NCBI GenBank assembly: GCA_963818965.1
Contig: CAWFUG010000010.1
Span: 1 to 64,000 of the forward strand
Length of the DNA: 64,000 nt
Source: an uncultured Verrucomicrobiae bacterium
Lineage (GTDB): Bacteria > Chlamydiota > Chlamydiia > Chlamydiales > Rhabdochlamydiaceae
Direction: 5' to 3'
Of this stretch, positions 1 through 64,000 are shown in pieces (within the stretch, counting starts at the first letter, position 1; every line of letters begins with the position of its first letter). Position numbers and translations under genes: made by a program. Under the pieces are notes generated by a model. It did not search any database. It was not told the origin of the DNA and saw only the letters and a program-made list of their open reading frames with translations.

Positions 1-921
1 GGCAAATGCAAAGCGACCGGCGACTACGAAGATGTCGTCAAAGTCTGTGAGCGGCTAGAGATCCCCTACTACTCGGTGAACTTCGTCAAAGAATACCAGG
101 AGAAAGTCTTTTCTCAGTTTTTAGAAGATCTTAAAATGGGCCATACTCCCAACCCCGATATCTTGTGCAATAAAGAGATCAAGTTCAAAGTCTTTTTAGA
201 AAAAGCGCTGAGTCTAGGGGCTGATTTCTTAGCGACTGGCCACTACTGTCAAATTCAAGAAGAACAACTCCTCAAAGGGGCCGATCCCAATAAAGACCAG
301 AGTTACTTCCTCTACACCTTACAAAAACAGACCCTCAAAAAAGTCCTCTTTCCGATCGGCCATTTGACCAAAACAGAGGTGCGCCAGATCGCCAAAGAAC
401 ACAGTCTTGCGACTGCGGAAAAAAAGGACAGCACGGGGATCTGTTTTATCGGTAAGCGGAACTTCAAAGACTTTCTCATTCCTTATCTCGGCTACCGACC
501 TGGAAATTTTGAGACATTAGATGGCAAAGTCATCGGGCAACACGATGGGGTCGCCTACTACACCATCGGCCAGCGCAAAGGACTCAAAATCGGAGGGCCT
601 GGAGAGGCGTGGTTTGTCGTAGGAAAAGATTTGGCACGTAATATCGTCTGGATCGAGCAAGGAGAAGATCACCCTTCCCTCTATTGCGACCATCTCATCG
701 CTACCGACCTGAGCTGGGTCGCAGAAACACCTCCACCCATGCCCTTTTCCTGTTATGCAAAAGTGCGTTACCGGCAAAAGGAACAGCCCTGCGTCATAGA
801 GAAAATCGAAGAGGGACGCGCATCTGTCCGCTTCCTCTCTCCTCAAAGAGCGGTTACCCCCCGTCAATCCGTCGTCTTTTACGATCGAGAGATCTGTTTA
901 GGCGGCGGTGTGATTTTTTAA
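1..921 (+). CDS. mnmA: tRNA 2-thiouridylase MnmA (5' end outside window)
   Basis: Frame open from base 1; motifs [46 protein letters not shown]. Confidence 0.97.
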
Positions 922-974
922 TGATTATTATTCCCTTTTTATTTATTTAGTTAAATAAGAAGAGGCTCCTAATA

Positions 975-2429
975 ATGTCACTTAGAAAATTTTTTGCTTT
1001 TCTTTTTTTCACCTCTCTTTTTTCTGGGTGTAATAAAGTCCCCGATAGCGACCTAGCCACTCGTTTCGAACCTGTTTCACTCGAATTTTCTGAAGATTAC
1101 GCCTTCGCTCACGATTTCTTCCAAGAGGGAGGATGGCCCACAGAAAATTGGTGGGAGATGTTCGAAGACCCGCAACTCAATCGCCTCATCGAAAGAGCTT
1201 TAGTGGAGAGTCCAACTCTTCAAAGGGCATTTGCCAAGGTAGAAGAAGTCGAGCAAGCAGCAAAAAAAGAGCGCGCCGCTCTCTTTCCCTATCTGACTGC
1301 TAATTATCAAGAAGATTGGGACTACTTCAGTAAAAATGGATTCATCCGCTCCTTTTTTCCTACAGCACCCGGGATGCCCATTCCGGCGACAGTCAATGAA
1401 CTCGATTTGACACTAAATTTCACCTATGAATTCGATTTCTTCGGGCGCAATCGTAAGCGATTTCAAGCAGCTTTAGGAGAGGCACGAGCGCAACGCGCCG
1501 ATGCCCAGATGGCAAAACTCATGCTCACAACTCTCATCACACAGAGCTACATCGATCTTCAAATGAAACTCTCTCAGCGAAAGATCATCCAAGAGCGGAT
1601 CGAACAAAAAAGGGAAGTGTATACGTTGACTTCTGCTCGGGGAGCCCATGGCATCGATCCTCAAATCCCCGTGCTCGAAAAAGAACAGACTCTCTATCAA
1701 AGCGATCAGTCGCTCATCCAGATCGATAAAGAGATCGCGCTCGATCGACATGCGCTCAATCGCCTAGTGGGCGTGGGGCCCGATCAGGATCTGCTCCTTG
1801 AACAGATGAGCGCTCTCTTCACCCACTCATTTGCCCTTCCTTCTGAACTCTCAACAGATCTCCTCGCCAGGCGCCCCGATCTCGCTGCCCACATTTGGCG
1901 CGTCGAAGCGGCCGCACAGGCGATTGGTGCTGCAAAAGCTGACTTTTACCCGAGAGTCAATCTCGTGGCTTTTGCAGGATTAGAAGGTCTCGCCTTTAAT
2001 CAACTCTTCCAGATCAGCAGTAAACAAGGGGGATTGGAACCAGCGATCCACTTACCCATCTTTTTAGGTGGAAAACTCAAAGCTAATTTGAGGGAAAAAG
2101 TCGCACTCTTCAATGAAGCGGTCCATGCCTATAATGAAAGTCTGCTCAGAGCAGCGAGCGAGGTGGCTGACCAGATCACCACTTTAGTTTCCACCTATGA
2201 ACTTTTGGAAAGTCAGTGGAACACAGTAGAAACTGCAGAAGATCAACTCCTCTTGCAATACTCTCGCTATAAAAATGCCCTTGTTAATTTCATCGAGGTC
2301 TTAAAAAAACAAGATCAATACCTCGATGAACACTATCTACTCCTCGGCTATGAGAGGGATTATCTGCTCTCTGTCGTCAAACTCGTTAAATCACTCGGCG
2401 GCGGGTATAGAATGAGGAAAAGCCCATGA
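975..2429 (+). CDS. Efflux outer-membrane lipoprotein (NodT/OprM/TolC family)
   Basis: Lipobox LFSGC; WWEMFEDPQLNRLIERAL; LLARRPDL; ADFYPRV; C-terminal LGGG; upstream of emrAB-like genes. Confidence 0.92.
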   Translation: MSLRKFFAFLFFTSLFSGCNKVPDSDLATRFEPVSLEFSEDYAFAHDFFQEGGWPTENWWEMFEDPQLNRLIERALVESPTLQRAFAKVEEVEQAAKKERAALFPYLTANYQEDWDYFSKNGFIRSFFPTAPGMPIPATVNELDLTLNFTYEFDFFGRNRKRFQAALGEARAQRADAQMAKLMLTTLITQSYIDLQMKLSQRKIIQERIEQKREVYTLTSARGAHGIDPQIPVLEKEQTLYQSDQSLIQIDKEIALDRHALNRLVGVGPDQDLLLEQMSALFTHSFALPSELSTDLLARRPDLAAHIWRVEAAAQAIGAAKADFYPRVNLVAFAGLEGLAFNQLFQISSKQGGLEPAIHLPIFLGGKLKANLREKVALFNEAVHAYNESLLRAASEVADQITTLVSTYELLESQWNTVETAEDQLLLQYSRYKNALVNFIEVLKKQDQYLDEHYLLLGYERDYLLSVVKLVKSLGGGYRMRKSP

Positions 2430-3613
2430 CAGAACCAGCTCCAGCTCCTCCTCCACCTTCCAAAAATAAGAAAGCCTTTGTGTGGGCCATTGTCATTTTC
2501 ATCGCGTTGGGCCTTGGATATCTCGCCTACTGGGGATTTTACAGCCGCTTTTATCAGTGGACAGATGATGCCTACGTGAATGGAAATATGGTCATCGTAA
2601 CGCCCCAAGTCTCCGGTATTGTCACGGCGATTACCGCCCAAAATCCTGATTTTGTCGATAAGGGAAGGGTCTTAATCGAGTTAGACAAAACGGATGCGAA
2701 AATCGCTCTAGAGGAGGCGATCTCAGATCTCGGTAAGGCGGTGCGCACGGTAATGCAACTCATGGAAGAGGCGAAATACTATGAAGCCCTTCTCCCCGGA
2801 AAAAAAGCAGAATTCGTCAAAGCAGCGCAAGATTACGAACACCGCAAAGCGCTCGTTGAAGAGGGAGGTGTATCTCTCGAAGATTTCGAACATGCCACAG
2901 CAGCTCTGGAAGCTAGTTACGCTGCCTTCATCGCTCTCGAACACCAATACATCGCAGCGATCGCTCTTGTCGAAAATACAAGCATAGAAACACATCCTTT
3001 CGTCGAACACGCAAAAGCAGCGCTTAAGAATGCCTATGTCTTCTACCAGCGCTGCACCATCGAAGCCCCTGTCTCTGGAATTGTCGCCCAACGCAACGTT
3101 CAAGTCGGAGAGCGGGTCAACCCAAAAGATCCCCTTCTCGCGATTATTCCTCTCGATCAGATGTGGATCGATGCCAATTATAAAGAGATCCAACTCTCCA
3201 AAGTGCGCGTGGGACAGCCCGTCAAAATCCGCACAGATATCTATGGAGGATCGGTCATTTTCTCAGGTACGGTAGTCGGCATTGCGGGAGGGACAGGAAG
3301 CGTCTTTTCCGTACTGCCTCCTCAAAATGCGACTGGAAATTGGATCAAGATCGTGCAGAGATTGCCTGTGCGCATTAATCTCGATCCCAAACAGGTACGG
3401 CAATTCCCCTTAAGACTCGGCCTGTCCGTCGAAACAAAAATCGACATTCACGATACAAATAAACCGATGATTCCCGCGCTCTTGCCGGAAAAACCCATCT
3501 ATACGACAGATGTCTTCTCCTATCAAGAAGAAGGATCAGAGGCGTTAATCGAGCAAGTCATTACAGATAATCTCTCCGAAGCGTTTTTAGAAGATGAGAG
3601 GATGTGGCAATGA
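2426..3613 (+). CDS. emrA: Multidrug efflux periplasmic adaptor, EmrA/EmrK family
   Basis: TDDAYV, TIEAPVSG, GTGSVFSVLPPQNATGNWIKIVQRLPVRI signature. Confidence 0.93.
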   Translation: MTEPAPAPPPPSKNKKAFVWAIVIFIALGLGYLAYWGFYSRFYQWTDDAYVNGNMVIVTPQVSGIVTAITAQNPDFVDKGRVLIELDKTDAKIALEEAISDLGKAVRTVMQLMEEAKYYEALLPGKKAEFVKAAQDYEHRKALVEEGGVSLEDFEHATAALEASYAAFIALEHQYIAAIALVENTSIETHPFVEHAKAALKNAYVFYQRCTIEAPVSGIVAQRNVQVGERVNPKDPLLAIIPLDQMWIDANYKEIQLSKVRVGQPVKIRTDIYGGSVIFSGTVVGIAGGTGSVFSVLPPQNATGNWIKIVQRLPVRINLDPKQVRQFPLRLGLSVETKIDIHDTNKPMIPALLPEKPIYTTDVFSYQEEGSEALIEQVITDNLSEAFLEDERMWQ

Positions 3614-5142
3614 AACCCCTCTCTGGGATGCCACTTTTTATCGTGACAGTGGCCCTTTCTCTTGCGACCTTCATGATCGTGCTCGATTATTCGATTGCGA
3701 ACGTCTCGATCCCCTACATCTCAGGAGATTTGGCAGTCAGTACCGATCAAGGCACTTATGTGATCACCGCCTTTGCTGTCGGTAATTCGATCTCGTTGCC
3801 AATCACAGGGATGCTGACTAAAAAAATCGGCGCGGTGAAACTGATCATTCTCTCTCTTGTGCTTTTCGTCTTCTTCTCGCTTACCTGCGGGTTGGCATGG
3901 AATCTGCAGGTCCTCGTCATCTCCCGTTTTCTACAGGGACTCGTCTCTGGTCCCCTCATCCCTTTAAGCCAAACACTTCTCGTCATGAGTTATCCTAAAG
4001 AAAAGAAGAATGCAGCGATCGCTTTTTGGAGCTCAGTCGTCGTCGTCGCGCCCATTTTAGGACCGATCCTAGGCGGATGGATCTCTTACGACTACCACTG
4101 GCCGTGGATTTTCTACATCAACATCCCCGTAGGACTGTTGAGTATTGTATTGATTTATGTCTATTTGAGCGCAAGAGAGACCCCAAAGGAGCCTGCCAGA
4201 GTCGATTGGTTTGGGCTGTTTTTACTCGCTTTATGCGTCTCCTGCTTTCAATTTCTTTTGGACAAGGGAGAACAATACGACTGGATGCGCTCCTACCTGA
4301 TGCGCTCTATGGCCATCACCTCTTTTGTCTCATGCGTCCTCTTCATCACCTGGTGCCGCTGTACTTCTTTCCCGATCATCGATCTCTCCCTTTTTAAGAT
4401 CCGCTCTTTTTCCCTCTCCCTTTTCTATATCGCACTGATCTATGCGATCTATTTTGGCTCTGTCGTACTCGTCCCTCTCTGGTTACAGACGAATATGGGT
4501 TACACGCCGATTTGGGCAGGACTGGCCGTCGCGCCGATTGGGATCATCCCCTTCTTATTCTCCACCTTCTCAGGAAAACTCGTCACCAAGTATGGCCCAC
4601 TACCCCTTCTCTTTATCTGTTTTATCCTGTTTGCGATCTCTTGCTTTTACACTGCCTATTTCGATACTACGGTCGACATCCATCACATCGCCTTCTCCCG
4701 GTTTCTACTCGGTTGCGGCCTCCTCTTTTTCATCACTCCGCTTTTCTCTTTAAGTGTGAGCGAAATCAGTCATGAGAAACTCGCCAGTGCAACAGGAGTT
4801 TTTCACTTTGTGCGCGCCCTCTTTGGCGGCGTGGGAACCGCAGTATTTACGACGATTTGGATCCGCAGAACTGCGTACCATCATGCGACAGTAGGAGAAA
4901 ATCTCACCCCTTTTTCAGAACAGCTCAATAGCTATTTCGCCCAACTAAAAGCATGGGGCTTTGAAGGAGTGCGCGCGCTAAAAATGTTAAATAATACGTT
5001 AGATGCTCAATCGGCAATTTTGGGAATCAATGACTGCTTTTACCTGATGGGCTGGATCTTCATCGGCCTGATCCTCTTCTTGCCCCTAGGACGCAGAAAA
5101 AAGATAGCAGAGACAGAAACCCTCCCGCCACAAGGGGAATAA
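3610..5142 (+). CDS. emrB: DHA2-family MFS efflux permease, EmrB
   Basis: ATFMIVLDYSIANVS, GPILGGWI, WPWIFYINIPVG, LDKGEQYDW; follows emrA. Confidence 0.93.
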   Translation: MKPLSGMPLFIVTVALSLATFMIVLDYSIANVSIPYISGDLAVSTDQGTYVITAFAVGNSISLPITGMLTKKIGAVKLIILSLVLFVFFSLTCGLAWNLQVLVISRFLQGLVSGPLIPLSQTLLVMSYPKEKKNAAIAFWSSVVVVAPILGPILGGWISYDYHWPWIFYINIPVGLLSIVLIYVYLSARETPKEPARVDWFGLFLLALCVSCFQFLLDKGEQYDWMRSYLMRSMAITSFVSCVLFITWCRCTSFPIIDLSLFKIRSFSLSLFYIALIYAIYFGSVVLVPLWLQTNMGYTPIWAGLAVAPIGIIPFLFSTFSGKLVTKYGPLPLLFICFILFAISCFYTAYFDTTVDIHHIAFSRFLLGCGLLFFITPLFSLSVSEISHEKLASATGVFHFVRALFGGVGTAVFTTIWIRRTAYHHATVGENLTPFSEQLNSYFAQLKAWGFEGVRALKMLNNTLDAQSAILGINDCFYLMGWIFIGLILFLPLGRRKKIAETETLPPQGE

Positions 5143-5156
5143 ATGCAAAGAAATAA

Positions 5157-5211
5157 TTCCTCTCTGTGGTAATACTTTTTTACCACAGAGATGGGAAACC
5201 ACAGAGAGGAA
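5157..5211. repeat. ACCACAGAG REP/BIME-like inverted repeat, copy 1
   Basis: ctctctgtggt...accacagagatgggaaaccacagagagg between convergent genes. Confidence 0.85.
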
Positions 5212-5224
5212 GAACGCACTCTCT

Positions 5225-6679
5225 CTATTTCTTCATGCGGATGCGGCTGTGTTTGATGCCGTAGCCGAAATAGATTAGGCCACCCAAAAACATCCAGATC
5301 ACGAACACCATCCATGTCACTGCAGGGAGGAGGATCATCTGGACCAAACAGGCGAGCGTTCCTGCAAGGGGGATCCAAGGGACGAAGGGCGTCTTGAAAG
5401 GACGATGTAAAGTCGGTTGCGTGTATCTCAGGACTAAAATACCAAAACAGACGATCGCAAATGCGAGCAGAGCTCCCATCGATGTCGCCTGACCCAAAAT
5501 GCCGACGGGGAAAATCCCAGATAGCAGCATGCAGGATAATGTCACAAAAATTGTCGTGAAGAAGGGAGTCTGAAAGCGGGGATGGATCTTTGCAAAAGCC
5601 TTTGGCATCAGCCCATCTTTTGCCATCGTGTAAAAAATACGCGACTGTCCGAGAGTCATCACGAGAACGACCGATGTCAATCCCGCCAAAATCGCGAGCT
5701 TAACGACAAAGCGCAACCAGATGAATTTGGAACCGAGCGCATTGACCGCCAAGGAAATGGGATCAGAAACATCGAGCAAGGTATAATTGACGACTCCCAA
5801 AAGGACGATCCCCACGAAGATATAAGCAATGGTCGAGATTGTCAAAGATCCGATCATCCCAATCGGAAGATCTTTTTGAGGATTCCGACTTTCTTGAGCT
5901 AAGGTAGAGAGCGCATCGAAACCGAGGAAGGCAAAAAAGACGACCCCAGCACCCCTTAAAACCCCACTGAATCCAAACTGCCCAAAGACACCGGTGTTCT
6001 CTGGGATAAAGGGAGTGAAATGATCCATATTGATATAGGCAATTCCACAGACCACGAAGAGAAGAATCACGCTTAATTTAATGAAGACCATGACGTTATT
6101 AAAGCTAGCTACCGCCTTAATTCCAAGGGCGACCAGCGTTCCCATCAAAGCCACGATGCAAATCGCTGGGAGATTAATCATAGAGCCCGTGAACGCCCAA
6201 CCAGAGGCGATGTCGTATTTCAAGGGAGCCTCTGCAATCACCGCAGGGATTTGGATCCCCATATCAGTGAGCAAGCTCACGAAATAGCCCGACCAGCCCA
6301 CTGCAACCGTCGATACAGAAAAGAGATATTGCATCGTGATGCCCCAACCGATGATCCAAGCGATCAATTCGCCCATCGTCGCATAGGCATAGGAGTAGGC
6401 GCTTCCCGAAATGGGGATTAAGGAGGCAAACTCTGCATAACAGAGAGCGGCAAACACACAGATCATCGCTGCGAAGACAAAGGAAAGTAAAATCCCTGGA
6501 CCTGCGTATTCTGCCGCAGCCTGTCCCGTCAAGACGAAAATCCCGGCGCCGATAATCGCGCCAATTCCCAATGCTGTCAAATTTAAAGCCCCGAGGTGTC
6601 GCTTAAGTCCATGTTTAGACTCCTGCGCCTCATCCATCAGCGACTTAATCGATTTTCTGATAAATAACCCTTTAGACAT
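5225..6679 (-). CDS. APC-family amino acid permease
   Basis: GIGAIIGAGIFVLTG, CYAEFAS, SGSAYSYAY, FFAFLGFD, RPFKTP. Confidence 0.93.
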   Translation of the reverse strand: MSKGLFIRKSIKSLMDEAQESKHGLKRHLGALNLTALGIGAIIGAGIFVLTGQAAAEYAGPGILLSFVFAAMICVFAALCYAEFASLIPISGSAYSYAYATMGELIAWIIGWGITMQYLFSVSTVAVGWSGYFVSLLTDMGIQIPAVIAEAPLKYDIASGWAFTGSMINLPAICIVALMGTLVALGIKAVASFNNVMVFIKLSVILLFVVCGIAYINMDHFTPFIPENTGVFGQFGFSGVLRGAGVVFFAFLGFDALSTLAQESRNPQKDLPIGMIGSLTISTIAYIFVGIVLLGVVNYTLLDVSDPISLAVNALGSKFIWLRFVVKLAILAGLTSVVLVMTLGQSRIFYTMAKDGLMPKAFAKIHPRFQTPFFTTIFVTLSCMLLSGIFPVGILGQATSMGALLAFAIVCFGILVLRYTQPTLHRPFKTPFVPWIPLAGTLACLVQMILLPAVTWMVFVIWMFLGGLIYFGYGIKHSRIRMKK

Positions 6680-6800
6680 AATTCTCACGTGCTCTAGATA
6701 GTTTGTGACGCTAATAGGATACAGACCCTGGCTATTTTAGAGTAGCCAAATTCTCGGGAAGATCAAGAATCTATACTCCCCTCTCTGACAACTCAATCGC

Positions 6801-6851
6801 GGGAGCTTATCAAGCGGCCCCACGGCTAACTTTTGAGTCCACTTGGGGATA
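6801..6851. repeat. Half copy of TATA-ended palindromic element, overlapping ptsN stop
   Basis: gggagcttatcaagcggccccacggctaacttttgagtccacttggggata; right part matches 22782-22801 and 26120-26140, left part matches the reverse complement of hairpins 30072/33696. Confidence 0.65.
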
Positions 6852-7530
6852 ATACACTTTCCCAGCTACGGAGCATTTCGAGGAGAACTTTTTTGTTGGG
6901 TTTTCCGCTGAGAAATTCACGTAGTGTGGGGTTACCACTGAGATGGGCCAGCTTGGCTAAGAGCTGTAAGTGGCCTTTGTCATTGCCGGCGAAGAGGAAA
7001 AAAAGAGTATGGACAGGTTGGGCATCCAAAGCGCCATAATCGATGGGGCTTTCGGGATAGACGACGAAAACCATATCTAAGGGGCCCTTGCGCAAAAAAT
7101 CTCTTGTATGGGGAACCGCGATGCCGTGATTTAATGAAGTGGGCATCATCTCTTCCCGATCGATCAACAGCTCAGAGAGGACTTCTGCATCGACATTGAG
7201 TTTTTGACTGATGAGTCGCGTCGTGCCCCGAATGAGCTCTTCTTTGGTTTTTCCCGGGATATCAGAAAATACATCTCCCTGATGGATCGCGCGATAGAGA
7301 CAAAAGGAGTGTAGCCCCCCTTTTGCGCACCCTTCCTCTTGTGTGAAAGAGAAAGTATCATCTTGTCCTTTCAATTTACAATCGACCATCCAGTTTTCGA
7401 TCTCCATCCGACTGAATCGATATTGATCGTTCATCCAGTAAGCGGGGATTTTACCTTCAGATAGCCAGCGACGGATCGTCGCCTCAGAGACACTCAATAA
7501 TTCTGCGACATCTTCGATTTTCAAATCCAT
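6826..7530 (-). CDS. ptsN: PTS IIA(Ntr)-like protein with N-terminal HTH (chlamydial type)
   Basis: N-terminal excisionase-like HTH (VAELLSVSEATIRRW) and IIA motif GIAVPH; synteny with dut-accD. Confidence 0.9.
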   Translation of the reverse strand: MDLKIEDVAELLSVSEATIRRWLSEGKIPAYWMNDQYRFSRMEIENWMVDCKLKGQDDTFSFTQEEGCAKGGLHSFCLYRAIHQGDVFSDIPGKTKEELIRGTTRLISQKLNVDAEVLSELLIDREEMMPTSLNHGIAVPHTRDFLRKGPLDMVFVVYPESPIDYGALDAQPVHTLFFLFAGNDKGHLQLLAKLAHLSGNPTLREFLSGKPNKKVLLEMLRSWESVLSPSGLKS

Positions 7531-7540
7531 ATATACCTAA

Positions 7541-8071
7541 TTAACACCCAGTAAATAAATCCACGACTTCAGAAGGTTTGATCGCTTTGCGCAATTTTTT
7601 GCGCCTCTCTTCATTTTTGATTGCAATCGTCAAATGAGAAAGGATTTTCAGATACTCTGTCTGCTTGTTATCGGGGCCACCGATCATAAAGATTAAACTT
7701 ACAGGAGCCGCATCGAGGGCATTCCAATCGATCCCTTCCCTGGTCTGTATGCCGATTGCGATGAAGAAATCGGAATAACCTTCTAGTTTTGCGTGCGGAA
7801 TCGCACAGCCCAATCCAATCCCAGTAGAGACGATTTTCTCTCTTTCTAAAATCGCATGATAAAAAGAATCGCGACTCTCGAGTTTCCCTGAAATTTCGAT
7901 GCAATCGACGAGTTGCCGGAGAGCGTCATCGCGTGTTGGGGCATCTAAAAACAGCACGAGCCGTTCATCCAAATATCTGGAAATCGCCACCTCTTCCTCT
8001 TTGACGAACATTTTTTTGAAATCGTTCAAACTATCTACGATTCTGTCATTAATGTGTGCCAGTATGGCCAA
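7541..8071 (-). CDS. ptsN: PTS IIA(Ntr)-like protein (start uncertain)
   Basis: [19 protein letters not shown]. Confidence 0.9.
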
Positions 8072-8492
8072 ATCCGCTCTCTCCTCTTGAAGTTGTTGTT
8101 AGGACCTCACGTCGGACGAATTTAGCCCGTGATACCGGGGCTAGGATGATTTGTGCTACGCGCATCCCTCGTGTAACGATAAAGGGGTTTTTTCCGTGAT
8201 TGATCAAAATTACTTTGAGTTCTCCTCGATAGTCAGCATCGATCGTCCCTGGTGTATTTAAGACTGTAACCTGATATTTTAAGGCGAGGCCGCTCCGCGG
8301 ACGCACCTGGATTTCAAAGCCAGGAGGAATCGCCAAAAAGAGACCTGTCGGTACTAAAGCACTCGTACCAGGTTCTATGACGATCTCTTCTTCGATATGC
8401 GCTTTGACATCCGCCCCTGCGGCTAATTCAGAGGCATAAAAGGGAATCTGCTCTTCCTCTTCTACAAGCACCTCTAATTCTATCTCATCCAT
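8049..8492 (-). CDS. dut: dUTP diphosphatase
   Basis: [36 protein letters not shown]. Confidence 0.98.
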
Positions 8493-8502
8493 AAAATCTT
8501 AC

Positions 8503-9426
8503 CTATCGCTTACCCGGAGTTACTTGTGCCAAAGAGATCAATTTTTTGAGTTTCTGTGGAAGGGGTCCTGCCCCTTTTTCATTCCCTGTCAGAAAGTCAA
8601 TGATCTGAAATAATTTCTGTTTTAATGCATGGCGATTAACAATGCAATCAATCATTCCCTTTTCGAGTAAAAATTCTGAACGCTGTGCCCCTGGGGGAAG
8701 TTTTTGGCGCATCGTCTGTTCTACTACGCGAGAGCCTGCAAAACCGATCAACGCATCAGGCTCTGCTAGAATGATATCCCCTAAAGAGGCAAAGGAAGCT
8801 GTGACACCCCCTGTAGTCGGATTTGTCAATATAGAGATATAAGGCAATCCCGCTTCATGTAGCTTCGCTAGTGCAGCTGAAGTCTTTGCCATCTGCATCA
8901 AAGAGAGCATCGATTCTTGCATCCGTGCTCCTCCCGATGCGGAAACGATGATCAGAGGTAACCGCTTGGCTAATGCTACTTCGATAAGAGACGTCAATCT
9001 CTCCCCTACGACAGATCCCATCGAACCAGCCATAAAGGAAAAGTCGAGAACCCCAAGCGCGACATTCTTACCACAGATCTGACAGAGCCCGGCGATAACA
9101 GCCTCATCTCGAGAAGAGCTCTCTTTCGCTTTTGCCAAACGATTCGAATAACGCTCTGTATCGACGAACTGTAAAGGATCGATCGATTGGTATTCTGTAA
9201 ATTGTTCTACAAAACTCTCTTCATCTGCGAGCAACTGGACGCGTTGCAGGCCAGTGAGTCGGTAATGATAATTGCATTTAGGACAGCAGTGTAGATTTTG
9301 CTGCAATTCATTCGCATGAATCATCTCATTGCAGTGGGTGCATTTGACCCAGCCACTGTAGCCATCCTTCTTCGTCGTCTGAACCTTAATCTTTGGCTTA
9401 TTGCGGGAAAATAACCCCATAGTCAC
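8503..9426 (-). CDS. accD: Acetyl-CoA carboxylase carboxyltransferase beta subunit
   Basis: N-terminal C4 zinc finger; DFSFMAGSMGSVVGE; SGGARMQE; PTTGGVTASFA. Confidence 0.97.
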   Translation of the reverse strand: MTMGLFSRNKPKIKVQTTKKDGYSGWVKCTHCNEMIHANELQQNLHCCPKCNYHYRLTGLQRVQLLADEESFVEQFTEYQSIDPLQFVDTERYSNRLAKAKESSSRDEAVIAGLCQICGKNVALGVLDFSFMAGSMGSVVGERLTSLIEVALAKRLPLIIVSASGGARMQESMLSLMQMAKTSAALAKLHEAGLPYISILTNPTTGGVTASFASLGDIILAEPDALIGFAGSRVVEQTMRQKLPPGAQRSEFLLEKGMIDCIVNRHALKQKLFQIIDFLTGNEKGAGPLPQKLKKLISLAQVTPGKR

Positions 9427-9508
9427 CTATATACGTGGAAAATGGATACAGTATACCAGAAAAGTAGCTCTTTCTACAATCTTTCAACCAAAAACGCAAG
9501 TGAAAAAT

Positions 9509-10117
9509 TTACTGAGACACATTCTGGTAGCGTTCTTCTACATTTTTCCAGTTCACAATCTTCCAAATATTTTTTACATAATCAGCACGTACGTTCTTGT
9601 ATTGCAAGTAGTACGCGTGCTCCCACACATCTACTCCTAACAGCGGAATGTACCCCAATGTGCTTAAAGGATCTTGGTTAGCACAGGTCATCATCCCTAA
9701 ACGTTTCGTCTCTTTATTGTAGCCAAGCCATCCCCAACCCGATCCCTGGATAGCCACTGTCATCGCACTAAATTTTTCAATAAACTGCTCGAAAGAGCCA
9801 AATTGAGCTTCGATCACGGTATGGAGTGCCCCATGAGGTCTTTCTCCTCCTCCCTTATCCAGCGGAGCGAGATTCGTCCAAAAAATACTGTGGTTGATGT
9901 GCCCTCCGCCATTGAATCGAATCGCAGATTGCAATGCGATCATCGCTGCGATATCATTCTTGGCCTCCGCATCTTTGTACTTTTCCAATGCAGCATTGAG
10001 ATTAGTCACATACCCCTGATGGTGTTTTAAATAATGCAATTCCATGATCTCCGCTAAAATCACAGGCTCCAATGCAGAAAAATCATAAGGTAAATCGGGA
10101 AGTTTATATTGATTCAT
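9509..10117 (-). CDS. sodA: Superoxide dismutase (Mn-type motifs)
   Basis: [35 protein letters not shown]; start moved to ATG at 10117 (upstream GGAG). Confidence 0.95.
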
Positions 10118-10793
10118 CGCAAAATTCTCCTTTTTGTAACGCTTCTTCAGTAATAGGTCCCACAGCGAGCATTTTTTTCCCTTCGGGAAATTTTCCAAAA
10201 ATCTCTAAAAATGCCTTCACGGTTGAGGGACTGGTAAATACAATTGTATCAACAGATTTTAAATCGGGCTTGGGCTCCAGCCTTTGCGTCTTTGTATCGT
10301 ATAAATCGCATGCTTGATGGCGTATCCCCCTTTCGATGAGATAATTGATGAGAACCGGTCGTGAAAGTGCAGATCGGGGCAGGAAGAGATAAGCATTTTC
10401 TAAATCGAATTTTTTTAACAGATCGATCACCCCTTCTTGCGTCTCTTGTTGTGCGATATGGTTAAGCTCGACCCCTTGTCGTCTCAAATGAAGCGCCGTT
10501 ATTTTGCCAATGGCGATGACAGACTTATCCTGGAATAAATCGAGTGAAAGGGAGAGCTTCTTAATATGAGAGAAAAAAATCTCGACCGCATTTTTACTCG
10601 TAAAGAGAAAATGGGTGTATTCTCTTAAATCATCAAAGGCCCTACGCACTTCTAAATTGTCTAAAGAACGGGGGACCACTTGAATCACGGGGTAGTGGAT
10701 CAGGTGTCCTCGACAATTCCCTTGCGCTTCAAATTGAGAAGGATCTGTCCCCAGATACAATACTGTTTCCATCGGCATTATCGCATCATTCAT
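10104..10793 (-). CDS. hemD: Uroporphyrinogen-III synthase
   Basis: FTSKNAV, AIGKITA, FTSPSTV, VGPIT motifs; directly downstream of hemC. Confidence 0.88.
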
Positions 10794-10822
10794 GAGAGCC
10801 TAGCATGCTTATTACCTGTTTT

Positions 10823-10910
10823 CACCACAGAGAGGGGAAACCACAGAGAGGACATTAGAGAGTAAATTTTCAAATAAATGTCCTCTCTGTGGTTTCTCTT
10901 CTCTGTGGTT
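10823..10910. repeat. ACCACAGAG REP/BIME-like inverted repeat, copy 2
   Basis: accacagagaggggaaaccacagagagg...cctctctgtggtttctcttctctgtggt between hemC and hemD. Confidence 0.85.
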
Positions 10911-10913
10911 ATC

Positions 10914-11570
10914 TTATGATACATCCAAACAGCGGAACAATTCGCGCATTTCTTCATCCCCTTCACGAGCGAGCACGGCGAGTTGTCCTTGCAAAGGAGC
11001 TCTCTCTCCCGAAAGAGCAATCCGGTTGCGCTCAGTCAATCCCAAACGGATCAAAGCAGCTTCTGCCATAACGACGCCATCGAACAACCCCTCGTCCAAC
11101 TGCCTCAATCGATCTAAAATCGAACCGCGGATATCGACACACTGCAGATCCCCTCGCAACTCTCGGACATTCTGTTCCCGACGTAGACTCGATGTTCCGA
11201 TTCTAGCGCCCTTGGCCAAAGACTGTAAAATCTCTCCCGCGCGCAATACAACGACATCGGAAGGATCTACCCCTTTTGTTAGCGCGACGATCTCAAGTCC
11301 CTGAGGTGGAGGTTCTGGTAAGTCCTTGGCAGAGTGCACCGCAATACGGCATTCTCCTCTCAACTGAAGTGCATCGATCTCTTTTGTAAAAAAATCGGTC
11401 TTCTCCAGACTCCTCAGAGAGGTCTTTAAGTCTTTGTCCCCTGTCGTCTCGACCCAAATCGGCACAAAGATGACCTCAGGATAAAAAGCGTTTAACGCCT
11501 CTTGAACCTCTTTCACCTGAGCTCTAGACAATGCAGAGCCTCGCGCTCCTACTTTAATTGATAAGCGCAC
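10914..11570 (-). CDS. hemC: Hydroxymethylbilane synthase (short chlamydial-type form)
   Basis: GARGSALSRAQ, TTGDK, FTKEID, AVHSAKDLP, IGTSSLRR. Confidence 0.93.
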   Translation of the reverse strand: MRLSIKVGARGSALSRAQVKEVQEALNAFYPEVIFVPIWVETTGDKDLKTSLRSLEKTDFFTKEIDALQLRGECRIAVHSAKDLPEPPPQGLEIVALTKGVDPSDVVVLRAGEILQSLAKGARIGTSSLRREQNVRELRGDLQCVDIRGSILDRLRQLDEGLFDGVVMAEAALIRLGLTERNRIALSGERAPLQGQLAVLAREGDEEMRELFRCLDVS

Positions 11571-12924
11571 GGATCGCCTCTTCTACCATCTCAATCCCCA
11601 CCAGTTTAATCTTTTCAGTGAGACTGGGGGAAATTCCCTTCAGGTTGCGTTTGGGAAGCAGACACCTCTGAAATCCCATATGGATCGCTTCCCGAATCCG
11701 ATTCTCAATGCGCGGAACACCGCGCACTTCGCCCCCTAATCCTACCTCGCCGACCACCACAGTTTCCGGATCGATCGATTTATTGCAATAAGAAGATGCG
11801 ATCGCTAGCATCACACCTAAATCGATCGCAGGCTCAGAGATTTTCATCCCTCCCGCTACAGAGACGAAGACGTCGCAATTATGCAATTGATATCCCATCC
11901 GCTTTTCCAAAACAGCTAAAAGAAGAGCGAGGCGATTTTGATCTAAGCCCGTCGACTTGCGCGTCGAGGTCGAAAAAGAGGAGGAAGCGACCAGCGCCTG
12001 AACTTCGATGAGAAGCGCGCGTGTTCCCTCGGTCGTCGGAATGATCACCGACCCAGGGATCTGCTTCATCCGCTCTTCTAAAAAAATTACGGAAGGATTG
12101 CTAACCTCTGAAAGCCCATTACTGCCCATCTGAAAGAGAGCGATATCATCGGTCGGTCCGAATCGATTCTTCACAGAACGGAGCATCCGGTATCCGTGTT
12201 GCCGATCCCCTTCAAAATCGAGCACCGTGTCTACAATATGTTCCAGAACACGAGGCCCTGCGATCTCGCCTGATTTTGTGACATGCCCGATCAAAAAAGT
12301 GGCGATACCGAGTCCTTTGGCCAGATGCATGAATTCCGTCGCGAGCTCCCTTACCTGGCTGACAGAGCCTGGTCCAGAAGGCAATTCGCTTTTATAGATA
12401 ATCTGAATCGAATCGACGATCATCACGTCGGGATTGAGTCGCTCGATCTGTAGTTTGATCTGAGAAAAAAGAGTCTCACTCAGGAGAAAAAGGCGTTCAT
12501 TGGCAACCCCTAAGCGATTAGCACGCAACGAAGTCTGCTCGACCGATTCTTCGCCACAGACATACAGAACGATCAGCCCTTGAGCCGCCAAATTCTCCGC
12601 TAGTTGCAGCATCAGAGTCGATTTACCGATTCCCGGATCCCCTCCGATGAGGCTCAAAGACCCTGAAACGATGCCTCCACCCAATAAGCGGTCAAACTCA
12701 GATAATCCCGTCGAAATCCTACGGAATTCGGTGATGCTCACCTCTTTGACGCGCATCGGCTGTGCAGCTCCCCTTCCCGGCGCTTCAAATCGCTTGTGCT
12801 TCTCCTCGATCTCGAGCTCTTCAGCAAACGTGTTCCACTTCTGACAAACGGAACAACTCCCCGTCCATTTCGCTTGCTTATGACCGCATTCCGTACATCC
12901 CCATAGCACTTTTTGCTTAGCCAT
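11554..12924 (-). CDS. radA: DNA repair protein RadA/Sms
   Basis: C4 zinc finger, GDPGIGKSTL, KNRFG, Lon-like C-terminus. Confidence 0.98.
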   Translation of the reverse strand: MAKQKVLWGCTECGHKQAKWTGSCSVCQKWNTFAEELEIEEKHKRFEAPGRGAAQPMRVKEVSITEFRRISTGLSEFDRLLGGGIVSGSLSLIGGDPGIGKSTLMLQLAENLAAQGLIVLYVCGEESVEQTSLRANRLGVANERLFLLSETLFSQIKLQIERLNPDVMIVDSIQIIYKSELPSGPGSVSQVRELATEFMHLAKGLGIATFLIGHVTKSGEIAGPRVLEHIVDTVLDFEGDRQHGYRMLRSVKNRFGPTDDIALFQMGSNGLSEVSNPSVIFLEERMKQIPGSVIIPTTEGTRALLIEVQALVASSSFSTSTRKSTGLDQNRLALLLAVLEKRMGYQLHNCDVFVSVAGGMKISEPAIDLGVMLAIASSYCNKSIDPETVVVGEVGLGGEVRGVPRIENRIREAIHMGFQRCLLPKRNLKGISPSLTEKIKLVGIEMVEEAIRALIN

Positions 12925-12940
12925 CGTGAGCCTTTATTCA

Positions 12941-13122
12941 GAGGTTATTTTCGAGGATCGATATATATCGATCCTCGAAAATAACCAGCATTTCAGCTGC
13001 GTCAAAGCCGCCGAGATTCGACGATCGTAAGTTGGGTTGTATTGCATTATACTACCCAACTTACGATCGTCGATCTCGGCGCTTTCACGCGCTGAAATAC
13101 AGGTTATTTTCGAGGATCGTAA
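12941..13122. mobile_element. Palindromic MITE-like element (about 12964-13122) plus adjoining terminal remnant of a second copy (12943-12965)
   Basis: tatatcgatcctcgaaaataacc...ggttattttcgaggatcgta; core gctgcgtcaaagc/gctttcacgcgc; central gtattgcattatac; overlaps rnc 3' end. Confidence 0.75.
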
Positions 13123-13825
13123 TCCCCAAACGCTTCAAGGCATCTTCTGCCGCTGTCTGTTCCGCTTCCTTCTTGGAAGCCCCCGTTCCCTCTCCCGCCT
13201 CAGCCTCTCCAATCGCGACGGCGACCTGAAAGACTTTGCTATGGTCTGGTCCCATCTCTTTGATGATTTTATAAATCGGCGGTTTTTGGTATTTTTTCTG
13301 AGAATAGTCTTGCAATTCTGCTTTCCAATTGCGCAACGGCTCCTTCAAATAATCCTGAATCTTATTTTCAAAGTGCCTCAGCAGGAATTTGCGTGCGGCC
13401 TCTATTCCCCCATCCAAATAGATCGCTCCGATCAGAGCTTCGAAAAGATCTGCCAAAATCGTCTCTCGCCCGCGTCCATCGTTCATCCGCTCGCCTCGCC
13501 CCAACAAAATGAATTGAGCGATATCGAGCTGATTGAGCAGTGTGGCACAAGTGCTCGCATCGACCAAGTGTGAGCGCAAACTCGAAAGATGCCCTTCCGG
13601 CTCTTGCGGGAGCTGGATATAGAGATATTCTGAAATCAATATCCCCAAGACAGAGTCCCCTAAGAACTCCAATCGCTCATTGTGATGCTCCACGACCTCT
13701 CGATGCTCATTATAAAAAGAGCGATGGACAAATGCGATGGCAAGGAGTTGCCTATCTTGGAAAATATAACAAAGCCGCTCCTCGATGGAGCTTGCGTGTA
13801 AAATCAACTGTTGAAAAGGGTTCAT
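13085..13825 (-). CDS. rnc: Ribonuclease III
   Basis: NERLEFLGDSVL, ADLFEALIGAIYLD, dsRBD with GASKKEAEQ. Confidence 0.98.
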   Translation of the reverse strand: MNPFQQLILHASSIEERLCYIFQDRQLLAIAFVHRSFYNEHREVVEHHNERLEFLGDSVLGILISEYLYIQLPQEPEGHLSSLRSHLVDASTCATLLNQLDIAQFILLGRGERMNDGRGRETILADLFEALIGAIYLDGGIEAARKFLLRHFENKIQDYLKEPLRNWKAELQDYSQKKYQKPPIYKIIKEMGPDHSKVFQVAVAIGEAEAGEGTGASKKEAEQTAAEDALKRLGITILENNLYFSA

Positions 13826-13985
13826 AATCTACTATTTTTACCTAAAAGCCCAGTAAACAGCAAGCGCGCGAAGCACTAAAAAATAAATTTACACATTTTG
13901 CCATTTGTAAAAAACTCGAAAGGGCTCTATGATCGCCTATTCACATCTGAGAAAGCCCAAACCTAAGAACCTATTCAAGTAAAGT

Positions 13986-14669
13986 ATGCATTTCGCAATC
14001 AACTCCGACCACAAATCTTTTTTTCAAAAAAATCAATTCATTGAATTTGAAGAAATCTTCAGCTTAGAGCAACTCCACTCTCTGAAAAACACCATCGAAT
14101 TGACACTCCGTAAACGGATGCAGATGTCCTCCTCTCAGCTTAAGGCCACAACTGGGATCGATCTCTTCCGAGAAGGCTATGATTTATGGCGAGATAGTGA
14201 AAGTTTTCGAAAAATGACGCAAAAGCAAACCCTTTTAAATGTGGCAGCTGAGCTGTTTGACAAGTGGGAATTGCGCATCGCCTTCGACCAATACTTCTCA
14301 ACAGCAGGCTCGCAACGCTCCCCCCTAGAAAAGTCGTTTTCCCTACAGGAGATCTCTAGCTTAAAACCTCTGGCCGGCGCCTTCCTCATCCAGCTTAAAA
14401 GTTTAGAAGAGCCATTCGAAGCCTTTCCCCTTCCTCTCAAAGCGGGAAATGTCCTCTTTTTTTCCCCTGAACTCACTATCCCCTGGCCCCAACTATTTGG
14501 AACACCAGGTCTTTGCTTTCAAATCGTCGTCTTTGCTGAAGAGAAGACCATCTTCCAACATGGGACAATAGATCCTTATGCCCCTCAACTGAAAAAGCTC
14601 GGCTACGCCTTCGGCGACCATCTCCAAAATTCGCTCCATCCCCTAATATTAAGACGCAATCCAGCTTAG
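13986..14669 (+). CDS. Conserved chlamydial hypothetical protein (CT296-like position)
   Basis: 227-aa ORF divergent from rnc; FIEFEEIF and DLWR segments; family assignment is recollection, not a search result. Confidence 0.55.
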   Translation: MHFAINSDHKSFFQKNQFIEFEEIFSLEQLHSLKNTIELTLRKRMQMSSSQLKATTGIDLFREGYDLWRDSESFRKMTQKQTLLNVAAELFDKWELRIAFDQYFSTAGSQRSPLEKSFSLQEISSLKPLAGAFLIQLKSLEEPFEAFPLPLKAGNVLFFSPELTIPWPQLFGTPGLCFQIVVFAEEKTIFQHGTIDPYAPQLKKLGYAFGDHLQNSLHPLILRRNPA

Positions 14670-14802
14670 AGATTGTAGACAGACTCTTAGAACCTCCAGA
14701 AAATAAAATATTAAATTAAAATTAGTTTTACATTTCTTTTTTAATGAATTTATTATATAATTTAATTAAAGCTCAAGCTTTTATAAAACCAGGAATAAAA
14801 TT

Positions 14803-15801
14803 ATGCATTCTATACTTCCTCGCTCGATAAAAACTCCCTTCCCCCCTGAGTATGCGCTTCCCGTGCTGCTCGAAACGGGACATCTCCCCGCGATCTCTGA
14901 TCAACGCGCTTTAAGACTTGTCAACAAACAGTGGTGCGATCTAACCACAAAGACGATCGAATTCATGGATACGATTCGAGTAGGAACCGTTCGAGAATTT
15001 TTAATGATTTTTCAAAAGCAATTAGATGGAAATTTCCATGCAGAGGAAATTACACAGATTACAGCTTTGGGTCAAACCCTAGAAGAACGACGGGATAATC
15101 AGCCTCTCTTTGGACCCAGATGGCATGAGGCCATTATTGAAACCACCTTAAAAATTTCACTCAGTGCACTCGGAAAGACTCCATTCCGTTTCGCTGAGTT
15201 CAATATCGCTCCACATAGAGAAACTATACCCCGCCCGGTCAGGAATTGCGAATTTGAGCTGCGTGAAAGCTCCCGCGATTCCACGATCGAAAAGGGGGCC
15301 AGTATTGAGGAAATACAGGCCCCCTTTTCGATCGTGGAATCCCGGGGCTTTGACGCGCTCAAATTCGCAATTCCTGACCGGGCGGGGTATAGATTAATAA
15401 GAATTCCGATTTTCCCTCATCACTTATCTTGTCCTCAATCAGAATTCAAGAAAGTCTATTCCCAAATATGGAACGTAGCGACAGCGCCTGCAGATACTCT
15501 TTCTGAAATAAGTTTCCACACTATAGATAAATTAGAAGCCCTTGCCACAATAGGACATTTCAGAATCGCTCGAGTTGCAGTGCAGAGTTTTTTAGTAAGA
15601 CATAGAGAAAAACACGCTTCGTTAAATACTTTTTCCCTTGAAAAACGCCTCCTCATGACCATATCCTATCAAATGCATTCTAAAGGCGATGCCCAAGGAG
15701 CGCGTCAGATCCTTCTCAACTTCAACGCAATGCTCGCTGAGCAAGAAGAGTATCTCCGAAACGCTTACATTCCTTTGAAGCATTTCGATTCTCTTGCCTA
15801 G
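14803..15801 (+). CDS. Hypothetical protein with F-box-like N-terminus and an in-frame palindromic insertion
   Basis: AT-rich upstream region, AGGA RBS; FPPEYALPVL...LRLVNKQW resembles an F-box; 55 codons derive from the palindrome. Confidence 0.7.
   Translation: MHSILPRSIKTPFPPEYALPVLLETGHLPAISDQRALRLVNKQWCDLTTKTIEFMDTIRVGTVREFLMIFQKQLDGNFHAEEITQITALGQTLEERRDNQPLFGPRWHEAIIETTLKISLSALGKTPFRFAEFNIAPHRETIPRPVRNCEFELRESSRDSTIEKGASIEEIQAPFSIVESRGFDALKFAIPDRAGYRLIRIPIFPHHLSCPQSEFKKVYSQIWNVATAPADTLSEISFHTIDKLEALATIGHFRIARVAVQSFLVRHREKHASLNTFSLEKRLLMTISYQMHSKGDAQGARQILLNFNAMLAEQEEYLRNAYIPLKHFDSLA
15224..15392. mobile_element. 169-bp palindromic MITE/RPE-like element within a CDS
   Basis: ctataccccgcccggtcaggaattgcgaatttgagc...gctcaaattcgcaattcctgaccgggcggggtatag; same terminal family as 33738-33815. 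Confidence 0.88.
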
Positions 15802-15808
15802 GGCACAC

Positions 15809-17170
15809 TCAGTGCATTGAAACACTGCACTCCAGCGCCACCTCTTTTGCCAGTTGGATGCAGTGATCGACACTGACGCCGATGAGATAGTTTCCAACGA
15901 GGTGGCACCAAGGCATCTTTTCTCGACATAGCTGTCTTACAGCATGCATTTTTTCCAAATGACCGACCCTGTACTGAGGAATCGCTTCAGCAGCGCGCTT
16001 GAACGAGATCTCTTTGGGAAGAGCTGAAACACCTAATTGACGGCGGATCCCCTCTTGCGCCGCCTGTCGGTAAAATGCTTCCTCCTTTCCCGTCTCCTTC
16101 AATAAAATCGTGAGACGAGTTTCTTCCTCTCTCCGATTGTTTTTGGGAAAGAGGGAAGAATCGAAGATGCACCCCAAGACATCTTCCCGTTCAGAGGAAG
16201 GGATGAGATAACCAAAACCCTCTTGATTTAAGACCTTGGCATCATAGCCGCAATTGACGACGGTTAGCCCCACACAGGGCACTTGAGAGAGTTCTTTAGA
16301 GACAGAAGGGATGAACTTTTCCAATAAAGCCCCCGTGACGTGAACCGGTAAAGCACATAAGAGTATATCGGCAAAAAAGATCCCGCGATCCGTCGTGACC
16401 TTCACTTCTCCCCCTTCATAATCGATCGCCTTGACCTCTTGGCCATAATGGATTTGAGCTGGGATTTGATAGAGAAGCGATTGAGTGAGCATCTCCATTC
16501 CCCCGCGCAAAGAAAACAGTGCAGAAAGAGGAAGATCAGGAATTTCCGCTGAGAAGGGAGAGCGTTTTTTCTTCTCACGCGCGGTTTGAAAAAATCCCTT
16601 TGTGACAGATCCTGCTTGTTCTTCCCACTCTTTTAATTTAGGAAAACAAGCCTTGATCGAGATCTGCCTTGGATCTCCGCCGAAGATTCCGACCACCATT
16701 GGATCGAATAAAAGGCGCGCCACATCTCCATTAAAACGGCGCGCGACGAATTCCCAAACGCTCTCATCCCCTTTTTTGGCTGGTTTTCGCCATTCTGAAA
16801 GCAGTGCTGGGATTACCCCCTTAGTGATCGGAGAGAAGAAAAGGGAAAGAGGGTGTCTGGGCAAACGGTGGAGTTTTTGATCAGACCAGATGTAACGATC
16901 GGATGCTTCGGGAGAAGAACAGTGTATTTCTGCTTGCAAACCCAGCTCCTTGATCAATTGAATCAGAGCCGGCGACCGATCCACCTTAAAACTGCGCGGC
17001 CCCTTCTCAAAATGAAAACCAGTTGTTTGGTCCGTATCCATCCACCCACCGACTCGGTCCGTTTTCTCTACAATTGCAATCTCCAAAGGAAGTGAGGAGC
17101 GGCCTAAATACCAAGCCGCAGAAAGACCTGAGATCCCTCCTCCCAAAATAAGCACGCGTTTCTTTTGCAT
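15809..17170 (-). CDS. hemG: Protoporphyrinogen oxidase (HemY-type flavoprotein)
   Basis: GGGISGLSAA, FEKGPRSF, GFGYLIP, AIPQYRVGH. Confidence 0.95.
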   Translation of the reverse strand: MQKKRVLILGGGISGLSAAWYLGRSSLPLEIAIVEKTDRVGGWMDTDQTTGFHFEKGPRSFKVDRSPALIQLIKELGLQAEIHCSSPEASDRYIWSDQKLHRLPRHPLSLFFSPITKGVIPALLSEWRKPAKKGDESVWEFVARRFNGDVARLLFDPMVVGIFGGDPRQISIKACFPKLKEWEEQAGSVTKGFFQTAREKKKRSPFSAEIPDLPLSALFSLRGGMEMLTQSLLYQIPAQIHYGQEVKAIDYEGGEVKVTTDRGIFFADILLCALPVHVTGALLEKFIPSVSKELSQVPCVGLTVVNCGYDAKVLNQEGFGYLIPSSEREDVLGCIFDSSLFPKNNRREEETRLTILLKETGKEEAFYRQAAQEGIRRQLGVSALPKEISFKRAAEAIPQYRVGHLEKMHAVRQLCREKMPWCHLVGNYLIGVSVDHCIQLAKEVALECSVSMH

Positions 17171-17221
17171 GATTTACTGCCCTCAGATTATAGTCAGAGT
17201 AAAAAAAATTCTAAGGCAGCC

Positions 17222-18016
17222 GTGGATAAAATAAAAGAGCGGATCATCCCCTACCTCCAGAACCTGCGAGAGACAATTCTCGCAGCATTCGAGTCGTTCG
17301 AGCCTTCTCATCGCTTTGTGCGCACTCCTTGGAACTACCAAAAAGGATACGGCGGGGGGGAGATGGCAGTATTGCGCGGAGCAGTGTTTGAAAAAGCTGC
17401 CGTCAATTGGTCGGGCGTAGGGGGCGATCACTTCCCTATGGCCGATGGAACAGGCTCTTTTTTTGCGACAGGGGTCAGTTTGATCACCCACATGCACAAC
17501 CCCCATGCACCCACAGTCCATTTTAATATCCGCTTTATCGAAACAGAAAAACGGTTCTGGTTCGGTGGCGGTTACGATCTCACTCCTATGGGGCCTTCCT
17601 ATGCAGAAGACACCGCCCATTTTCATAAAATCGCCCAAGAAGCGCTCGATCCCTTTGGAGAAGAGCTCTATCCACAATTCTCCCAAAATGCAAAAGAGTA
17701 CTTCTTCATTCCGCATCGCCACAAAGAACGCGGCGTCGGCGGGCTCTTTTTCGATCACTACAATACGGGGGATTTCGAGCACGACTTTGCCCTATGGAAA
17801 CAGGTGGGAGATACCTTCCTCGAGGCAGTGCTCCCGCTCTATAAAAACCGCGTAGAAACGCCCTTTACAGAAGAAGAGAAGGATTTACAGTTACAGCTGC
17901 GCGCCCACTACGTCGAATTCAATTTGCTCTATGACCGAGGCACGAAATTTGGCTTTCAATCAGGCGGCAATCCCGAAGCGATCCTCTGTTCGATGCCACC
18001 GCTTGCTAAATGGTAA
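17222..18016 (+). CDS. hemF: Oxygen-dependent coproporphyrinogen III oxidase (start uncertain; GTG 17222 used)
   Basis: VFEKAAVN, NPHAPTVHFN, WFGGGYDLTP, RGVGGLFFD, YVEFNLLYDRGTKFG. Confidence 0.96.
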   Translation: MDKIKERIIPYLQNLRETILAAFESFEPSHRFVRTPWNYQKGYGGGEMAVLRGAVFEKAAVNWSGVGGDHFPMADGTGSFFATGVSLITHMHNPHAPTVHFNIRFIETEKRFWFGGGYDLTPMGPSYAEDTAHFHKIAQEALDPFGEELYPQFSQNAKEYFFIPHRHKERGVGGLFFDHYNTGDFEHDFALWKQVGDTFLEAVLPLYKNRVETPFTEEEKDLQLQLRAHYVEFNLLYDRGTKFGFQSGGNPEAILCSMPPLAKW

Positions 18017-18036
18017 ATTGTTTTTTAAACTTAAGC

Positions 18037-18054
18037 ATACCGAACGTGACTCAA
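18037..18054. repeat. Terminal remnant of the 26006-type palindromic element
   Basis: ataccgaacgtgactcaa identical to 26007-26024. Confidence 0.6.
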
Positions 18055-18175
18055 AAAATTCCCTCCAATACATTATAAATATTTATTTATTTGATTTTTA
18101 AATTAAAAAAATGTAACATAATACTTGTCAGATAACAAACTTTTCAACTTTAAATAAAAACAACTAGGTGACCAT

Positions 18176-19624
18176 ATGAGTACTATACCAAACCAATCTT
18201 GTGCCTTTTCTGCCCCTTCCCTACCAGGAGGATGGCTCTTTCGAGATAATCTATTGCCCGCTTCAGAAAACGCGCAAATCAGCTGCGTTCTAGTAAAAGG
18301 AAATAGAATTTTCACAGGCTCGCAAACAGGAGACGTGTGTATCTGGGATGCTCAGACAAAACAAGTCATCCAGCGCTGGCCACAAGCCCTCTCTGGGTCT
18401 ATTACACAATTAAAGGTTTCAGGAGAGAGCCTCTCTGCGCAAGATGATACAGGGTGTTTAAGAATATTCAATACAACAGCGCCCTCTGCTGATCCACTGA
18501 AGATCGAAAAAGTTAAACAGGTTGCCTTCCAGGGAAACCTCGTGCTCTATCAACTACAGCAAACACAAAAAATTGAGATGTTCAAAACAAACCAGGTCTT
18601 TACGACATCTCTTTTTCTTCCTGAAATGACTGCATGGAATGTGGGACAGGGAGAGGAGCTCTACGTCGGGCTAGAGGAAGAGGGAAAGAGTAAGCTGCGC
18701 ACTTATTCCCTTGAAAGTGAACAGATAGTCTCTGAAACTGAGCTTAACGATTGGGATACTTCACGTGCAGTGATTAAAGAGACTTTCAGAAAAGATCAGG
18801 ACACGACTTCACTCAACATGAAGAAGATCACAAAAATCGAGACAGATAATCGATGGATCTATTTATACCGATCCGATGAATCTTACAACCCGTTTAAGTT
18901 GATCCAAATCGTCGATCCTCAAACACATCAGTTGGTGAGTTGGGTAGACCTCCCCTCTCGATTCCCTTCATTTAGCCATCAGGGACGTCTTTTTTTCATT
19001 CGCCATCCTATTGTCATCCGCGAAGGTTCTGAAAAAATAATTTACCAAGCGCCGGTAGTTTTTTCCGTAATTTGCCATGCAGGTTCTTATGAAAAATATA
19101 TCGATATGCCTTGTTTCGAACACTCTGCTCCGTTTATCGACATAAATACCTACACAGATTGGCACGGAAATGACCAACAGATCGTGCGTCTGAATCAAGC
19201 GACTCATACCATAGAGAGCTTTGAATATGACTTTCGCTTCCAAAGTTTCTGTTCCCCTGAAGAACTCGATAATGCCATGCTGAAAATGAGGATGATGACA
19301 GACTGTTTATCAGAAGGAGCTGATAATGCAGAGGCGATTTCTCTCGCCCTGACCCTGCACCCGCATTTTCTTGAAATATTCGGAGTTTATTCGTCGTCTC
19401 TGTCTCATATAGCCACTCTCCCGTATCTCTTCAACGCAATGTATATCGAGCAACTATTCCACGCTCTCGATGAGCGCGATACGCAAAGACAGCAAGTGCT
19501 CATCCAAAGATTAAAGCCAATCTGCCCGCAGCTGAACTCCTCTATGAGTGTACGCGAGATGACAGAATCTCTACTGGCTGTGCGAGAAGAGCTAAAAGCT
19601 GGCCGTCTGAAATCAACCCCCTAG
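18176..19624 (+). CDS. Hypothetical protein with WD40-like N-terminal region
   Basis: 482-aa ORF; IFTGSQTGDVCIWD; helical C-terminus. Confidence 0.7.
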   Translation: MSTIPNQSCAFSAPSLPGGWLFRDNLLPASENAQISCVLVKGNRIFTGSQTGDVCIWDAQTKQVIQRWPQALSGSITQLKVSGESLSAQDDTGCLRIFNTTAPSADPLKIEKVKQVAFQGNLVLYQLQQTQKIEMFKTNQVFTTSLFLPEMTAWNVGQGEELYVGLEEEGKSKLRTYSLESEQIVSETELNDWDTSRAVIKETFRKDQDTTSLNMKKITKIETDNRWIYLYRSDESYNPFKLIQIVDPQTHQLVSWVDLPSRFPSFSHQGRLFFIRHPIVIREGSEKIIYQAPVVFSVICHAGSYEKYIDMPCFEHSAPFIDINTYTDWHGNDQQIVRLNQATHTIESFEYDFRFQSFCSPEELDNAMLKMRMMTDCLSEGADNAEAISLALTLHPHFLEIFGVYSSSLSHIATLPYLFNAMYIEQLFHALDERDTQRQQVLIQRLKPICPQLNSSMSVREMTESLLAVREELKAGRLKSTP

Positions 19625-19637
19625 AGGGATGTACTTT

Positions 19638-19675
19638 TTTCCATTCGAGATCGATTGGGGTCTCGAATGGGAATT
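19638..19675. terminator. Hairpin between convergent genes (probable terminator)
   Basis: ttccattcgaga...tctcgaatgggaa. Confidence 0.5.
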
Positions 19676-19701
19676 CGAGCCCTTTTTGATTCACTCGTCG
19701 C

Positions 19702-20706
19702 CTAAGACTTCACTGCCGCGACAAAAGCCTGTACATTTTCCAAAGGAATATCAGGAGTCACGCCGTGACCCAGATTGACGATGACCCCTCGAGCACCGTC
19801 TAGAGAAGAGAGCAGAGACTGGACTCCCGCTGTAATCTCTTGGGGAGAACTCTTGAGGAACGTAGGTTCGAAATTGCCTTGAATGGCAATTGCTTCAGGC
19901 ACCTTTTTTCTCAATTCAGCCATCGAGAGATGCCAATCGAAACTGATGCCAGTAGGTTTTAAGCGAGAAAGACTCTCATAACGGATGCTAGAGGACCGAC
20001 AAAAGAGAATGACGGGTGTCCCTGAGATGCCATCGAGAAGTCTTTTGAGATAGGGAAGACAGTATTCAGCAAATTCTGCATCGTCCAAGATATTAGCCCA
20101 AGAGTCGAAGATTTGGATCACATCTACCCCCGTGCGGACTTGCTCTTTGAGATATTCGAGGGTCACTTGCGTGATCTTGTCTAGAAGCAGATGAAAACTC
20201 TCCGGATCGCGAGCGATCCACTCTTTGGTATGCTGAAAAGCATGCCGGCTCGTCGAGTCGATCAAGTAACTGGCCACCGTAAAGGGTCCCCCACAAAAAC
20301 CGATGAGAGGAACGGAAATTCTCTGTTTGACAAGCGCAATCGATTCAAACACGAAAGAAAGCGTCTCTTTAACAGGCAATAAAGGCAGCTCTATCACTTG
20401 TTCTTTTGTTCGCAGCGGCGGAAAGAGCTGAGGCCCCATCCCCTCTGGGAATTCTAATCGGAACCCTAAGGCTTCAGCGATCACTAAAATATCTGAAAAC
20501 AAAATGGCTGCATCGACGCCGAGTAGTTGCAGCGGGAGATCTGTAATCTGAGCTGCGAGCTCTGGATGATGAAACATCTCCCAGAGCGTATGTCGTGCCC
20601 TCAGCGCACGGTATTGGGGCATGTAGCGCCCCGCTTGGCGCATCAACCACACGGGGGGTCTTGGGACATCCTCACAGCGCAGTGCTTTTAGGAGTAGATC
20701 GTTCAT
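19702..20706 (-). CDS. hemE: Uroporphyrinogen decarboxylase
   Basis: PVWLMRQAGRYMPQY, DAAILFSDIL, QIFDSWA, NLGHGV. Confidence 0.98.
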   Translation of the reverse strand: MNDLLLKALRCEDVPRPPVWLMRQAGRYMPQYRALRARHTLWEMFHHPELAAQITDLPLQLLGVDAAILFSDILVIAEALGFRLEFPEGMGPQLFPPLRTKEQVIELPLLPVKETLSFVFESIALVKQRISVPLIGFCGGPFTVASYLIDSTSRHAFQHTKEWIARDPESFHLLLDKITQVTLEYLKEQVRTGVDVIQIFDSWANILDDAEFAEYCLPYLKRLLDGISGTPVILFCRSSSIRYESLSRLKPTGISFDWHLSMAELRKKVPEAIAIQGNFEPTFLKSSPQEITAGVQSLLSSLDGARGVIVNLGHGVTPDIPLENVQAFVAAVKS

Positions 20707-20707
20707 A

Positions 20708-22693
20708 CTACAGCAATCGGTCTAAGATCGAGTCGACTGTAAAACCGAATTCCGCAGCGAGATCGCTCTGCGGAGCTGATTCGCCAAAGGTCTCGATGCT
20801 AATGGCAATCCCGTCAAACCCGATCCACTTCGACCAGCCAAAGCTGACACCAGACTCTATGCTAACGCGCTGGCCGATATCTCCCCCAAGGAGGCTATCT
20901 TTGTACTCATCAGATTGTTGCTCAAAGAGCTCCCAGCAAGGCATCGAAATCACGCGGACTGATTTACCGATCTTCTCTAAAGCCGCTGCGACATCGAGAG
21001 CGAGCGACACTTCAGAACCCGTTGCCATGAGAGTAAAGTCGGGTTTACGCTCCTCTTTTTTAAGCAGGTAAGCCCCTCTTCCCATCCCTTGATCATAAGG
21101 GAGATCTGCCTGCTTTAATTGTGGTAAAGCCTGGCGAGAGAGAATCAATGCCGTGGGACCCCGGTAGCGCAAGGCAGCGATCCATGCCATCTTCATCTCC
21201 CAATTGTCCGCAGGGCGGATCACTTGGAGATTTGGAATCGCGCGGAGTGCCGCATAGTGCTCGATCGGTTGGTGCGTCGGACCATCTTCCCCTAAGAAAA
21301 TGGAATCGTGGGTGAATTGGTAGATGACTTGTATCTTTGAAAGCGCCGCAAGTCGAATGGCATTGCGCATGTAATCGGAAAAAGTCAAAAAGGTCCCGAT
21401 GTAAGGGGTGATCATATCCGTTTGAGCGAGACCCGTCGCGATTGTCGCCATCCCAAATTCGCGCACGCCGTATTTGAGATTGCGCCCAGCAAAATTCCCC
21501 TTCGTGATGATCGGGAATTTCTTCATCATCGTCATATCGGAAGAAGAGAGATCAGCAGAACCTCCGACGAGCTCGGGAATGAGATCTCCCAACGCATTCA
21601 ACACGCTCTGCGAGCTATTGCGCGTGGCCAGCGGACTTTTGATCTCTAACTTGTGCAGTTCGTCTTCTAAATGATCAGGCAGGTGCTTTTCCACCATTTG
21701 CATGAATTTTTTGTAGAGTTCTGGTTTGTTTTCAGCATAACGGCGGAGCATCTCCTTCCACCTTTGCTCCAGAGCCCCATCCTTGATGCTTTTTTGCTCA
21801 AAATAGGTGTAGACCGACTGGGGAACATAAAACTCTTCCTCAGGCAATCCCAGCTCTTTTTTCGATAATTGCACTTCTTCGACACCCAAAGGAGATCCAT
21901 GCGCTTTATGAGTTCCCGCTTTGTTGGGAGAGCCCTTACCGATGATCGTATGCAAGATGACCAGGCACGGCTTTGTCTGATGCTCTCGAATCTGTTGAAA
22001 GGCCTGTTCCATCTGATCGAAATCGTATCCGTCGACTTCGAATACATCCCATCCATAGGCTAAGTAGCGCAACTTCGTATCCTCAGAGTCGGAATCGGCG
22101 AGGAACCCATCGAGCGTGATTTTATTAGAATCATAGATCAATACGAGATTGTCCAATCCCAAATGCCCTGCGAACGAAGACGCCTCTGCGGAAACCCCTT
22201 CCATCAGACAGCCATCGCCAGCTAAACAATACACTTTGCTATTAAACAGCGGAAATTCATCTGTATTGAAACGAGCCGCTAACATCTTCAAGCCCAAAGC
22301 CTGTCCGACAGCGTTACCCACTCCCTGTCCCAAAGGACCCGTCGTCGCCTCTACGCCGACAGTGATATGGTATTCAGGATGACCTGGTGTTTTCGAATGG
22401 AGTTGGCGAAACCGCTTAATCTCCTCCATCGGCAACCCAAATCCGGCGAGATGCAGCAAAGAATAGAGCAACATCGAACCGTGTCCTGCAGAGAGAACGA
22501 ATCGGTCCCGATTGAGCCATTTTGGATTTTTCGGATTGTGTCGCAGGAGCACCCCATAGAGATAAGCGCCAAACTCAGCACATCCCATCGGCAACCCGGG
22601 GTGTCCCGAATTCGCCTTTTGCACCGCATCCATCGACAATCCCCGAATCGTGCCGGCGATCTTACTCAATTGTTTTTTTAACTCTGCTTCCAT
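20708..22693 (-). CDS. tkt: Transketolase
   Basis: SGHPGLPMG, DRFVLSAGHGS, GDGCLMEG, THDSIFLGEDGPTHQP. Confidence 0.98.
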   Translation of the reverse strand: MEAELKKQLSKIAGTIRGLSMDAVQKANSGHPGLPMGCAEFGAYLYGVLLRHNPKNPKWLNRDRFVLSAGHGSMLLYSLLHLAGFGLPMEEIKRFRQLHSKTPGHPEYHITVGVEATTGPLGQGVGNAVGQALGLKMLAARFNTDEFPLFNSKVYCLAGDGCLMEGVSAEASSFAGHLGLDNLVLIYDSNKITLDGFLADSDSEDTKLRYLAYGWDVFEVDGYDFDQMEQAFQQIREHQTKPCLVILHTIIGKGSPNKAGTHKAHGSPLGVEEVQLSKKELGLPEEEFYVPQSVYTYFEQKSIKDGALEQRWKEMLRRYAENKPELYKKFMQMVEKHLPDHLEDELHKLEIKSPLATRNSSQSVLNALGDLIPELVGGSADLSSSDMTMMKKFPIITKGNFAGRNLKYGVREFGMATIATGLAQTDMITPYIGTFLTFSDYMRNAIRLAALSKIQVIYQFTHDSIFLGEDGPTHQPIEHYAALRAIPNLQVIRPADNWEMKMAWIAALRYRGPTALILSRQALPQLKQADLPYDQGMGRGAYLLKKEERKPDFTLMATGSEVSLALDVAAALEKIGKSVRVISMPCWELFEQQSDEYKDSLLGGDIGQRVSIESGVSFGWSKWIGFDGIAISIETFGESAPQSDLAAEFGFTVDSILDRLL

Positions 22694-22781
22694 GTGCTAC
22701 AGCTCCTGTTCGCCTTAAAAATTAAGGATCATACAGAGAACAAAGAATATTTAGAAGGGGGGTGTGCGCTATTTGATGCTA

Positions 22782-22801
22782 TTTGAGTCCACTTGGGTAT
22801 A
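22782..22801. repeat. Terminal remnant of TATA-ended palindromic element
   Basis: tttgagtccacttgggtata, matches 6832-6851 and 26121-26140. Confidence 0.6.
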
Positions 22802-22835
22802 GCTCCCCCTCATTCCATTCTGAATATATGCAATG

Positions 22836-22899
22836 TCACCACAGAGAGGAAATTTTTTAATATGAATTCCCTCTCTGTGGTTTTCCATCTCTGTGATGA
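22836..22899. repeat. ACCACAGAG REP/BIME-like inverted repeat, copy 3
   Basis: tcaccacagagagg...ctctctgtggttttccatctctgtgatga. Confidence 0.8.
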
Positions 22900-22994
22900 A
22901 ATTCAGCTATTTAGGCAACAACGCCCCGGATTAGACAGTAAAGTATATTTTTAATTAACCTGAAACAAGCTTTTCCACAAAAATAAACTATAAA

Positions 22995-23023
22995 TTGACG
23001 CAAACCTTAAAAGTAAATATAAT
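22995..23023 (+). promoter_or_regulatory. Sigma70/sigma66-type promoter of paralog 1
   Basis: TTGACG-17 nt-TATAAT; equivalent sites upstream of paralogs 2 and 3. Confidence 0.75.
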
Positions 23024-23068
23024 ATAATGTACGCCTTTTAAGATCAGCAAACAAAATAATGGAATAAA

Positions 23069-26047
23069 GTGTCGCTATTACATCACTTGAATTTAGACCC
23101 TACCTGTCGCCTAGACCAATACCTATCCCATGAAATTCTGCATCCCGAAGCAGCCGGGGACCCTCTTGTCGGATTTCACTTAGTAGAAGAATCTAAAAAA
23201 TTATTCGAATCCGCCACTAAAAAACTGAAAAGCACACTTTCCCTCCACAGCCTTATACCAGATCCTTTTTTGCATACCCTCTCCTACCTGACTCCTGTAG
23301 ACAGGAAAATTGCCCGTCTCGTCTGCCGCCACTGGAATAAAAGCTTAGAGCGAATCGCTCTCGAGGAAAAAAATGCTGAAATAATGAAGCACTTCGAACC
23401 CTTAAGAAAAACGTTAGGGCTTTTGAGAGAGCATTTTTCTGTTCATCCCCCCATCACTCCTATGTGCAACGGATTTATCGCTCAATTTTTAAGGGATATC
23501 TTGCCCGATAGAAAAGATGTGCGGTCTGTAGATGAAGTAAAGAGGCTAGAGGATAAGGCCCAATCAGAGATCGGGAACTTGTTACTCCTATTGGACGAAG
23601 AAGAACTCGCGGCTTTTTTACAATTTTCAAACTTCAGCAGAGACAGCCATTTAGCGAACTTGTTAGATTTCATCATAAAATGTGTACCTCTCTATAGAGA
23701 AGAAGAAAATGCCAGCGATGATATCCACTCTCTTCGCACTCTCGTGGATTGCCACCCTGCTTTTCCACTAGATGATCAGGATGAGATAGTAAAAGAACTA
23801 CAGAGGAGGATAGAGAAAGAGGCCAAAGAGGATAATCCCCTGCGCGCTGCCCAGTTGGCGATATTATATTCTGAAATACTGCCCCAAAAAACCTCTACCC
23901 AAGTGGACTTCTTAGAAGCCCTGAGCTGGCTATTAATCAAGAGGGGCTTTTTCATTCCTGGCAGGCAAATTGCGACGCTCTCGATTCAAGCGCGCCCTAA
24001 CTATTCCTTCCGTACCTGTCAGATCGCACAGAAGATCCAAGCTGAGGCACTAAAAGAGACCCAAAACGGCAATCCAACCCAAGCGGTCCAATGGGCCACA
24101 TTATATTTTCAAATACCGCCTCAGAAGGACGCTACCAAAGCAGCCCACTTAGCAACGATGAACTGGATATTAATCGACAGAGGGTTTTTCGTTCAGGCGA
24201 TGCAAATGATGACACTCTGCATTCAAGCCTACTCTGATCCCTTAGTCAAGGTGCGGGCGATCATGGGGCTCCACAAAAAATTATCAACACATCGAGGAGC
24301 AAAGGCTACGGCGGAACAGCTCTCCCAAGTTCCTGAATTCTATTGCAGAACAGTTATTGAATCAGAAAAACAGGAGTGGGGTCTGCGCACCTGTTTGACA
24401 ATCGCACAAGAATGTATCCTCATGGGACAAGACAATCATGTTTTTGCAAAAAGCCAAGAGGCTCTTTACTCGATTGGCCTTCGGTTAATCGATTTGATGG
24501 CGACAGATGCTTTAGGGATTTATAAAATGGATCCACTGACTCCTAACATAGACTTGAAATTTCCTCCAAAAACAGTAGAGATTTTTAAAAAGATAGGCTG
24601 CGCATTTGTTGAGAAAGGTTTTTTTAATGAAGCTGTCGACATCGCTGTCATCTGTGCTAAAACGGTTGTTAAAAGCGTACAGAAGACGCAAGCAATACGA
24701 GAAATCGGTGCAGCATTGATCAAAAAACAAGGAGCTTCTGAACAAGTCCTTCAAATCACTGAGATCTGTTGCAAAATGGCCACCAAGGCCGATGTGGAAG
24801 ATTGGATGCAAGCCCTCTTTGATATGATCTCTATAGCAGATAAGGCAGGAAATTCCGCTCTTGCAAGTGATATAGTGACTCAAGCGTTGACCCTTAGCTT
24901 ATCTGGGAGAAATTTTGAAGGAAAAACAAAGGTCCTGTTTAACCTGTTAAAGCACCTTGCAGCGTGCCATATACTGGACGGCAATTTCGTCGAAGCACGG
25001 CACTATTTTGAGAGCCTGCGGCCTATTGCAGATACGAGAACACAGATCCAAGTGCTCAAAGATTTAGTGGAAACACACATTACAAGTGCTTCCTTCCAGG
25101 ATGAAGAAATCGAGAACTACTCTCCTGAAAAGGCATACGCGCTGTTTCGGCAACAACTTCCCACCCTTCTAGAACAACTCTATGAAAATACTCAGGATTT
25201 TGAAGACTTTTACTCCAAGGATGTCTTTTACTTCTTCCCCCTTCTTTTTGAAATGGAAGAAATGGGACTAGCCCAGGAACTGATGGAAAGAGCCCTCATT
25301 ATTGTTCATCAAAAACACACAGAAGACGAACTATTTTTGGATGAGATTTTTAATAATGAGTTCTTTTCTCTCCTTTGCCAGATGGGAAAGGAGGAACGGG
25401 CCAGAGAATTGATGGATCTAGTCATTGCGACTCTTCACAAGAATTATCCTAAGGGTGAAAAATTTTGTAATGAGCTCTTTAAGCGAGACATCTTCTCCCA
25501 CCTTTGTAAAATGGGAGATTTGGGACAGGCCAGAAAATTGATGGATCAAGTCGTTGCAATCCTTCGTCAGAAACACCCTGAAGACACAAAATTTTTTAAT
25601 CAGCTCTTTGAGCAAAAGATCTTCTCCCACCTTTTTGAGATGAGAGATTTGGTGCGAGCCCAAGAATTAATGCAGCAAGCCCTTACAACTTTCCGTCAAA
25701 AATACCCAAGAGACGACAAGTTTTTCGAAGCGCTCATTAAGCAGGGTGTTTTTGTACAGCTTTGCGAAATAGGAGATACCGCTGAAGCGATCCGTCTGTT
25801 TAAAACAATGCCTACAAATTTTGCTCCAAGAGCCGTGCATAAGCATAACAACGGTCTAAAATCTATAGCATACGAGTTAATGGAAGCTGTCGATCAAACA
25901 GGGGGAGCTGGTGAAGAGCCCTTGCATAGAATCTTAGAGATTTGGGAAATGCTCATTAACGATCCAGACAAAACAAGATTAATAGAACTAGTAGGAAGCT
26001 GGAGATATACCGAACGTGACTCAAGAATCGGGATTGGGCCGATGTGA
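23069..26047 (+). CDS. F-box-like / helical-repeat protein, paralog 1 (putative secreted effector)
   Basis: IPDPFLHTLSYLTPVDRKIARLVCRHWN is F-box-like; duplicated ~78-aa module; about 4 copies of a 43-aa repeat. Confidence 0.8.
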   Translation: MSLLHHLNLDPTCRLDQYLSHEILHPEAAGDPLVGFHLVEESKKLFESATKKLKSTLSLHSLIPDPFLHTLSYLTPVDRKIARLVCRHWNKSLERIALEEKNAEIMKHFEPLRKTLGLLREHFSVHPPITPMCNGFIAQFLRDILPDRKDVRSVDEVKRLEDKAQSEIGNLLLLLDEEELAAFLQFSNFSRDSHLANLLDFIIKCVPLYREEENASDDIHSLRTLVDCHPAFPLDDQDEIVKELQRRIEKEAKEDNPLRAAQLAILYSEILPQKTSTQVDFLEALSWLLIKRGFFIPGRQIATLSIQARPNYSFRTCQIAQKIQAEALKETQNGNPTQAVQWATLYFQIPPQKDATKAAHLATMNWILIDRGFFVQAMQMMTLCIQAYSDPLVKVRAIMGLHKKLSTHRGAKATAEQLSQVPEFYCRTVIESEKQEWGLRTCLTIAQECILMGQDNHVFAKSQEALYSIGLRLIDLMATDALGIYKMDPLTPNIDLKFPPKTVEIFKKIGCAFVEKGFFNEAVDIAVICAKTVVKSVQKTQAIREIGAALIKKQGASEQVLQITEICCKMATKADVEDWMQALFDMISIADKAGNSALASDIVTQALTLSLSGRNFEGKTKVLFNLLKHLAACHILDGNFVEARHYFESLRPIADTRTQIQVLKDLVETHITSASFQDEEIENYSPEKAYALFRQQLPTLLEQLYENTQDFEDFYSKDVFYFFPLLFEMEEMGLAQELMERALIIVHQKHTEDELFLDEIFNNEFFSLLCQMGKEERARELMDLVIATLHKNYPKGEKFCNELFKRDIFSHLCKMGDLGQARKLMDQVVAILRQKHPEDTKFFNQLFEQKIFSHLFEMRDLVRAQELMQQALTTFRQKYPRDDKFFEALIKQGVFVQLCEIGDTAEAIRLFKTMPTNFAPRAVHKHNNGLKSIAYELMEAVDQTGGAGEEPLHRILEIWEMLINDPDKTRLIELVGSWRYTERDSRIGIGPM

Positions 26048-26104
26048 AAACTCCCCCGGGGTTCGACATGGCCCAATCCCGATTCTTGAGTCCCGTTCGG
26101 TATA
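26006..26104. mobile_element. 99-bp TATA-ended palindromic element overlapping the paralog 1 stop
   Basis: tataccgaacgtgactcaagaatcgggattgggcc...ggcccaatcccgattcttgagtcccgttcggtata. Confidence 0.85.
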
Positions 26105-26119
26105 AGCTGGGAAGCCAAG

Positions 26120-26140
26120 TTTTGAGTCCACTTGGATATA
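26120..26140. repeat. Terminal remnant of TATA-ended palindromic element
   Basis: ttttgagtccacttggatata. Confidence 0.6.
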
Positions 26141-26161
26141 GACAGGTGCCGAATCTGGCAC

Positions 26162-26482
26162 CGAACAAACTGTAAATCTTTTTAAAACAGGAAAACAAGT
26201 AAATATTTTACTTACACGCTACTCCCGCAAGGCAGCGGGGGGGCCTCCTACCTATGTCCAATCGCCCATTTTTGGTATAACCCTCTTTAATCCAATCAGT
26301 TAAGGGAAGCTAGTAAAGCAATTAATTGAAACCCTCCCACTGAAAGCTCCCTCCGGGGGCGCAATCTGTTCCATTATGCTTCTGACAAAAATAAACTACA
26401 AATTGACGCAAAATTAAAAACCAAATACAATTATAGACATATTATTAATACGTAACAAGAAAAATTAACACGGGAAAATAAA
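26162..26482. repeat. Duplicated upstream region of paralog 2 (second copy about 30272-30594)
   Basis: Near-identical gaacaaactgtaaat...ctactcccgcaaggcagcggggg...aattgacg blocks. Confidence 0.9.
26403..26431 (+). promoter_or_regulatory. Sigma70/sigma66-type promoter of paralog 2
   Basis: TTGACG-17 nt-TACAAT. Confidence 0.72.
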
Positions 26483-29400
26483 GTGTCCATATTAAATCAC
26501 TTAAATTCAGAACCAAACTATTCTGTATACCAAAACCTATCTCGCCACATCCTATCCTACTTGGATCAAGACTCCCAAAGAGCGGTGGCCTGTGCCGGCA
26601 GTGGATTGAACCAACTCGCCACACTCCACTTGGCAGAAGATGTTAAAGAATTATTTTACACTACCATTAAAGCACTGAGAAAAAAAACCGCCTCCCATGA
26701 ACACAGATCCGATACTTTTTTGCATATTCTCTCCTTTCTGAATTCTCTAGATAGGAGAATTGCCCACTGCGTCTCCCATCACTGGAATCACAGCTTGGAT
26801 CGGTTAGCGCTCGAGGAAAAAAACACTGAAATCCGTAAGCACTTCGAACCTTTAAGAAAAACGGTGGGGCTTTTGGAAGAGCATTTTTCGCTTCACCTCA
26901 ACATCTCTCCTGAGCGTAAGGCGTTTATCGCTGCGACTTTAAAGGACCTCTTGCCGAGCAGAAAAGACGTGAAAGATGTTGCTGACGTAAAGGCGCTTGA
27001 ATACTTCGCGCAATTAGGTATCACGAACTTATTGCGATCATTGGACGAAAAAGAGCTCGCGGCTTTTTTACAATTTTCAGACTTCAGCAGGGATAACGAT
27101 TTAGCGAAATTTTTAGATCTCATCATAAAATGCGCACCTCTCTATGGAGAAGATGGAAGTGCCAGGGATGATAGCGGCTCTCTTCTGGCTATCTTGGACT
27201 GCGATCCTTATTTTCCACTGGATGGTTTTTCTCCGATAACACAGGAGATACAAGATAGGGCAGAGAAAGAGGCCCGAGAAGGCGATCCCGTCCGAGCTGT
27301 CCAGTTGGCCACAGTATATTCTGAAATGCTGTCCGAGAATTACTTTATCAGGGCAAACCGATTGGCAACGATGAGCTGGTTATTAATCGAGAGGGGGAAG
27401 TTCGTCCCTGGTATGCAAATTGCGACACTCTGCGTTCAAGCAGTCCCCGAACACTTAGTGAATTATTGGAATCCCATAGAACGGAAAATACAAGAGGGGG
27501 CAGAGAAAGCGGCCCGAGAGGGCAATCCCAACCAAACTGTCTGGTTGGCTACATTATATTCTGAAATAACGCCTAAGGTTGACTATACCGGGACCAAGGG
27601 AAACCACTTGGCAACGATAAGCTTTCTATTAATCGAGAGGGGATTTTTCGATGCTGGCATGCAAATTATAACACTCGGCATTCAAGCGACCCCTAACCAC
27701 TTACTCAAAGTGCGCACGATTGAGGACTTCTATATTTCATTGGCACAGCAAGGAGGAACGGAGGAACAACTCTCCCAAGTCACTAAATTCTATTGCAGAA
27801 CAGTAATTGAAGCAGAGAAAAATGGGTGGAGTCTGGATGATTGTTTGCACATCGCAAGAGCGTGTGAGCGCATGGCGATTTGGTCCGGGGCCTTTGTAGA
27901 AAGGGAAGAGGCTCTTTGGTCGATTGGCGTTGGGTTAATCCAGCAGTTTGACATTTTTAGAACGGACCCACTGGATCCTTACAGCTCCTTTGAACTTGAT
28001 CCAACAACAGCGAAAATTTTTCAGACAATTGGCTGTGTATTTGTTGAGAAAGGTTTTTTCAATGAAGCTGTCGACATCAGTGTAATCTGCGCTAAAACGG
28101 TTTTTAAAGGCCCAGAGAAGGCGCAAGCAATAGGAGGGTTGGGTAACGTATTAGTGAAACAAGGAGCTTCTGAACACGTCCTTCAAATCGCTGAGATCTG
28201 TTGCAAAATGGCCACCGCAGCCGATCTGCAAGATTATCTTGAAGCCCTCTGCGATATGATCCTTATGGCAGATGATAAAGGGAATCCCGCTCTCGGCAGA
28301 GATATCGCTCATCAAGCGTTGACCCTCTCATTGAAGAAAAGTGAGCAGGAACCTCTGTTCAACACCTTAGAGAGCCTTGCATTTCGCCATTTGAGAAACG
28401 GCAATTTTCAGGAAGCGCTCCACTATTTTGAGAGCCTGTGTCCTCTTGCAGATACGAGAGAACAGATTAAGAGCCTGAAGGATTTAGTAGAAGCCTATCC
28501 CAACAACCCTCCGCCTGAAAAAGTATACGCATTTTTGCGGCAAGAGCTGCCTGTTTTTTTGGAACAACTCTATGGAGACGATCGGGCTTTTGAAGAATTT
28601 TACTCCGCAGACGTCTTCTCCCTCTTCCCCCTCCTTCTTGAAATGGGAGAAATGGGACTAGCCCAGGAATTGATGGAAAGAGCCCTCATTATTGTTCATC
28701 AAAAACATACAGAAGACGAACTATTTTTGAATGAGATTTTTGATAATAAATTCTTTTTACTCCTTTGTCGCATGGGAAATGTGGAACGGGCCAGGGAATT
28801 AATGGATCTAGTCATTGCGATTCTTCGCAAGAACTACCCTGAGGACGAAAATTTTTGCTCTCAGATCTTTCGGCGAGACATCTTCTTCCACCTTTGTAAC
28901 ATGAGAGATGTAGGACGGGCTAGGGAGTTAATGGGCCAAGTCCTTACGATGCTTCGTCTGCAATATCCTAAGGATACAAAATTTTGCTCTCAGATCTTTC
29001 GGCGAGACATCTTCTCCCACCTTTGTAACATGAGAGATGTAGGACGGGCTAGGGAGTTAATGGGCCAAGTCCTTACGATGCTTCGTCTGCAATATCCTAA
29101 GGATACAAAATTTTGCGATCAGATCTTTAGGTGCAACATCTTCTCCCACCTTTGTAACATGAGAGATGTAGGACGGGCCAGAGAATTAATGGATCAAGTG
29201 ATCGCGATTTTTCGTGAGAAATACCCTGAGGACAGAAAGTTTTTTAGTCAGCTCTTTGAACGGAAGATCTTCTCCCACCTTTGTAAAATGGGAGATTTGG
29301 TACGAGCACAGGAATTGATGAATCAAGTCATTACAACTCTCCGTCAAAAACATCCGAAAGACAACGAATTTTTCGCAGCGCTTGTTAATCAGGGCGTTTT

Positions 29401-30058
29401 TGTTCATCTTTACGAAATGGGAGATATCGATGGAGCTATCCGTCTCTTTGAAACAATGCCAGCAGACTTTGTCCCTAACCGAACAGACGTGCGCAAGCAC
29501 AATAAAAATTTAAAAGAAATTGCTCTCGAATTACGGATTGATTTCGAATTAATGGAAAACAATAGATCTGTGTCTGAAGAATCTGTGCATAGAATCTTGC
29601 AGATTTTAGGAATGCTCATCCGCGACCCAGATAAAAAAAGGTTAATAAAAAAAGTAGAACGCTTGCAGAAACGGAAATTGATGAATCAAGCCGTTACAAC
29701 TCTCCGTCAAAAATATCCAAAAGACAACGAATTTTTCGCAGAGCTTATTAAACAGGGTGTTTTTGTACAGCTTTGCGAAATCGGAGCTGTCGACAAAGCT
29801 TTCCAGCTCTTTGAAACAATGCCAGCAGACTTTGTTCCTGACAGCGTGCGCAAGCATAATAAAAATCTAAAGAAGATTGCGCTCGAATTAATGGAAAACA
29901 AGAAATCTGTATCTGAGGAGTCTAAGTATAAAATCTTACAGATTTTAGGAATGCTCATTGAAGATCCAGATAAAGAAAAGTTAATGAAAAAATTACAGCA
30001 CTTCAAGCTTGGGGGCGGCTCTTCGTCTGAATCTTCATCTTCATCTGACTCTGACTAA
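26483..30058 (+). CDS. F-box-like / helical-repeat protein, paralog 2
   Basis: Two F-box-like motifs; about 6 copies of the 43-aa repeat; duplicated C-terminal module; Ser-rich tail. Confidence 0.82.
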   Translation: MSILNHLNSEPNYSVYQNLSRHILSYLDQDSQRAVACAGSGLNQLATLHLAEDVKELFYTTIKALRKKTASHEHRSDTFLHILSFLNSLDRRIAHCVSHHWNHSLDRLALEEKNTEIRKHFEPLRKTVGLLEEHFSLHLNISPERKAFIAATLKDLLPSRKDVKDVADVKALEYFAQLGITNLLRSLDEKELAAFLQFSDFSRDNDLAKFLDLIIKCAPLYGEDGSARDDSGSLLAILDCDPYFPLDGFSPITQEIQDRAEKEAREGDPVRAVQLATVYSEMLSENYFIRANRLATMSWLLIERGKFVPGMQIATLCVQAVPEHLVNYWNPIERKIQEGAEKAAREGNPNQTVWLATLYSEITPKVDYTGTKGNHLATISFLLIERGFFDAGMQIITLGIQATPNHLLKVRTIEDFYISLAQQGGTEEQLSQVTKFYCRTVIEAEKNGWSLDDCLHIARACERMAIWSGAFVEREEALWSIGVGLIQQFDIFRTDPLDPYSSFELDPTTAKIFQTIGCVFVEKGFFNEAVDISVICAKTVFKGPEKAQAIGGLGNVLVKQGASEHVLQIAEICCKMATAADLQDYLEALCDMILMADDKGNPALGRDIAHQALTLSLKKSEQEPLFNTLESLAFRHLRNGNFQEALHYFESLCPLADTREQIKSLKDLVEAYPNNPPPEKVYAFLRQELPVFLEQLYGDDRAFEEFYSADVFSLFPLLLEMGEMGLAQELMERALIIVHQKHTEDELFLNEIFDNKFFLLLCRMGNVERARELMDLVIAILRKNYPEDENFCSQIFRRDIFFHLCNMRDVGRARELMGQVLTMLRLQYPKDTKFCSQIFRRDIFSHLCNMRDVGRARELMGQVLTMLRLQYPKDTKFCDQIFRCNIFSHLCNMRDVGRARELMDQVIAIFREKYPEDRKFFSQLFERKIFSHLCKMGDLVRAQELMNQVITTLRQKHPKDNEFFAALVNQGVFVHLYEMGDIDGAIRLFETMPADFVPNRTDVRKHNKNLKEIALELRIDFELMENNRSVSEESVHRILQILGMLIRDPDKKRLIKKVERLQKRKLMNQAVTTLRQKYPKDNEFFAELIKQGVFVQLCEIGAVDKAFQLFETMPADFVPDSVRKHNKNLKKIALELMENKKSVSEESKYKILQILGMLIEDPDKEKLMKKLQHFKLGGGSSSESSSSSDSD
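28853..29190 (+). repeat. Near-perfect 129-bp (43-codon) intragenic tandem repeat
   Basis: Units start at 28853, 28982, 29111; the first two differ at one visible position. Confidence 0.93.
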
Positions 30059-30071
30059 TATTAAGGGCAAG

Positions 30072-30109
30072 TTTGACCGTGGGGCGCTGCGAAAGCTCCC
30101 ACGGTCAAA
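30072..30109. repeat. 38-bp hairpin after paralog 2 (element-derived, possible terminator)
   Basis: tttgaccgtggggcgctgcgaaagctcccacggtcaaa; identical at 33696-33733. Confidence 0.75.
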
Positions 30110-30270
30110 TATACCACTTCCACCTCAATCGTAACCAAGAAACCCGAATGAAAAGTTCTCAAAATTCGAATCAAAGGTCGGGATTAATATTAAATTCAAT
30201 ATTGCCCCGACCTTTGATTCGAATTTTGAGGCTTTTATACCCCCCGCGCTTGAGGTGGAAGCACTGTATA
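30110..30270. mobile_element. 161-bp TATA-ended palindromic element
   Basis: tataccacttccacctcaa...ctcaaaattcgaatcaaaggtcggg...cccgacctttgattcgaattttgag...ttgaggtggaagcactgtata. Confidence 0.78.
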
Positions 30271-30514
30271 ACGAACAAACTGTAAATTTTTCTTTAAAAA
30301 CAGAAAGACAAGTAAATGTTTTACTCGCACGCTACTCCCGCAAGGCAGCGGGGGGCCTCCTACCTATGTCCAATCACCCATTTTTGGTATAACCCTCTTT
30401 AATACAATTAGTTAAGACAAGATAATGAAGCAATTAATTAAAACCCTCTCCCTGAAAGCTCCCTCCGGGGGCGCAATCTGTTCCATTATGCTTCTGACAA
30501 AAATAAACTACAAA

Positions 30515-30543
30515 TTGACGTAAAATTAAAAACCAAATACAAT
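30515..30543 (+). promoter_or_regulatory. Sigma70/sigma66-type promoter of paralog 3
   Basis: TTGACG-17 nt-TACAAT. Confidence 0.72.
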
Positions 30544-30594
30544 AATAGAAACATTATTAATATGTAACATTAAAAATTAACACAGGAAAGCAAA

Positions 30595-33417
30595 ATGTCC
30601 ACATTAAACCATTTAAATTCAGATCCAAACTACTCTGTATATCAAAATCTATCTCGCTACATCCTATCCCACTTGGATCAAGACTCCCAAAGAGCGGTGG
30701 CCTGTGCCGGCAGTGGATTAAACCAACTCGCCACACTCCACTTGGCAGAGAATGTTAAAGAATTATTTTACGCTGTCATTAAAAAACTGGGAAAAAACCC
30801 CTCCTCCCATGAGCACAGATCCGATACTTTTTTGCATATTCTCTCCTTTCTGAGTTCTCTAGATAGGAGAATTGCCCACTGCGTCTCCCGCCACTGGAAT
30901 CACAGCTTGGATCGGTTAGCTCTCGAGGAAAAAAACGCTGAAATCAGTGAGCACTTCGAACCTTTAAGAAAAACGGTGGGGCTTTTGGAAGAGCATTTTT
31001 CGCTTCACCCCAACATCTCTCCTGAGCGTAAGGCGTTTATCGCTGCGACTTTAAAGGATCTTTTGCCGAGCAGAAAAGACGTGAAAGATGTAGCTGATGT
31101 AAAGAAGCTTGAATACCCCACGCAATTATCTATGACGAACTTATTGCGATCATTGGACGAAAAAGAGCTCGCGGCTTTTCTACAATTTTCAGACTTCAGC
31201 AGGGATAACGATTTAGCGAAATTTTTAGATCTCATCATCAAATGCGTACCTCTCTATCGAGAAGGGAGAGCTACTGGGGATGATATCGGCTCTCTTCGCG
31301 CTATCTTGGACTGCCGTCCTTATTTTCCACTGAATGATTATTCTCCGATAACACAGGAGATACAAGATAGGGCAGAGAAAGAGGCCCGAGAAGGCGATCC
31401 CGTCCGAGCTGTCCAGTTGGCCACAGTATATTCTGAAATGCTGTCCGAGAATTACTTTATCAGGGCAAACCGATTGGCAACGATGAGCTGGTTATTAATC
31501 GAGAGGGGGAGGTTCGTCCCTGGTATGCAAATTGCGACACTCTGCGTTCAAGCAGTCCCTAAGCACCTATCATGGAATCCGATAGCAGAGAAGCTACAAG
31601 GTGAGGCAGAGAAAGCGGCCCGAGAGGGCAATCCCAACCAAACTGTCTGGTTGGCTACATTATATTCTGAAATAACGCCTAAGGTTGACTATACCGAGAC
31701 CAAGGGAAACCACTTGGGAACGATAAGCTTTCTATTAATCGAGAGGGGATTTTTCGATGCTGGCATGCAAATTATAACACTCGGCGTTCAAGCGATCCCT
31801 AACCACTTACTCAAAGTGCGCACGATTGAGGGCTTCTATATTTTATTGGCACAGCAAGGAGGAACGGAGGAACAACTCAGACAGGTTGAAGACTTCTATT
31901 GCAAAACCGTCATTGAAGCAGAAAAAAATGAGTGGAGCCTGGATGATTGTTTGAAAATCGCAGACAGGTGCTATGGGTACTCCGGAAGCGAAGAGGCTCT
32001 TTTGGCGGTTAGCATTAGATTAGTCAACTGCATCAGGTCAGATAATCCCAGCATTTATAAAATGGCTCCACTGCCTACTTCTGTAGGACCAGTGCTTTTT
32101 AAAAAAATGGTCGAGGCACTTGTTGACAAAGGTTTTTTCAATGAAGCTGTCGACATCGCTGTCATCTGTGCTAAAACGCATTTTGGAGCCTACTGGATAA
32201 AAGCAAACATAATACGAGATATCGGTAAGACATTAATAAGAAAACAAGGAGCTTCTGAACAAGTCCTTCAAATCGCTGAGATCTGTTGCAAAATGACCTC
32301 CGAGGCCAATCTGCAAAATTATCCTGAAGCCCTCTGTGATATGATCCTTATGGCAGATGATGAAGGGAATCCCGCTCTTGGGAGAGATATCGCTCTTGAA
32401 CCGTTGACCCTCAACTCATGGAAGAAAAGCGAGCTGCAAGCTCTGTTCAACATCTTAGAGCGCCTTGCATTTCGCCATATGAGAAACGGCAATTTTCAGG
32501 AAGCGCTCCACTATTTTGAGAGCCTGCGTCCTCTTGCAGATACGAGAAAACAGATTGAGAGCCTGAAGGATTTAGTAGAAGCCTATCCCAACAACCCTCC
32601 GCCTGAAAAAGTATACGCATTTTTGCGGCAAGAGCTGCCTGTTCTTTTGGAACAACTCTATGGAGACGATCGGGCTTTTGAAGAATTTTACTCCGCAGAC
32701 GTCTTCTCCCTCTTCCCCCTCCTTCTTGAAATGGGAGAAATGGGACTAGCCCAGGAATTGATGGAAAGAGCTCTCATTATTGTTCATCAAAAACATACAG
32801 AAGACGAACTATTTTTGAATGAGATTTTGTTTTTTGATGATAGATTTTTTTCGCTCCTTTGTCGCATGGGAAATGTGGAACGGGCCAGGGAATTAATGGA
32901 TCTAGTCATTGCGATTCTTCGCAAGAACTACCCTGAGGACGAAAATTTTTGCTCTCAGATCTTTCGGCGAGACATCTTCTTCCGCCTTTGTAAAATGGGA
33001 GATTTGGTACGGGCTAGGGAGTTAATGGGCCAAGTCCTTACGATGCTTCGTCTGCAATATCCTAAGGATACAAAATTTTGTAATCAAATCTTTGATAAAA
33101 ACATCTTCTATCACCTTTTTAACATGAGAGATTTGGAACAGGCCAGAGAATTAATGGATCAAGTGATTGCGATTCTTCGTCAGAAATATCCTGAGGACAG
33201 AAAATTTTTTAGACAGATCCTTAAGCATAATACCTGCTCCACTCTTTCTAACATGGGGAATTTGGTACAAGCACGGGAATTAATGAACCAAGCTATTACA
33301 ACTCTCCGTCAAAAACATCCAAAAGACAACAAATTTTTCGCAGCGCTTATTCAGCAAGAAGTTTTTGTACAGCTTTGCGGAATCGGGGCTGTCGATAAAG
33401 CTATCCAGCCTCTTTGA
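30595..33417 (+). CDS. F-box-like / helical-repeat protein, paralog 3 (C-terminus frameshifted; homology continues to 33682)
   Basis: Long stretches identical to paralog 2; about 5 copies of the 43-aa repeat; +1 C near 33410 causes an early TGA. Confidence 0.78.
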   Translation: MSTLNHLNSDPNYSVYQNLSRYILSHLDQDSQRAVACAGSGLNQLATLHLAENVKELFYAVIKKLGKNPSSHEHRSDTFLHILSFLSSLDRRIAHCVSRHWNHSLDRLALEEKNAEISEHFEPLRKTVGLLEEHFSLHPNISPERKAFIAATLKDLLPSRKDVKDVADVKKLEYPTQLSMTNLLRSLDEKELAAFLQFSDFSRDNDLAKFLDLIIKCVPLYREGRATGDDIGSLRAILDCRPYFPLNDYSPITQEIQDRAEKEAREGDPVRAVQLATVYSEMLSENYFIRANRLATMSWLLIERGRFVPGMQIATLCVQAVPKHLSWNPIAEKLQGEAEKAAREGNPNQTVWLATLYSEITPKVDYTETKGNHLGTISFLLIERGFFDAGMQIITLGVQAIPNHLLKVRTIEGFYILLAQQGGTEEQLRQVEDFYCKTVIEAEKNEWSLDDCLKIADRCYGYSGSEEALLAVSIRLVNCIRSDNPSIYKMAPLPTSVGPVLFKKMVEALVDKGFFNEAVDIAVICAKTHFGAYWIKANIIRDIGKTLIRKQGASEQVLQIAEICCKMTSEANLQNYPEALCDMILMADDEGNPALGRDIALEPLTLNSWKKSELQALFNILERLAFRHMRNGNFQEALHYFESLRPLADTRKQIESLKDLVEAYPNNPPPEKVYAFLRQELPVLLEQLYGDDRAFEEFYSADVFSLFPLLLEMGEMGLAQELMERALIIVHQKHTEDELFLNEILFFDDRFFSLLCRMGNVERARELMDLVIAILRKNYPEDENFCSQIFRRDIFFRLCKMGDLVRARELMGQVLTMLRLQYPKDTKFCNQIFDKNIFYHLFNMRDLEQARELMDQVIAILRQKYPEDRKFFRQILKHNTCSTLSNMGNLVQARELMNQAITTLRQKHPKDNKFFAALIQQEVFVQLCGIGAVDKAIQPL

Positions 33418-33695
33418 AACAATGCCAGCAGACTTTGTTCCGGACAGAAGTGTGCAAGCATAATAAAAATCTAAAAGAAGATTGCGCTCGAATTAATGGA
33501 AAACAAGAAATCTGTATCTGAGGAGTCTTAGTATAAAATCTTACAGATTTTAGGAATGCTCATTGAAGATCCAGATAAAAAAAAGTTAATGAAAAAAGTA
33601 CAGCGACTTGGAGAAACGTGTGAAGCCCAAGCTTCGGGGCTGCTCTTCGTCTGACTCTACCTCTTCATCTTCATCTGACTAATATTAAGGGCAAG

Positions 33696-33733
33696 TTTGA
33701 CCGTGGGGCGCTGCGAAAGCTCCCACGGTCAAA
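33696..33733. repeat. 38-bp hairpin after paralog 3
   Basis: Identical to 30072-30109. Confidence 0.75.
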
Positions 33734-33737
33734 TATA

Positions 33738-33815
33738 TATACTGCGCCCGGTTAGGAATTGCGAATTTGAGAGCGTCAAAGCTCAAATTCGCAATTCCTA
33801 ACCGGGCGCAGTATA
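33738..33815. mobile_element. 78-bp TATA-ended palindrome, short relative of the 15224 element
   Basis: tatactgcgcccggttaggaattgcgaatttgag...ctcaaattcgcaattcctaaccgggcgcagtata. Confidence 0.85.
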
Positions 33816-33826
33816 TTAAGAGATAT

Positions 33827-34102
33827 TTATTTGGGGAGCCAAAAAAGGGCATCTCGAAGGACACCAGCAGTCTCATGAACGGCGGCGTTCCTTTCTTTTT
33901 CTTCTTTTTCTTTGTTATATCCTTCGATGACTTGCTGACGCTCTTTTTCACTTAAGGTGTGCCACACCACTTCATCAACACCGAAGTATTTCTTCGAACA
34001 GGATGCCATTAGAAAGCACCCTAACCCAAGGGCGATCATCGTTATTTGCTTTGTCTTCTTTTTCACAAAAACCCAGTTGTTTTTTCTCAGAAATTTTAAC
34101 AA
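33827..34102 (-). CDS. Small putative lipoprotein (start uncertain)
   Basis: Basic N-region, hydrophobic stretch, lipobox-like LMASC. Confidence 0.6.
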   Translation of the reverse strand: MLKFLRKNNWVFVKKKTKQITMIALGLGCFLMASCSKKYFGVDEVVWHTLSEKERQQVIEGYNKEKEEKERNAAVHETAGVLRDALFWLPK

Positions 34103-34347
34103 AAAGCCAGAATAAATGAAATTAGTACACTTTTTTTACTGAGCCTCACTCGATTTTTTAGATGTTCTAGCTATTATCGGGCGCAGCCCCGATTGGTAGA
34201 AGCCCGCTCGTAAAATAATTTTGAAGCAGTCGGGCTGCCCCAGTATCGGTATCGAGATCGACCGGGAAATGTGTAAAGTAAAGTCAGCAGGGAAAATCAT
34301 CGACTTTTCCACTCAATTTGTGCTATATCTACTCTCCGATCTGAATA

Positions 34348-36996
34348 ATGGGTAAGAGTCTTATGATTTCTCAAGAGATCCGCCGGAATTTTCTCAAATA
34401 CTTCAAGGACAATGGGCATACCGTCGTCCCCTCTTCCTCTGTCGTACCGCACGACGATCCGACTCTGCTTTTCACCAATGCGGGGATGAATCAGTTCAAA
34501 GATGCCTTTTTGGGCAAGAGCCAGAGAGATTACGCCCGTGCGACGAGCGCTCAAAAGTGCATTCGCGTAGGAGGGAAACACAACGATCTCGACAATGTGG
34601 GGCATACGGCGCGCCACCTGACTTTTTTTGAAATGCTCGGCAATTTCTCTTTCGGCGACTATTTCAAAGAGCAGGCGATCCAGTTCGCCTGGGAAGTATC
34701 GACGAAGATCTTTGGCTTTTATCCCGAGAAGATTTGGGTAAGTGTTTTCCGCGAGGATGACGAAGCGTTTTCCTATTGGAAAAAGATCGTCCCTGAAAAG
34801 AGAATCGTCCGGCTCGATGAGAAGGATAACTTCTGGGAGATGGGAGAGACAGGACCGTGCGGCCCCTGCTCTGAGCTCTATTACGACAAAGGGGAAAAAT
34901 ACGGCCCTGCTCCTTCCATGAAAGAAGACACAGAAGGCGAGCGTTACATGGAATTTTGGAACCTGGTCTTCATGCAGTTCAACCGCGACTCTTCCGGTAA
35001 ATGTGAGACGCTGCCCAAACAATCGATCGATACGGGAGCGGGGCTCGAGAGGATCGTCTCTTTAAAGATGGGGGTCGATTCTGTCTTTGCAACGGACATC
35101 TTCCAATCGCTCATCGCCCAAATCGAAAACATCTCGCAGAAAAAATACGATGCAGCAGACCCGATTTTAGCTCCGGCCTTTCACGTGATTGCCGATCATA
35201 TCCGCTCGCTCGCCTTTGCCATCGCCGATGGGGCGCAGCCGAGTAATGTCGAGCGGGGCTATATCTTGCGCAAACTGCTACGCCGTGCCGTGCGTTACGG
35301 GCGTATGCTCGGGATGCAAGATCCTTTCCTCGCGCAAATCTTGCCACGACTCAATGAACTGATGGGAGAGGACTATCCGATCCTTCCCTTATCAGAGAGC
35401 CGGATCGCAGAGATCCTTACCCTCGAAGAAGAAGCCTTTTTGCGCACTCTCAAACGGGGAGGCAATATCTTGAGCCAAATCATCGAAAAGGCCAAACACC
35501 ATCCCCAGAAGCAGATTACAGGAGAAGAGGCGTTCAAGCTCAAAGACACTTATGGACTCCCCCTCGAAGAGATCCTGCTCATCGCAAAGGACACAGGACT
35601 ACAGGTCAATCTCGATTCCTACCAGTTACTCGAAGAGAGGGCAAAAGAGCTCTCACGCAGCGCCCATGTCTCTCACTCCCAAGAGGTCGAGGAGAGTCTT
35701 TTCAAAGAACACGTCCAAAAATGGGGAGCTTGTGAATTTTTAGGCTATGACCATACCACTCTAGAAGCGACTATCGTCGGTCTCATCGTCGAGGGAAAAT
35801 GGGTCGATCATATCGAAGAGGGACAAGACGGAATCGTCCTCCTCAATCGCTCTCCGTTCTATGCGGAAAAAGGGGGACAAGTCGGAGACATCGGGACCAT
35901 CACCCACGAGCGCGCCTCTTTTAAAGTCCTCGATTGCCAATCCCCGTATCCCGGTGTCATCGCCCATAGCGGTCGCCTCGAAAAGGGCACACTCATTCTC
36001 AAAGAAAAAGTCCAATCGAGCGTCGATGCCAAGCGACGCGACTCCATTGCGAAAAACCACACGGCAACCCACCTGCTCCATTGGGCGCTGCAAAAGACGT
36101 TGGGCGAGCATATCCGCCAAGCGGGCTCACTCGTGCAAGCCGGTCGCCTGCGCTTCGATTTCAATCACCACAAGGGAGTAACACCGGAGGAGATCCGACA
36201 GATCGAGCGGCTGATCAATGATAAAATCAGAGAAGGGAAAGCGGTCTCGACCTATCAAATTTCATTGGAAGAGGCTCAATCTCACCCCGAGATCAAGCAG
36301 TTCTTCGGCGAAAAGTATGGATCAAAGGTGCGCGTCGTCGATATCGATTTCTCCAAAGAGCTCTGCGGAGGGATCCACACGGATAACGTCTCTAATATCG
36401 GCTATTTCCGCATCGCAAAAGAAGGGAGCATCGCCGCAGGTGTCCGCCGGATCGAAGCCGTGACGGGAAAAGAAGCGGAAGATTTGGCCTACGATGTGGA
36501 GGATTTCGTTCAAAGAGCATCTGAAACCCTCAAAGTACCCCAAGGGCAATTGATCGAAAAGGCAGAAAAACTCCTCGAGGAAAACAAGACATTGGCTCTC
36601 GAGGTCAGACGACTAAAGAGCGCCTCTTTAAAGCATTTGGCTCAAGAGCTCAAAGAAAAAAGAGAGCGGATCGGACCCTTCACCCTCATTACAGAAATCG
36701 TCGCGATCGAGCCAGAGTTGCTCACCGATTTGAGCGAACAGCTTTCCCAAGCACTCGGTTCTGGGATCGTCATTTTAGCGATCCAGGCCCAAGACCGGTG
36801 CCAGCTCATCGCACGCGTTTCCCACGACCTCATCGAACAGGGGATCCACGCTGCTTCACTGATGAAAGAGATCGCCCCTCTTTGCGGCGGCAGCGGTGGT
36901 GGAAAAGCGGAATCTGCACAGGCGGGGGGCAAAAATCCAGAGGGAATCCCGTTAGCCTTTGAAAAAGCAAGAGAATGGCTCCTACAGAAGCAATAA
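34348..36996 (+). CDS. alaS: Alanine--tRNA ligase
   Basis: DPTLLFTNAGMNQFK, HLTFFEMLGNFSFGDYFK, NHTATHLL, ELCGG, GGSGGG. Confidence 0.99.
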   Translation: MGKSLMISQEIRRNFLKYFKDNGHTVVPSSSVVPHDDPTLLFTNAGMNQFKDAFLGKSQRDYARATSAQKCIRVGGKHNDLDNVGHTARHLTFFEMLGNFSFGDYFKEQAIQFAWEVSTKIFGFYPEKIWVSVFREDDEAFSYWKKIVPEKRIVRLDEKDNFWEMGETGPCGPCSELYYDKGEKYGPAPSMKEDTEGERYMEFWNLVFMQFNRDSSGKCETLPKQSIDTGAGLERIVSLKMGVDSVFATDIFQSLIAQIENISQKKYDAADPILAPAFHVIADHIRSLAFAIADGAQPSNVERGYILRKLLRRAVRYGRMLGMQDPFLAQILPRLNELMGEDYPILPLSESRIAEILTLEEEAFLRTLKRGGNILSQIIEKAKHHPQKQITGEEAFKLKDTYGLPLEEILLIAKDTGLQVNLDSYQLLEERAKELSRSAHVSHSQEVEESLFKEHVQKWGACEFLGYDHTTLEATIVGLIVEGKWVDHIEEGQDGIVLLNRSPFYAEKGGQVGDIGTITHERASFKVLDCQSPYPGVIAHSGRLEKGTLILKEKVQSSVDAKRRDSIAKNHTATHLLHWALQKTLGEHIRQAGSLVQAGRLRFDFNHHKGVTPEEIRQIERLINDKIREGKAVSTYQISLEEAQSHPEIKQFFGEKYGSKVRVVDIDFSKELCGGIHTDNVSNIGYFRIAKEGSIAAGVRRIEAVTGKEAEDLAYDVEDFVQRASETLKVPQGQLIEKAEKLLEENKTLALEVRRLKSASLKHLAQELKEKRERIGPFTLITEIVAIEPELLTDLSEQLSQALGSGIVILAIQAQDRCQLIARVSHDLIEQGIHAASLMKEIAPLCGGSGGGKAESAQAGGKNPEGIPLAFEKAREWLLQKQ

Positions 36997-39900
36997 AAAA
37001 AAACCCACGCCTCGCGCAGTTTTTAGAGCTCCTTCCTAAAGAGGCCTCGATTCTCATCGAAGAGCTCTGGGAGGGGCCTAAAGCTGTTCTGCTCGCTCTC
37101 TTAAGAGAAGCGACGCAAAAACACATCCTCGTCATCAGCAGTAGTAGTGAAGATAGGCTTTTTAACGACCTGTTCTTTTTTTCCCAAAAAAATATCGTCG
37201 AATTCCCCTCTTGGGAAACCCTCCCCTCTGAAGAGATCGCTCCGAGTGCTGACCTCACGGGAAAAAGACTCGAGGTGTTGCACAGTCTTCTCTCTACTCC
37301 TTCCCCCCATATCGTCTTTGCACCTCTGCAAGCAGTGCTTCAAAAGCTTCCCGGAAAGAAAGCGCTAAAACCGCTCAATCTTCTCTGGAAAAAAGGGATG
37401 GAAGTCCCGTTCGATCGCCTCTCTGACACCTTATCTCATCTGGGTTATCAAAGGGCCCCTGTCGTCTCCGACAAGGGGGAATATGCGCTACGCGGCGGGA
37501 TTCTCGATCTCTTCCCGAGCTCTTCTGAAAGCCCTTACCGGTTCGAATTCTTCGGCGATACGATCGAGGAAGTGCGCACCTTTGACCCAGTCAGCCAAAA
37601 ATCGATTGCAAAAGTAGAATCAGCCCTCATTCCTCCCGCCTCTGAGGTCTTCCTGCTGCGCAAAGAGGAACCCCTCTCCACTCTTCTCGACTACCTAGGC
37701 CCCAACACCCTCATCGTCTTTAACGATCTGCTCGCTTTGGAAGATCGCTGGGTCGGACTCAAGAGCCTCACTCCTGCGAAGAGTCCCTACTTTTACCCCT
37801 TCGAGGCGTTTTTAAAAGAGACAGCTTCCCTGACCTGTCACTTTTGGTCCAACGAAAAAATGGAAGCGCTCTCAGAAGTGACGCTCGAAGAAAAAGGGGG
37901 AAGGGCCTTCTACAGCGGTAAACTCCCCTTCCAATCGCTTTCCTTCCAACTGCTCGATCAGACATTTAACACCAAGCGCTGGCACCACCCCTTCCTTCCC
38001 ATCGCCGATTACTTTTCTCTCTCTGAAAACAAAAGCGCAGCGACCGAAGAAGAAATTTTACGCTCCATCCACGCCCAGGCCAATTCCCCTATACATATCG
38101 AGTTCCTCTCTGCAACAGAAGCAGAAGAAAACGCCTTTCGAGAGCGGCTCAAAACCCAAGAGATCTCCCTACCGAAACACCATGCGTTTTTGAAAGGGTA
38201 CCTCTCCAATGGATTTGTCCTTTCAGAGGGCCCTTATGCCCTTCTGCCGATGACAGAAATGACCCACCGCCTACAGCCAAGACGACAAAAATGGCGGAGC
38301 ACAGCGCACACCCCCGCTTCCGATTTTCACGAGCTCATCCCCGGCGATGCTGTCGTCCACTTCCACCACGGCGTCGCCAAATACCTCGGGGTCGAAAAGC
38401 GACAGAATCACATGGGCGTCGACACCGAGTTCATGCAGCTAGAGTATGCGGAAAAGAGCAAACTCTTCGTCCCCGTCGCTCAATCCCACCTCGTCAGTCG
38501 CTACATCGGCGTGCGGGAAGAGGTCCCCGTTTTAAGCCAACTCGGCTCCAACCGATGGCAAAAGATGCGCACTTCGGCACAGCAGGCGATCCTCGGCTAT
38601 GCAGATCAGCTGCTGCGCATGCACGCTGAGCGCGCAGTCCACGGAGGGATCCAATTTCCCCCAGACTCTGAAGATGTAGAACTCTTTGAACAGGACTTTC
38701 CCTTCATCGAAACAGAAGACCAACTCAATGCGATTGACGCCATTCGGCGCGACATGCAATCCCTGAAGGCGATGGACCGACTCATCTGCGGCGATGTCGG
38801 CTACGGCAAAACAGAGGTCGCGATGCGCGCTGCATTTAAAGCCGTAGTCGATGGGAAAAAGCAGGTAGCCGTCCTCGTTCCCACTACAGTGCTCGCGATG
38901 CAGCACTACGAGACCTTTTGCGAGCGCATGGCGAATTTTCCTGTGACAATCGGCGTCCTCTCCCGCTTCCGCTCCGCAAAAGAGATCAAAGAGACGTTGA
39001 AAAGAGCGAAAGAAGGAACCCTCGATATCCTCATTGGCACCCACCGGATCATCAGTAAAGACGTCCATTTCAAAGACCTCGGCCTTCTCATCATCGACGA
39101 AGAGCAGCGGTTCGGCGTCCGTGCCAAAGAGCACCTTAAAAAGATCAAAGTGGGAGTCGATTGCCTCACCCTCTCCGCGACGCCTATCCCCCGCACTCTC
39201 TACCTCTCCCTCATCGGCGCCAAAGAGGTTTCCGTCATCAACACACCCCCTCAGGACCGCCTTCCGATCAAATCGATCCTCGCCGAAAGAGATTGGAAAC
39301 TGATCCACAATGCCCTCTTGCGAGAGCTCTCCCGCGATGGCCAAGCCTATTTCATCCATAACCGAATCGAATCGCTCTTTAAAATCGCAGAAGAGATCCA
39401 AAAGGGATTGCCTGAGGCTAACATCGTAGTCGGCCACGGACAAATGTCCGCGGCAGAGCTCGATTCCGTCTTCCACTCCTTCAAAACGGGCCTCGCCGAT
39501 ATCCTGGTCGCAACGACCATCATCGAAAATGGGATCGACATCCCCAACGCAAATACGATTTTAATCGACCGCGCAGACACCTTTGGCCTCGCCGATCTCT
39601 ACCAAATGCGCGGGCGCGTCGGACGCTGGAATCGCCCCGCCTATTCCTATTTCCTCGTTCCTCAAATGCGCGAATTGCCTAAAGTAACGCGCCGCAGACT
39701 GCATGCGCTCACAGAATCCTCAGGCTTTGGTGGGGGGATGAAAGTTGCGATGCGCGATTTAGAGATCCGCGGTGCAGGAGACATTTTGGGCGTAGAGCAG
39801 TCGGGACAGATCTCCTCGATCGGCTTCCATCTCTATTGCAAACTCTTAAAGCGCGCGATCGATGCTCTCAAAAACAAATCAGCGCCCTCTTTCACAGAGA

Positions 39901-40277
39901 CCAAGATGGAATTTCCCTACGACGCCGCATTGCCCGAGAGCTATATCAATGAAAGTACACTCCGCATGGAGATCTACCACCGCCTCGGCGAATCGATCTC
40001 TTTTCAAGAGATCGACGCCATCCTCCAAGAGCTCAAAGACCGCTTTGGCCCCTATCCACCCCAAGTGCTCTGGCTCTACCACCTCACGCGCCTGCGCCTC
40101 TTCGCCTCACAAAACCACTTCACTCTACTCAAAATCGAAAACGTCACCTTCACGGCAGAACGCCAGAGCGGCAAAGTCCTCGTCAAAAAGACGCTCCCTC
40201 TTCCCAAGTCGAAAAAACCAGAAGAGATCGAGAAAGCCGTAACGGAAGCGCTAAAGACACAATTTGGGATTGCTTAG
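36975..40277 (+). CDS. mfd: Transcription-repair coupling factor
   Basis: CGDVGYGKTEVA, IDEEQRFG, SATPIPRTL, QMRGRVGR, RDLEIRGAG. Confidence 0.99.
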   Translation: MAPTEAIKKNPRLAQFLELLPKEASILIEELWEGPKAVLLALLREATQKHILVISSSSEDRLFNDLFFFSQKNIVEFPSWETLPSEEIAPSADLTGKRLEVLHSLLSTPSPHIVFAPLQAVLQKLPGKKALKPLNLLWKKGMEVPFDRLSDTLSHLGYQRAPVVSDKGEYALRGGILDLFPSSSESPYRFEFFGDTIEEVRTFDPVSQKSIAKVESALIPPASEVFLLRKEEPLSTLLDYLGPNTLIVFNDLLALEDRWVGLKSLTPAKSPYFYPFEAFLKETASLTCHFWSNEKMEALSEVTLEEKGGRAFYSGKLPFQSLSFQLLDQTFNTKRWHHPFLPIADYFSLSENKSAATEEEILRSIHAQANSPIHIEFLSATEAEENAFRERLKTQEISLPKHHAFLKGYLSNGFVLSEGPYALLPMTEMTHRLQPRRQKWRSTAHTPASDFHELIPGDAVVHFHHGVAKYLGVEKRQNHMGVDTEFMQLEYAEKSKLFVPVAQSHLVSRYIGVREEVPVLSQLGSNRWQKMRTSAQQAILGYADQLLRMHAERAVHGGIQFPPDSEDVELFEQDFPFIETEDQLNAIDAIRRDMQSLKAMDRLICGDVGYGKTEVAMRAAFKAVVDGKKQVAVLVPTTVLAMQHYETFCERMANFPVTIGVLSRFRSAKEIKETLKRAKEGTLDILIGTHRIISKDVHFKDLGLLIIDEEQRFGVRAKEHLKKIKVGVDCLTLSATPIPRTLYLSLIGAKEVSVINTPPQDRLPIKSILAERDWKLIHNALLRELSRDGQAYFIHNRIESLFKIAEEIQKGLPEANIVVGHGQMSAAELDSVFHSFKTGLADILVATTIIENGIDIPNANTILIDRADTFGLADLYQMRGRVGRWNRPAYSYFLVPQMRELPKVTRRRLHALTESSGFGGGMKVAMRDLEIRGAGDILGVEQSGQISSIGFHLYCKLLKRAIDALKNKSAPSFTETKMEFPYDAALPESYINESTLRMEIYHRLGESISFQEIDAILQELKDRFGPYPPQVLWLYHLTRLRLFASQNHFTLLKIENVTFTAERQSGKVLVKKTLPLPKSKKPEEIEKAVTEALKTQFGIA

Positions 40278-40279
40278 AG

Positions 40280-40428
40280 CGTTGTTGCATTAAACCAAAA
40301 TTAACCACAGAGAGGGGAAACCACAGAGAGATTTTTTTTAAACAGCTCTTCTGACCAAGAAGTCTGATATAAATTTTCTCTCTGTGGTTTCCCCTCTCTG
40401 TGGTTAATTTTTGGTTTATGCGACGGCG
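40280..40428. repeat. ACCACAGAG REP/BIME-like inverted repeat, copy 4, with extended arms
   Basis: taaaccaaaattaaccacagagaggggaaaccacagagag...ctctctgtggtttcccctctctgtggttaatttttggttta fills the mfd/amn convergent gap. Confidence 0.88.
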
Positions 40429-40430
40429 TG

Positions 40431-41249
40431 TTACTTGGAAGCAGGTGGGCCCATGCCGATGTTGCGATGGTAGGCGCCCTTGACGTGGAACTCCTGCATC
40501 CGGCGCGCTAGCTTTAAAGCAGCGACCCCTTTTTCCACGTGATCTGCCATGTAACGATCGTAGACAGATTCTGAACTGCGTTTGGTCTTCACGCCGTCTG
40601 CATTGAGCGGAAGATCGGAAATAAGGAGCAACGCTCCTAACGTGAGCTTGCGTTTGTAGCTTGCAGAGAAAAGAGTTGCGCACTCCATCTCGATCGCTTG
40701 CGCACGCGTCGCTTTAAGGCGTGATTTGAACTCCTCATTGAATTCCCAAAAGCGAGTATTGGTCGTGTAGGTGATCCCGATGTGATAGGCTGCTTTTTGA
40801 AATTCTAAGACTTCCGTCACAGCCTTTTGCATCAAAAAATTCGAGAGCGCTGGTACTTCTGGAGGAAAATAAAAATCGGAAGTCCCCTCTCCTCGAATGC
40901 TCGCAACAGGCACCAAATAATCACCGACCTGGTAGCGCCGTCTCAAGCCTCCGCACATCCCGAGCAACAAGCTGGTCTTAATCGGCAAGAAAGAGCAAAG
41001 ATCGACCACTAAAGCAGCCGCAGGAGAGCCGATTTTAAAATCGAGAATGCTCACATCATCTTCAATACTATGCGCCACTTTGAACATCGAACCTTCGATG
41101 ATCTTCGTATTCCGCGTCTTGGCAAAGTAATCGACATAGCGGGGAAAATTCGTCAAAAGTAGATTGCTGTGAAAGCTCTCTACCTCACATCCTGAATAAC
41201 GCTCCAGCGTATCTCTTGCAAACTGCGCTTCTGTAACTTCTTCTTTCAT
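40431..41249 (-). CDS. amn: AMP nucleosidase
   Basis: TLERYSG, LLLTNF, GMCGGL, RGEGTSDFY, AIEMECATLF, LLLISDLP; start at ATG 41249 with GAGG RBS. Confidence 0.92.
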   Translation of the reverse strand: MKEEVTEAQFARDTLERYSGCEVESFHSNLLLTNFPRYVDYFAKTRNTKIIEGSMFKVAHSIEDDVSILDFKIGSPAAALVVDLCSFLPIKTSLLLGMCGGLRRRYQVGDYLVPVASIRGEGTSDFYFPPEVPALSNFLMQKAVTEVLEFQKAAYHIGITYTTNTRFWEFNEEFKSRLKATRAQAIEMECATLFSASYKRKLTLGALLLISDLPLNADGVKTKRSSESVYDRYMADHVEKGVAALKLARRMQEFHVKGAYHRNIGMGPPASK

Positions 41250-41437
41250 AGTGACCTCTATACCCAGTAAAATTTTTCGTCGATTTTCGGATTCTTGACT
41301 CACGTTCGTTATGCTGAGATAGGTTCCTTGTTAGAAATCTTACTAGAAAACATCTGGTTTGTCAAAGTACTATACTGAAAATCAAAAAAAATTATATGGT
41401 GCATCTTATATACCTAAATGTAGGAGGAGCTCATCGT

Positions 41438-42607
41438 ATGAACAGGCAAATTTTAAAGTTATCGACCCTATTAGCCCTAGCATCGCCCCTGTGTGCGTAC
41501 GCTATGACTGAAACAAAGAACACGTCAAATCCCCCATCTGACATGAAAAAACACGAGATGCACATGCAGCAAATGAGGGACATGAATGAAATCACACCTT
41601 CCGCAGAGCCCTCTGTGTGTGGATGTGTGACACCCTTTGTTACAGCGGATTTCATCTGGTGGAAAGCGCAAGAAGATGGACTCGATTTCGCACTTAATGG
41701 AACGAGCATTGCGGGTGTCGAGGCAGGTTTCCTTCCCGAAACTGCTTCTCGTGGCACCGTTAAAAGTCCTCATTTTTCCTACGAGCCTGGATTTAAGGTA
41801 GGAGCAGGCTTAAAGTTTGAACATGATGGTTGGGATCTTTTTGCCCAATACACTTGGTGGCGTAAGAACACTGGCAAACACAATTCGAAAAGCAGCCTCA
41901 CTGAAAAGTCAGATGGGTCATCCTACGTGATTGCCACTTCTCCTCTGCATTCTGCAGCTTTCGCTGAAGGTGAGCTTGGAGTAGGAGGACAAGGTTCTGG
42001 ATTGGCGACCCCCGCTGTTCAAAAAGCGAGTGCTACATGGGCCCTGCATTTCAATGTGTTGGATGCTGAGCTAGGACGTAATTTTTGGATCAGCAAATAC
42101 CTAACTTTGAGACCCTTTATCGGGATGAAGTTCTCTTGGCTAACGCAACACTACAACGTCCTCTATACCAGTGTATTGGTGCCCGGCGATCAAGATAGCC
42201 TCGGTATGAAAGTAGACCAATGGGGAGCAGGGCTCCGCACAGGACTTAATACCAATTGGTACATGTCCAAACAATTTGCTATTTTTGGAAACCTCGCCAT
42301 TAACAGTTTGTGGAACCATTTCCGCAGCATGCGCAAAGACACTTTTAGTTCTCCACCAGGAGTATTTGGGTTTTCTCAAGTCGTCGAAAATACCCATAGA
42401 AAAACCGACACCGTTACAGGTGTCATCGAATGCGCTCTCGGACTGCATTTTGAACAACCGTTCCACTGCGATCGTTTCCTCTTCTTGCTCGACGCGAGCT
42501 GGGAACAACAAATCTGGTTTGACCAAAACCGATTTATCCTTCCTCCAGCTCCGCCAGCTAACTTGTCACTCTACGGCTTTACACTCAAAGCTGGATTGTA
42601 CTTCTAA
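41438..42607 (+). CDS. MOMP-like (Lpg1974-type) outer-membrane beta-barrel porin
   Basis: AGGAGG RBS, signal peptide, ADFIWWKAQEDGL, PGFKVGAG, DGWD, WEQQIW, terminal LKAGLYF. Confidence 0.85.
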   Translation: MNRQILKLSTLLALASPLCAYAMTETKNTSNPPSDMKKHEMHMQQMRDMNEITPSAEPSVCGCVTPFVTADFIWWKAQEDGLDFALNGTSIAGVEAGFLPETASRGTVKSPHFSYEPGFKVGAGLKFEHDGWDLFAQYTWWRKNTGKHNSKSSLTEKSDGSSYVIATSPLHSAAFAEGELGVGGQGSGLATPAVQKASATWALHFNVLDAELGRNFWISKYLTLRPFIGMKFSWLTQHYNVLYTSVLVPGDQDSLGMKVDQWGAGLRTGLNTNWYMSKQFAIFGNLAINSLWNHFRSMRKDTFSSPPGVFGFSQVVENTHRKTDTVTGVIECALGLHFEQPFHCDRFLFLLDASWEQQIWFDQNRFILPPAPPANLSLYGFTLKAGLYF

Positions 42608-42628
42608 TTTTTTACTGACACCGCTAAG

Positions 42629-42666
42629 ATACACCGGTTTTACTCTAAAACCGGTGTATTTTTTTT
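42629..42666 (+). terminator. Rho-independent terminator
   Basis: atacaccggtttta-ctc-taaaaccggtgtat followed by a T-tract. Confidence 0.85.
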
Positions 42667-43494
42667 ATGCGAAAACTCTCCCCCCTTCTACTCGCGCTCC
42701 TTTTGTCATTCGCAAGTCACACTCATGCGGCTATCTACGATTGCTTTTTGTTTTTCAACGAACTCGAGCTCCTCTCCTTACGCCTGCATGAACTCGATCC
42801 TGTCGTCGATAAATTCGTCCTCGTCGAGTCTGTCGAAACCTTTACGGGAAAAGAGAAGCCTCTCTACTTTTTGGAAAATCGAGATCTCTTCCAAAAATTC
42901 GCACATAAAATCATCCACGTCGTCCTCGAAGAGCGGATCGAAACAGACAACGCTTGGGATAGAGATCACTTCCAACGCAATCAGATCCTGCGCGGACTGA
43001 CACAGTGTCAAGACGACGACCTCATTTTAATCTCCGATTTGGACGAGATCCCCTCCGCGGCCTACTTCAGCTATTTTCTCCAGCCGCTTATCGCCGATCA
43101 AATCCCCATGGTCAGTCTCGTACAAAGGATGTACCAATTCTATCTCAACCGAGATGTCGGCGATTGGATCGGCACTACAGTTGCCAAATACCGCTTTTTA
43201 AAACACAACTCCCCTCAATTCATGCGAGACCACCGCGGCGATCTCGCCATAAACGGAGGAATTACAGAATTTAAAATGGGGGGCTGGCATTTCACCTGGA
43301 TGGGTGGGATCAATCGCTATATCGCCAAAATCGAATCCTTTGCTCATCAAGAATCAAACACCCCAGAAAACCACAGCGAACAGCGCCTCGAAAACGAGCG
43401 CACCCTCGGCACCTTCGTCCCCTTCGACGAACGCTTTCCTCAATACTTAAGAGATAACCTCGATACCTACCGAGCTGTCGGCTTCATCCGTTGA
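42667..43494 (+). CDS. Glycosyltransferase family 17-like (GnT-III-like) protein with signal peptide
   Basis: IYDCFLFFNELELL..RLHEL, VDKFVLVES..TFTGKEK, QRN, ISDLDEIP, GGWHFTW. Confidence 0.88.
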   Translation: MRKLSPLLLALLLSFASHTHAAIYDCFLFFNELELLSLRLHELDPVVDKFVLVESVETFTGKEKPLYFLENRDLFQKFAHKIIHVVLEERIETDNAWDRDHFQRNQILRGLTQCQDDDLILISDLDEIPSAAYFSYFLQPLIADQIPMVSLVQRMYQFYLNRDVGDWIGTTVAKYRFLKHNSPQFMRDHRGDLAINGGITEFKMGGWHFTWMGGINRYIAKIESFAHQESNTPENHSEQRLENERTLGTFVPFDERFPQYLRDNLDTYRAVGFIR

Positions 43495-43502
43495 TGAAAA
43501 GA

Positions 43503-43572
43503 TAACCACAGAGAACCTTCCACCTCTCTGTGGTAATATTTTTTCACCACAGAGAGGGGAAACCACAGAGAG
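43503..43572. repeat. ACCACAGAG REP/BIME-like repeat, copy 5
   Basis: accacagag-ctctctgtggt-accacagagaggggaaaccacagagag. Confidence 0.83.
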
Positions 43573-43682
43573 AAAATAAAAATGTCTATTTCACGCCTCT
43601 CTATGGTGTAAAATTTAATTGCGGAAAAATCTTTTTCCTGCGCACAATCTCCCCAACTTATTCAGTACCAAGGAGAAAAGTC

Positions 43683-44678
43683 ATGCCGGTCTCCGCACCA
43701 TCGCTTCCCTTTCCCAATCCCTTCCCTTCGCTAGAGCCGGTTAAAATACTCAAACAAGTTAAAGAGACTTTTTTTTCCAGACGCGTGTCGAAAGACTGGA
43801 AAGTGACCCTCATGGATTCAGGCACAGCACTTGCCGTAGCAGGGTTTATCTTCTCCTTTTTCACCCAGTCGACCGTCACTTCCATTAGCTTTTTCTGCCT
43901 CACTGCGATTACAGCAACCGGATCCTTCTACATGCGCCAATTCGCCGATCTCAAGAGCTTAGAAGAGAGCGTCGCTTCGTTAAAACGATCGGAAAAGCGC
44001 TACCAAAGAATCGCTTCCGACCTCGAAGATGAGAACAAAAAGCTCAAAAAGACCTCGCGCTCGCTAAAACGAACCTCTGTAGATCTGCGCAAGACCAACA
44101 AAAACCTCAACCGAGAAGTCAGTAAACTCTCCCTCGAAGTGACTAATCTAACAGAATGCACAAAAGAAATTAAGGAAGAGCTCGCTCAGCTCCAACTGGC
44201 AAATAAAGACTACATCGACAACAACCGCCTCTTCAAACAAGGTCTAAAGAGACTGAATCGAAAACTAGATAATGCAGAACGCCTCCACGAAACAGTCTCT
44301 GAGCGCATCAGCTCGCAACAAACCTCTCTCGACGAACAGCTCGAGGAGCTAAAGACCTACCTAGAAGATCTCCGCTCAGAAGAGGGACTCCTCAACAAAA
44401 TGCGCGAGTTAAAAGAGATAAAAGAACAAACAGAAGCAGAGCTGTCACGGCTCGAAGAAACGCGCGACGATTTTCAAGATCTCCAAAAAGAGTTCGCAAG
44501 CGAACGCGGGAAATTCGAAGCCCTCCGAAAAGCGCTCGAAGAGGTCCGCGCGGCCCTCAGCACAGAGGTCGGAGAATTTAAGGTCAGTAACGAAGAGCTC
44601 AAAGGCACAGGGAAAAAGCTGCACAGCGCCGTGGAGCGCCTTTGGGACTTATACCCAGGCCGTGATATCGTCATCTAG
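43683..44678 (+). CDS. IncA-like inclusion membrane protein candidate
   Basis: Pro/Ser-rich N-terminus, ~40-aa bilobed hydrophobic segment, long coiled coil; AGGAG RBS before ATG 43683. Confidence 0.72.
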   Translation: MPVSAPSLPFPNPFPSLEPVKILKQVKETFFSRRVSKDWKVTLMDSGTALAVAGFIFSFFTQSTVTSISFFCLTAITATGSFYMRQFADLKSLEESVASLKRSEKRYQRIASDLEDENKKLKKTSRSLKRTSVDLRKTNKNLNREVSKLSLEVTNLTECTKEIKEELAQLQLANKDYIDNNRLFKQGLKRLNRKLDNAERLHETVSERISSQQTSLDEQLEELKTYLEDLRSEEGLLNKMRELKEIKEQTEAELSRLEETRDDFQDLQKEFASERGKFEALRKALEEVRAALSTEVGEFKVSNEELKGTGKKLHSAVERLWDLYPGRDIVI

Positions 44679-44818
44679 AGCAGCAAAATCTGAATAAACC
44701 TTTCGGGCTCCCCGGGGCTACAGAGCAAGCCCCCCTTCTGACCGCAGAAAATCATATAACACGCTTATTTTCAGTAACTTATACTCCAAGCCATCGATTC
44801 CGCCTCATTTAACCACCC

Positions 44819-44910
44819 CAAACAACCCCTACTTTTGTAGACTTAGTCGCAGAAACAACCCCCTCTTTTGTAGACTTGGTCGCAAAAAGACCCCCCTCTT
44901 TTGTAAACTT
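44819..44910. repeat. 33-bp period direct repeat (about 2.8 units)
   Basis: ttttgtagactt at 44833 and 44866, ttttgtaaactt at 44899. Confidence 0.85.
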
Positions 44911-45073
44911 AAATAAAAATTTGAGCTAAACTGAGGATAAACCAATTGAGCACTCGCTCATTGACCCATACAAATGTCGCTTATCCTAAGGGTGTTAAGA
45001 CGCATATTGACTAGGAATCTCTTAAATGATAATAACATACACAGAATCAAATAAGTGCAGACATTTCTATCAT

Positions 45074-45682
45074 ATGAAGTCAAAAAAAGTTGATCCCATA
45101 GAGGTTTTTCGTCAGCATAACGGCATCCTACGTACCGCTGAAGCTATAAAATTGGGAATACATCCCACGTATTTATACAAACTTCGCGATGAAGGAATTC
45201 TGGAATCATTAGGCCGAGGTGTCTTTCGGCTAGCTTCTATGCCTGACTTTTCAGAACCTGATTTGGTCTTGGCTATAAAAAAAATTCCCCAAGGGGTTAT
45301 CTGCCTAATCTCCGCATTATCCTACTATGAACTCACAACTCAAATTCCTCATTTTGTCTATATAGCCCTACCTAGAACTTCAAGACCATCTCAAGTCGGT
45401 TATCCTCCCTTACGTTGTTTTTGGTATTCCAAGGGTGCGTATGAAGCGGGCGTTGAAACAATTTCAGTTAATGGATTCCCTGTTAAAATTTACAGCATCG
45501 AAAAAACTTTAGCCGACTGTCTAAAATTTCGGCAAAAAATCGGAATGGATGTTGTTCTAGAAGCTTTGAAAGAGTATTGGAGAAAAGGTCGAACAGACCT
45601 TGATAAGCTTTACGATTATGCAAAGATATGTCGTGTTGAAAAAGTTCTTCAACCAATCATCGAAACGATTGTGAGTCAATAG
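45074..45682 (+). CDS. abiEi: Type IV toxin-antitoxin antitoxin, AbiEi family
   Basis: N-terminal wHTH (GILRTAEA..LGRGVFRL), GVICLISALSYYELTTQIP, IEKTLADCLKFR. Confidence 0.9.
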   Translation: MKSKKVDPIEVFRQHNGILRTAEAIKLGIHPTYLYKLRDEGILESLGRGVFRLASMPDFSEPDLVLAIKKIPQGVICLISALSYYELTTQIPHFVYIALPRTSRPSQVGYPPLRCFWYSKGAYEAGVETISVNGFPVKIYSIEKTLADCLKFRQKIGMDVVLEALKEYWRKGRTDLDKLYDYAKICRVEKVLQPIIETIVSQ

Positions 45683-45684
45683 CC

Positions 45685-46566
45685 ATGAATATTGAAAAGA
45701 AAAACTTACCTGAATCTGTTTATAGAAGATTGAAAAACATTGCTTTAGCAAAAAATCGTCCCACACAAGAAGTACTTAGATATTATGCGATGGAGAGATT
45801 TTTATATCGCCTGAGTGTTTCCCCGCATAAAAGATCTTTCTTTCTGAAAGGAGGTCTGATGCTAATGGTTTGGGATCCTGCGACCCACCGTGCAACCGTT
45901 GACATGGACCTGCTTGCAAAAGCTAACAATTCCATTGAAAACATTTCACGAATTCTCAAAGAAATCTGCTCGCATCCTGTTCTACAAGACGGCATTGAGT
46001 TTAATTCTACAGACCTCATTCTTTCCGAATCTCAAGTTGGGACGGAATACACTGGCCTATCAGCTCGTTTTTCAGTAGATCTGCATACAGCTAAGCTGCC
46101 GTTGAGAATCGATATTGGATTCAGCGACAAAATTTTTCCTAAGCCAGCCAATATAACCTATCCTGCATTATTGGATTTTCCTTCCCCCAAACTTCAGGGA
46201 TATACCCCAGAGACAATGATCGCCGAAAAATTAGATGCAATGGTGAAACTTGGCCTAGCAAATAGTAGGATGAAGGATTTTTATGATATATGGACGATAG
46301 TCCATCAGTTTCAGATCAAACCAGAAAAGATAGCTCCTGTTATTAGAGAAGTCTTTCAAAATAGGAAAACTATTGTTCGGGAAATTCCGAAGGCATTTTC
46401 TGAGGCTTTCTACAACACACCAAAAACACAGGAACGATGGAATTCCTTTCTTAAAGGCATTGGACATGATCCAATGCCCCTTGAAAAAGTGATATTCGAA
46501 ATTAGGGATTTTTTTCTTCCTATTTTTATTGAAAATAATGCCCAAGTCGCAGGCATCAGCCAATGA
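45685..46566 (+). CDS. abiEii: Type IV toxin-antitoxin nucleotidyltransferase toxin, AbiEii family
   Basis: ERFLYRL, FLKGG, RATVDMDLL, IDIGFSD, AEKL, NSRMKDFYD. Confidence 0.92.
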   Translation: MNIEKKNLPESVYRRLKNIALAKNRPTQEVLRYYAMERFLYRLSVSPHKRSFFLKGGLMLMVWDPATHRATVDMDLLAKANNSIENISRILKEICSHPVLQDGIEFNSTDLILSESQVGTEYTGLSARFSVDLHTAKLPLRIDIGFSDKIFPKPANITYPALLDFPSPKLQGYTPETMIAEKLDAMVKLGLANSRMKDFYDIWTIVHQFQIKPEKIAPVIREVFQNRKTIVREIPKAFSEAFYNTPKTQERWNSFLKGIGHDPMPLEKVIFEIRDFFLPIFIENNAQVAGISQ

Positions 46567-46591
46567 TTGTCGGAGCTATACTCCTTCCATC

Positions 46592-46864
46592 TCAATCGCT
46601 ATTACCACCGTTTCTTCCATGACCTCCATCTAGACCTAGTACGCCTTTTTGACCATCTTGACCATTTAGAGCGTCCATACCCCCATAAGCATGAGAGCCG
46701 TGTTCACCATCTTTAGCTCGAGCAGATCCATAAACATTCAATTTTTCTAAATCGCACTTTTTTGTGTCATATGCCGTCATAGAAATAGAGGGTATAAGCA
46801 TCAATCCAAATGCTATTGCGGAAACAACCTTTCTCTTCATTTTTAATCCTTTGCAAATTGTCAA
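46592..46864 (-). CDS. Small secreted protein with Gly-X-Y-like tail
   Basis: Signal-like MKRKVVSAIAFGLMLIP; NGQDGQKGVLGLDGGHGRNGGN. Confidence 0.55.
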   Translation of the reverse strand: MTICKGLKMKRKVVSAIAFGLMLIPSISMTAYDTKKCDLEKLNVYGSARAKDGEHGSHAYGGMDALNGQDGQKGVLGLDGGHGRNGGNSD

Positions 46865-47358
46865 TGCAGAAGATTGTCGATTCCAGCTTCTGTCAGTCTA
46901 AATACTGTCCATTCAGACATGGGGACAGCACCGATCTTTTTGTAAAAATTGATCGCTCGCTCATTCCAATCCAAAACCCACCATTCCACGCGCCCACAAT
47001 CCCGTTTTTTTGCGAGCTTGCAGATTTCCTTGAGCAACGCCTCCCCATATCCTTTTCCTCTGACGTCTTCTCGGATATAAAGATCCTCGATGTAGACCCC
47101 CTTTCTTCCTAAAAAAGTGGAAAAGTTATGGAAAAATAGGACGAAGCCGACGGGATTCCCATTTTCTTCTGCAATCAGAACTTCGGGGGCTTTTGGGTCT
47201 TCAAAAAGACTTTTATGTAGTGTTTTTTCATCTGCCACTACCTGATCGAGAAGTTGTTCAAAATCTGCTAATTCTCGGATCATTTGCAAGATGAGGCCTG
47301 TGTCACTTGGAGTCGCAAACCGCGCACAGAAATCTTCATTAGAATAACTTGCCATCAT
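46861..47358 (-). CDS. GNAT acetyltransferase (diamine/spermidine acetyltransferase-like)
   Basis: IRELADFE, FHNFSTFLGRKGVYIEDLY, RGKGYG, WWVLDWNERAINFY. Confidence 0.92.
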   Translation of the reverse strand: MMASYSNEDFCARFATPSDTGLILQMIRELADFEQLLDQVVADEKTLHKSLFEDPKAPEVLIAEENGNPVGFVLFFHNFSTFLGRKGVYIEDLYIREDVRGKGYGEALLKEICKLAKKRDCGRVEWWVLDWNERAINFYKKIGAVPMSEWTVFRLTEAGIDNLLH

Positions 47359-47545
47359 TGGGTCCTTTTTCAGTTCACTTAGGGATCGTCCAAAACTATA
47401 CCATACCCGATCCCAAACTTCAATGGCACGATCTGGAAGGTCAGAAACACCAAACACAATTAGATTAAAACAAAATAGTTGAACAGAAAAAACAAAACCA
47501 GATAAAACAAAACTAAGTGCGCTTTCAATATGTTAGGAGAAATTC

Positions 47546-47701
47546 ATGCTTGGTACAATTCTTATCGTTATATTAGTATTATTGCTTATTGGAGCCTTTC
47601 CGAGGTGGGACTACAATAACCACTGGGGATATGCTCCCTTTAGTGGATTGACTCTCGTGTTGATCATCATCTTGATCCTCTGGTTACTAGGCGTCATTTA
47701 A
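47546..47701 (+). CDS. 51-aa DUF3309-like membrane protein (absent from the ORF track)
   Basis: AGGAG RBS; MLGTILIVILVLLLIGAFPRWDYNNHWGYAPFSGLTLVLIIILILWLLGVI*. Confidence 0.85.
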   Translation: MLGTILIVILVLLLIGAFPRWDYNNHWGYAPFSGLTLVLIIILILWLLGVI

Positions 47702-47723
47702 CAGGTCAACTGTGCTTGCAAAC

Positions 47724-47757
47724 AAACACCCCATCGCTTCTCGATGGGGGTGTTTCT
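47724..47757 (+). terminator. Terminator-like hairpin
   Basis: aaacaccccatcg-cttct-cgatgggggtgttt. Confidence 0.7.
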
Positions 47758-47825
47758 CCTTGCCTTTTAAAGTCTCCCTTGGGTATAAGCTCTATTCTGT
47801 CTTTTAACCTTATAAGAGTCTTGGC

Positions 47826-48389
47826 ATGGCACAATATAGCACTGGCGATCTTCGGGGTGGTTTCAAAGTCGAGGTCGAATCGGAACCCTACACTGTCATC
47901 TCTAACGAATTCGTAAAACCGGGGAAAGGTCAGCCTTTCAACCGGATTAAGCTCAAACATCTCTTGACAGGCCGCGTGGTCGAAAAGACGTTTAAATCGG
48001 GCGATAAGGTCGGTGTTGCTGATGTCGAGGAGCACAAAATGCGCATGCTCTACAAAGAATCAGATGGCGTCATCTTGATGGATGAGAAAACCTTTGAACA
48101 GATCACCCTCCCCCTCTCCATGCTGGGTGGCAATGAGCAGTGGCTCATGGAAGAGGTCGTTTACGACATCATCTTCTACAAAGGCCAACCGATCGATCTG
48201 ATCCCTCCGACTTTCATGGAGATGAAGATCGTAGAGGCGCCTCCAGGCTTGCGCGGTGATACGACAGGACGCGTGCTGAAAGCCGCCGTTACAGAGAGCG
48301 GTGCCAAAGTTCAAGTTCCTATCTTCATCGAAGAGGGAGAAACGATTAAAGTAGATACGCGCACGGGTGAATACGTCTCTAGAGTGTAA
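47826..48389 (+). CDS. efp: Elongation factor P
   Basis: VKPGKG, PGLRGDT, VPIFIEEGETIKVDTRTGEYVSR. Confidence 0.98.
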   Translation: MAQYSTGDLRGGFKVEVESEPYTVISNEFVKPGKGQPFNRIKLKHLLTGRVVEKTFKSGDKVGVADVEEHKMRMLYKESDGVILMDEKTFEQITLPLSMLGGNEQWLMEEVVYDIIFYKGQPIDLIPPTFMEMKIVEAPPGLRGDTTGRVLKAAVTESGAKVQVPIFIEEGETIKVDTRTGEYVSRV

Positions 48390-49320
48390 TCTACGCAAGC
48401 GCGCGCTTCTGCTCAAACAAGCGCGCGCTTTTTTCGAGGAAAGAGATGTCCTCGAAGTCGACTGTCCCGCTCTCTCCCCTGCGGCTCCCCTCGATCTTCA
48501 CATCGATGTCATGAAAGTCTTGAATCCAGATGGATCGACGGGATACCTACATACTTCGCCAGAATACGGGATGAAACGGCTCCTCGCAGCCGGCAGTGGC
48601 GACATCTACCAAATCAGCCATGTCTTTCGGGAAGGAGAAGTCGGGCCTCTGCACAATCCAGAGTTTATGATGGCCGAGTGGTACCGCATCGGTTTTTCCC
48701 TGGAGCAGATGATCGAAGAGACCCTCGCTTTCATCGCTCTCTTCTTTCCAGAGCCCCTCCCCATCGTTCAGATGAGCTACCGTCAATTGCTGCAGCACTT
48801 TCTTTCCATCGACTACCTCACTGTAACCCCGGCAGACCTGATCGCCTGTGCGAAACAACACTCTTTAGATGTCCCGCCTGATGCTGTCACCTGGGACCGC
48901 GATACCCTCCTTCAAATGCTCATCAGCTTTCTGATCGAGCCCCAATTGGGACAAGACGACCTCTTCGTCCTCACCGACTTCCCCGCCTCCCAGGCCGCCC
49001 TTTCTCAAACCACACGGCTCGATACGGGAGAGGTAATTGCCCAACGATTCGAGGTGTACGCCCAAGGGATGGAGCTCGCCAATGGCTATGGAGAACTGAC
49101 CGACCCTGTCGAGCAAAGAAGGCGTTTTGAGAAAACTAATGAGGCAAGACAGCGCGCAGGGAAAGATGTTTTGAAAATCGATGAGCCTTTTTTAAGAGCG
49201 CTCGAACAGGGGTTACCCGACTGCTGCGGAGTCGCCGTCGGCTTCGATCGGCTCGTCCTCCTCAACTCGGGAGAAAAAACGTTGCAAAACATCCTCCCCT
49301 TCCACTGGAACAACGCTTAA
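48367..49320 (+). CDS. epmA: EF-P lysine aminoacylase
   Basis: YLHTSPEYGMKRLLA, HNPEFMMAEWY, ELANGY, GVAVGFDRL; no anticodon-binding domain; adjacent to efp. Confidence 0.93.
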   Translation: MNTSLECNLRKRALLLKQARAFFEERDVLEVDCPALSPAAPLDLHIDVMKVLNPDGSTGYLHTSPEYGMKRLLAAGSGDIYQISHVFREGEVGPLHNPEFMMAEWYRIGFSLEQMIEETLAFIALFFPEPLPIVQMSYRQLLQHFLSIDYLTVTPADLIACAKQHSLDVPPDAVTWDRDTLLQMLISFLIEPQLGQDDLFVLTDFPASQAALSQTTRLDTGEVIAQRFEVYAQGMELANGYGELTDPVEQRRRFEKTNEARQRAGKDVLKIDEPFLRALEQGLPDCCGVAVGFDRLVLLNSGEKTLQNILPFHWNNA

Positions 49321-49335
49321 GGAGCACAATAAAAA

Positions 49336-49405
49336 CTCTCTCTGTGGTTTCCCATCTCTGTGGTGATATTTTTTTTACCACAGAGATGGGAAACCACAGA
49401 GAGAG
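49336..49405. repeat. ACCACAGAG REP/BIME-like inverted repeat, copy 6
   Basis: ctctctctgtggtttcccatctctgtggt...accacagagatgggaaaccacagagagag. Confidence 0.88.
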
Positions 49406-49454
49406 ATTGTATAGAGAAAACCTATTCGAACCCTCTGTGTTTCGCTTGTGCTTA

Positions 49455-51089
49455 TTAATGAAACTTCTGCACGATGGGGTAGCGGCGCCCTACGCTGAAG
49501 GCGCGGCCTGTCACGCGGATGCCCGGCGGGGCTTGTCGGCGCTTGTATTCTGCTAAATGGATCCGATGGACGAGATCGTGCGCCACCTCTACGGGCACAT
49601 CGTATTTCTCTGCGATCTCTTCAGGGGAGAGGAATTCCTCGACATAGCCACGCACGACTTTGTCGATGACCGGGTACTCGGGGAGCGAATCAGTGTCTTT
49701 TTGATTAGGTCTCAGTTCTGCAGAAGGAACCTTTTCGATGGTCGTATGGGGAATGATCTCCTTTTCTCGATTGATCCAATGCGCGAGCTGATAGACCTGC
49801 TCCTTCGTGACGTCGGAAATCACGCCGAGCCCTCCACACATATCTCCGTACAAAGTGCAATACCCCAATGCCATCTCGCTCTTATTCCCGGTACTCAGCA
49901 CGATATAGCCCAACTTGTTCGAGAGCGCCATCAGAATCAGACCGCGGATCCGCGCCTGGAGATTCTCCTCAGTGCTGTCGGGGCCTTTTCCTTGAAAGTG
50001 GGGCTCCAAAAGATTTAGAAAATCTTGGAAGGGCTGTTCAATGGGAACAGAGAGTAATTCGATCTCTAAATTAGAGCAGAGCTTTTCCGCATCGGCCACA
50101 CTGCCAGAAGAGCTGTAGCGAGAAGGCATGCTGACCCCGAGGACATTTTCTTTGCCCAAAGCATCGACTGCGATACAAGCGACCAGCGCAGAATCAATCC
50201 CTCCTGAAAGACCAATACATCCCTTCTTAAATCCCTGTTTATGGAAGTAATCGCGCACTCCTAATACGAGCACTTGGTAGAGATCGCTTAGAGGGTCCAG
50301 GAAAAACGGACAAGAGTGGTAAGGAGCTTCGAGATCGACGATCATCTCATCCTCTTCATACCCTTTGGCGATTTGCCGCAAACGCCCTTCTGCATCGACG
50401 AAGAGACTATATCCATCGAAGATGAGCTGATCATTGCCACCCACCTGACAGCAATAGACGACAGGAGCATGGAGCGTCTTGGCGCATTTGCTACACACCT
50501 TCACGCGGACATCGGGCTTTTGGAATTTGTAAGGGGAAGCTGAGAGGTTGAGGATCAGCGTAGGTTTTAAAGGGACCAGATCGAGCACGGGATCACGCGC
50601 ATAGTTGGTATAGCCGACATATCCTGCATGCTGCCAAATGTCTTCGCAGATCAAGATAGCAATCCGCTCTCCCTTGTACTCCCAAATCGGCGTCCGCGTA
50701 CCGGGCTCGAAATAACGCCTCTCGTCGAAGATATCGTAAGTGGGCAAAAGCCGCTTATCCTCAAATCCCAGCAGCTTGCCATCTTGAATGACAGCTGCGC
50801 TATTGAAGAGGGGCTTTTCTCCTCCAGAGGAATTCCAGCGTACCAGACCTACTACGACCATCAAACCTTTTGAAGCCTCGATGATTTTATCCAAATATTT
50901 TTGCTGACTATCGATGAATGTCGGATGTAAAAGAAGATCTTCAGGGAGATAGCCACAAAGAGCGAGCTCAGCAAAGAGGACGATGTCGATTTTTTGCCGT
51001 TTGGCATTCTCAATTGTTTTAATGATTTTTTGAGCGTTCCCCTCCAAATCCCCGATGATGGGATTGAGCTGAGCGACTAAAATACGCAT
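49455..51089 (-). CDS. nadE: Glutamine-dependent NAD+ synthetase
   Basis: Nitrilase-like domain (ICEDIW) plus GLSGGIDSA, ENLQARIR, TGNKSE, SAELRPNQKD. Confidence 0.97.
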   Translation of the reverse strand: MRILVAQLNPIIGDLEGNAQKIIKTIENAKRQKIDIVLFAELALCGYLPEDLLLHPTFIDSQQKYLDKIIEASKGLMVVVGLVRWNSSGGEKPLFNSAAVIQDGKLLGFEDKRLLPTYDIFDERRYFEPGTRTPIWEYKGERIAILICEDIWQHAGYVGYTNYARDPVLDLVPLKPTLILNLSASPYKFQKPDVRVKVCSKCAKTLHAPVVYCCQVGGNDQLIFDGYSLFVDAEGRLRQIAKGYEEDEMIVDLEAPYHSCPFFLDPLSDLYQVLVLGVRDYFHKQGFKKGCIGLSGGIDSALVACIAVDALGKENVLGVSMPSRYSSSGSVADAEKLCSNLEIELLSVPIEQPFQDFLNLLEPHFQGKGPDSTEENLQARIRGLILMALSNKLGYIVLSTGNKSEMALGYCTLYGDMCGGLGVISDVTKEQVYQLAHWINREKEIIPHTTIEKVPSAELRPNQKDTDSLPEYPVIDKVVRGYVEEFLSPEEIAEKYDVPVEVAHDLVHRIHLAEYKRRQAPPGIRVTGRAFSVGRRYPIVQKFH

Positions 51090-51171
51090 AATATCTCCCT
51101 ATACTTGACAGCTACCGCACAGCTCTATTATGCTCGAAATCTCTTAAATTATCTACATTATTGAGGAAGAC

Positions 51172-52998
51172 ATGACGACTGGGACGCTTAACATCCATAC
51201 AGAAAATATTTTACCCATCATTAAAAAATGGCTTTACTCTGATAAAGAAATTTTTATACGGGAGCTGATTTCTAACGCGTGTGATGCGATTCAAAAGTGC
51301 CGCGTTCTGCGCGAACACGGGGTCCTCTCCGTCTCCGATGAGACCTTCCGGATCGATCTCGAGATCGATAAAAAGGAGCGCACCCTGAAATTCACCGACA
51401 ATGGGATCGGGATGACGAGTGAAGAAGTCGTGCAATATATCGCACAAGTCGCCTTTTCAGGAGCCGAGGATTTTCTCAGCAAATACACCACCCAAAATGA
51501 AGGGGATCAAATCATCGGTCACTTCGGCTTGGGATTCTACTCCGCTTATATGGTCGCAGAGCACGTCACCATCGACACCCTCTCCTTCCAAGAACAGGCA
51601 AAACCCGCCCGCTGGAAATGCGATGGATCAGCGACATACACTCTAGAGGAAGGCTCCCACTCGACTCGGGGCACGGAAATTACCCTATCGATCGACAAAG
51701 AGAGCGATGAATTTCTCGAAGAAGAGCGGATCCGTTCGATCCTCAAACAGTACTGCGCGTTTCTCCCTTTCCCCATCTTCTTAAACGGAACCCGCATCAA
51801 CCACAAGCCTCCCCTTTGGCTCGAAAAAAGCTCCCAATGCACCGACCAAGACTACCTCGAATTCTACCGCGCACTCTATCCTTTAGAACCCGATCCCCTC
51901 TTTTGGATCCACCTCAATGTCGATTATCCTTTCCATCTGCAAGGGATTCTCTACTTCCCCAAAATCACTTCCCGTTTCGACTGGAACCAAAATACGATTA
52001 AGCTCTTTTGCAACCGCGTGTTCGTCTCTGATAATTGCAAAGACCTCATTCCCGATTATTTGATGATCTTACGAGGTGCCCTCGACAGCCCCGATATTCC
52101 TCTCAATGTCTCCCGCAGCACGCTCCAAATGGATAAGACAGTGCGCCAACTCGCACAACACATCTCGAAAAAGATCACCGATCGTCTGAGTGCTCTCTAT
52201 ACAACAGAGAAAGAGAAGTTCTACGAAGCTTGGGAAAATATCGAGATGATCGTGAAATTGGGAATCCTCCAAGATGAAAAATTTTACGAAAGAGCCAAAG
52301 AGTTCATCATTTGGAAAAACCATGCTAAGGAATGGACTACTCTCACCGACTATCTCGAGCGCAATCGAGAAAAACACAAAGGAAAAATCTTCTATACCGC
52401 TGACGATCACAACGCGAGCCTGCTCAACCTCTATCGCGACCAAGGGATCGAAATTCTCTATGCATCCTCCCCTATCGATGCACCACTCATCAGCTTTTTA
52501 GAGAGCAAATTAGAAGATGTCACCTTCCAGAGAATCGATGGAGCCATCGACTCGAGCATCCTCGATCCGACGCGAGAAAAGACACTTCTCGATGCAGATG
52601 GAAAAACGCAAGCTGTTAAAATTGCCGATTGTATCCGGCATCATCTCGATACCCCAGACGTAAAAATTGAAGCGAAGAGCCTGCAGAGCGACAAGACCCC
52701 TGGATTTTTAGTGATCGATGAAGCGGTGCGCCGAATGCGCGAGACATTTGCTCTGACGCAGCAGACGCTCCCTTCCCATTTCGCACAACCGGAAACGCTC
52801 GTCGTTAACACAAATAACACCTTGATCCAATCGATCTATCGACTGGAAAATACAAATCCAGAACTTTCCAAGGAGATGACTCAACACCTCTACGACGTGA
52901 TCCGGCTCTCGCAACGCAACCTCGACCCAAGCGTTTTACCCGCTTTTATCGAGCGGTCGCATCAGCTTCTTGAGAAACTCGCGGATATAAATAAGTAG
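51172..52998 (+). CDS. htpG: Molecular chaperone HtpG (Hsp90)
   Basis: LYSDKEIFIRELISNA, DNGIGM, IGHFGLGFYS, PLNVSRS. Confidence 0.97.
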   Translation: MTTGTLNIHTENILPIIKKWLYSDKEIFIRELISNACDAIQKCRVLREHGVLSVSDETFRIDLEIDKKERTLKFTDNGIGMTSEEVVQYIAQVAFSGAEDFLSKYTTQNEGDQIIGHFGLGFYSAYMVAEHVTIDTLSFQEQAKPARWKCDGSATYTLEEGSHSTRGTEITLSIDKESDEFLEEERIRSILKQYCAFLPFPIFLNGTRINHKPPLWLEKSSQCTDQDYLEFYRALYPLEPDPLFWIHLNVDYPFHLQGILYFPKITSRFDWNQNTIKLFCNRVFVSDNCKDLIPDYLMILRGALDSPDIPLNVSRSTLQMDKTVRQLAQHISKKITDRLSALYTTEKEKFYEAWENIEMIVKLGILQDEKFYERAKEFIIWKNHAKEWTTLTDYLERNREKHKGKIFYTADDHNASLLNLYRDQGIEILYASSPIDAPLISFLESKLEDVTFQRIDGAIDSSILDPTREKTLLDADGKTQAVKIADCIRHHLDTPDVKIEAKSLQSDKTPGFLVIDEAVRRMRETFALTQQTLPSHFAQPETLVVNTNNTLIQSIYRLENTNPELSKEMTQHLYDVIRLSQRNLDPSVLPAFIERSHQLLEKLADINK

Positions 52999-54163
52999 AA
53001 TCGAAGAATCTCCCTCGATTATCAAGTGCCTCGATAGAGGCACTTTCCTCTCTTAAGGTCACGACGCACACGGCATTGATCTTCTTACTCTTTTCCAGAT
53101 ACCACTCTTGTCTTATTTTCCGAGGGCGCACTCCCCAAGAGCCATCTCCCATATAGAGCACACCTTCTGGATCCACCTTCCCCTCTTTGATCCGAAACGT
53201 TCTCTTATACGCGTGGTTGTGGTTCTCAAAGGCAGCATTCAAGTGATACCGCTCGAAGAGCGGAACCCAATTCTCCCGGATTTGAGTCGGTGTAGAGCCA
53301 GTGTAAGAGTAAGCAGAAGGGTAAGCGCCGATGTGGTATACCGCCAACGTGTAGGGGATCGCCTCACGCGTCGTTAACTGTTCTTCCAACCACTGCGTCT
53401 GCTGTCCTTGAATGTGAAATCCATGCCCCGTATCGAGTAAAACCAAACTCAAGTAATCGCCACAATCCAAGGTCCGATAAGGCAATCCTTTACCTGGAAG
53501 GGCAAAGAGTTGATAAAAATAGGGAATCTGATGGCCGAAGCTCAAAGAGAGACCTCGGATATCGTGATTGCCCAAAACAGGTAACAGCGGGATCAATCTT
53601 CCCTCAGGAGTCACGAGCTGCCTCTTCCACTCTTTTAAGAATTTTCTCCACCGGCGGATTTCCCAATCTTTTCCCTTAAAAAATGTCCGAAAGCCATTGG
53701 TATAAGCGATATCCCCTCCTACCACGACAAAATCAGGGGAACACTTAGCGATCTCTGCATTCATCCTCTGAAAGCTCTTGAGATACAAATAAGCATCGCC
53801 TCCGATGACGAACTTCACGGGATGGGAGAGATCCTTTGGCAATGTCTTGAAACGATAGATCTCCCTATTTGGGCTCAATTGAAATTCATAAGGACAATCT
53901 GCCTCTAGCGCATCCAACTCGACGGTGTGTACCAAGATATTGGTCTTAGAAAGCAGAGAAGATAAGCCCTGGGACTCTTGCCAAGTACTCTCCCCCTCTT
54001 TTCGGTAGTTGACCTGTGACAGCACCGCTTTATCGCTCGTGTGCCACTGGATCGTCATCGTCGAGGTAGGATCGTGGATCCATGTCAAATAGAGAACAGA
54101 AGGTGCGCTCGCTTCTACAGAAAGACAAAAAAGCACGCCGAAGAAAAAAAATAAGTAGCGCAC
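52946..54163 (-). CDS. Purple acid phosphatase-like metallophosphoesterase (secreted; start uncertain)
   Basis: Signal peptide, FN3-like domain, GGD, GGDIAY, GNHD, HNHAY. Confidence 0.88.
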   Translation of the reverse strand: MRYLFFFFGVLFCLSVEASAPSVLYLTWIHDPTSTMTIQWHTSDKAVLSQVNYRKEGESTWQESQGLSSLLSKTNILVHTVELDALEADCPYEFQLSPNREIYRFKTLPKDLSHPVKFVIGGDAYLYLKSFQRMNAEIAKCSPDFVVVGGDIAYTNGFRTFFKGKDWEIRRWRKFLKEWKRQLVTPEGRLIPLLPVLGNHDIRGLSLSFGHQIPYFYQLFALPGKGLPYRTLDCGDYLSLVLLDTGHGFHIQGQQTQWLEEQLTTREAIPYTLAVYHIGAYPSAYSYTGSTPTQIRENWVPLFERYHLNAAFENHNHAYKRTFRIKEGKVDPEGVLYMGDGSWGVRPRKIRQEWYLEKSKKINAVCVVTLREESASIEALDNRGRFFDSTYLYPRVSQEADATAR

Positions 54164-54176
54164 GAAAAACCTATGT

Positions 54177-54296
54177 AATTTTACCACAGAGAGAGGAAAC
54201 CACAGAGAGGAAATTTTTTAAACAGTTTTTCTGAACCAGCATGAAAATACTTAAAAAATTTCCCCCTCTGTGGCTCCCCCTCTCTGAGGTAAAATT
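54177..54296. repeat. ACCACAGAG REP/BIME-like inverted repeat, copy 7
   Basis: aattttaccacagagagaggaaaccacagagagg...ctctgtggctccccctctctgaggtaaaatt. Confidence 0.83.
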
Positions 54297-54377
54297 CGAC
54301 TATTTATGCAACAATACTGTAAGGCTTATAACCCATGCGAAAACCGCAACGGACGTTGCGGTTTTAAGACTAGAAAA

Positions 54378-54755
54378 CTAACGGGTCTCTACTTCGACGA
54401 CCTTATCTGTTTTTTCTTCTGCTGCAGGCTGAACATCGGTAATCGCTGCCTTCAAGATTTCCATCTTCGCTCCCTCGTAAAGAGAGACGATGATCGTCGT
54501 TTCTTGAACTTTAACCACAGTGCCGATGATCCCCATTGCCGTGACGCGATCCCCTTTTTTCAAAGAGCTGCGCACCTGTTCCATCTGCTTGCGTCTTTTT
54601 TGTTCAGGGCGCCACAGAATGAAATAGAAGAACACGAGAGCAACGCCGATCATAATCACCGTCTGCATCATTCCACCCCCCTGCGCAGGAGCTGCATCTT
54701 GAGCAAATAGGGGAGCTGAGCCCATTAAAGGGAGAAGGAAAAATTTTTTTGTCAT
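54378..54755 (-). CDS. yajC: Preprotein translocase subunit YajC
   Basis: FFYFILWRPEQKRRK, LKKGDRV, GIIGTV. Confidence 0.95.
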   Translation of the reverse strand: MTKKFFLLPLMGSAPLFAQDAAPAQGGGMMQTVIMIGVALVFFYFILWRPEQKRRKQMEQVRSSLKKGDRVTAMGIIGTVVKVQETTIIVSLYEGAKMEILKAAITDVQPAAEEKTDKVVEVETR

Positions 54756-54841
54756 ATAAACGTCCTTAAAAATTCATTGAAAAAACCTCTTCTCAGCTTG
54801 CCCTAAACTCCAGGCAAAAGCAAGAGAAATGTCTACCAGTA

Positions 54842-56233
54842 TCAGCTTTTCCTCAAAAAAGCGACCGTCTCTACGTGCATCGTGTGGGGGAACTGGTCGA
54901 CAGGCTGTATCTTGACGACAGAATACCCGTGAGCGAGCAATTCTTTGAGATTTTCCACCTGAGTCAGAGGATTACAGGAGATGTATAAAATTTCAGGACT
55001 CTGCAACTGAGTTAAATGAGAAAGAGCCTTTGCATCTAAACCCGTACGCGGGGGGTCGACAATGATCAAATCGGGACTCTCCTTCAATTTTTGCAATTCA
55101 TCTCCGACATCGCCACAGATCACCTCCAAATGATCGATCCCATTGAGCTCCCGATTGACCTGAGCATCGAAACAAGCATAAGGATTCAGCTCGATAGCCG
55201 TCACTCGACGCGCTCTAGAAGCGATCGCCATCCCCAAAGTCGCTGTCCCTGCATAGAGATCCAAGACGTGATTCTTCTCCGTGTCAATACACTTCAGAGC
55301 CTCCGCATAGAGCCGCTCTGCCTGAAATGTATTCGGTTGAAAAAAGGAAGTGGGACTGACCTTAAAATGCAATTCCACTTCAGAATCGCATTTAGAATTT
55401 AGAGGAAGCCGCAGTGTCTCCTTTAAATGATCAGGCCCTGACAGATGCATCTCGAAAAATTGCGTCGGGGACCCCTTTTGCAATTGCTGGATCCGCAAAA
55501 AAAGGCTCAAAGTAGGCCAGTCTTGCTCGGGAACCGTCGCCCGCACCGCTTCTACAAACCCTTTCAAATGGGTCTGGTTCAACGCAAACAGCGGGTTGCC
55601 AGAAACCGTGAGCATCGCCAATTTATGCCCCGTTCTCAACCCCTCGCGCACTGTCAACGTCCTCAAACTGCCCGTATCATTCATCCGATAGGCAGATAGA
55701 TCCGTTCCCTCCCACCATTTTCTCACACCACCTACCACCTGAGAAAACCAAGGAGAGACCAGATGACATTCAGAGAGATTGAAGACGTGCCCCCGAGTCC
55801 CTGCTAAAACGAGCCCTAAAAAGCGCTCTCCTGCCTTCGTCTGAGAAAAAGAGAACTCCATTTTATTGCGGTAGGCCCAAGGATTCAGACACGGCAGAAT
55901 CGGAGAAACAGAATCAAAGACAGGAGCAAAAACTCCTTCCAACCAACGCTGCTTTTCTCTTAGCTGCGCTCCATAATCCATCTGCTGCCAGACACACCCT
56001 CCACACTGAGGCGCATGCGCACAGCGCACGGGAACCCGATCAGAAGAAGGCTCGAGAATTTGCAGCAAATCAGCCCGCCACTTTCCCCGCTTCTTTTTCC
56101 ATAACTTGACTTTGAGGGAATCCCCTGGAACCGCGCCGATGACCTCGACGAGACTGGGGCCATGGGAACCACGTCCCCAGCCCTTGGCATTGAAATGTGT
56201 GATGGATAGATCGATCTCTTGTTCCCGTACCAT
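54842..56233 (-). CDS. rlmD: 23S rRNA (uracil-5)-methyltransferase, RlmD/TrmA family
   Basis: TRAM domain, CGGC, YRNKMEF, SFFQPN, VDPPRTG, YISCNP, DQFPHT.HVE. Confidence 0.93.
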   Translation of the reverse strand: MVREQEIDLSITHFNAKGWGRGSHGPSLVEVIGAVPGDSLKVKLWKKKRGKWRADLLQILEPSSDRVPVRCAHAPQCGGCVWQQMDYGAQLREKQRWLEGVFAPVFDSVSPILPCLNPWAYRNKMEFSFSQTKAGERFLGLVLAGTRGHVFNLSECHLVSPWFSQVVGGVRKWWEGTDLSAYRMNDTGSLRTLTVREGLRTGHKLAMLTVSGNPLFALNQTHLKGFVEAVRATVPEQDWPTLSLFLRIQQLQKGSPTQFFEMHLSGPDHLKETLRLPLNSKCDSEVELHFKVSPTSFFQPNTFQAERLYAEALKCIDTEKNHVLDLYAGTATLGMAIASRARRVTAIELNPYACFDAQVNRELNGIDHLEVICGDVGDELQKLKESPDLIIVDPPRTGLDAKALSHLTQLQSPEILYISCNPLTQVENLKELLAHGYSVVKIQPVDQFPHTMHVETVAFLRKS

Positions 56234-56265
56234 AAGGGCACCAGAATACCACTCTCAAGCGCTTT

Positions 56266-56451
56266 CTACAATCCTTTCTTGGTTACAGAGAGCGATTCCT
56301 TCCGATACATCTTAGAAATTTTAGCAAACCGAATCGTCGCCATCCGCACTCTCTGTGCTGCGGCGAGATTCCCCTTCATCGCCTTTTCCAAATCCTTCTC
56401 CAATGCGCGCAAGTGTTGCCGCATCAAATTGACCGTCTCATTTAAAGCCAT
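56266..56451 (-). CDS. hctA: Histone H1-like protein Hc1, short 61-aa form
   Basis: MALNETV...DLEKAMKGNLAAAQRVR..TI...K.YRKES; yajC-rlmD-hctA order as in Chlamydia. Confidence 0.85.
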   Translation of the reverse strand: MALNETVNLMRQHLRALEKDLEKAMKGNLAAAQRVRMATIRFAKISKMYRKESLSVTKKGL

Positions 56452-56550
56452 CCGCCCCTCCCAACTAACTCACTCATTTTAATTATAGCAATTATTTGTA
56501 TTTTCAAGAATATCTCAAGATAGACATACTCAAGAATCAAGACCTCTTTT

Positions 56551-56611
56551 CTTTCCTCTCTGTGGTTTCCCATCTCTGTGGTAAAAAATATTATCCCCAC
56601 AGAGAGGAAAG
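56551..56611. repeat. ACCACAGAG REP/BIME-like inverted repeat, copy 8
   Basis: ctttcctctctgtggtttcccatctctgtggt...ccacagagaggaaag. Confidence 0.83.
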
Positions 56612-56632
56612 AAAAACACTCCGAGTGGATCC

Positions 56633-57451
56633 ATGCTCTGTTATATCGATGGCGCCTTCTTCTCTCAAGAGGAGGCTAAGATCTCCGTTCTCGACCTCTC
56701 CATCCTGCGCGGATTTGGTGTGTTCGACTATGTGCGCACTTACGGAGGCCGCCCCTTTCACCTCGAAGACCACCTCCTCCGCCTCCAGTCCTCCGCTGAC
56801 CATCTTGGGCTCCCCCTACCCAAAACACTCCCTGAAATCGAAGCGATCGTCACAGAGCTCCTCCTTAAAAATCCCTTCCCTGAATCGAATATCAAAATTC
56901 TCCTTACAGGAGGCGTTAGCCACGATCACTTTACCCCTGTACAGAGCTCCCTCATCGCCTTTAATTATCCCTTCATTCCCTTCCCCGAACACCACTATAT
57001 AAAGGGGATCGACGTCATCACGACCTCGCTAGCACGCACGTTCCCCACCACAAAAACACTCCACTATGCACCGGGAATCTCCGCCCTCCAAAAAAACCAA
57101 GCCCATGACGCCCTCTATCTCAATCCACGCCGCGAAATCCTCGAATCGACTACATGTAACTTTTTCGCAATCAAAAAAGGGACCCTCATCACCTGCTGCT
57201 CAGAGGAAATCCTTTCAGGGATCACCCGAAAAATCGTCCTCCAGCTGACCAATGGAAAAATTCCCCTAGAAAAACGCTCCCTCCACTATGATGAAATCCC
57301 CGACATCGATGAAGCATTCCTGACTTCTACCTCCAAAGAGGTCCTCCCCATACGCACCATCGATGCCCGTCCCATCGGAAATGGATCCCCCGGACCTCTC
57401 ACAAAACACATCTTAGCCCTATTTCGTGCCTATACGCGTATTCAGCTATAG
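56633..57451 (+). CDS. Class IV PLP aminotransferase (branched-chain/D-amino acid type)
   Basis: DLSILRGFGVFD, HLLRL..SA, KTLHY, ESTTCNFF, ILSGITR, EAFLTST. Confidence 0.92.
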   Translation: MLCYIDGAFFSQEEAKISVLDLSILRGFGVFDYVRTYGGRPFHLEDHLLRLQSSADHLGLPLPKTLPEIEAIVTELLLKNPFPESNIKILLTGGVSHDHFTPVQSSLIAFNYPFIPFPEHHYIKGIDVITTSLARTFPTTKTLHYAPGISALQKNQAHDALYLNPRREILESTTCNFFAIKKGTLITCCSEEILSGITRKIVLQLTNGKIPLEKRSLHYDEIPDIDEAFLTSTSKEVLPIRTIDARPIGNGSPGPLTKHILALFRAYTRIQL

Positions 57452-57489
57452 ACAAGGAATGCTGACTTTTGGTAGACTTACTCCCAAGT

Positions 57490-57743
57490 AAATCTTTAAT
57501 TAGGTTCTAGTTAGAGGGTTTACCCAGGGCCCTGAGGGGAAATGAGACAAATCTCATTGACACTCAAGACCTTAAAGTTTGTTGATACCGTGTTTTGTTT
57601 CCTGCGTACAGTCGCAAGAGCGCAATCCCGCTTCAACTTTAAATAGAAAACGACTTAACTCCTCACCGAATAAAAGGGGATACGGGAACGCAAGTTTCTC
57701 ACGATCAAAGAGTTAAGCATTAGGTGTATTTTTTGGAGAATTT
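57490..57743 (+). promoter_or_regulatory. Candidate structured 5' leader or ncRNA upstream of RRM gene
   Basis: Helices aatgaga/tctcatt, ttaaagtt/aactttaa, cttaactc/gagttaag and two GCAA tetraloops. Confidence 0.45.
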
Positions 57744-58124
57744 ATGAATCAAGAGTTAAATAAGAAATTGTACGTTGGAAGCCTGCCTTTCAGTACGACT
57801 GAAGAAGAACTTCAGGACCTGTTTTCTGCATACGGCCCGATCGTTTCGGTTCGCGTCGTTTCAGACAAATTCACAGGAATGTCAAAAGGTTTTGGCTTTG
57901 TTGAGATGGAAAATGAAGAGGATGCTCAAAAGGCAACCGAAAATCTCAACGGATCCAACTACAACGGACGCACTCTCGTCGTCAACCCAGCACGCCCAGA
58001 AGTTCCTCGCGGAGGAGGAGCTCGAAGCGGTGGTGGTCCACGTGGTGGTGGCGGCGGCGAACGCGGCGGATATCGCGGCGGATACAACGATCGCGGTGGA
58101 TACCGTGGTGGGGATCGCAGTTAG
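57744..58124 (+). CDS. RRM RNA-binding protein with Gly/Arg-rich tail
   Basis: RNP2 LYVGSL, RNP1 KGFGFVEM, RGG repeats. Confidence 0.96.
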   Translation: MNQELNKKLYVGSLPFSTTEEELQDLFSAYGPIVSVRVVSDKFTGMSKGFGFVEMENEEDAQKATENLNGSNYNGRTLVVNPARPEVPRGGGARSGGGPRGGGGGERGGYRGGYNDRGGYRGGDRS

Positions 58125-58174
58125 TAATCCCCTCGCAGTGAGTAAAGTCTAAATCATTATACTCTATCTCATTC

Positions 58175-58213
58175 AAGGCCAAGAGGTTAATTTCTCTTGG
58201 CTTTTTCTTTTTT
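58175..58213 (+). terminator. Rho-independent terminator
   Basis: aaggccaagag...ctcttggcttt plus T-tract. Confidence 0.8.
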
Positions 58214-58333
58214 ACCTCCCCGCCCTAAAAGTTTAAAATTTATTTTCCATTGAATCGAATAGTTGAAAACTGTTAATATTAATTAACAGAAAATAAACAA
58301 CTTATTAAATATTAAACTAACAAAGGCGTTATT

Positions 58334-59857
58334 ATGTCAATCACTTACAACAACACAAAGAGAACAAGTAGATGCTCTACAGCACCTCTACAGCACCTCT
58401 GCACCAAAGCGGAAAAACAGCGGGACAATTGTCCCAAATTCTGCATGCTCCTCACACAGATCCACCCGCTTTTCGAGGAATTACGGAAAGAAAATCTACC
58501 CGAAAGCGAAGAGATCTCTCAGCTATCTGAGCGAGTCACAAGCTTGCAGCTTGCGACTTTTAACTTGCAGGGGCTGTGTGAAATTCAAGAGATTGCGTTC
58601 TCATTCTTTTCCTACTTGTCGTCTCAAGAGAGAATCCCCGTTCTCTGCGTGAACAAAGACTGGAATGCTGCATTTCAAGAATTTGCAAAAGTGGAGACCC
58701 ACAATACAGTAACAGCGCATCTAGACTGCTTAAAACACAACCTAAATGTATTAGATGCTCACCTAAATAGCTTTCCCGATCGCGAAACCGCCTCCTCCAT
58801 CCGATGCCTTATTCACAATAGCCAAAGGAACCTTCAAAATTTCAACCGTGCGCATTGGTACTCAGAAAATAAATGGAGTGTTTTCGATGTGGAAGATCTT
58901 GAAACGGACATACAAAGTACCCTTGCCAATGCGCTTAAAGCAGTGGAGCCTCAAAACTGCAATGCCCTCCTTTCTTGCATTGAAAAAGACCACCCCTCTG
59001 CTTTTTTCGAATCCTTACGATTCCTTATTCCCCTTTTTAGCGAGTTGGATCAGCCCAATCTTTCAAATGAACGCCTTTATGATATTGTTACAATTTTGAT
59101 CGATTACGAACAATTCGGGAAAGCCTATGAACAAATCCCCCTGATAGATGCAAAATACACCCGTCGAGAGGCAGCCCAGGATCTTATCAGGAACTTGGCC
59201 AGAGTGGGAAGACTTAACAATGCTTTAGAGCTCGCCCAGATATTGCTAACCGATCCTGCAAGGTGGCTCCCTCAAGAAGACGACTCCTTACCAGGTATGT
59301 ATGTTACATGTGTTTCAATTCTATGGCAACAACAACGTTTTAATAAAGCCATTGAAGTGATCTCAATCATCAAACAATATCCCTATCAGCACAACAGAGG
59401 AATTAACACCATAGTTGAAGCGTTAGCCGATAAACACCTCTTTAAAAAAGCCATTGAGACAGCTCTTATGGCCAGTACCCCAGACACCCAGATAACCGTG
59501 CTGTTGAAAATCCTTCCCCTCCAAATCGAATTAAACAAATTTGCAGAAGCTGTAGAAACTGTACTTATTCTGAAAAAATTGATTCTAGAAATCGCAGAAG
59601 ATCCTAAACTAAAAGAAGTAACATCTGAAAAAACTGTCTCATGCGCTGGCTTTATTATGAAAATACCTAGTAAATATTTCAAAGAAAAGGGAACTGATAA
59701 AATGACTCAGCTCTCGATTAATGAACTCCTATCCATCGCAGAAAAAAAGATGCAAATCGGGGAATTTGCCATTGCCACACAAATCTCAAAGCTGATCCCT
59801 GCTAATAATAAAGAAGCTCATGCGCAATTGACAAACTTATTTGAAACATACTTCTAG
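58334..59857 (+). CDS. F-box-like helical protein (putative effector)
   Basis: EIAFSFFSYLSSQERIPVLCVNKDWN followed by TPR-like helices. Confidence 0.72.
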   Translation: MSITYNNTKRTSRCSTAPLQHLCTKAEKQRDNCPKFCMLLTQIHPLFEELRKENLPESEEISQLSERVTSLQLATFNLQGLCEIQEIAFSFFSYLSSQERIPVLCVNKDWNAAFQEFAKVETHNTVTAHLDCLKHNLNVLDAHLNSFPDRETASSIRCLIHNSQRNLQNFNRAHWYSENKWSVFDVEDLETDIQSTLANALKAVEPQNCNALLSCIEKDHPSAFFESLRFLIPLFSELDQPNLSNERLYDIVTILIDYEQFGKAYEQIPLIDAKYTRREAAQDLIRNLARVGRLNNALELAQILLTDPARWLPQEDDSLPGMYVTCVSILWQQQRFNKAIEVISIIKQYPYQHNRGINTIVEALADKHLFKKAIETALMASTPDTQITVLLKILPLQIELNKFAEAVETVLILKKLILEIAEDPKLKEVTSEKTVSCAGFIMKIPSKYFKEKGTDKMTQLSINELLSIAEKKMQIGEFAIATQISKLIPANNKEAHAQLTNLFETYF

Positions 59858-59891
59858 TAGGACACCTTAAAAATAAAAAAGGATACACATC

Positions 59892-61384
59892 ATGTCATCA
59901 TCTTGCGGATCGCTTACAACAAAACAGAGGGCACAAATCGATGCGCTCAAAGAGCTCTGTACCCAAGCAGAAGACGCATCCGGCAATCAATCTGATTTCA
60001 ATGCGCGTGCTACCCAGCTCTATGCAGCAGTAAAGAGTGCCGAGAAGTTATGGAATGAAGAGCCTCTACCTTCTATCGAAGAAGTGGCTCTCTTAGCGGA
60101 AAGGATCGAAATCATTCAGCTCAGGGCTTTCGACTTGCCAGGGATGTGTGAGGTCAAAGAGATTGCTTTTAGCTTCTTTTTCTCCTTGTCGCCTCAAGAC
60201 AGAATCTCCTTTCTCTATGTAAATAAAGACTGGAATGCGGCGTTTCAGGAATTTGCACAAATGGAGACCCATAATAAAGTAACAGCGCATTTGGGATGCT
60301 TAAAACACAATCTAGCTGTATTAGATGCGCATCTAGGTGCTCCTCTCGATCAAGAGACCGCCTCCTCCGTCCGATGGCTCATTCGCAATCCCATCCAAAG
60401 AACCCTTCAAAATTTCAATCATAGCGCATGTTTACCAAACACAGAACTGGAGTGTTTTCGACGTGGAAGATGTGGAAGCGGACGTCAAAGAGACTCTCAG
60501 CCATGCACTGAAACCGCTAGGTCCTGAAAAAGTTAGTCGAATTCTTCGATTCCATTCCCAAAAAACACACTTCTGCTTTTTTTAAATCCTTACAAAATCT
60601 CACTAGCTGTTACATCGGAATAGACCAGCATCCCGACCCAAAAGAAGCAAGAGTCTTCTATTTTCCTGTATTGACTGCACTAAACGCCTTCGGAAAAGTC
60701 TATGAATTCATTTTGAACAAAGACCTAGGTCCCTGGAATCGAGTCTCCTGTGTGACGCTCTTGTCAGGCTTGACTCCATTAGGTAGATATGAAGAGGCCT
60801 TCAATCTCGTCCGAATAGCGACGGTAGATCCACAACAACTGGATCTCACTGCAGAACAAGGAAAAGAACTATGCTTTCAATTTATTAAAATCCTATGCAA
60901 GGAAGGACGTTTTAATAAAGCTTTTGAAACGCTTGAACTGATTCGGGATGTATCGAACAGACATTATCTAGAAGGAATTAAGACCCTTGTCGAATCATTA
61001 GGCCAGAGAAGGCTCGCTAAGAGAGCTAGGGAGATCGCACTCCTGTATCCTGATCAAGAAAAACGGATCCTACTCCTTTTGAGGATCGCCCAACAGTCCA
61101 ACTTAATAGGACGAGAAAAATTTACAGAAGCAGCTGAGCTCATACTCTCAATTAAAACGCAGCTTTCAGAATTTAAAGACTCAGCAATGAAATTTGAAAA
61201 AACCTGGTGGCTTAAATACGCCACTTTGATTCACAACACTCCTCAGGAATCCTTAGAAAAGGTAGGGCTTAGAAAGACGCGAGAACTCGAATCAATCGCG
61301 AACCAATTGTTAAGCAAAAAACATTTCAAGGAAGTGGAACAGATCTTAGACTGGATCCCCGCTAAAGAGAGTGAAGCGCGCTAG
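59892..61384 (+). pseudogene. Paralog of 58334-59857 broken by two +1 frameshifts (or sequencing errors)
   Basis: Homology passes from ORF 59892 to the 60337 frame (about 60423) and then to the 60671 frame (about 60546). Confidence 0.75.
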
Positions 61385-61445
61385 CGTATTTCTACTCTTC
61401 TTGCACGTCGTTCAGGAGCTCTTTTTTCAGAAATTTAACCCCATA

Positions 61446-61479
61446 AAAAAACCCCAGTAACTTTGCAGCTACTGGGGTC
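61446..61479 (-). terminator. rRNA operon terminator
   Basis: accccagta...tactggggt with A-tract on the + strand (U-tract on the - strand). Confidence 0.8.
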
Positions 61480-61490
61480 GGTTGAAAAAA

Positions 61491-61606
61491 GCTTGGCGGC
61501 GACCTACTCTCCCGTACTCTTGAGCACAGTACCATCGGCGATGAAGGGCTTGACTTCTGAGTTCGGTATGGGATCAGGTATTTCCCCTTCTCCATTGCCA
61601 CCAAGA
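61491..61606 (-). rRNA. rrf: 5S rRNA
   Basis: Reverse complement of 5S: ggcggcgacctactctccc...agtaccatcggcg...gttcggtatgggatcagg. Confidence 0.97.
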
Positions 61607-61754
61607 CAAGATCGTCGAATAAAATTAGAAAGTCTTCACTTATGAAAATTGACGCTTGAGATTCTTATATTTTACCACATTGGTGCTCATAATTAACAGC
61701 ACCTACAATGACTCAATCCCTAGATCCTAGGAATCATGCCATTGAGGAAAAATA

Positions 61755-64000
<2,246 letters not shown>

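Follow-up and report, generated by a model that had tools for sequence, protein, structure and literature searches.

The hairpin repeats of environmental chlamydiae analysed here are miniature inverted-repeat transposons (MITEs), being short, multi-copy, non-coding elements that have terminal inverted repeats and no transposase gene. We propose that they are transposons of two parts, in which ends recognized by DDE transposases, of the IS630 family in this chlamydial genome and also of the ISAzo13 family elsewhere, enclose a cassette that has been passed between end types, and we put the probability of this reading at about 0.78. While elements of this kind, MITEs derived from insertion sequences (IS), are known, the unusual part is a cassette that is common to two transposase families.

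Hairpin elements in the window and across the genome

The window, the 64-kb stretch of DNA that was analysed, is contig C10 of a 2.24-Mb genome that is 88% complete (G000). A preliminary description had listed five full, self-complementary elements and seven remnants in it. All five are present at the coordinates listed below and each forms a long hairpin when folded; for the copy at 15225-15391, folding as DNA gave -96.7 kcal/mol (z = -22.4), and none of 200 shuffled sequences was equally stable. Two of the five, at 26006 and 33738, proved to be internal-deletion derivatives rather than full elements, and the right arm of a third, at 30110, is damaged. The seven remnants were likewise recovered, the one placed at 6801 falling inside a longer element. 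The features are as follows.

6772..6851, + strand: deletion derivative with both ends kept; its right end matches an IS630 end at 21/24 positions
12941..12965, unstranded: right end of an older copy that belongs to the 12964 type; it adjoins 12964, with a TA in common
12964..13122, - strand: full-length copy of 159 bp with one end degenerate
14803..15801, + strand: 332-aa open reading frame (ORF), an orphan with no Pfam family, read through the 15225 element
15225..15391, + strand: full-length copy of 167 bp, in frame within ORF 14803-15801, with a net addition of 165 bp (55 codons)
15225..15250, + strand: left terminal inverted repeat of the 15225 copy, target TA included, mirrored at 15366-15391; its length is taken from IS630 ends
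15261..15280, + strand: long half-site of the conserved cassette, with bulged T
15338..15356, - strand: short half-site of the conserved cassette
18036..18056, + strand: left-end remnant of the 26006 type
22782..22801, unstranded: right-end remnant of the 6772 type
26006..26104, + strand: internal-deletion derivative of 99 bp that contains the stop of ORF 23069-26047
26117..26140, unstranded: right-end remnant, matching an IS630 end at 20/24
30072..30109, unstranded: small hairpin with a cassette half-site, duplicated along with tandem genes
30110..30270, + strand: copy of an AT-rich subfamily, right arm damaged
33696..33733, unstranded: second copy of the small hairpin, a duplicate of that at 30072
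33738..33815, - strand: internal-deletion derivative of 78 bp with the end type of 15225

A search of region 6000-35000 against Rfam gave nothing at the gathering score, the matches being sub-threshold ones to miRNA hairpins. Across the whole genome, a scan for TA-bounded hairpins returned 137 matches compared with 0 in 521 kb of shuffled sequence, and 115 of these were left after a separate repeat family, CCACAGAG, had been taken out. The genome holds 65 full-length copies of 151-173 bp that can be aligned end to end, and searches with their ends gave 350 matches in 207 clusters, many of which are internal deletions that retain both ends. Since the 65 full copies align throughout, the arm types are diverged versions of a single design; the arms had earlier been called unrelated, a view that does not stand given this alignment and the homology of the ends to IS ends. 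The TATA termini are not a universal trait: other genomes have TAGTAC or TAAGG/TAGG around the same cassette. That the repeats form a non-autonomous mobile family, with its enzyme encoded outside the window, is supported.

The ends resemble those of IS630 elements

IS630 elements duplicate the dinucleotide TA at their target, and their DDE chemistry acts on double-stranded ends. Sequence comparison identifies the outer ~26 bp of the copies as probable transposase ends of this sort. The repeats that bound an IS630 transposase gene (L150; NF033545; genome G095) agree with one arm type of G000 at 22/26 positions, and ends from relatives raised the best matches to 23-24/26 for four arm types; the controls of these 26-bp comparisons still contained unlisted copies, and the random-window control comes from a 24-bp comparison. 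Among 80 metagenomic relatives, 31 gave an end pair, and four doubtful ones were dropped from the 24-bp comparison, which included 96 IS630 ends and in which 1 of 300 random windows scored 18 or more. In this comparison the ends of the 26006 element matched IS630 ends at 21/24 and 20/24, those of 30110 matched a second IS630 clade at 19/24 and 18/24, and intact copies of the 12964 type matched a third clade at 18-19/24. IS630-like ends were thus found for the 26006, 6772, 30110 and 12964 types. For the end type shared by 15225 and 33738, the score against the 96 IS630 ends was 14/24, which equals background, and searches for an IS partner gave other MITEs or chance matches only.

A pairing within one genome comes from G312, in which an IS630 element (DDE_3 plus HTH) has ends that are 25/26 and 22/26 identical to those of a cassette-bearing copy in the same genome, and in which MITEs adjoin IS ends with a TA in common. 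Target duplication was assessed for 76 copies, five of which lie within repeats that have empty paralogues. A clear single TA was seen at two of the five, C9:411822 (in 16/16 empty paralogous sites) and C12:47355 (in 45/47), which supports the 2-bp TA duplication that had been predicted. The kinship to IS630 that had been suspected gains support from the end matches, in particular 21/24 for 26006 and 25/26 in G312. A match to a described IS-derived MITE had been named as an outcome that would refute the earlier reading; the elements are indeed of that kind, and no described family matched them.

The genome itself, at 88% completeness, yielded no intact match to DDE_3, NF033545, ISAzo13 or the L150 protein, and its sole trace of IS630 is a decayed remnant at C9:237650-237900. 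No IS630 was found in three other element-rich genomes (G127, G156 and G032). The cassette motif was found in none of the IS630 loci screened, so simple internal deletion within those IS630 elements does not account for the element. Across 183 transposase loci, none was bounded by the cassette, and a single IS630 adjoined one. Other candidate partners were rejected, as the DDE_Tnp_1 transposases of G000 had unrelated ends at the two loci examined, and eight long arm pairs around a transposase of this genome were chance pairings of separate copies.

One cassette between ends of two transposase families

Copies in other genomes have this cassette enclosed by ends that begin with TAGT or with TAAGG/TAGG. 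The TAGT ends match further IS630 clades. When the 18 cassette-bearing TAAGG/TAGG arms were compared with 20 ISAzo13 ends (NF033519), every one scored 17-20/24, compared with 27 of the 10,969 genomic controls and 4 of the 81 controls selected with the same motif filter, and the match to an ISAzo13 element within the same genome is 17-18/26. A direct repeat of TAA or TTA flanks 11 of the 14 ISAzo13-type copies in which both ends are readable, as well as three of six complete ISAzo13 elements. The distance from end to cassette is 34-36 bp in the ISAzo13-type copies, as it is in those of the IS630 type. In excerpts of a published comparison, IS630 and ISAzo13 are paired with different eukaryotic superfamilies (PMC5718144).

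Two copies in one genome illustrate the pattern, with L078 having ISAzo13 ends and L111 having IS630 ends: their cassettes are 92% alike and their arms 31% alike. A tree of 85 cassettes, from which three unclassified rows of 88 were left out and for which five labels were corrected by eye, requires 10 changes of the ISAzo13 label, at least five of which are forced by well-supported branches, the tree being based on 73 palindromic columns that are not independent and its bootstrap values not having settled. End labels are still clustered on this tree beyond chance (0/500 shuffles as low). Conversely, other genomes have unrelated cassettes between ends of the 15225 type, in elements of 164-183 bp. 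These comparisons place one cassette between the ends of several IS630 clades and between ISAzo13 ends, and they show reassortment of ends and cassettes. It is as if the cassette changed ends and thereby switched enzymes.

Conserved unpaired positions and matching of the arms

Each copy consists of an inner palindromic cassette of ~110 bp, shared among copies, and an end of ~26 bp on each side. Among the 81 copies that have the long half-site, a G.G mismatch is present in 75, the T bulge in 71 and a C.C mismatch in 75, and most of the positions that flank these pair in 90-100% of the copies. The asymmetric core with a bulge and G.G and C.C mismatches that had been noticed in a few copies is therefore real, and is conserved in 71-75 of 81. 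Among 31 paired cores a single one is symmetric and the remaining 30 are not, and the apical loop occurs in both orientations relative to the core (14 and 9 of 25).

Covariation, which the preliminary description wished to see in a larger set, was found in 31 copies from 10 genomes, with 57 of 67 pairs changed on both sides and 93.7% of cells pairing. None of 500 shuffles scored as high and slid registers gave 36-46%; related sequences can beat such shuffles, yet the margin is wide.

Five copies in G000 are hybrids that carry two different ends, and no hybrid with one IS630 end and one ISAzo13 end was seen. The correction of quasi-palindromes is a known process. The hybrids and the inverted loops suggest that arms and copies have exchanged sequence, and together with the symmetric copy they would be the marks expected of recombination combined with template switching between arms. 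In 63 of the 65 copies, perfect stems do not exceed 36 bp, which fits the idea that the mismatches are retained as palindrome breakers.

Insertions in coding sequence

The elements were suspected to enter genes in the manner of the Rickettsia palindromic elements (RPEs), and this is supported by in-frame copies in aroA, rlmD, menC and other genes. In 48 of the 65 copies the added length is divisible by three, and 11 copies are flanked on either side by 40 or more codons of an open frame, compared with 54 that are not. When the proteins of eight of these 11 were scanned, six matched families, namely AroA, RlmD, MenC, WbuC, a permease of the sulfate (sulP) type and a leucine-rich repeat (LRR) protein. 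The AroA orthologues of two relatives are without the inserted stretch. Alignment of the rlmD copy with a distant paralogue gave no clean gap, and no empty orthologue of ORF 14803-15801 was found among 40 relatives. The copies have a mean of 1.69 open frames of six, as against 0.42 for shuffled sequences. Within the window, the copy at 12964-13122 supplies the stop codon and approximately the last 12 codons of the RNase III gene (13085-13825, - strand), and the element at 6772-6851 overlaps the stop of the PTS EIIA gene at 6826-7530.

Distribution

A covariance model of the element matched 51 of the 150 genomes examined in the phylum, spread over many families, and none of the 27 genomes of one family (f20); the model also scores other long hairpins, so the weak matches are not all members of this hairpin family. 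With the long half-site as query, a scan of species genomes gave at least 112 stretches, and among the 80 matches listed 50 name chlamydial taxa and 27 name Verrucomicrobia or Acidobacteria. No match was returned when copies were compared by BLAST with plasmid and phage collections, and the motif matches on viral contigs (two and one) were chance-like. Three soil sequencing runs contain ~6% of the words, no RNA run was among those listed, and no joints were seen in the runs, which counts neither for nor against.

Co-occurrence was counted in the 122 genomes outside f20, among which kin genomes are not independent. Among the 50 element-positive genomes, 25 had DDE_3 and 32 had Y1 transposases; among the 72 element-negative ones, the counts were 22 and 28, respectively. 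The association is weak for both classes of enzyme and does not choose between them; the choice follows from the identity of the ends and the target duplication.

Comparison with known elements

Several analogues can be recognized in excerpts of the cited papers. The RUP element of Streptococcus pneumoniae, which is associated with IS630-Spn1, is also short, non-coding, multi-copy and strong in secondary structure, with terminal repeats that resemble an IS630 element and with a target duplication (PMC3049150). RUP is 107 bp, AT-rich and bound to one IS (PMC3049150), whereas the chlamydial elements are 164-170 bp, are palindromic nearly throughout and have a cassette that occurs with ISAzo13 ends as well as with those of several IS630 clades. 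The enterobacterial repeats ERIC (RU-1) and YPAL (RU-2) share TA ends, the TA duplication, a long stem-loop and fusion to reading frames, and YPAL, at 167-168 bp, is of the same length as the chlamydial copies (PMC2759123). Homology to ERIC was considered and rejected: an E. coli copy in L015 was not matched by the model, and the local similarity lay within that of shuffled sequences (25/100 as high), a short motif that had seemed common to both being no more than chance would give. Judged from this one E. coli copy, the chlamydial element and ERIC appear to be of the same kind and of different families.

RPEs are likewise palindromes of ~150-170 bp found in frame in unrelated housekeeping genes (PMC10969869). 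The chlamydial elements differ from them in that the family of the mobilising enzyme can be identified from the ends and in that most copies (54/65) are not deep in a long frame. With IS630 (NF033545) and ISAzo13 (NF033519) they share terminal repeats and a target duplication, a probable one in the case of ISAzo13, but they have no transposase gene. With REP/RAYT, REPIN and integron attC sites they share hairpins with conserved unpaired bases, but they have no attC boxes, do not bound Y1 genes and do have a target duplication.

The excerpts of PMC11602168 mention MITEs that have common ends and different insides, and not the reverse. No chlamydial family of such kind is contained in the excerpts of PMC3184786, PMC11602168 and PMC3733652, and the supplementary MITE sequences of PMC11602168 may include an automatic catalogue entry. 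Our literature search, which had subscription journals and ISfinder outside its scope, returned no description of the family or of a cassette common to different end types.

A two-part transposon and its alternatives

From the sequences we infer that a transposase binds the ends and that the copies move in trans. A DDE transposase acting in trans would bind the terminal inverted repeats as double-stranded DNA; this enzyme would be of the IS630 family in this genome and of the ISAzo13 family for some copies in other genomes, and insertion would duplicate TA in the IS630 type or TAA/TTA in the ISAzo13 type. Copies may recombine via their common half-sites, or land beside an IS end, and so become hybrids whose two ends differ. 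One arm could then be copied onto the other, by template switching or gene conversion, to produce a symmetric element with new ends, and such arm-to-arm copying would account for the joint change of both arms. The most likely reason for the persistence of the three fixed mismatches is that a perfect palindrome of 80 bp would be unstable, with perfect stems being kept to 36 bp or less, and whole-codon lengths would allow copies to sit within genes.

It is possible, though we hold it as a tentative idea, that the cassette is a functional module whose half-sites, or an extruded cruciform with its unpaired bases, are read by a host protein or by the transposase, bringing the ends of the 165-bp element together; unrelated ends would then keep acquiring the cassette because it helps to unite them. 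The half-sites are far better conserved than the arms across the families of the phylum, and in a set chosen solely for the short half-site, the long half-site motif lay upstream in 27 of 51 matches (truncated ones included). The fixed identity of the mismatches and the similar distance from end to cassette in ISAzo13- and IS630-type copies would also be in keeping with such a role. However, symmetric and core-less deletion derivatives exist, the same ends are served by other cassettes of unlike sequence, and conservation was estimated from sets picked by the core motif and would likewise result from recent horizontal spread. A functional module is compatible with the two-part transposon, to which it adds a function. 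An extension of the idea, about which we are equally cautious, is that the cassette acts as a general adapter, which takes the ends of whichever DDE family the host carries, copies the new end to the opposite arm by template switching and is retained for the job of its core. The unpaired bases or half-sites could then be the site of a host factor or could form a cruciform that aids pairing of the ends, and the length of the cassette would keep frames open.

Selection of the hairpin as RNA is unlikely in our estimation. The hairpin of a co-transcribed copy might form a double-stranded RNA that is cut by RNase III or that ends transcription, so that insertions become tolerable or regulatory. Cleavage by RNase III of transcripts of Correia elements is described in an excerpt of PMC10969869, covariation in our copies reaches the inner stem, past any transposase end, and several copies overlap stop codons. 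Yet outside the core G.T pairs (87) are about as frequent as A.C pairs (83), which gives no hint of wobble pairing in RNA, the count being oriented by the core and not by transcription; in-frame copies occur in both orientations (6 and 5 of 11); and arm-to-arm copying accounts for the covariation without selection.

We consider it improbable that the end types all descend from a single ancestral MITE whose ends drifted stepwise until they suited various transposases, with no swapping involved. The IS630 clades have ends that are themselves related, the arms of G000 form a graded series, and the clustering of end labels on the cassette tree would be expected of drift. Set against these points are the nearly identical cassettes that, in one genome, have arms no more alike than background, the apparent shift in duplication length with the class of end, and the separate placements of ISAzo13 ends on the tree, which number at least five.

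The preliminary description favoured a folded single strand, cut by an HUH enzyme of the REP/RAYT kind or by an integron-like enzyme that reads extrahelical bases, under which the cassette itself would be mobile; the fixed bulge and mismatches would fit, and Y1 transposases are present in all four other element-rich genomes tested and slightly enriched among element-positive genomes, but the reading is unsupported and very improbable, as the ends match DDE transposase ends, the target duplications indicate a DDE enzyme, no Y1 transposase was found in G000, none of 11 Y1 loci is bounded by the cassette, attC R boxes occur in 0/65 copies, and by eye nearly all of 46 unpaired half-sites follow an arm, with no free cassettes seen.

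Implications

The usual view of a MITE is that of a shrunken copy of one parent IS, named after its ends. In the two-part transposon proposed here, the inside would be the lasting part, with ends exchanged across two transposase families that have different target duplications, and if the adapter idea is true, the mobile element would be defined by its core and not by its ends. The fixed mismatches may have a structural role. If end swapping holds, it would explain the persistence of a non-coding element after its enzyme is lost and its spread across the phylum, and the paired changes of such hairpins would have a testable route, from hybrid to arm-to-arm copying. Protein insertions like those of RPEs would also be tied to a named enzyme family, so that what moves such palindromes becomes a testable question, with the IS630 transposase as the candidate.

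Other repeats in the window and in the source genome

Doublets of CCACAGAG form the building block of a second repeat family, unrelated to the TA elements (the palindromic MITEs with a TA duplication), which are often inserted into these doublet repeats as their target. The doublet family comprises 104 hairpins across the whole source genome (G000).

CCACAGAG-doublet repeats, window positions
5159-5211
10801-10924
22853-22912
40281-40424
43517-43638
49320-49420
54160-54305
56544-56611

Further hairpin families in G000 have ends and cores unlike those of the TA elements, and several are likewise 160-165 bp long.

Other hairpin families in G000, contig and position
C11:96890
C11:347445
C12:8653
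C1:238140
C2:66785
C11:18446
C1:312616
C1:37905

A 386-bp palindrome at G000:C4:11243-11628, whose 135-bp arms consist of terminal sequence from a multicopy DDE_Tnp_1 element, could be real or else an assembly fold-back. Outside the source genome, ends of the type seen in the window copies at 15225-15391 and 33738-33815 enclose at least four further cassettes, the inner palindromic part of the element (loci L345, L347, L353, L356, L360 and L363). The Y1 transposase genes in L468, L469, L471, L474 and L476 are flanked by short, REP-like hairpin repeats of their own, and these are unrelated to the cassette.

Genes associated with hairpin repeats

A gene for a small multidrug resistance protein (SMR, PF00893) lies between two element arms at G000:C8:61892-62344 (L202) and is possibly a captured passenger. 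At 740-2152 of L152 (G110:C1:395911-399369), an IS630 transposase gene is flanked by a perfect inverted repeat, each copy about 110 bp long and resembling one half of another hairpin MITE; it is possible that this transposase was captured within a MITE.

The aroA of G000 that carries an in-frame element copy (G000:C11:117260-118732, L197) shares just 34-36% identity with aroA of four relatives, even one of the same genus, which suggests that it was gained horizontally.

In the window, an element copy follows each of the three paralogous genes that stand in tandem at 23069-33417; their products are 940-1191 aa long.

The paralogues contain 129-bp repeats, with weak F-box-like matches in two of the three proteins and weak TPR-like matches. 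Such features are typical of host-directed proteins.

Follow-up and report, generated by a model that had tools for sequence, protein, structure and literature searches.

How does an open reading frame come to carry a 165-bp DNA palindrome in its middle without losing its frame, and does the palindrome add new protein sequence to the product? The question is posed by ORF 14803-15801 (+) of the window, by which we mean the whole 64,000-nucleotide stretch analysed here; it represents contig C10 of a 2.24-Mb genome that is assembled in 12 contigs and is 87.85% complete. A sequence-only reading of this DNA had described a palindromic insertion at 15224..15392 that adds 55 residues to an F-box-like protein, in the manner of the palindromic repeats known as RPEs. 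We propose that 15226-15390 very probably holds a MITE-like palindromic element, non-autonomous and targeted to TA, of which this is a young copy inserted in a lineage-specific and probably accessory ORF. The features on which this proposal is built are collected in Table 1.

Table 1. Features at and around the palindromic insertion, in window coordinates.
Feature	Position	Strand	Details
Promoter-like site TTTACA-18-TATTAT, 10/12	14727..14756	+	Consensus match only; AT-rich spacer upstream of ORF
Putative host ORF, 332 codons, lineage-specific	14803..15801	+	Insertion between codons 141/142 of the uninserted reading
Possible divergent F-box-like motif, residues 12-59	14836..14979	+	Weak leads for, HMMs negative
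Outer left arm	15221..15259	.	39 nt, pairs with 15357-15395, 97% complementary
Left TA (flank T + element A)	15225..15226	.	Flank counts over 23 intact copies
165-bp palindromic mobile element, ATAC...GTAT	15226..15390	+	Starts A15226, ends T15390
Inner hairpin module	15272..15346	.	Arms 15272-15306 / 15312-15346, 35 nt, 94% complementary; 5-nt loop
Outer right arm	15357..15395	.	Partner of 15221-15259
Right TA	15390..15391	.	Flank counts over 23 intact copies
Related palindromic element, other outer arms (TATACCAATCCTCGAAAA... type)	12987..13101	.	Just past 3' end of rnc
76-bp short form of the 15226-15390 element, outer arms only, intergenic	33739..33814	.	blastn + profile search

The palindrome itself is as first described. 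Its outer and inner arms pair almost without interruption (Table 1), and the single strand from 15216 to 15400 is predicted to fold as one hairpin of -153.8 kcal/mol (z = -22; 0/200 shuffles were as good). The element is thus organized as a near end-to-end palindrome with the terminal inverted repeats by which MITEs are recognized. It is small (165 bp, below about 800 bp) and has no transposase gene of its own, its frames encoding the 55-residue peptide alone. The inner module contains a core, GAAAGCTCCCGCG-N6-CGATCG, that is common to copies in other chlamydial genomes. A search of Rfam over 15100-15500 (E <= 1) returned sub-threshold miRNA-precursor noise alone, located on the hairpin.

The reading frame runs through the element as ...HRET/IPRPVRNCEFELRESSRDSTIEKGASIEEIQAPFSIVESRGFDALKFAIPDRAGY/RLIR.... 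A codon starts at 15220, and removal of the 165 nt at 15226-15390 leaves GAA ACT/AGA TTA, which contains CTAG and keeps the frame, exactly as the sequence-only reading had claimed; the further open ORFs that it named, 15164-15397 (+) and, in part, 15099-15362 (-), are also both present in the ORF listing. In the frame that we call '+0', the element is read as 55 codons, IPRPV...DRAGY, and an example of peptide from the insert is STIEKGASIEEIQAPFSIVESR. Because the net gain at this site is 165 nt (3 x 55) and the element is stop-free in two of three codon phases in either orientation, ORF 14803-15801 is still open, and its product, as predicted from the DNA, is longer by 55 residues encoded in frame. 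The same tendency is apparent across the 28 long copies of the family in this genome, of which 20 are open in frame +0, 19 in -1, 16 in -0, 13 in +1, and only 4 each in +2 and -2. From these counts it follows that an element whose target TA is split as T/A across a codon boundary, or occupies codon positions 2-3, stays open in either orientation, and that an element placed in a TAN codon meets stops. The 15226-15390 copy is open in 4/6 frames. Among 20,000 shuffles constrained to preserve the palindrome, 2.8% reached this state and 14.9% were open in frame +0. We take this as mild evidence that the stop-free state of this copy is not accidental.

As for the inserted peptide, none of three readings of the insert matched a model in NCBIfam at E <= 10, a collection that contains RPE-domain models, and Pfam likewise gave no match. 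An AlphaFold2 model of the host protein shows helical parts towards both ends and, between them, an insert that is mostly predicted to be unstructured; pLDDT is as high as 88 close to the C-terminus and below 50 at residues 155-210. Run with an alignment that covers the insert only, and with a mean pLDDT of 56.8, the model is to be read as a hint only.

The flanks of the element speak to its choice of target. Among the copies with both ATAC...GTAT ends intact (n = 23), the preceding base is T in 21 and the following base is A in 22; both hold in 20/23, where base composition would predict about 7%. The T is preceded by a pyrimidine in 19 of these copies, and in 18 the A is followed by a purine, which gives a YTAR context. 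Two accounts of the insertion fit equally well: either a 163-bp element duplicated its TA target, or an element of 165 bp entered between the T and the A with no duplication. Conserved proteins that carry a copy are longer by exactly 55 residues, which makes the net insertion 165 nt. Four soil/peat sequencing runs contain small shares of the stretch, in contigs of 110-228 nt, none of which reaches across the insertion, and none of the runs listed is recorded as RNA.

The element is one member of a large repeat family. A blastn search of the whole genome with the element as query gave 88 loci, 28 of them of at least 138 bp (the 100% self match and 27 others). An nhmmer profile built from these 28 long copies found 107 loci, of which 41 measure 139 bp or more and 21 are 165 bp exactly, and scored the 15226-15390 copy at 189 bits. 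Three of the profile loci are on C10 (12987-13101, 15226-15390 and 33739-33814); the last is the relative previously remarked near 33738, which is real and turns out to be a short form. The copies are dispersed, each with its own distinct flanks, and fall into several subfamilies that differ in their outer arms and have the inner module in common. Identity of the other long copies to 15226-15390 ranges from 72% to 99.4%. The closest, C9:363391-363555, is identical at 164/165 positions and has unrelated flanks. Since so similar a copy lies elsewhere between other flanks, the insertion at 15226-15390 looks recent, and this copy appears to belong to the youngest layer of the family.

Some loci proved to be other than they had seemed. 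C4:10237-12632, considered as an autonomous element, is a 2.4-kb perfect inverted duplication with half elements at its borders and without a transposase; read by eye, its ORFs resemble toxin-antitoxin genes. C1:200863-201027, considered as a gene-breaking copy, is located upstream of the Met of an ORF that by eye resembles a Lon-type protease, not inside the gene. Several long copies, this one included, stand just upstream of likely start codons and were counted as intergenic.

Nine of the 28 long copies lie inside ORFs, mid-protein and at full length. Long open frames across the copies were translated and 20 were scanned against Pfam, which identified the carriers of full-length in-gene copies as EPSP synthase AroA, an RlmD/RumA-type methyltransferase, MenC, a SulP permease and an LRR protein. 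The remaining mid-ORF copies are in C2:33948-35285, the host ORF 14803-15801, P0003 and C9:362968-363870, and in none of these did Pfam find a family. The insertion is clearest in the two enzymes with solved homologues. In AroA, where the Pfam match is split into two stretches, residues 230-288 stand opposite residues 217-220 of the E. coli protein, and in the RlmD-like protein residues 215-265 have no counterpart in 5xj1; in both cases the rest aligns end to end. The C-terminal part of the SulP permease looks frame-shifted. Partial copies occur in an MsrA-MsrB linker, in a DOT1-like methyltransferase and in a protein with a queuosine-salvage domain. Of the nine mid-ORF copies, seven are read in frame +0, the one in AroA in -1 and the 99.4% twin of 15226-15390 in -0, so that one DNA element gives rise to three different peptides. 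The gene caller likewise predicted proteins that contain the peptide, P0002-P0004 and P0006. The RPE-like behaviour proposed earlier is borne out by these in-frame copies in unrelated genes, as judged against solved homologues for AroA and RlmD and by Pfam for MenC, SulP and the LRR protein. The segment at 15226-15390 is to be regarded as an insertion of a multi-copy palindromic element and not as ancestral gene sequence.

The gene that received the copy studied here appears to be confined to a narrow lineage. A word-indexed search of 5.8 billion clustered proteins found no full-length homologue of the host ORF and returned six proteins, the host ORF itself and five that share the insert only. 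Nor was a full-length homologue found by phmmer among 1.84 billion representatives, where the 10 hits comprised eight insert-only matches, one repetitive 1124-residue protein at 24% identity, and P0008. This last, found on an ENA contig of 22.7 kb, is an ORF of 75 residues that is 79% identical to host residues 250-296 and, after those 47 residues, runs into another frame of the window sequence. The flanks of the host ORF had no match at E <= 1e-4 in 400 other genomes of the order, JGI metagenomes scanned with the host C-terminal part yielded 474 pattern matches and no relative among them, and the ORF belongs to no Pfam (E <= 1) or NCBIfam family. In G001, a genome of the same genus (58% identity in HemG), the host ORF is missing at the syntenic site, where hemG and the orthologue of the 227-residue ORF that lies upstream here stand next to each other in convergent orientation. 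The direct adjacency of these genes in G001 indicates that the ORF and its AT-rich leader are specific to the present lineage.

The host ORF nonetheless looks like a gene by its codon score, its promoter-like site and the position of its few substitutions. Of the six frames, the annotated one scores highest in codon log-odds in both flanks, at 0.105 in the N part and 0.048 in the C part. In a reference set of 653 ORFs of 300-499 codons the median was 0.155 and the 5th percentile 0.041, which puts the C part at about the 5th percentile; the 95th percentile of wrong frames was 0.016. A peat contig from another sample that is 95% identical differs from the window at two places in the ORF, both of them third codon positions, which at n = 2 is a weak indication.

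The description of the host as an F-box-like protein fared less well, in that every HMM test misses the ORF and weak leads speak for it. A Pfam hmmscan of the host ORF at E <= 1 gave nothing relevant to F-box. A six-frame search of the genome with PF12937 at E <= 10 marked 40 places, 12 of them over the cut-off, and the host ORF was not among them. It was also absent from the 236 rows obtained at E <= 100 with an HMM made from the genome's own 12 best F-box domains. On the other side, host residues 12-59 align at 43% identity (pairwise E 2e-7) with the N-terminal end of a metagenome protein of 603 residues, a match that was seeded on an exact 8-mer; residues 19-58 of that protein match PF12937 at 2.9e-10 and form a clear F-box-like domain. 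This F-box-like protein is the one locus that the JGI metagenome scan with the host N-terminal part gave, and it is not an orthologue. In the ESM Atlas the N-terminal 141 residues fall nearest to fungal F-box clusters, at 0.92 with only 115-119 shared features, and the genome as a whole is rich in F-box-like proteins, with 12 ORFs over the Pfam cut-off. An F-box match below threshold was also obtained for the LRR protein in which a sister copy lies. With all HMM tests negative, an F-box-like nature of the predicted host protein is plausible but unproven.

The family extends well beyond this genome. A peptide search of 400 other genomes of the order found matches in 6, across four families. At each peptide match examined, the DNA proved to be a palindrome of the form TATAC...GTATA that shares the inner core; its length is 162-165 bp in those for which both termini could be located. 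Matches to the element DNA number 2, 13 and 41 in three genomes of the same family. In species-representative genomes the 29-nt core pattern marks at least 117 stretches; among the 80 core matches listed, most are titled as Parachlamydiaceae, Waddliaceae, Rhabdochlamydia, Parachlamydiales or Chlamydiae MAGs, and some are labelled Verrucomicrobiae, Acidobacteria, Alphaproteobacteria or simply bacterium. A clean palindrome of 161-166 bp could be delimited in 35 of these 80 listed matches (162 bp in 18), with T...A flanks in 27/35. Frame +0 is open in only 4/35, and the relatives in other genomes are mostly closed in all frames, which makes the stop-free 165-bp form peculiar to the subfamilies of this genome. 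The core pattern also gave three hits in viral contigs, where the sequence is G+C-rich and lacks the element's hairpin; all three are due to chance. By core, ends and hairpin, these copies make up a predicted superfamily of palindromic elements that is spread through several families of environmental Chlamydiae.

Comparison of the copies indicates that the hairpin has changed in a concerted manner. In a set of 57 copies, 22 from this genome and 35 from other genomes, mean identity between copies is 0.73 and self-complementarity per copy is 0.885. The consensus hairpin has 67 pairs, 45 of which show double-sided changes and 10 of which are invariant, and 96.5% of its cells are canonical as compared with 30-47% in slid controls. 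Because alignment and structure derive from the same sequences, this percentage is somewhat favoured, and the double-sided count is the stronger figure.

We also looked for an agent that could move the element. The genome yielded no longer element bounded by the same ends, none of its matching end pairs at a spacing of 400-4000 bp encloses a transposase, and neither DDE_3 (IS630) nor Y1_Tnp was found in this 87.85%-complete genome. DDE_3 was also missing from five other element-bearing genomes that are 93-99% complete. Transposase_1 (mariner, PF01359) was not found in this genome either, a result that says little given that its control matched in no genome. MAGs often lose IS copies, and the absence of a transposase is therefore not proven. 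A search for SbcD gave a 33-bit match only, relative to a cut-off of 77.65, in this 88%-complete genome; a weak SbcD match is a possible reason for the tolerance of long palindromes, and is not evidence by itself. We regard it as decidedly unlikely, if worth stating, that the unit copied is the whole hairpin and not a pair of transposase-binding ends, which would be a mechanism undescribed for bacterial MITEs. This idea draws on the compensatory changes between the arms (45/67), on the 29-nt core that is fixed across families, and on the lack of DDE_3 in 6 carriers and of Y1 and mariner matches here. Such a mechanism may recognize the hairpin or cruciform, or may use host enzymes, and the stop-free 3n form may have evolved in this lineage and so be able to colonize essential genes such as aroA.

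Our preferred mechanism is more conventional. An enzyme acting in trans would move the element to TA sites. Copies that arrive in a stop-bearing phase, or at intolerant sites of needed genes, would be purged, and the copies left in genes would be the in-frame ones. In the present host, the extra peptide would be tolerated, probably as a disordered linker between two helical parts rather than as a functional module, and the carrier protein would be accessory and possibly F-box-like. It is unlikely that the host ORF is instead decaying or spurious and that the element is an ordinary intergenic or pseudogene MITE copy, open by chance, that yields no new protein. Such an origin would suit the lack of a full-length homologue among the 5.8 billion clusters, the 1.84 billion representatives and the 400 genomes of the order, the absence of the ORF from the syntenic site of G001 and from the Pfam and NCBIfam families, the low codon score of the C part (0.048), the short ORF P0008 that leaves the host frame in a relative, and the mean pLDDT of 56.8. 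However, 332 codons are open across about 1 kb of ~43% G+C, the annotated frame tops the six in both flanks and lies above the wrong-frame 95th percentile (0.016), and the AT-rich upstream spacer has a promoter-like site. The N-terminal region, moreover, resembles a true F-box-like domain, and this genome has 12 F-box-like ORFs that exceed the cut-off; the C-terminal helices of the host are modelled at pLDDT 84-88. That the palindrome is an assembly or sequencing artefact, a fold-back chimera, is extremely improbable: the inverted duplication on C4, bounded by half elements, could be one, but dozens of copies have distinct flanks and graded divergence, the same architecture recurs in MAGs of many independent records, and the peptide is present in independent gene calls on other ENA/JGI contigs (P0005, P0009, P0011 and P0014).

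Two further explanations accept the element as genuine and assign it a different fate in the cell. One is that the insert has been exapted, such that selection keeps the 55 residues as a functional module, for example a new loop or interaction surface; this would be the creation of new protein sequence proposed by the sequence-only reading, taken in its strong sense. The peptide is indeed conserved among in-gene copies (13 invariant columns in 13 sequences), frame +0 is used by 7/9 mid-ORF full-length copies, and +0 is open in 20/28 copies of this genome's 165-bp subfamily vs 4/35 relatives elsewhere. But this conservation is expected from recent common descent of DNA copies that are 72-99% identical, and the AroA copy (-1) and the 99.4% twin (-0) give different peptides. 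The insert is also predicted to be mostly disordered, and 15226-15390 is among the youngest copies and has no orthologous site common to another species; we consider exaptation very improbable. The other explanation, which we hold to be improbable, is that the insert is handled at the RNA level and not translated, for example by RNase III cutting the ~80-bp stem, with the hairpin serving as a post-transcriptional brake or being removed from the mRNA. The transcript would form a stem of -153.8 kcal/mol, an RNase III with a dsRNA-binding domain is encoded next door at 13088-13825, and in Neisseria RNase III processes Correia-element hairpins in transcripts. The 96.5% canonical cells and the 45/67 double-sided pairs among 57 copies would also suggest that self-complementarity itself is maintained. 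Covariation is, however, also what a requirement at the DNA level, such as a transposition intermediate, or repair of one arm from the other would produce. Against strong silencing, AroA and RlmD look intact apart from the copies that they carry, and Ogata et al. are said to have reported in 2000 that RPEs are retained in mRNA.

Full-text search found no description of this palindrome family in Chlamydiae, and the supplements of papers could hold one. The portions of the Waddlia genome paper available to us counted repeats longer than 200 bp only (PMC2878342), and the available passages of a 2024 MITE census make no mention of Chlamydiae (PMC11602168). What the copy at 15226-15390 contributes is a youngest member in what is, by comparison of genomes, a lineage-specific gene; what the family contributes is phylum-wide spread, covariation and no recognisable transposase. 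The family raises the questions of how replication, transcription and translation pass through an 80-bp stem inside needed genes, which agent moves the element, and whether fast-evolving, effector-like genes acquire new protein segments by way of its insertions. There is a practical consequence as well. Copies of the element inflate or split gene calls in chlamydial MAGs, and annotators should therefore mask them.

Among known systems, the Correia elements of Neisseria are TA-duplicating bacterial MITEs, and Stowaway elements are MITEs of the Tc1/mariner type. Both resemble the chlamydial element in being small, in having terminal inverted repeats with TA at the ends, and in occurring in many copies that encode no transposase and form hairpins when transcribed. 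They are mostly intergenic, whereas here 9/28 long copies are inside ORFs, and searches of this genome yielded no transposase of the IS630/DDE_3 or mariner type, nor those of the five carriers any DDE_3. The bacterial MITE census, in the passages available, likewise puts about 90% of its elements in intergenic DNA (PMC11602168). RU-1/2/3 and ERIC of enterobacteria, as described in part of one report, are small mobile repeats with open frames that are sometimes within genes (PMC2759123). By that description, on which the likeness is drawn, they differ from the chlamydial element in being mainly intergenic, with few in essential enzymes (PMC2759123).

The closest parallel is with the RPEs, the palindromic elements of Rickettsia. 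These are characterized, in the sections of the source at hand, as palindromic repeats of ~150 bp in an obligate intracellular bacterium, with many copies set in frame into conserved genes that are unrelated to one another; every such copy contributes a conserved peptide, and no transposase is associated (PMC10969869). The chlamydial element is also short and palindromic, is also in frame in unrelated conserved genes, and also comes with no transposase that we could find. The two differ in phylum, the loci related to the chlamydial element carrying Chlamydiae record titles, and the chlamydial insert peptide has no match to any NCBIfam or Pfam model. The chlamydial element is further distinguished by being palindromic over almost its whole length, by its clear T...A flanks and by its use of three different frames in genes. 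Its superfamily spans several chlamydial families, and copies elsewhere are mostly closed in all frames. To our knowledge, the in-frame colonization of protein genes by palindromic selfish DNA is a textbook matter only for Rickettsia. The same behaviour in Chlamydiae extends it to a second, unrelated group of obligate intracellular bacteria, through a hairpin that is far more perfect than those of the RPEs and that sits even in aroA and in an rRNA methyltransferase gene.

In another organism, the palindromic element inflates a gene call. P0014 (395 residues; 61-kb JGI contig; labelled 'phosphate acyltransferase' in its source) clusters with P0013 at 90% identity, and at the N-terminus of P0013 an element-like peptide is fused to an apparent PlsX start. 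In sulP (L017), whose ORF harbours a sister copy of the element, the match to the Sulfate_transp profile ends at position 236 of 380, and the last ~60 residues resemble the family motif in the wrong frame. A frameshift could account for this, as could pseudogene status or an error in the consensus.

The sole SbcD-like match in the genome (G000), at C11:295590-295907, reaches 33 bits where the cut-off is 77.65. If SbcCD were truly missing, its loss would help explain the persistence of near-perfect palindromes of 165 bp. The inverted duplication on contig C4 may exist in the genome as a giant palindrome, or it may be a fold-back produced during assembly. A 56-bp half element lies at each of its two ends, and its outer flanks are likewise mirror-image; by eye, the mirrored ORFs inside it resemble HigA-type antitoxin and Fic/Doc genes. 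Within the window, the stem of the related element with different outer arms could act as a terminator of the RNase III gene. An additional palindromic repeat type with its own outer arms was also observed in the genome, with a 43-bp core and 45-bp flanks near-identical at at least five places; some of its sites fall within open frames of 548-1044 codons.

Coordinates of repeats, an element-bearing ORF and weaker domain matches
Feature	Location	Remark
Perfect inverted duplication, 2.4 kb	G000 C4:10237-12632	Outside window
Related palindromic element, different outer arms (TATACCAATCCTCGAAAATAACC...)	Window 12987-13101	Overlaps RNase III gene 3' end
Short G+C-rich hairpin (gaccgtggg...cccacggtc), separate	Window 33694-33730	Directly adjoins 76-bp short element
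sulP ORF with sister copy (L017)	G000 C9:99605-100804	
Repeat with outer arms ...CCCAAGTGGACTCAAAAGTTGGCC..., example sites	G000 C2:141479, C3:52745, C7:8611, C8:290768, C11:165333	
Element core in MAGs with non-chlamydial titles	L038, L046, L051, L058, L079, L084 and others	genome_contigs (species-representative genomes)
Weaker F-box-like matches, 4 of 28	Window 23270-23344, 26717-26797, 30829-30909, 58589-58672	Within long ORFs

Among the species-representative matches listed, some of those to the chlamydial element core fall in MAGs whose titles read Verrucomicrobiae, Acidobacteria or Alphaproteobacteria; one of these MAGs is a 2.09-Mb chromosome that accounts for five of the listed matches. 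These occurrences could stem from mislabelled chlamydial bins, contamination or transfer.

Comparison of window positions 13986-17170 with contig C23 (L156) of the same-genus genome G001 indicates that the neighbourhood of the host ORF is rearranged between the two: in G001 the orthologue of orf227, the 227-residue ORF upstream of the host ORF, overlaps hemG tail to tail, and an aminotransferase gene lies upstream in place of rnc.

Across the whole of G000, F-box-like domains occur in 12 ORFs above the Pfam cut-off, with 28 weaker matches. Such abundance is typical of the eukaryote-like effector expansions of amoeba-associated chlamydiae.
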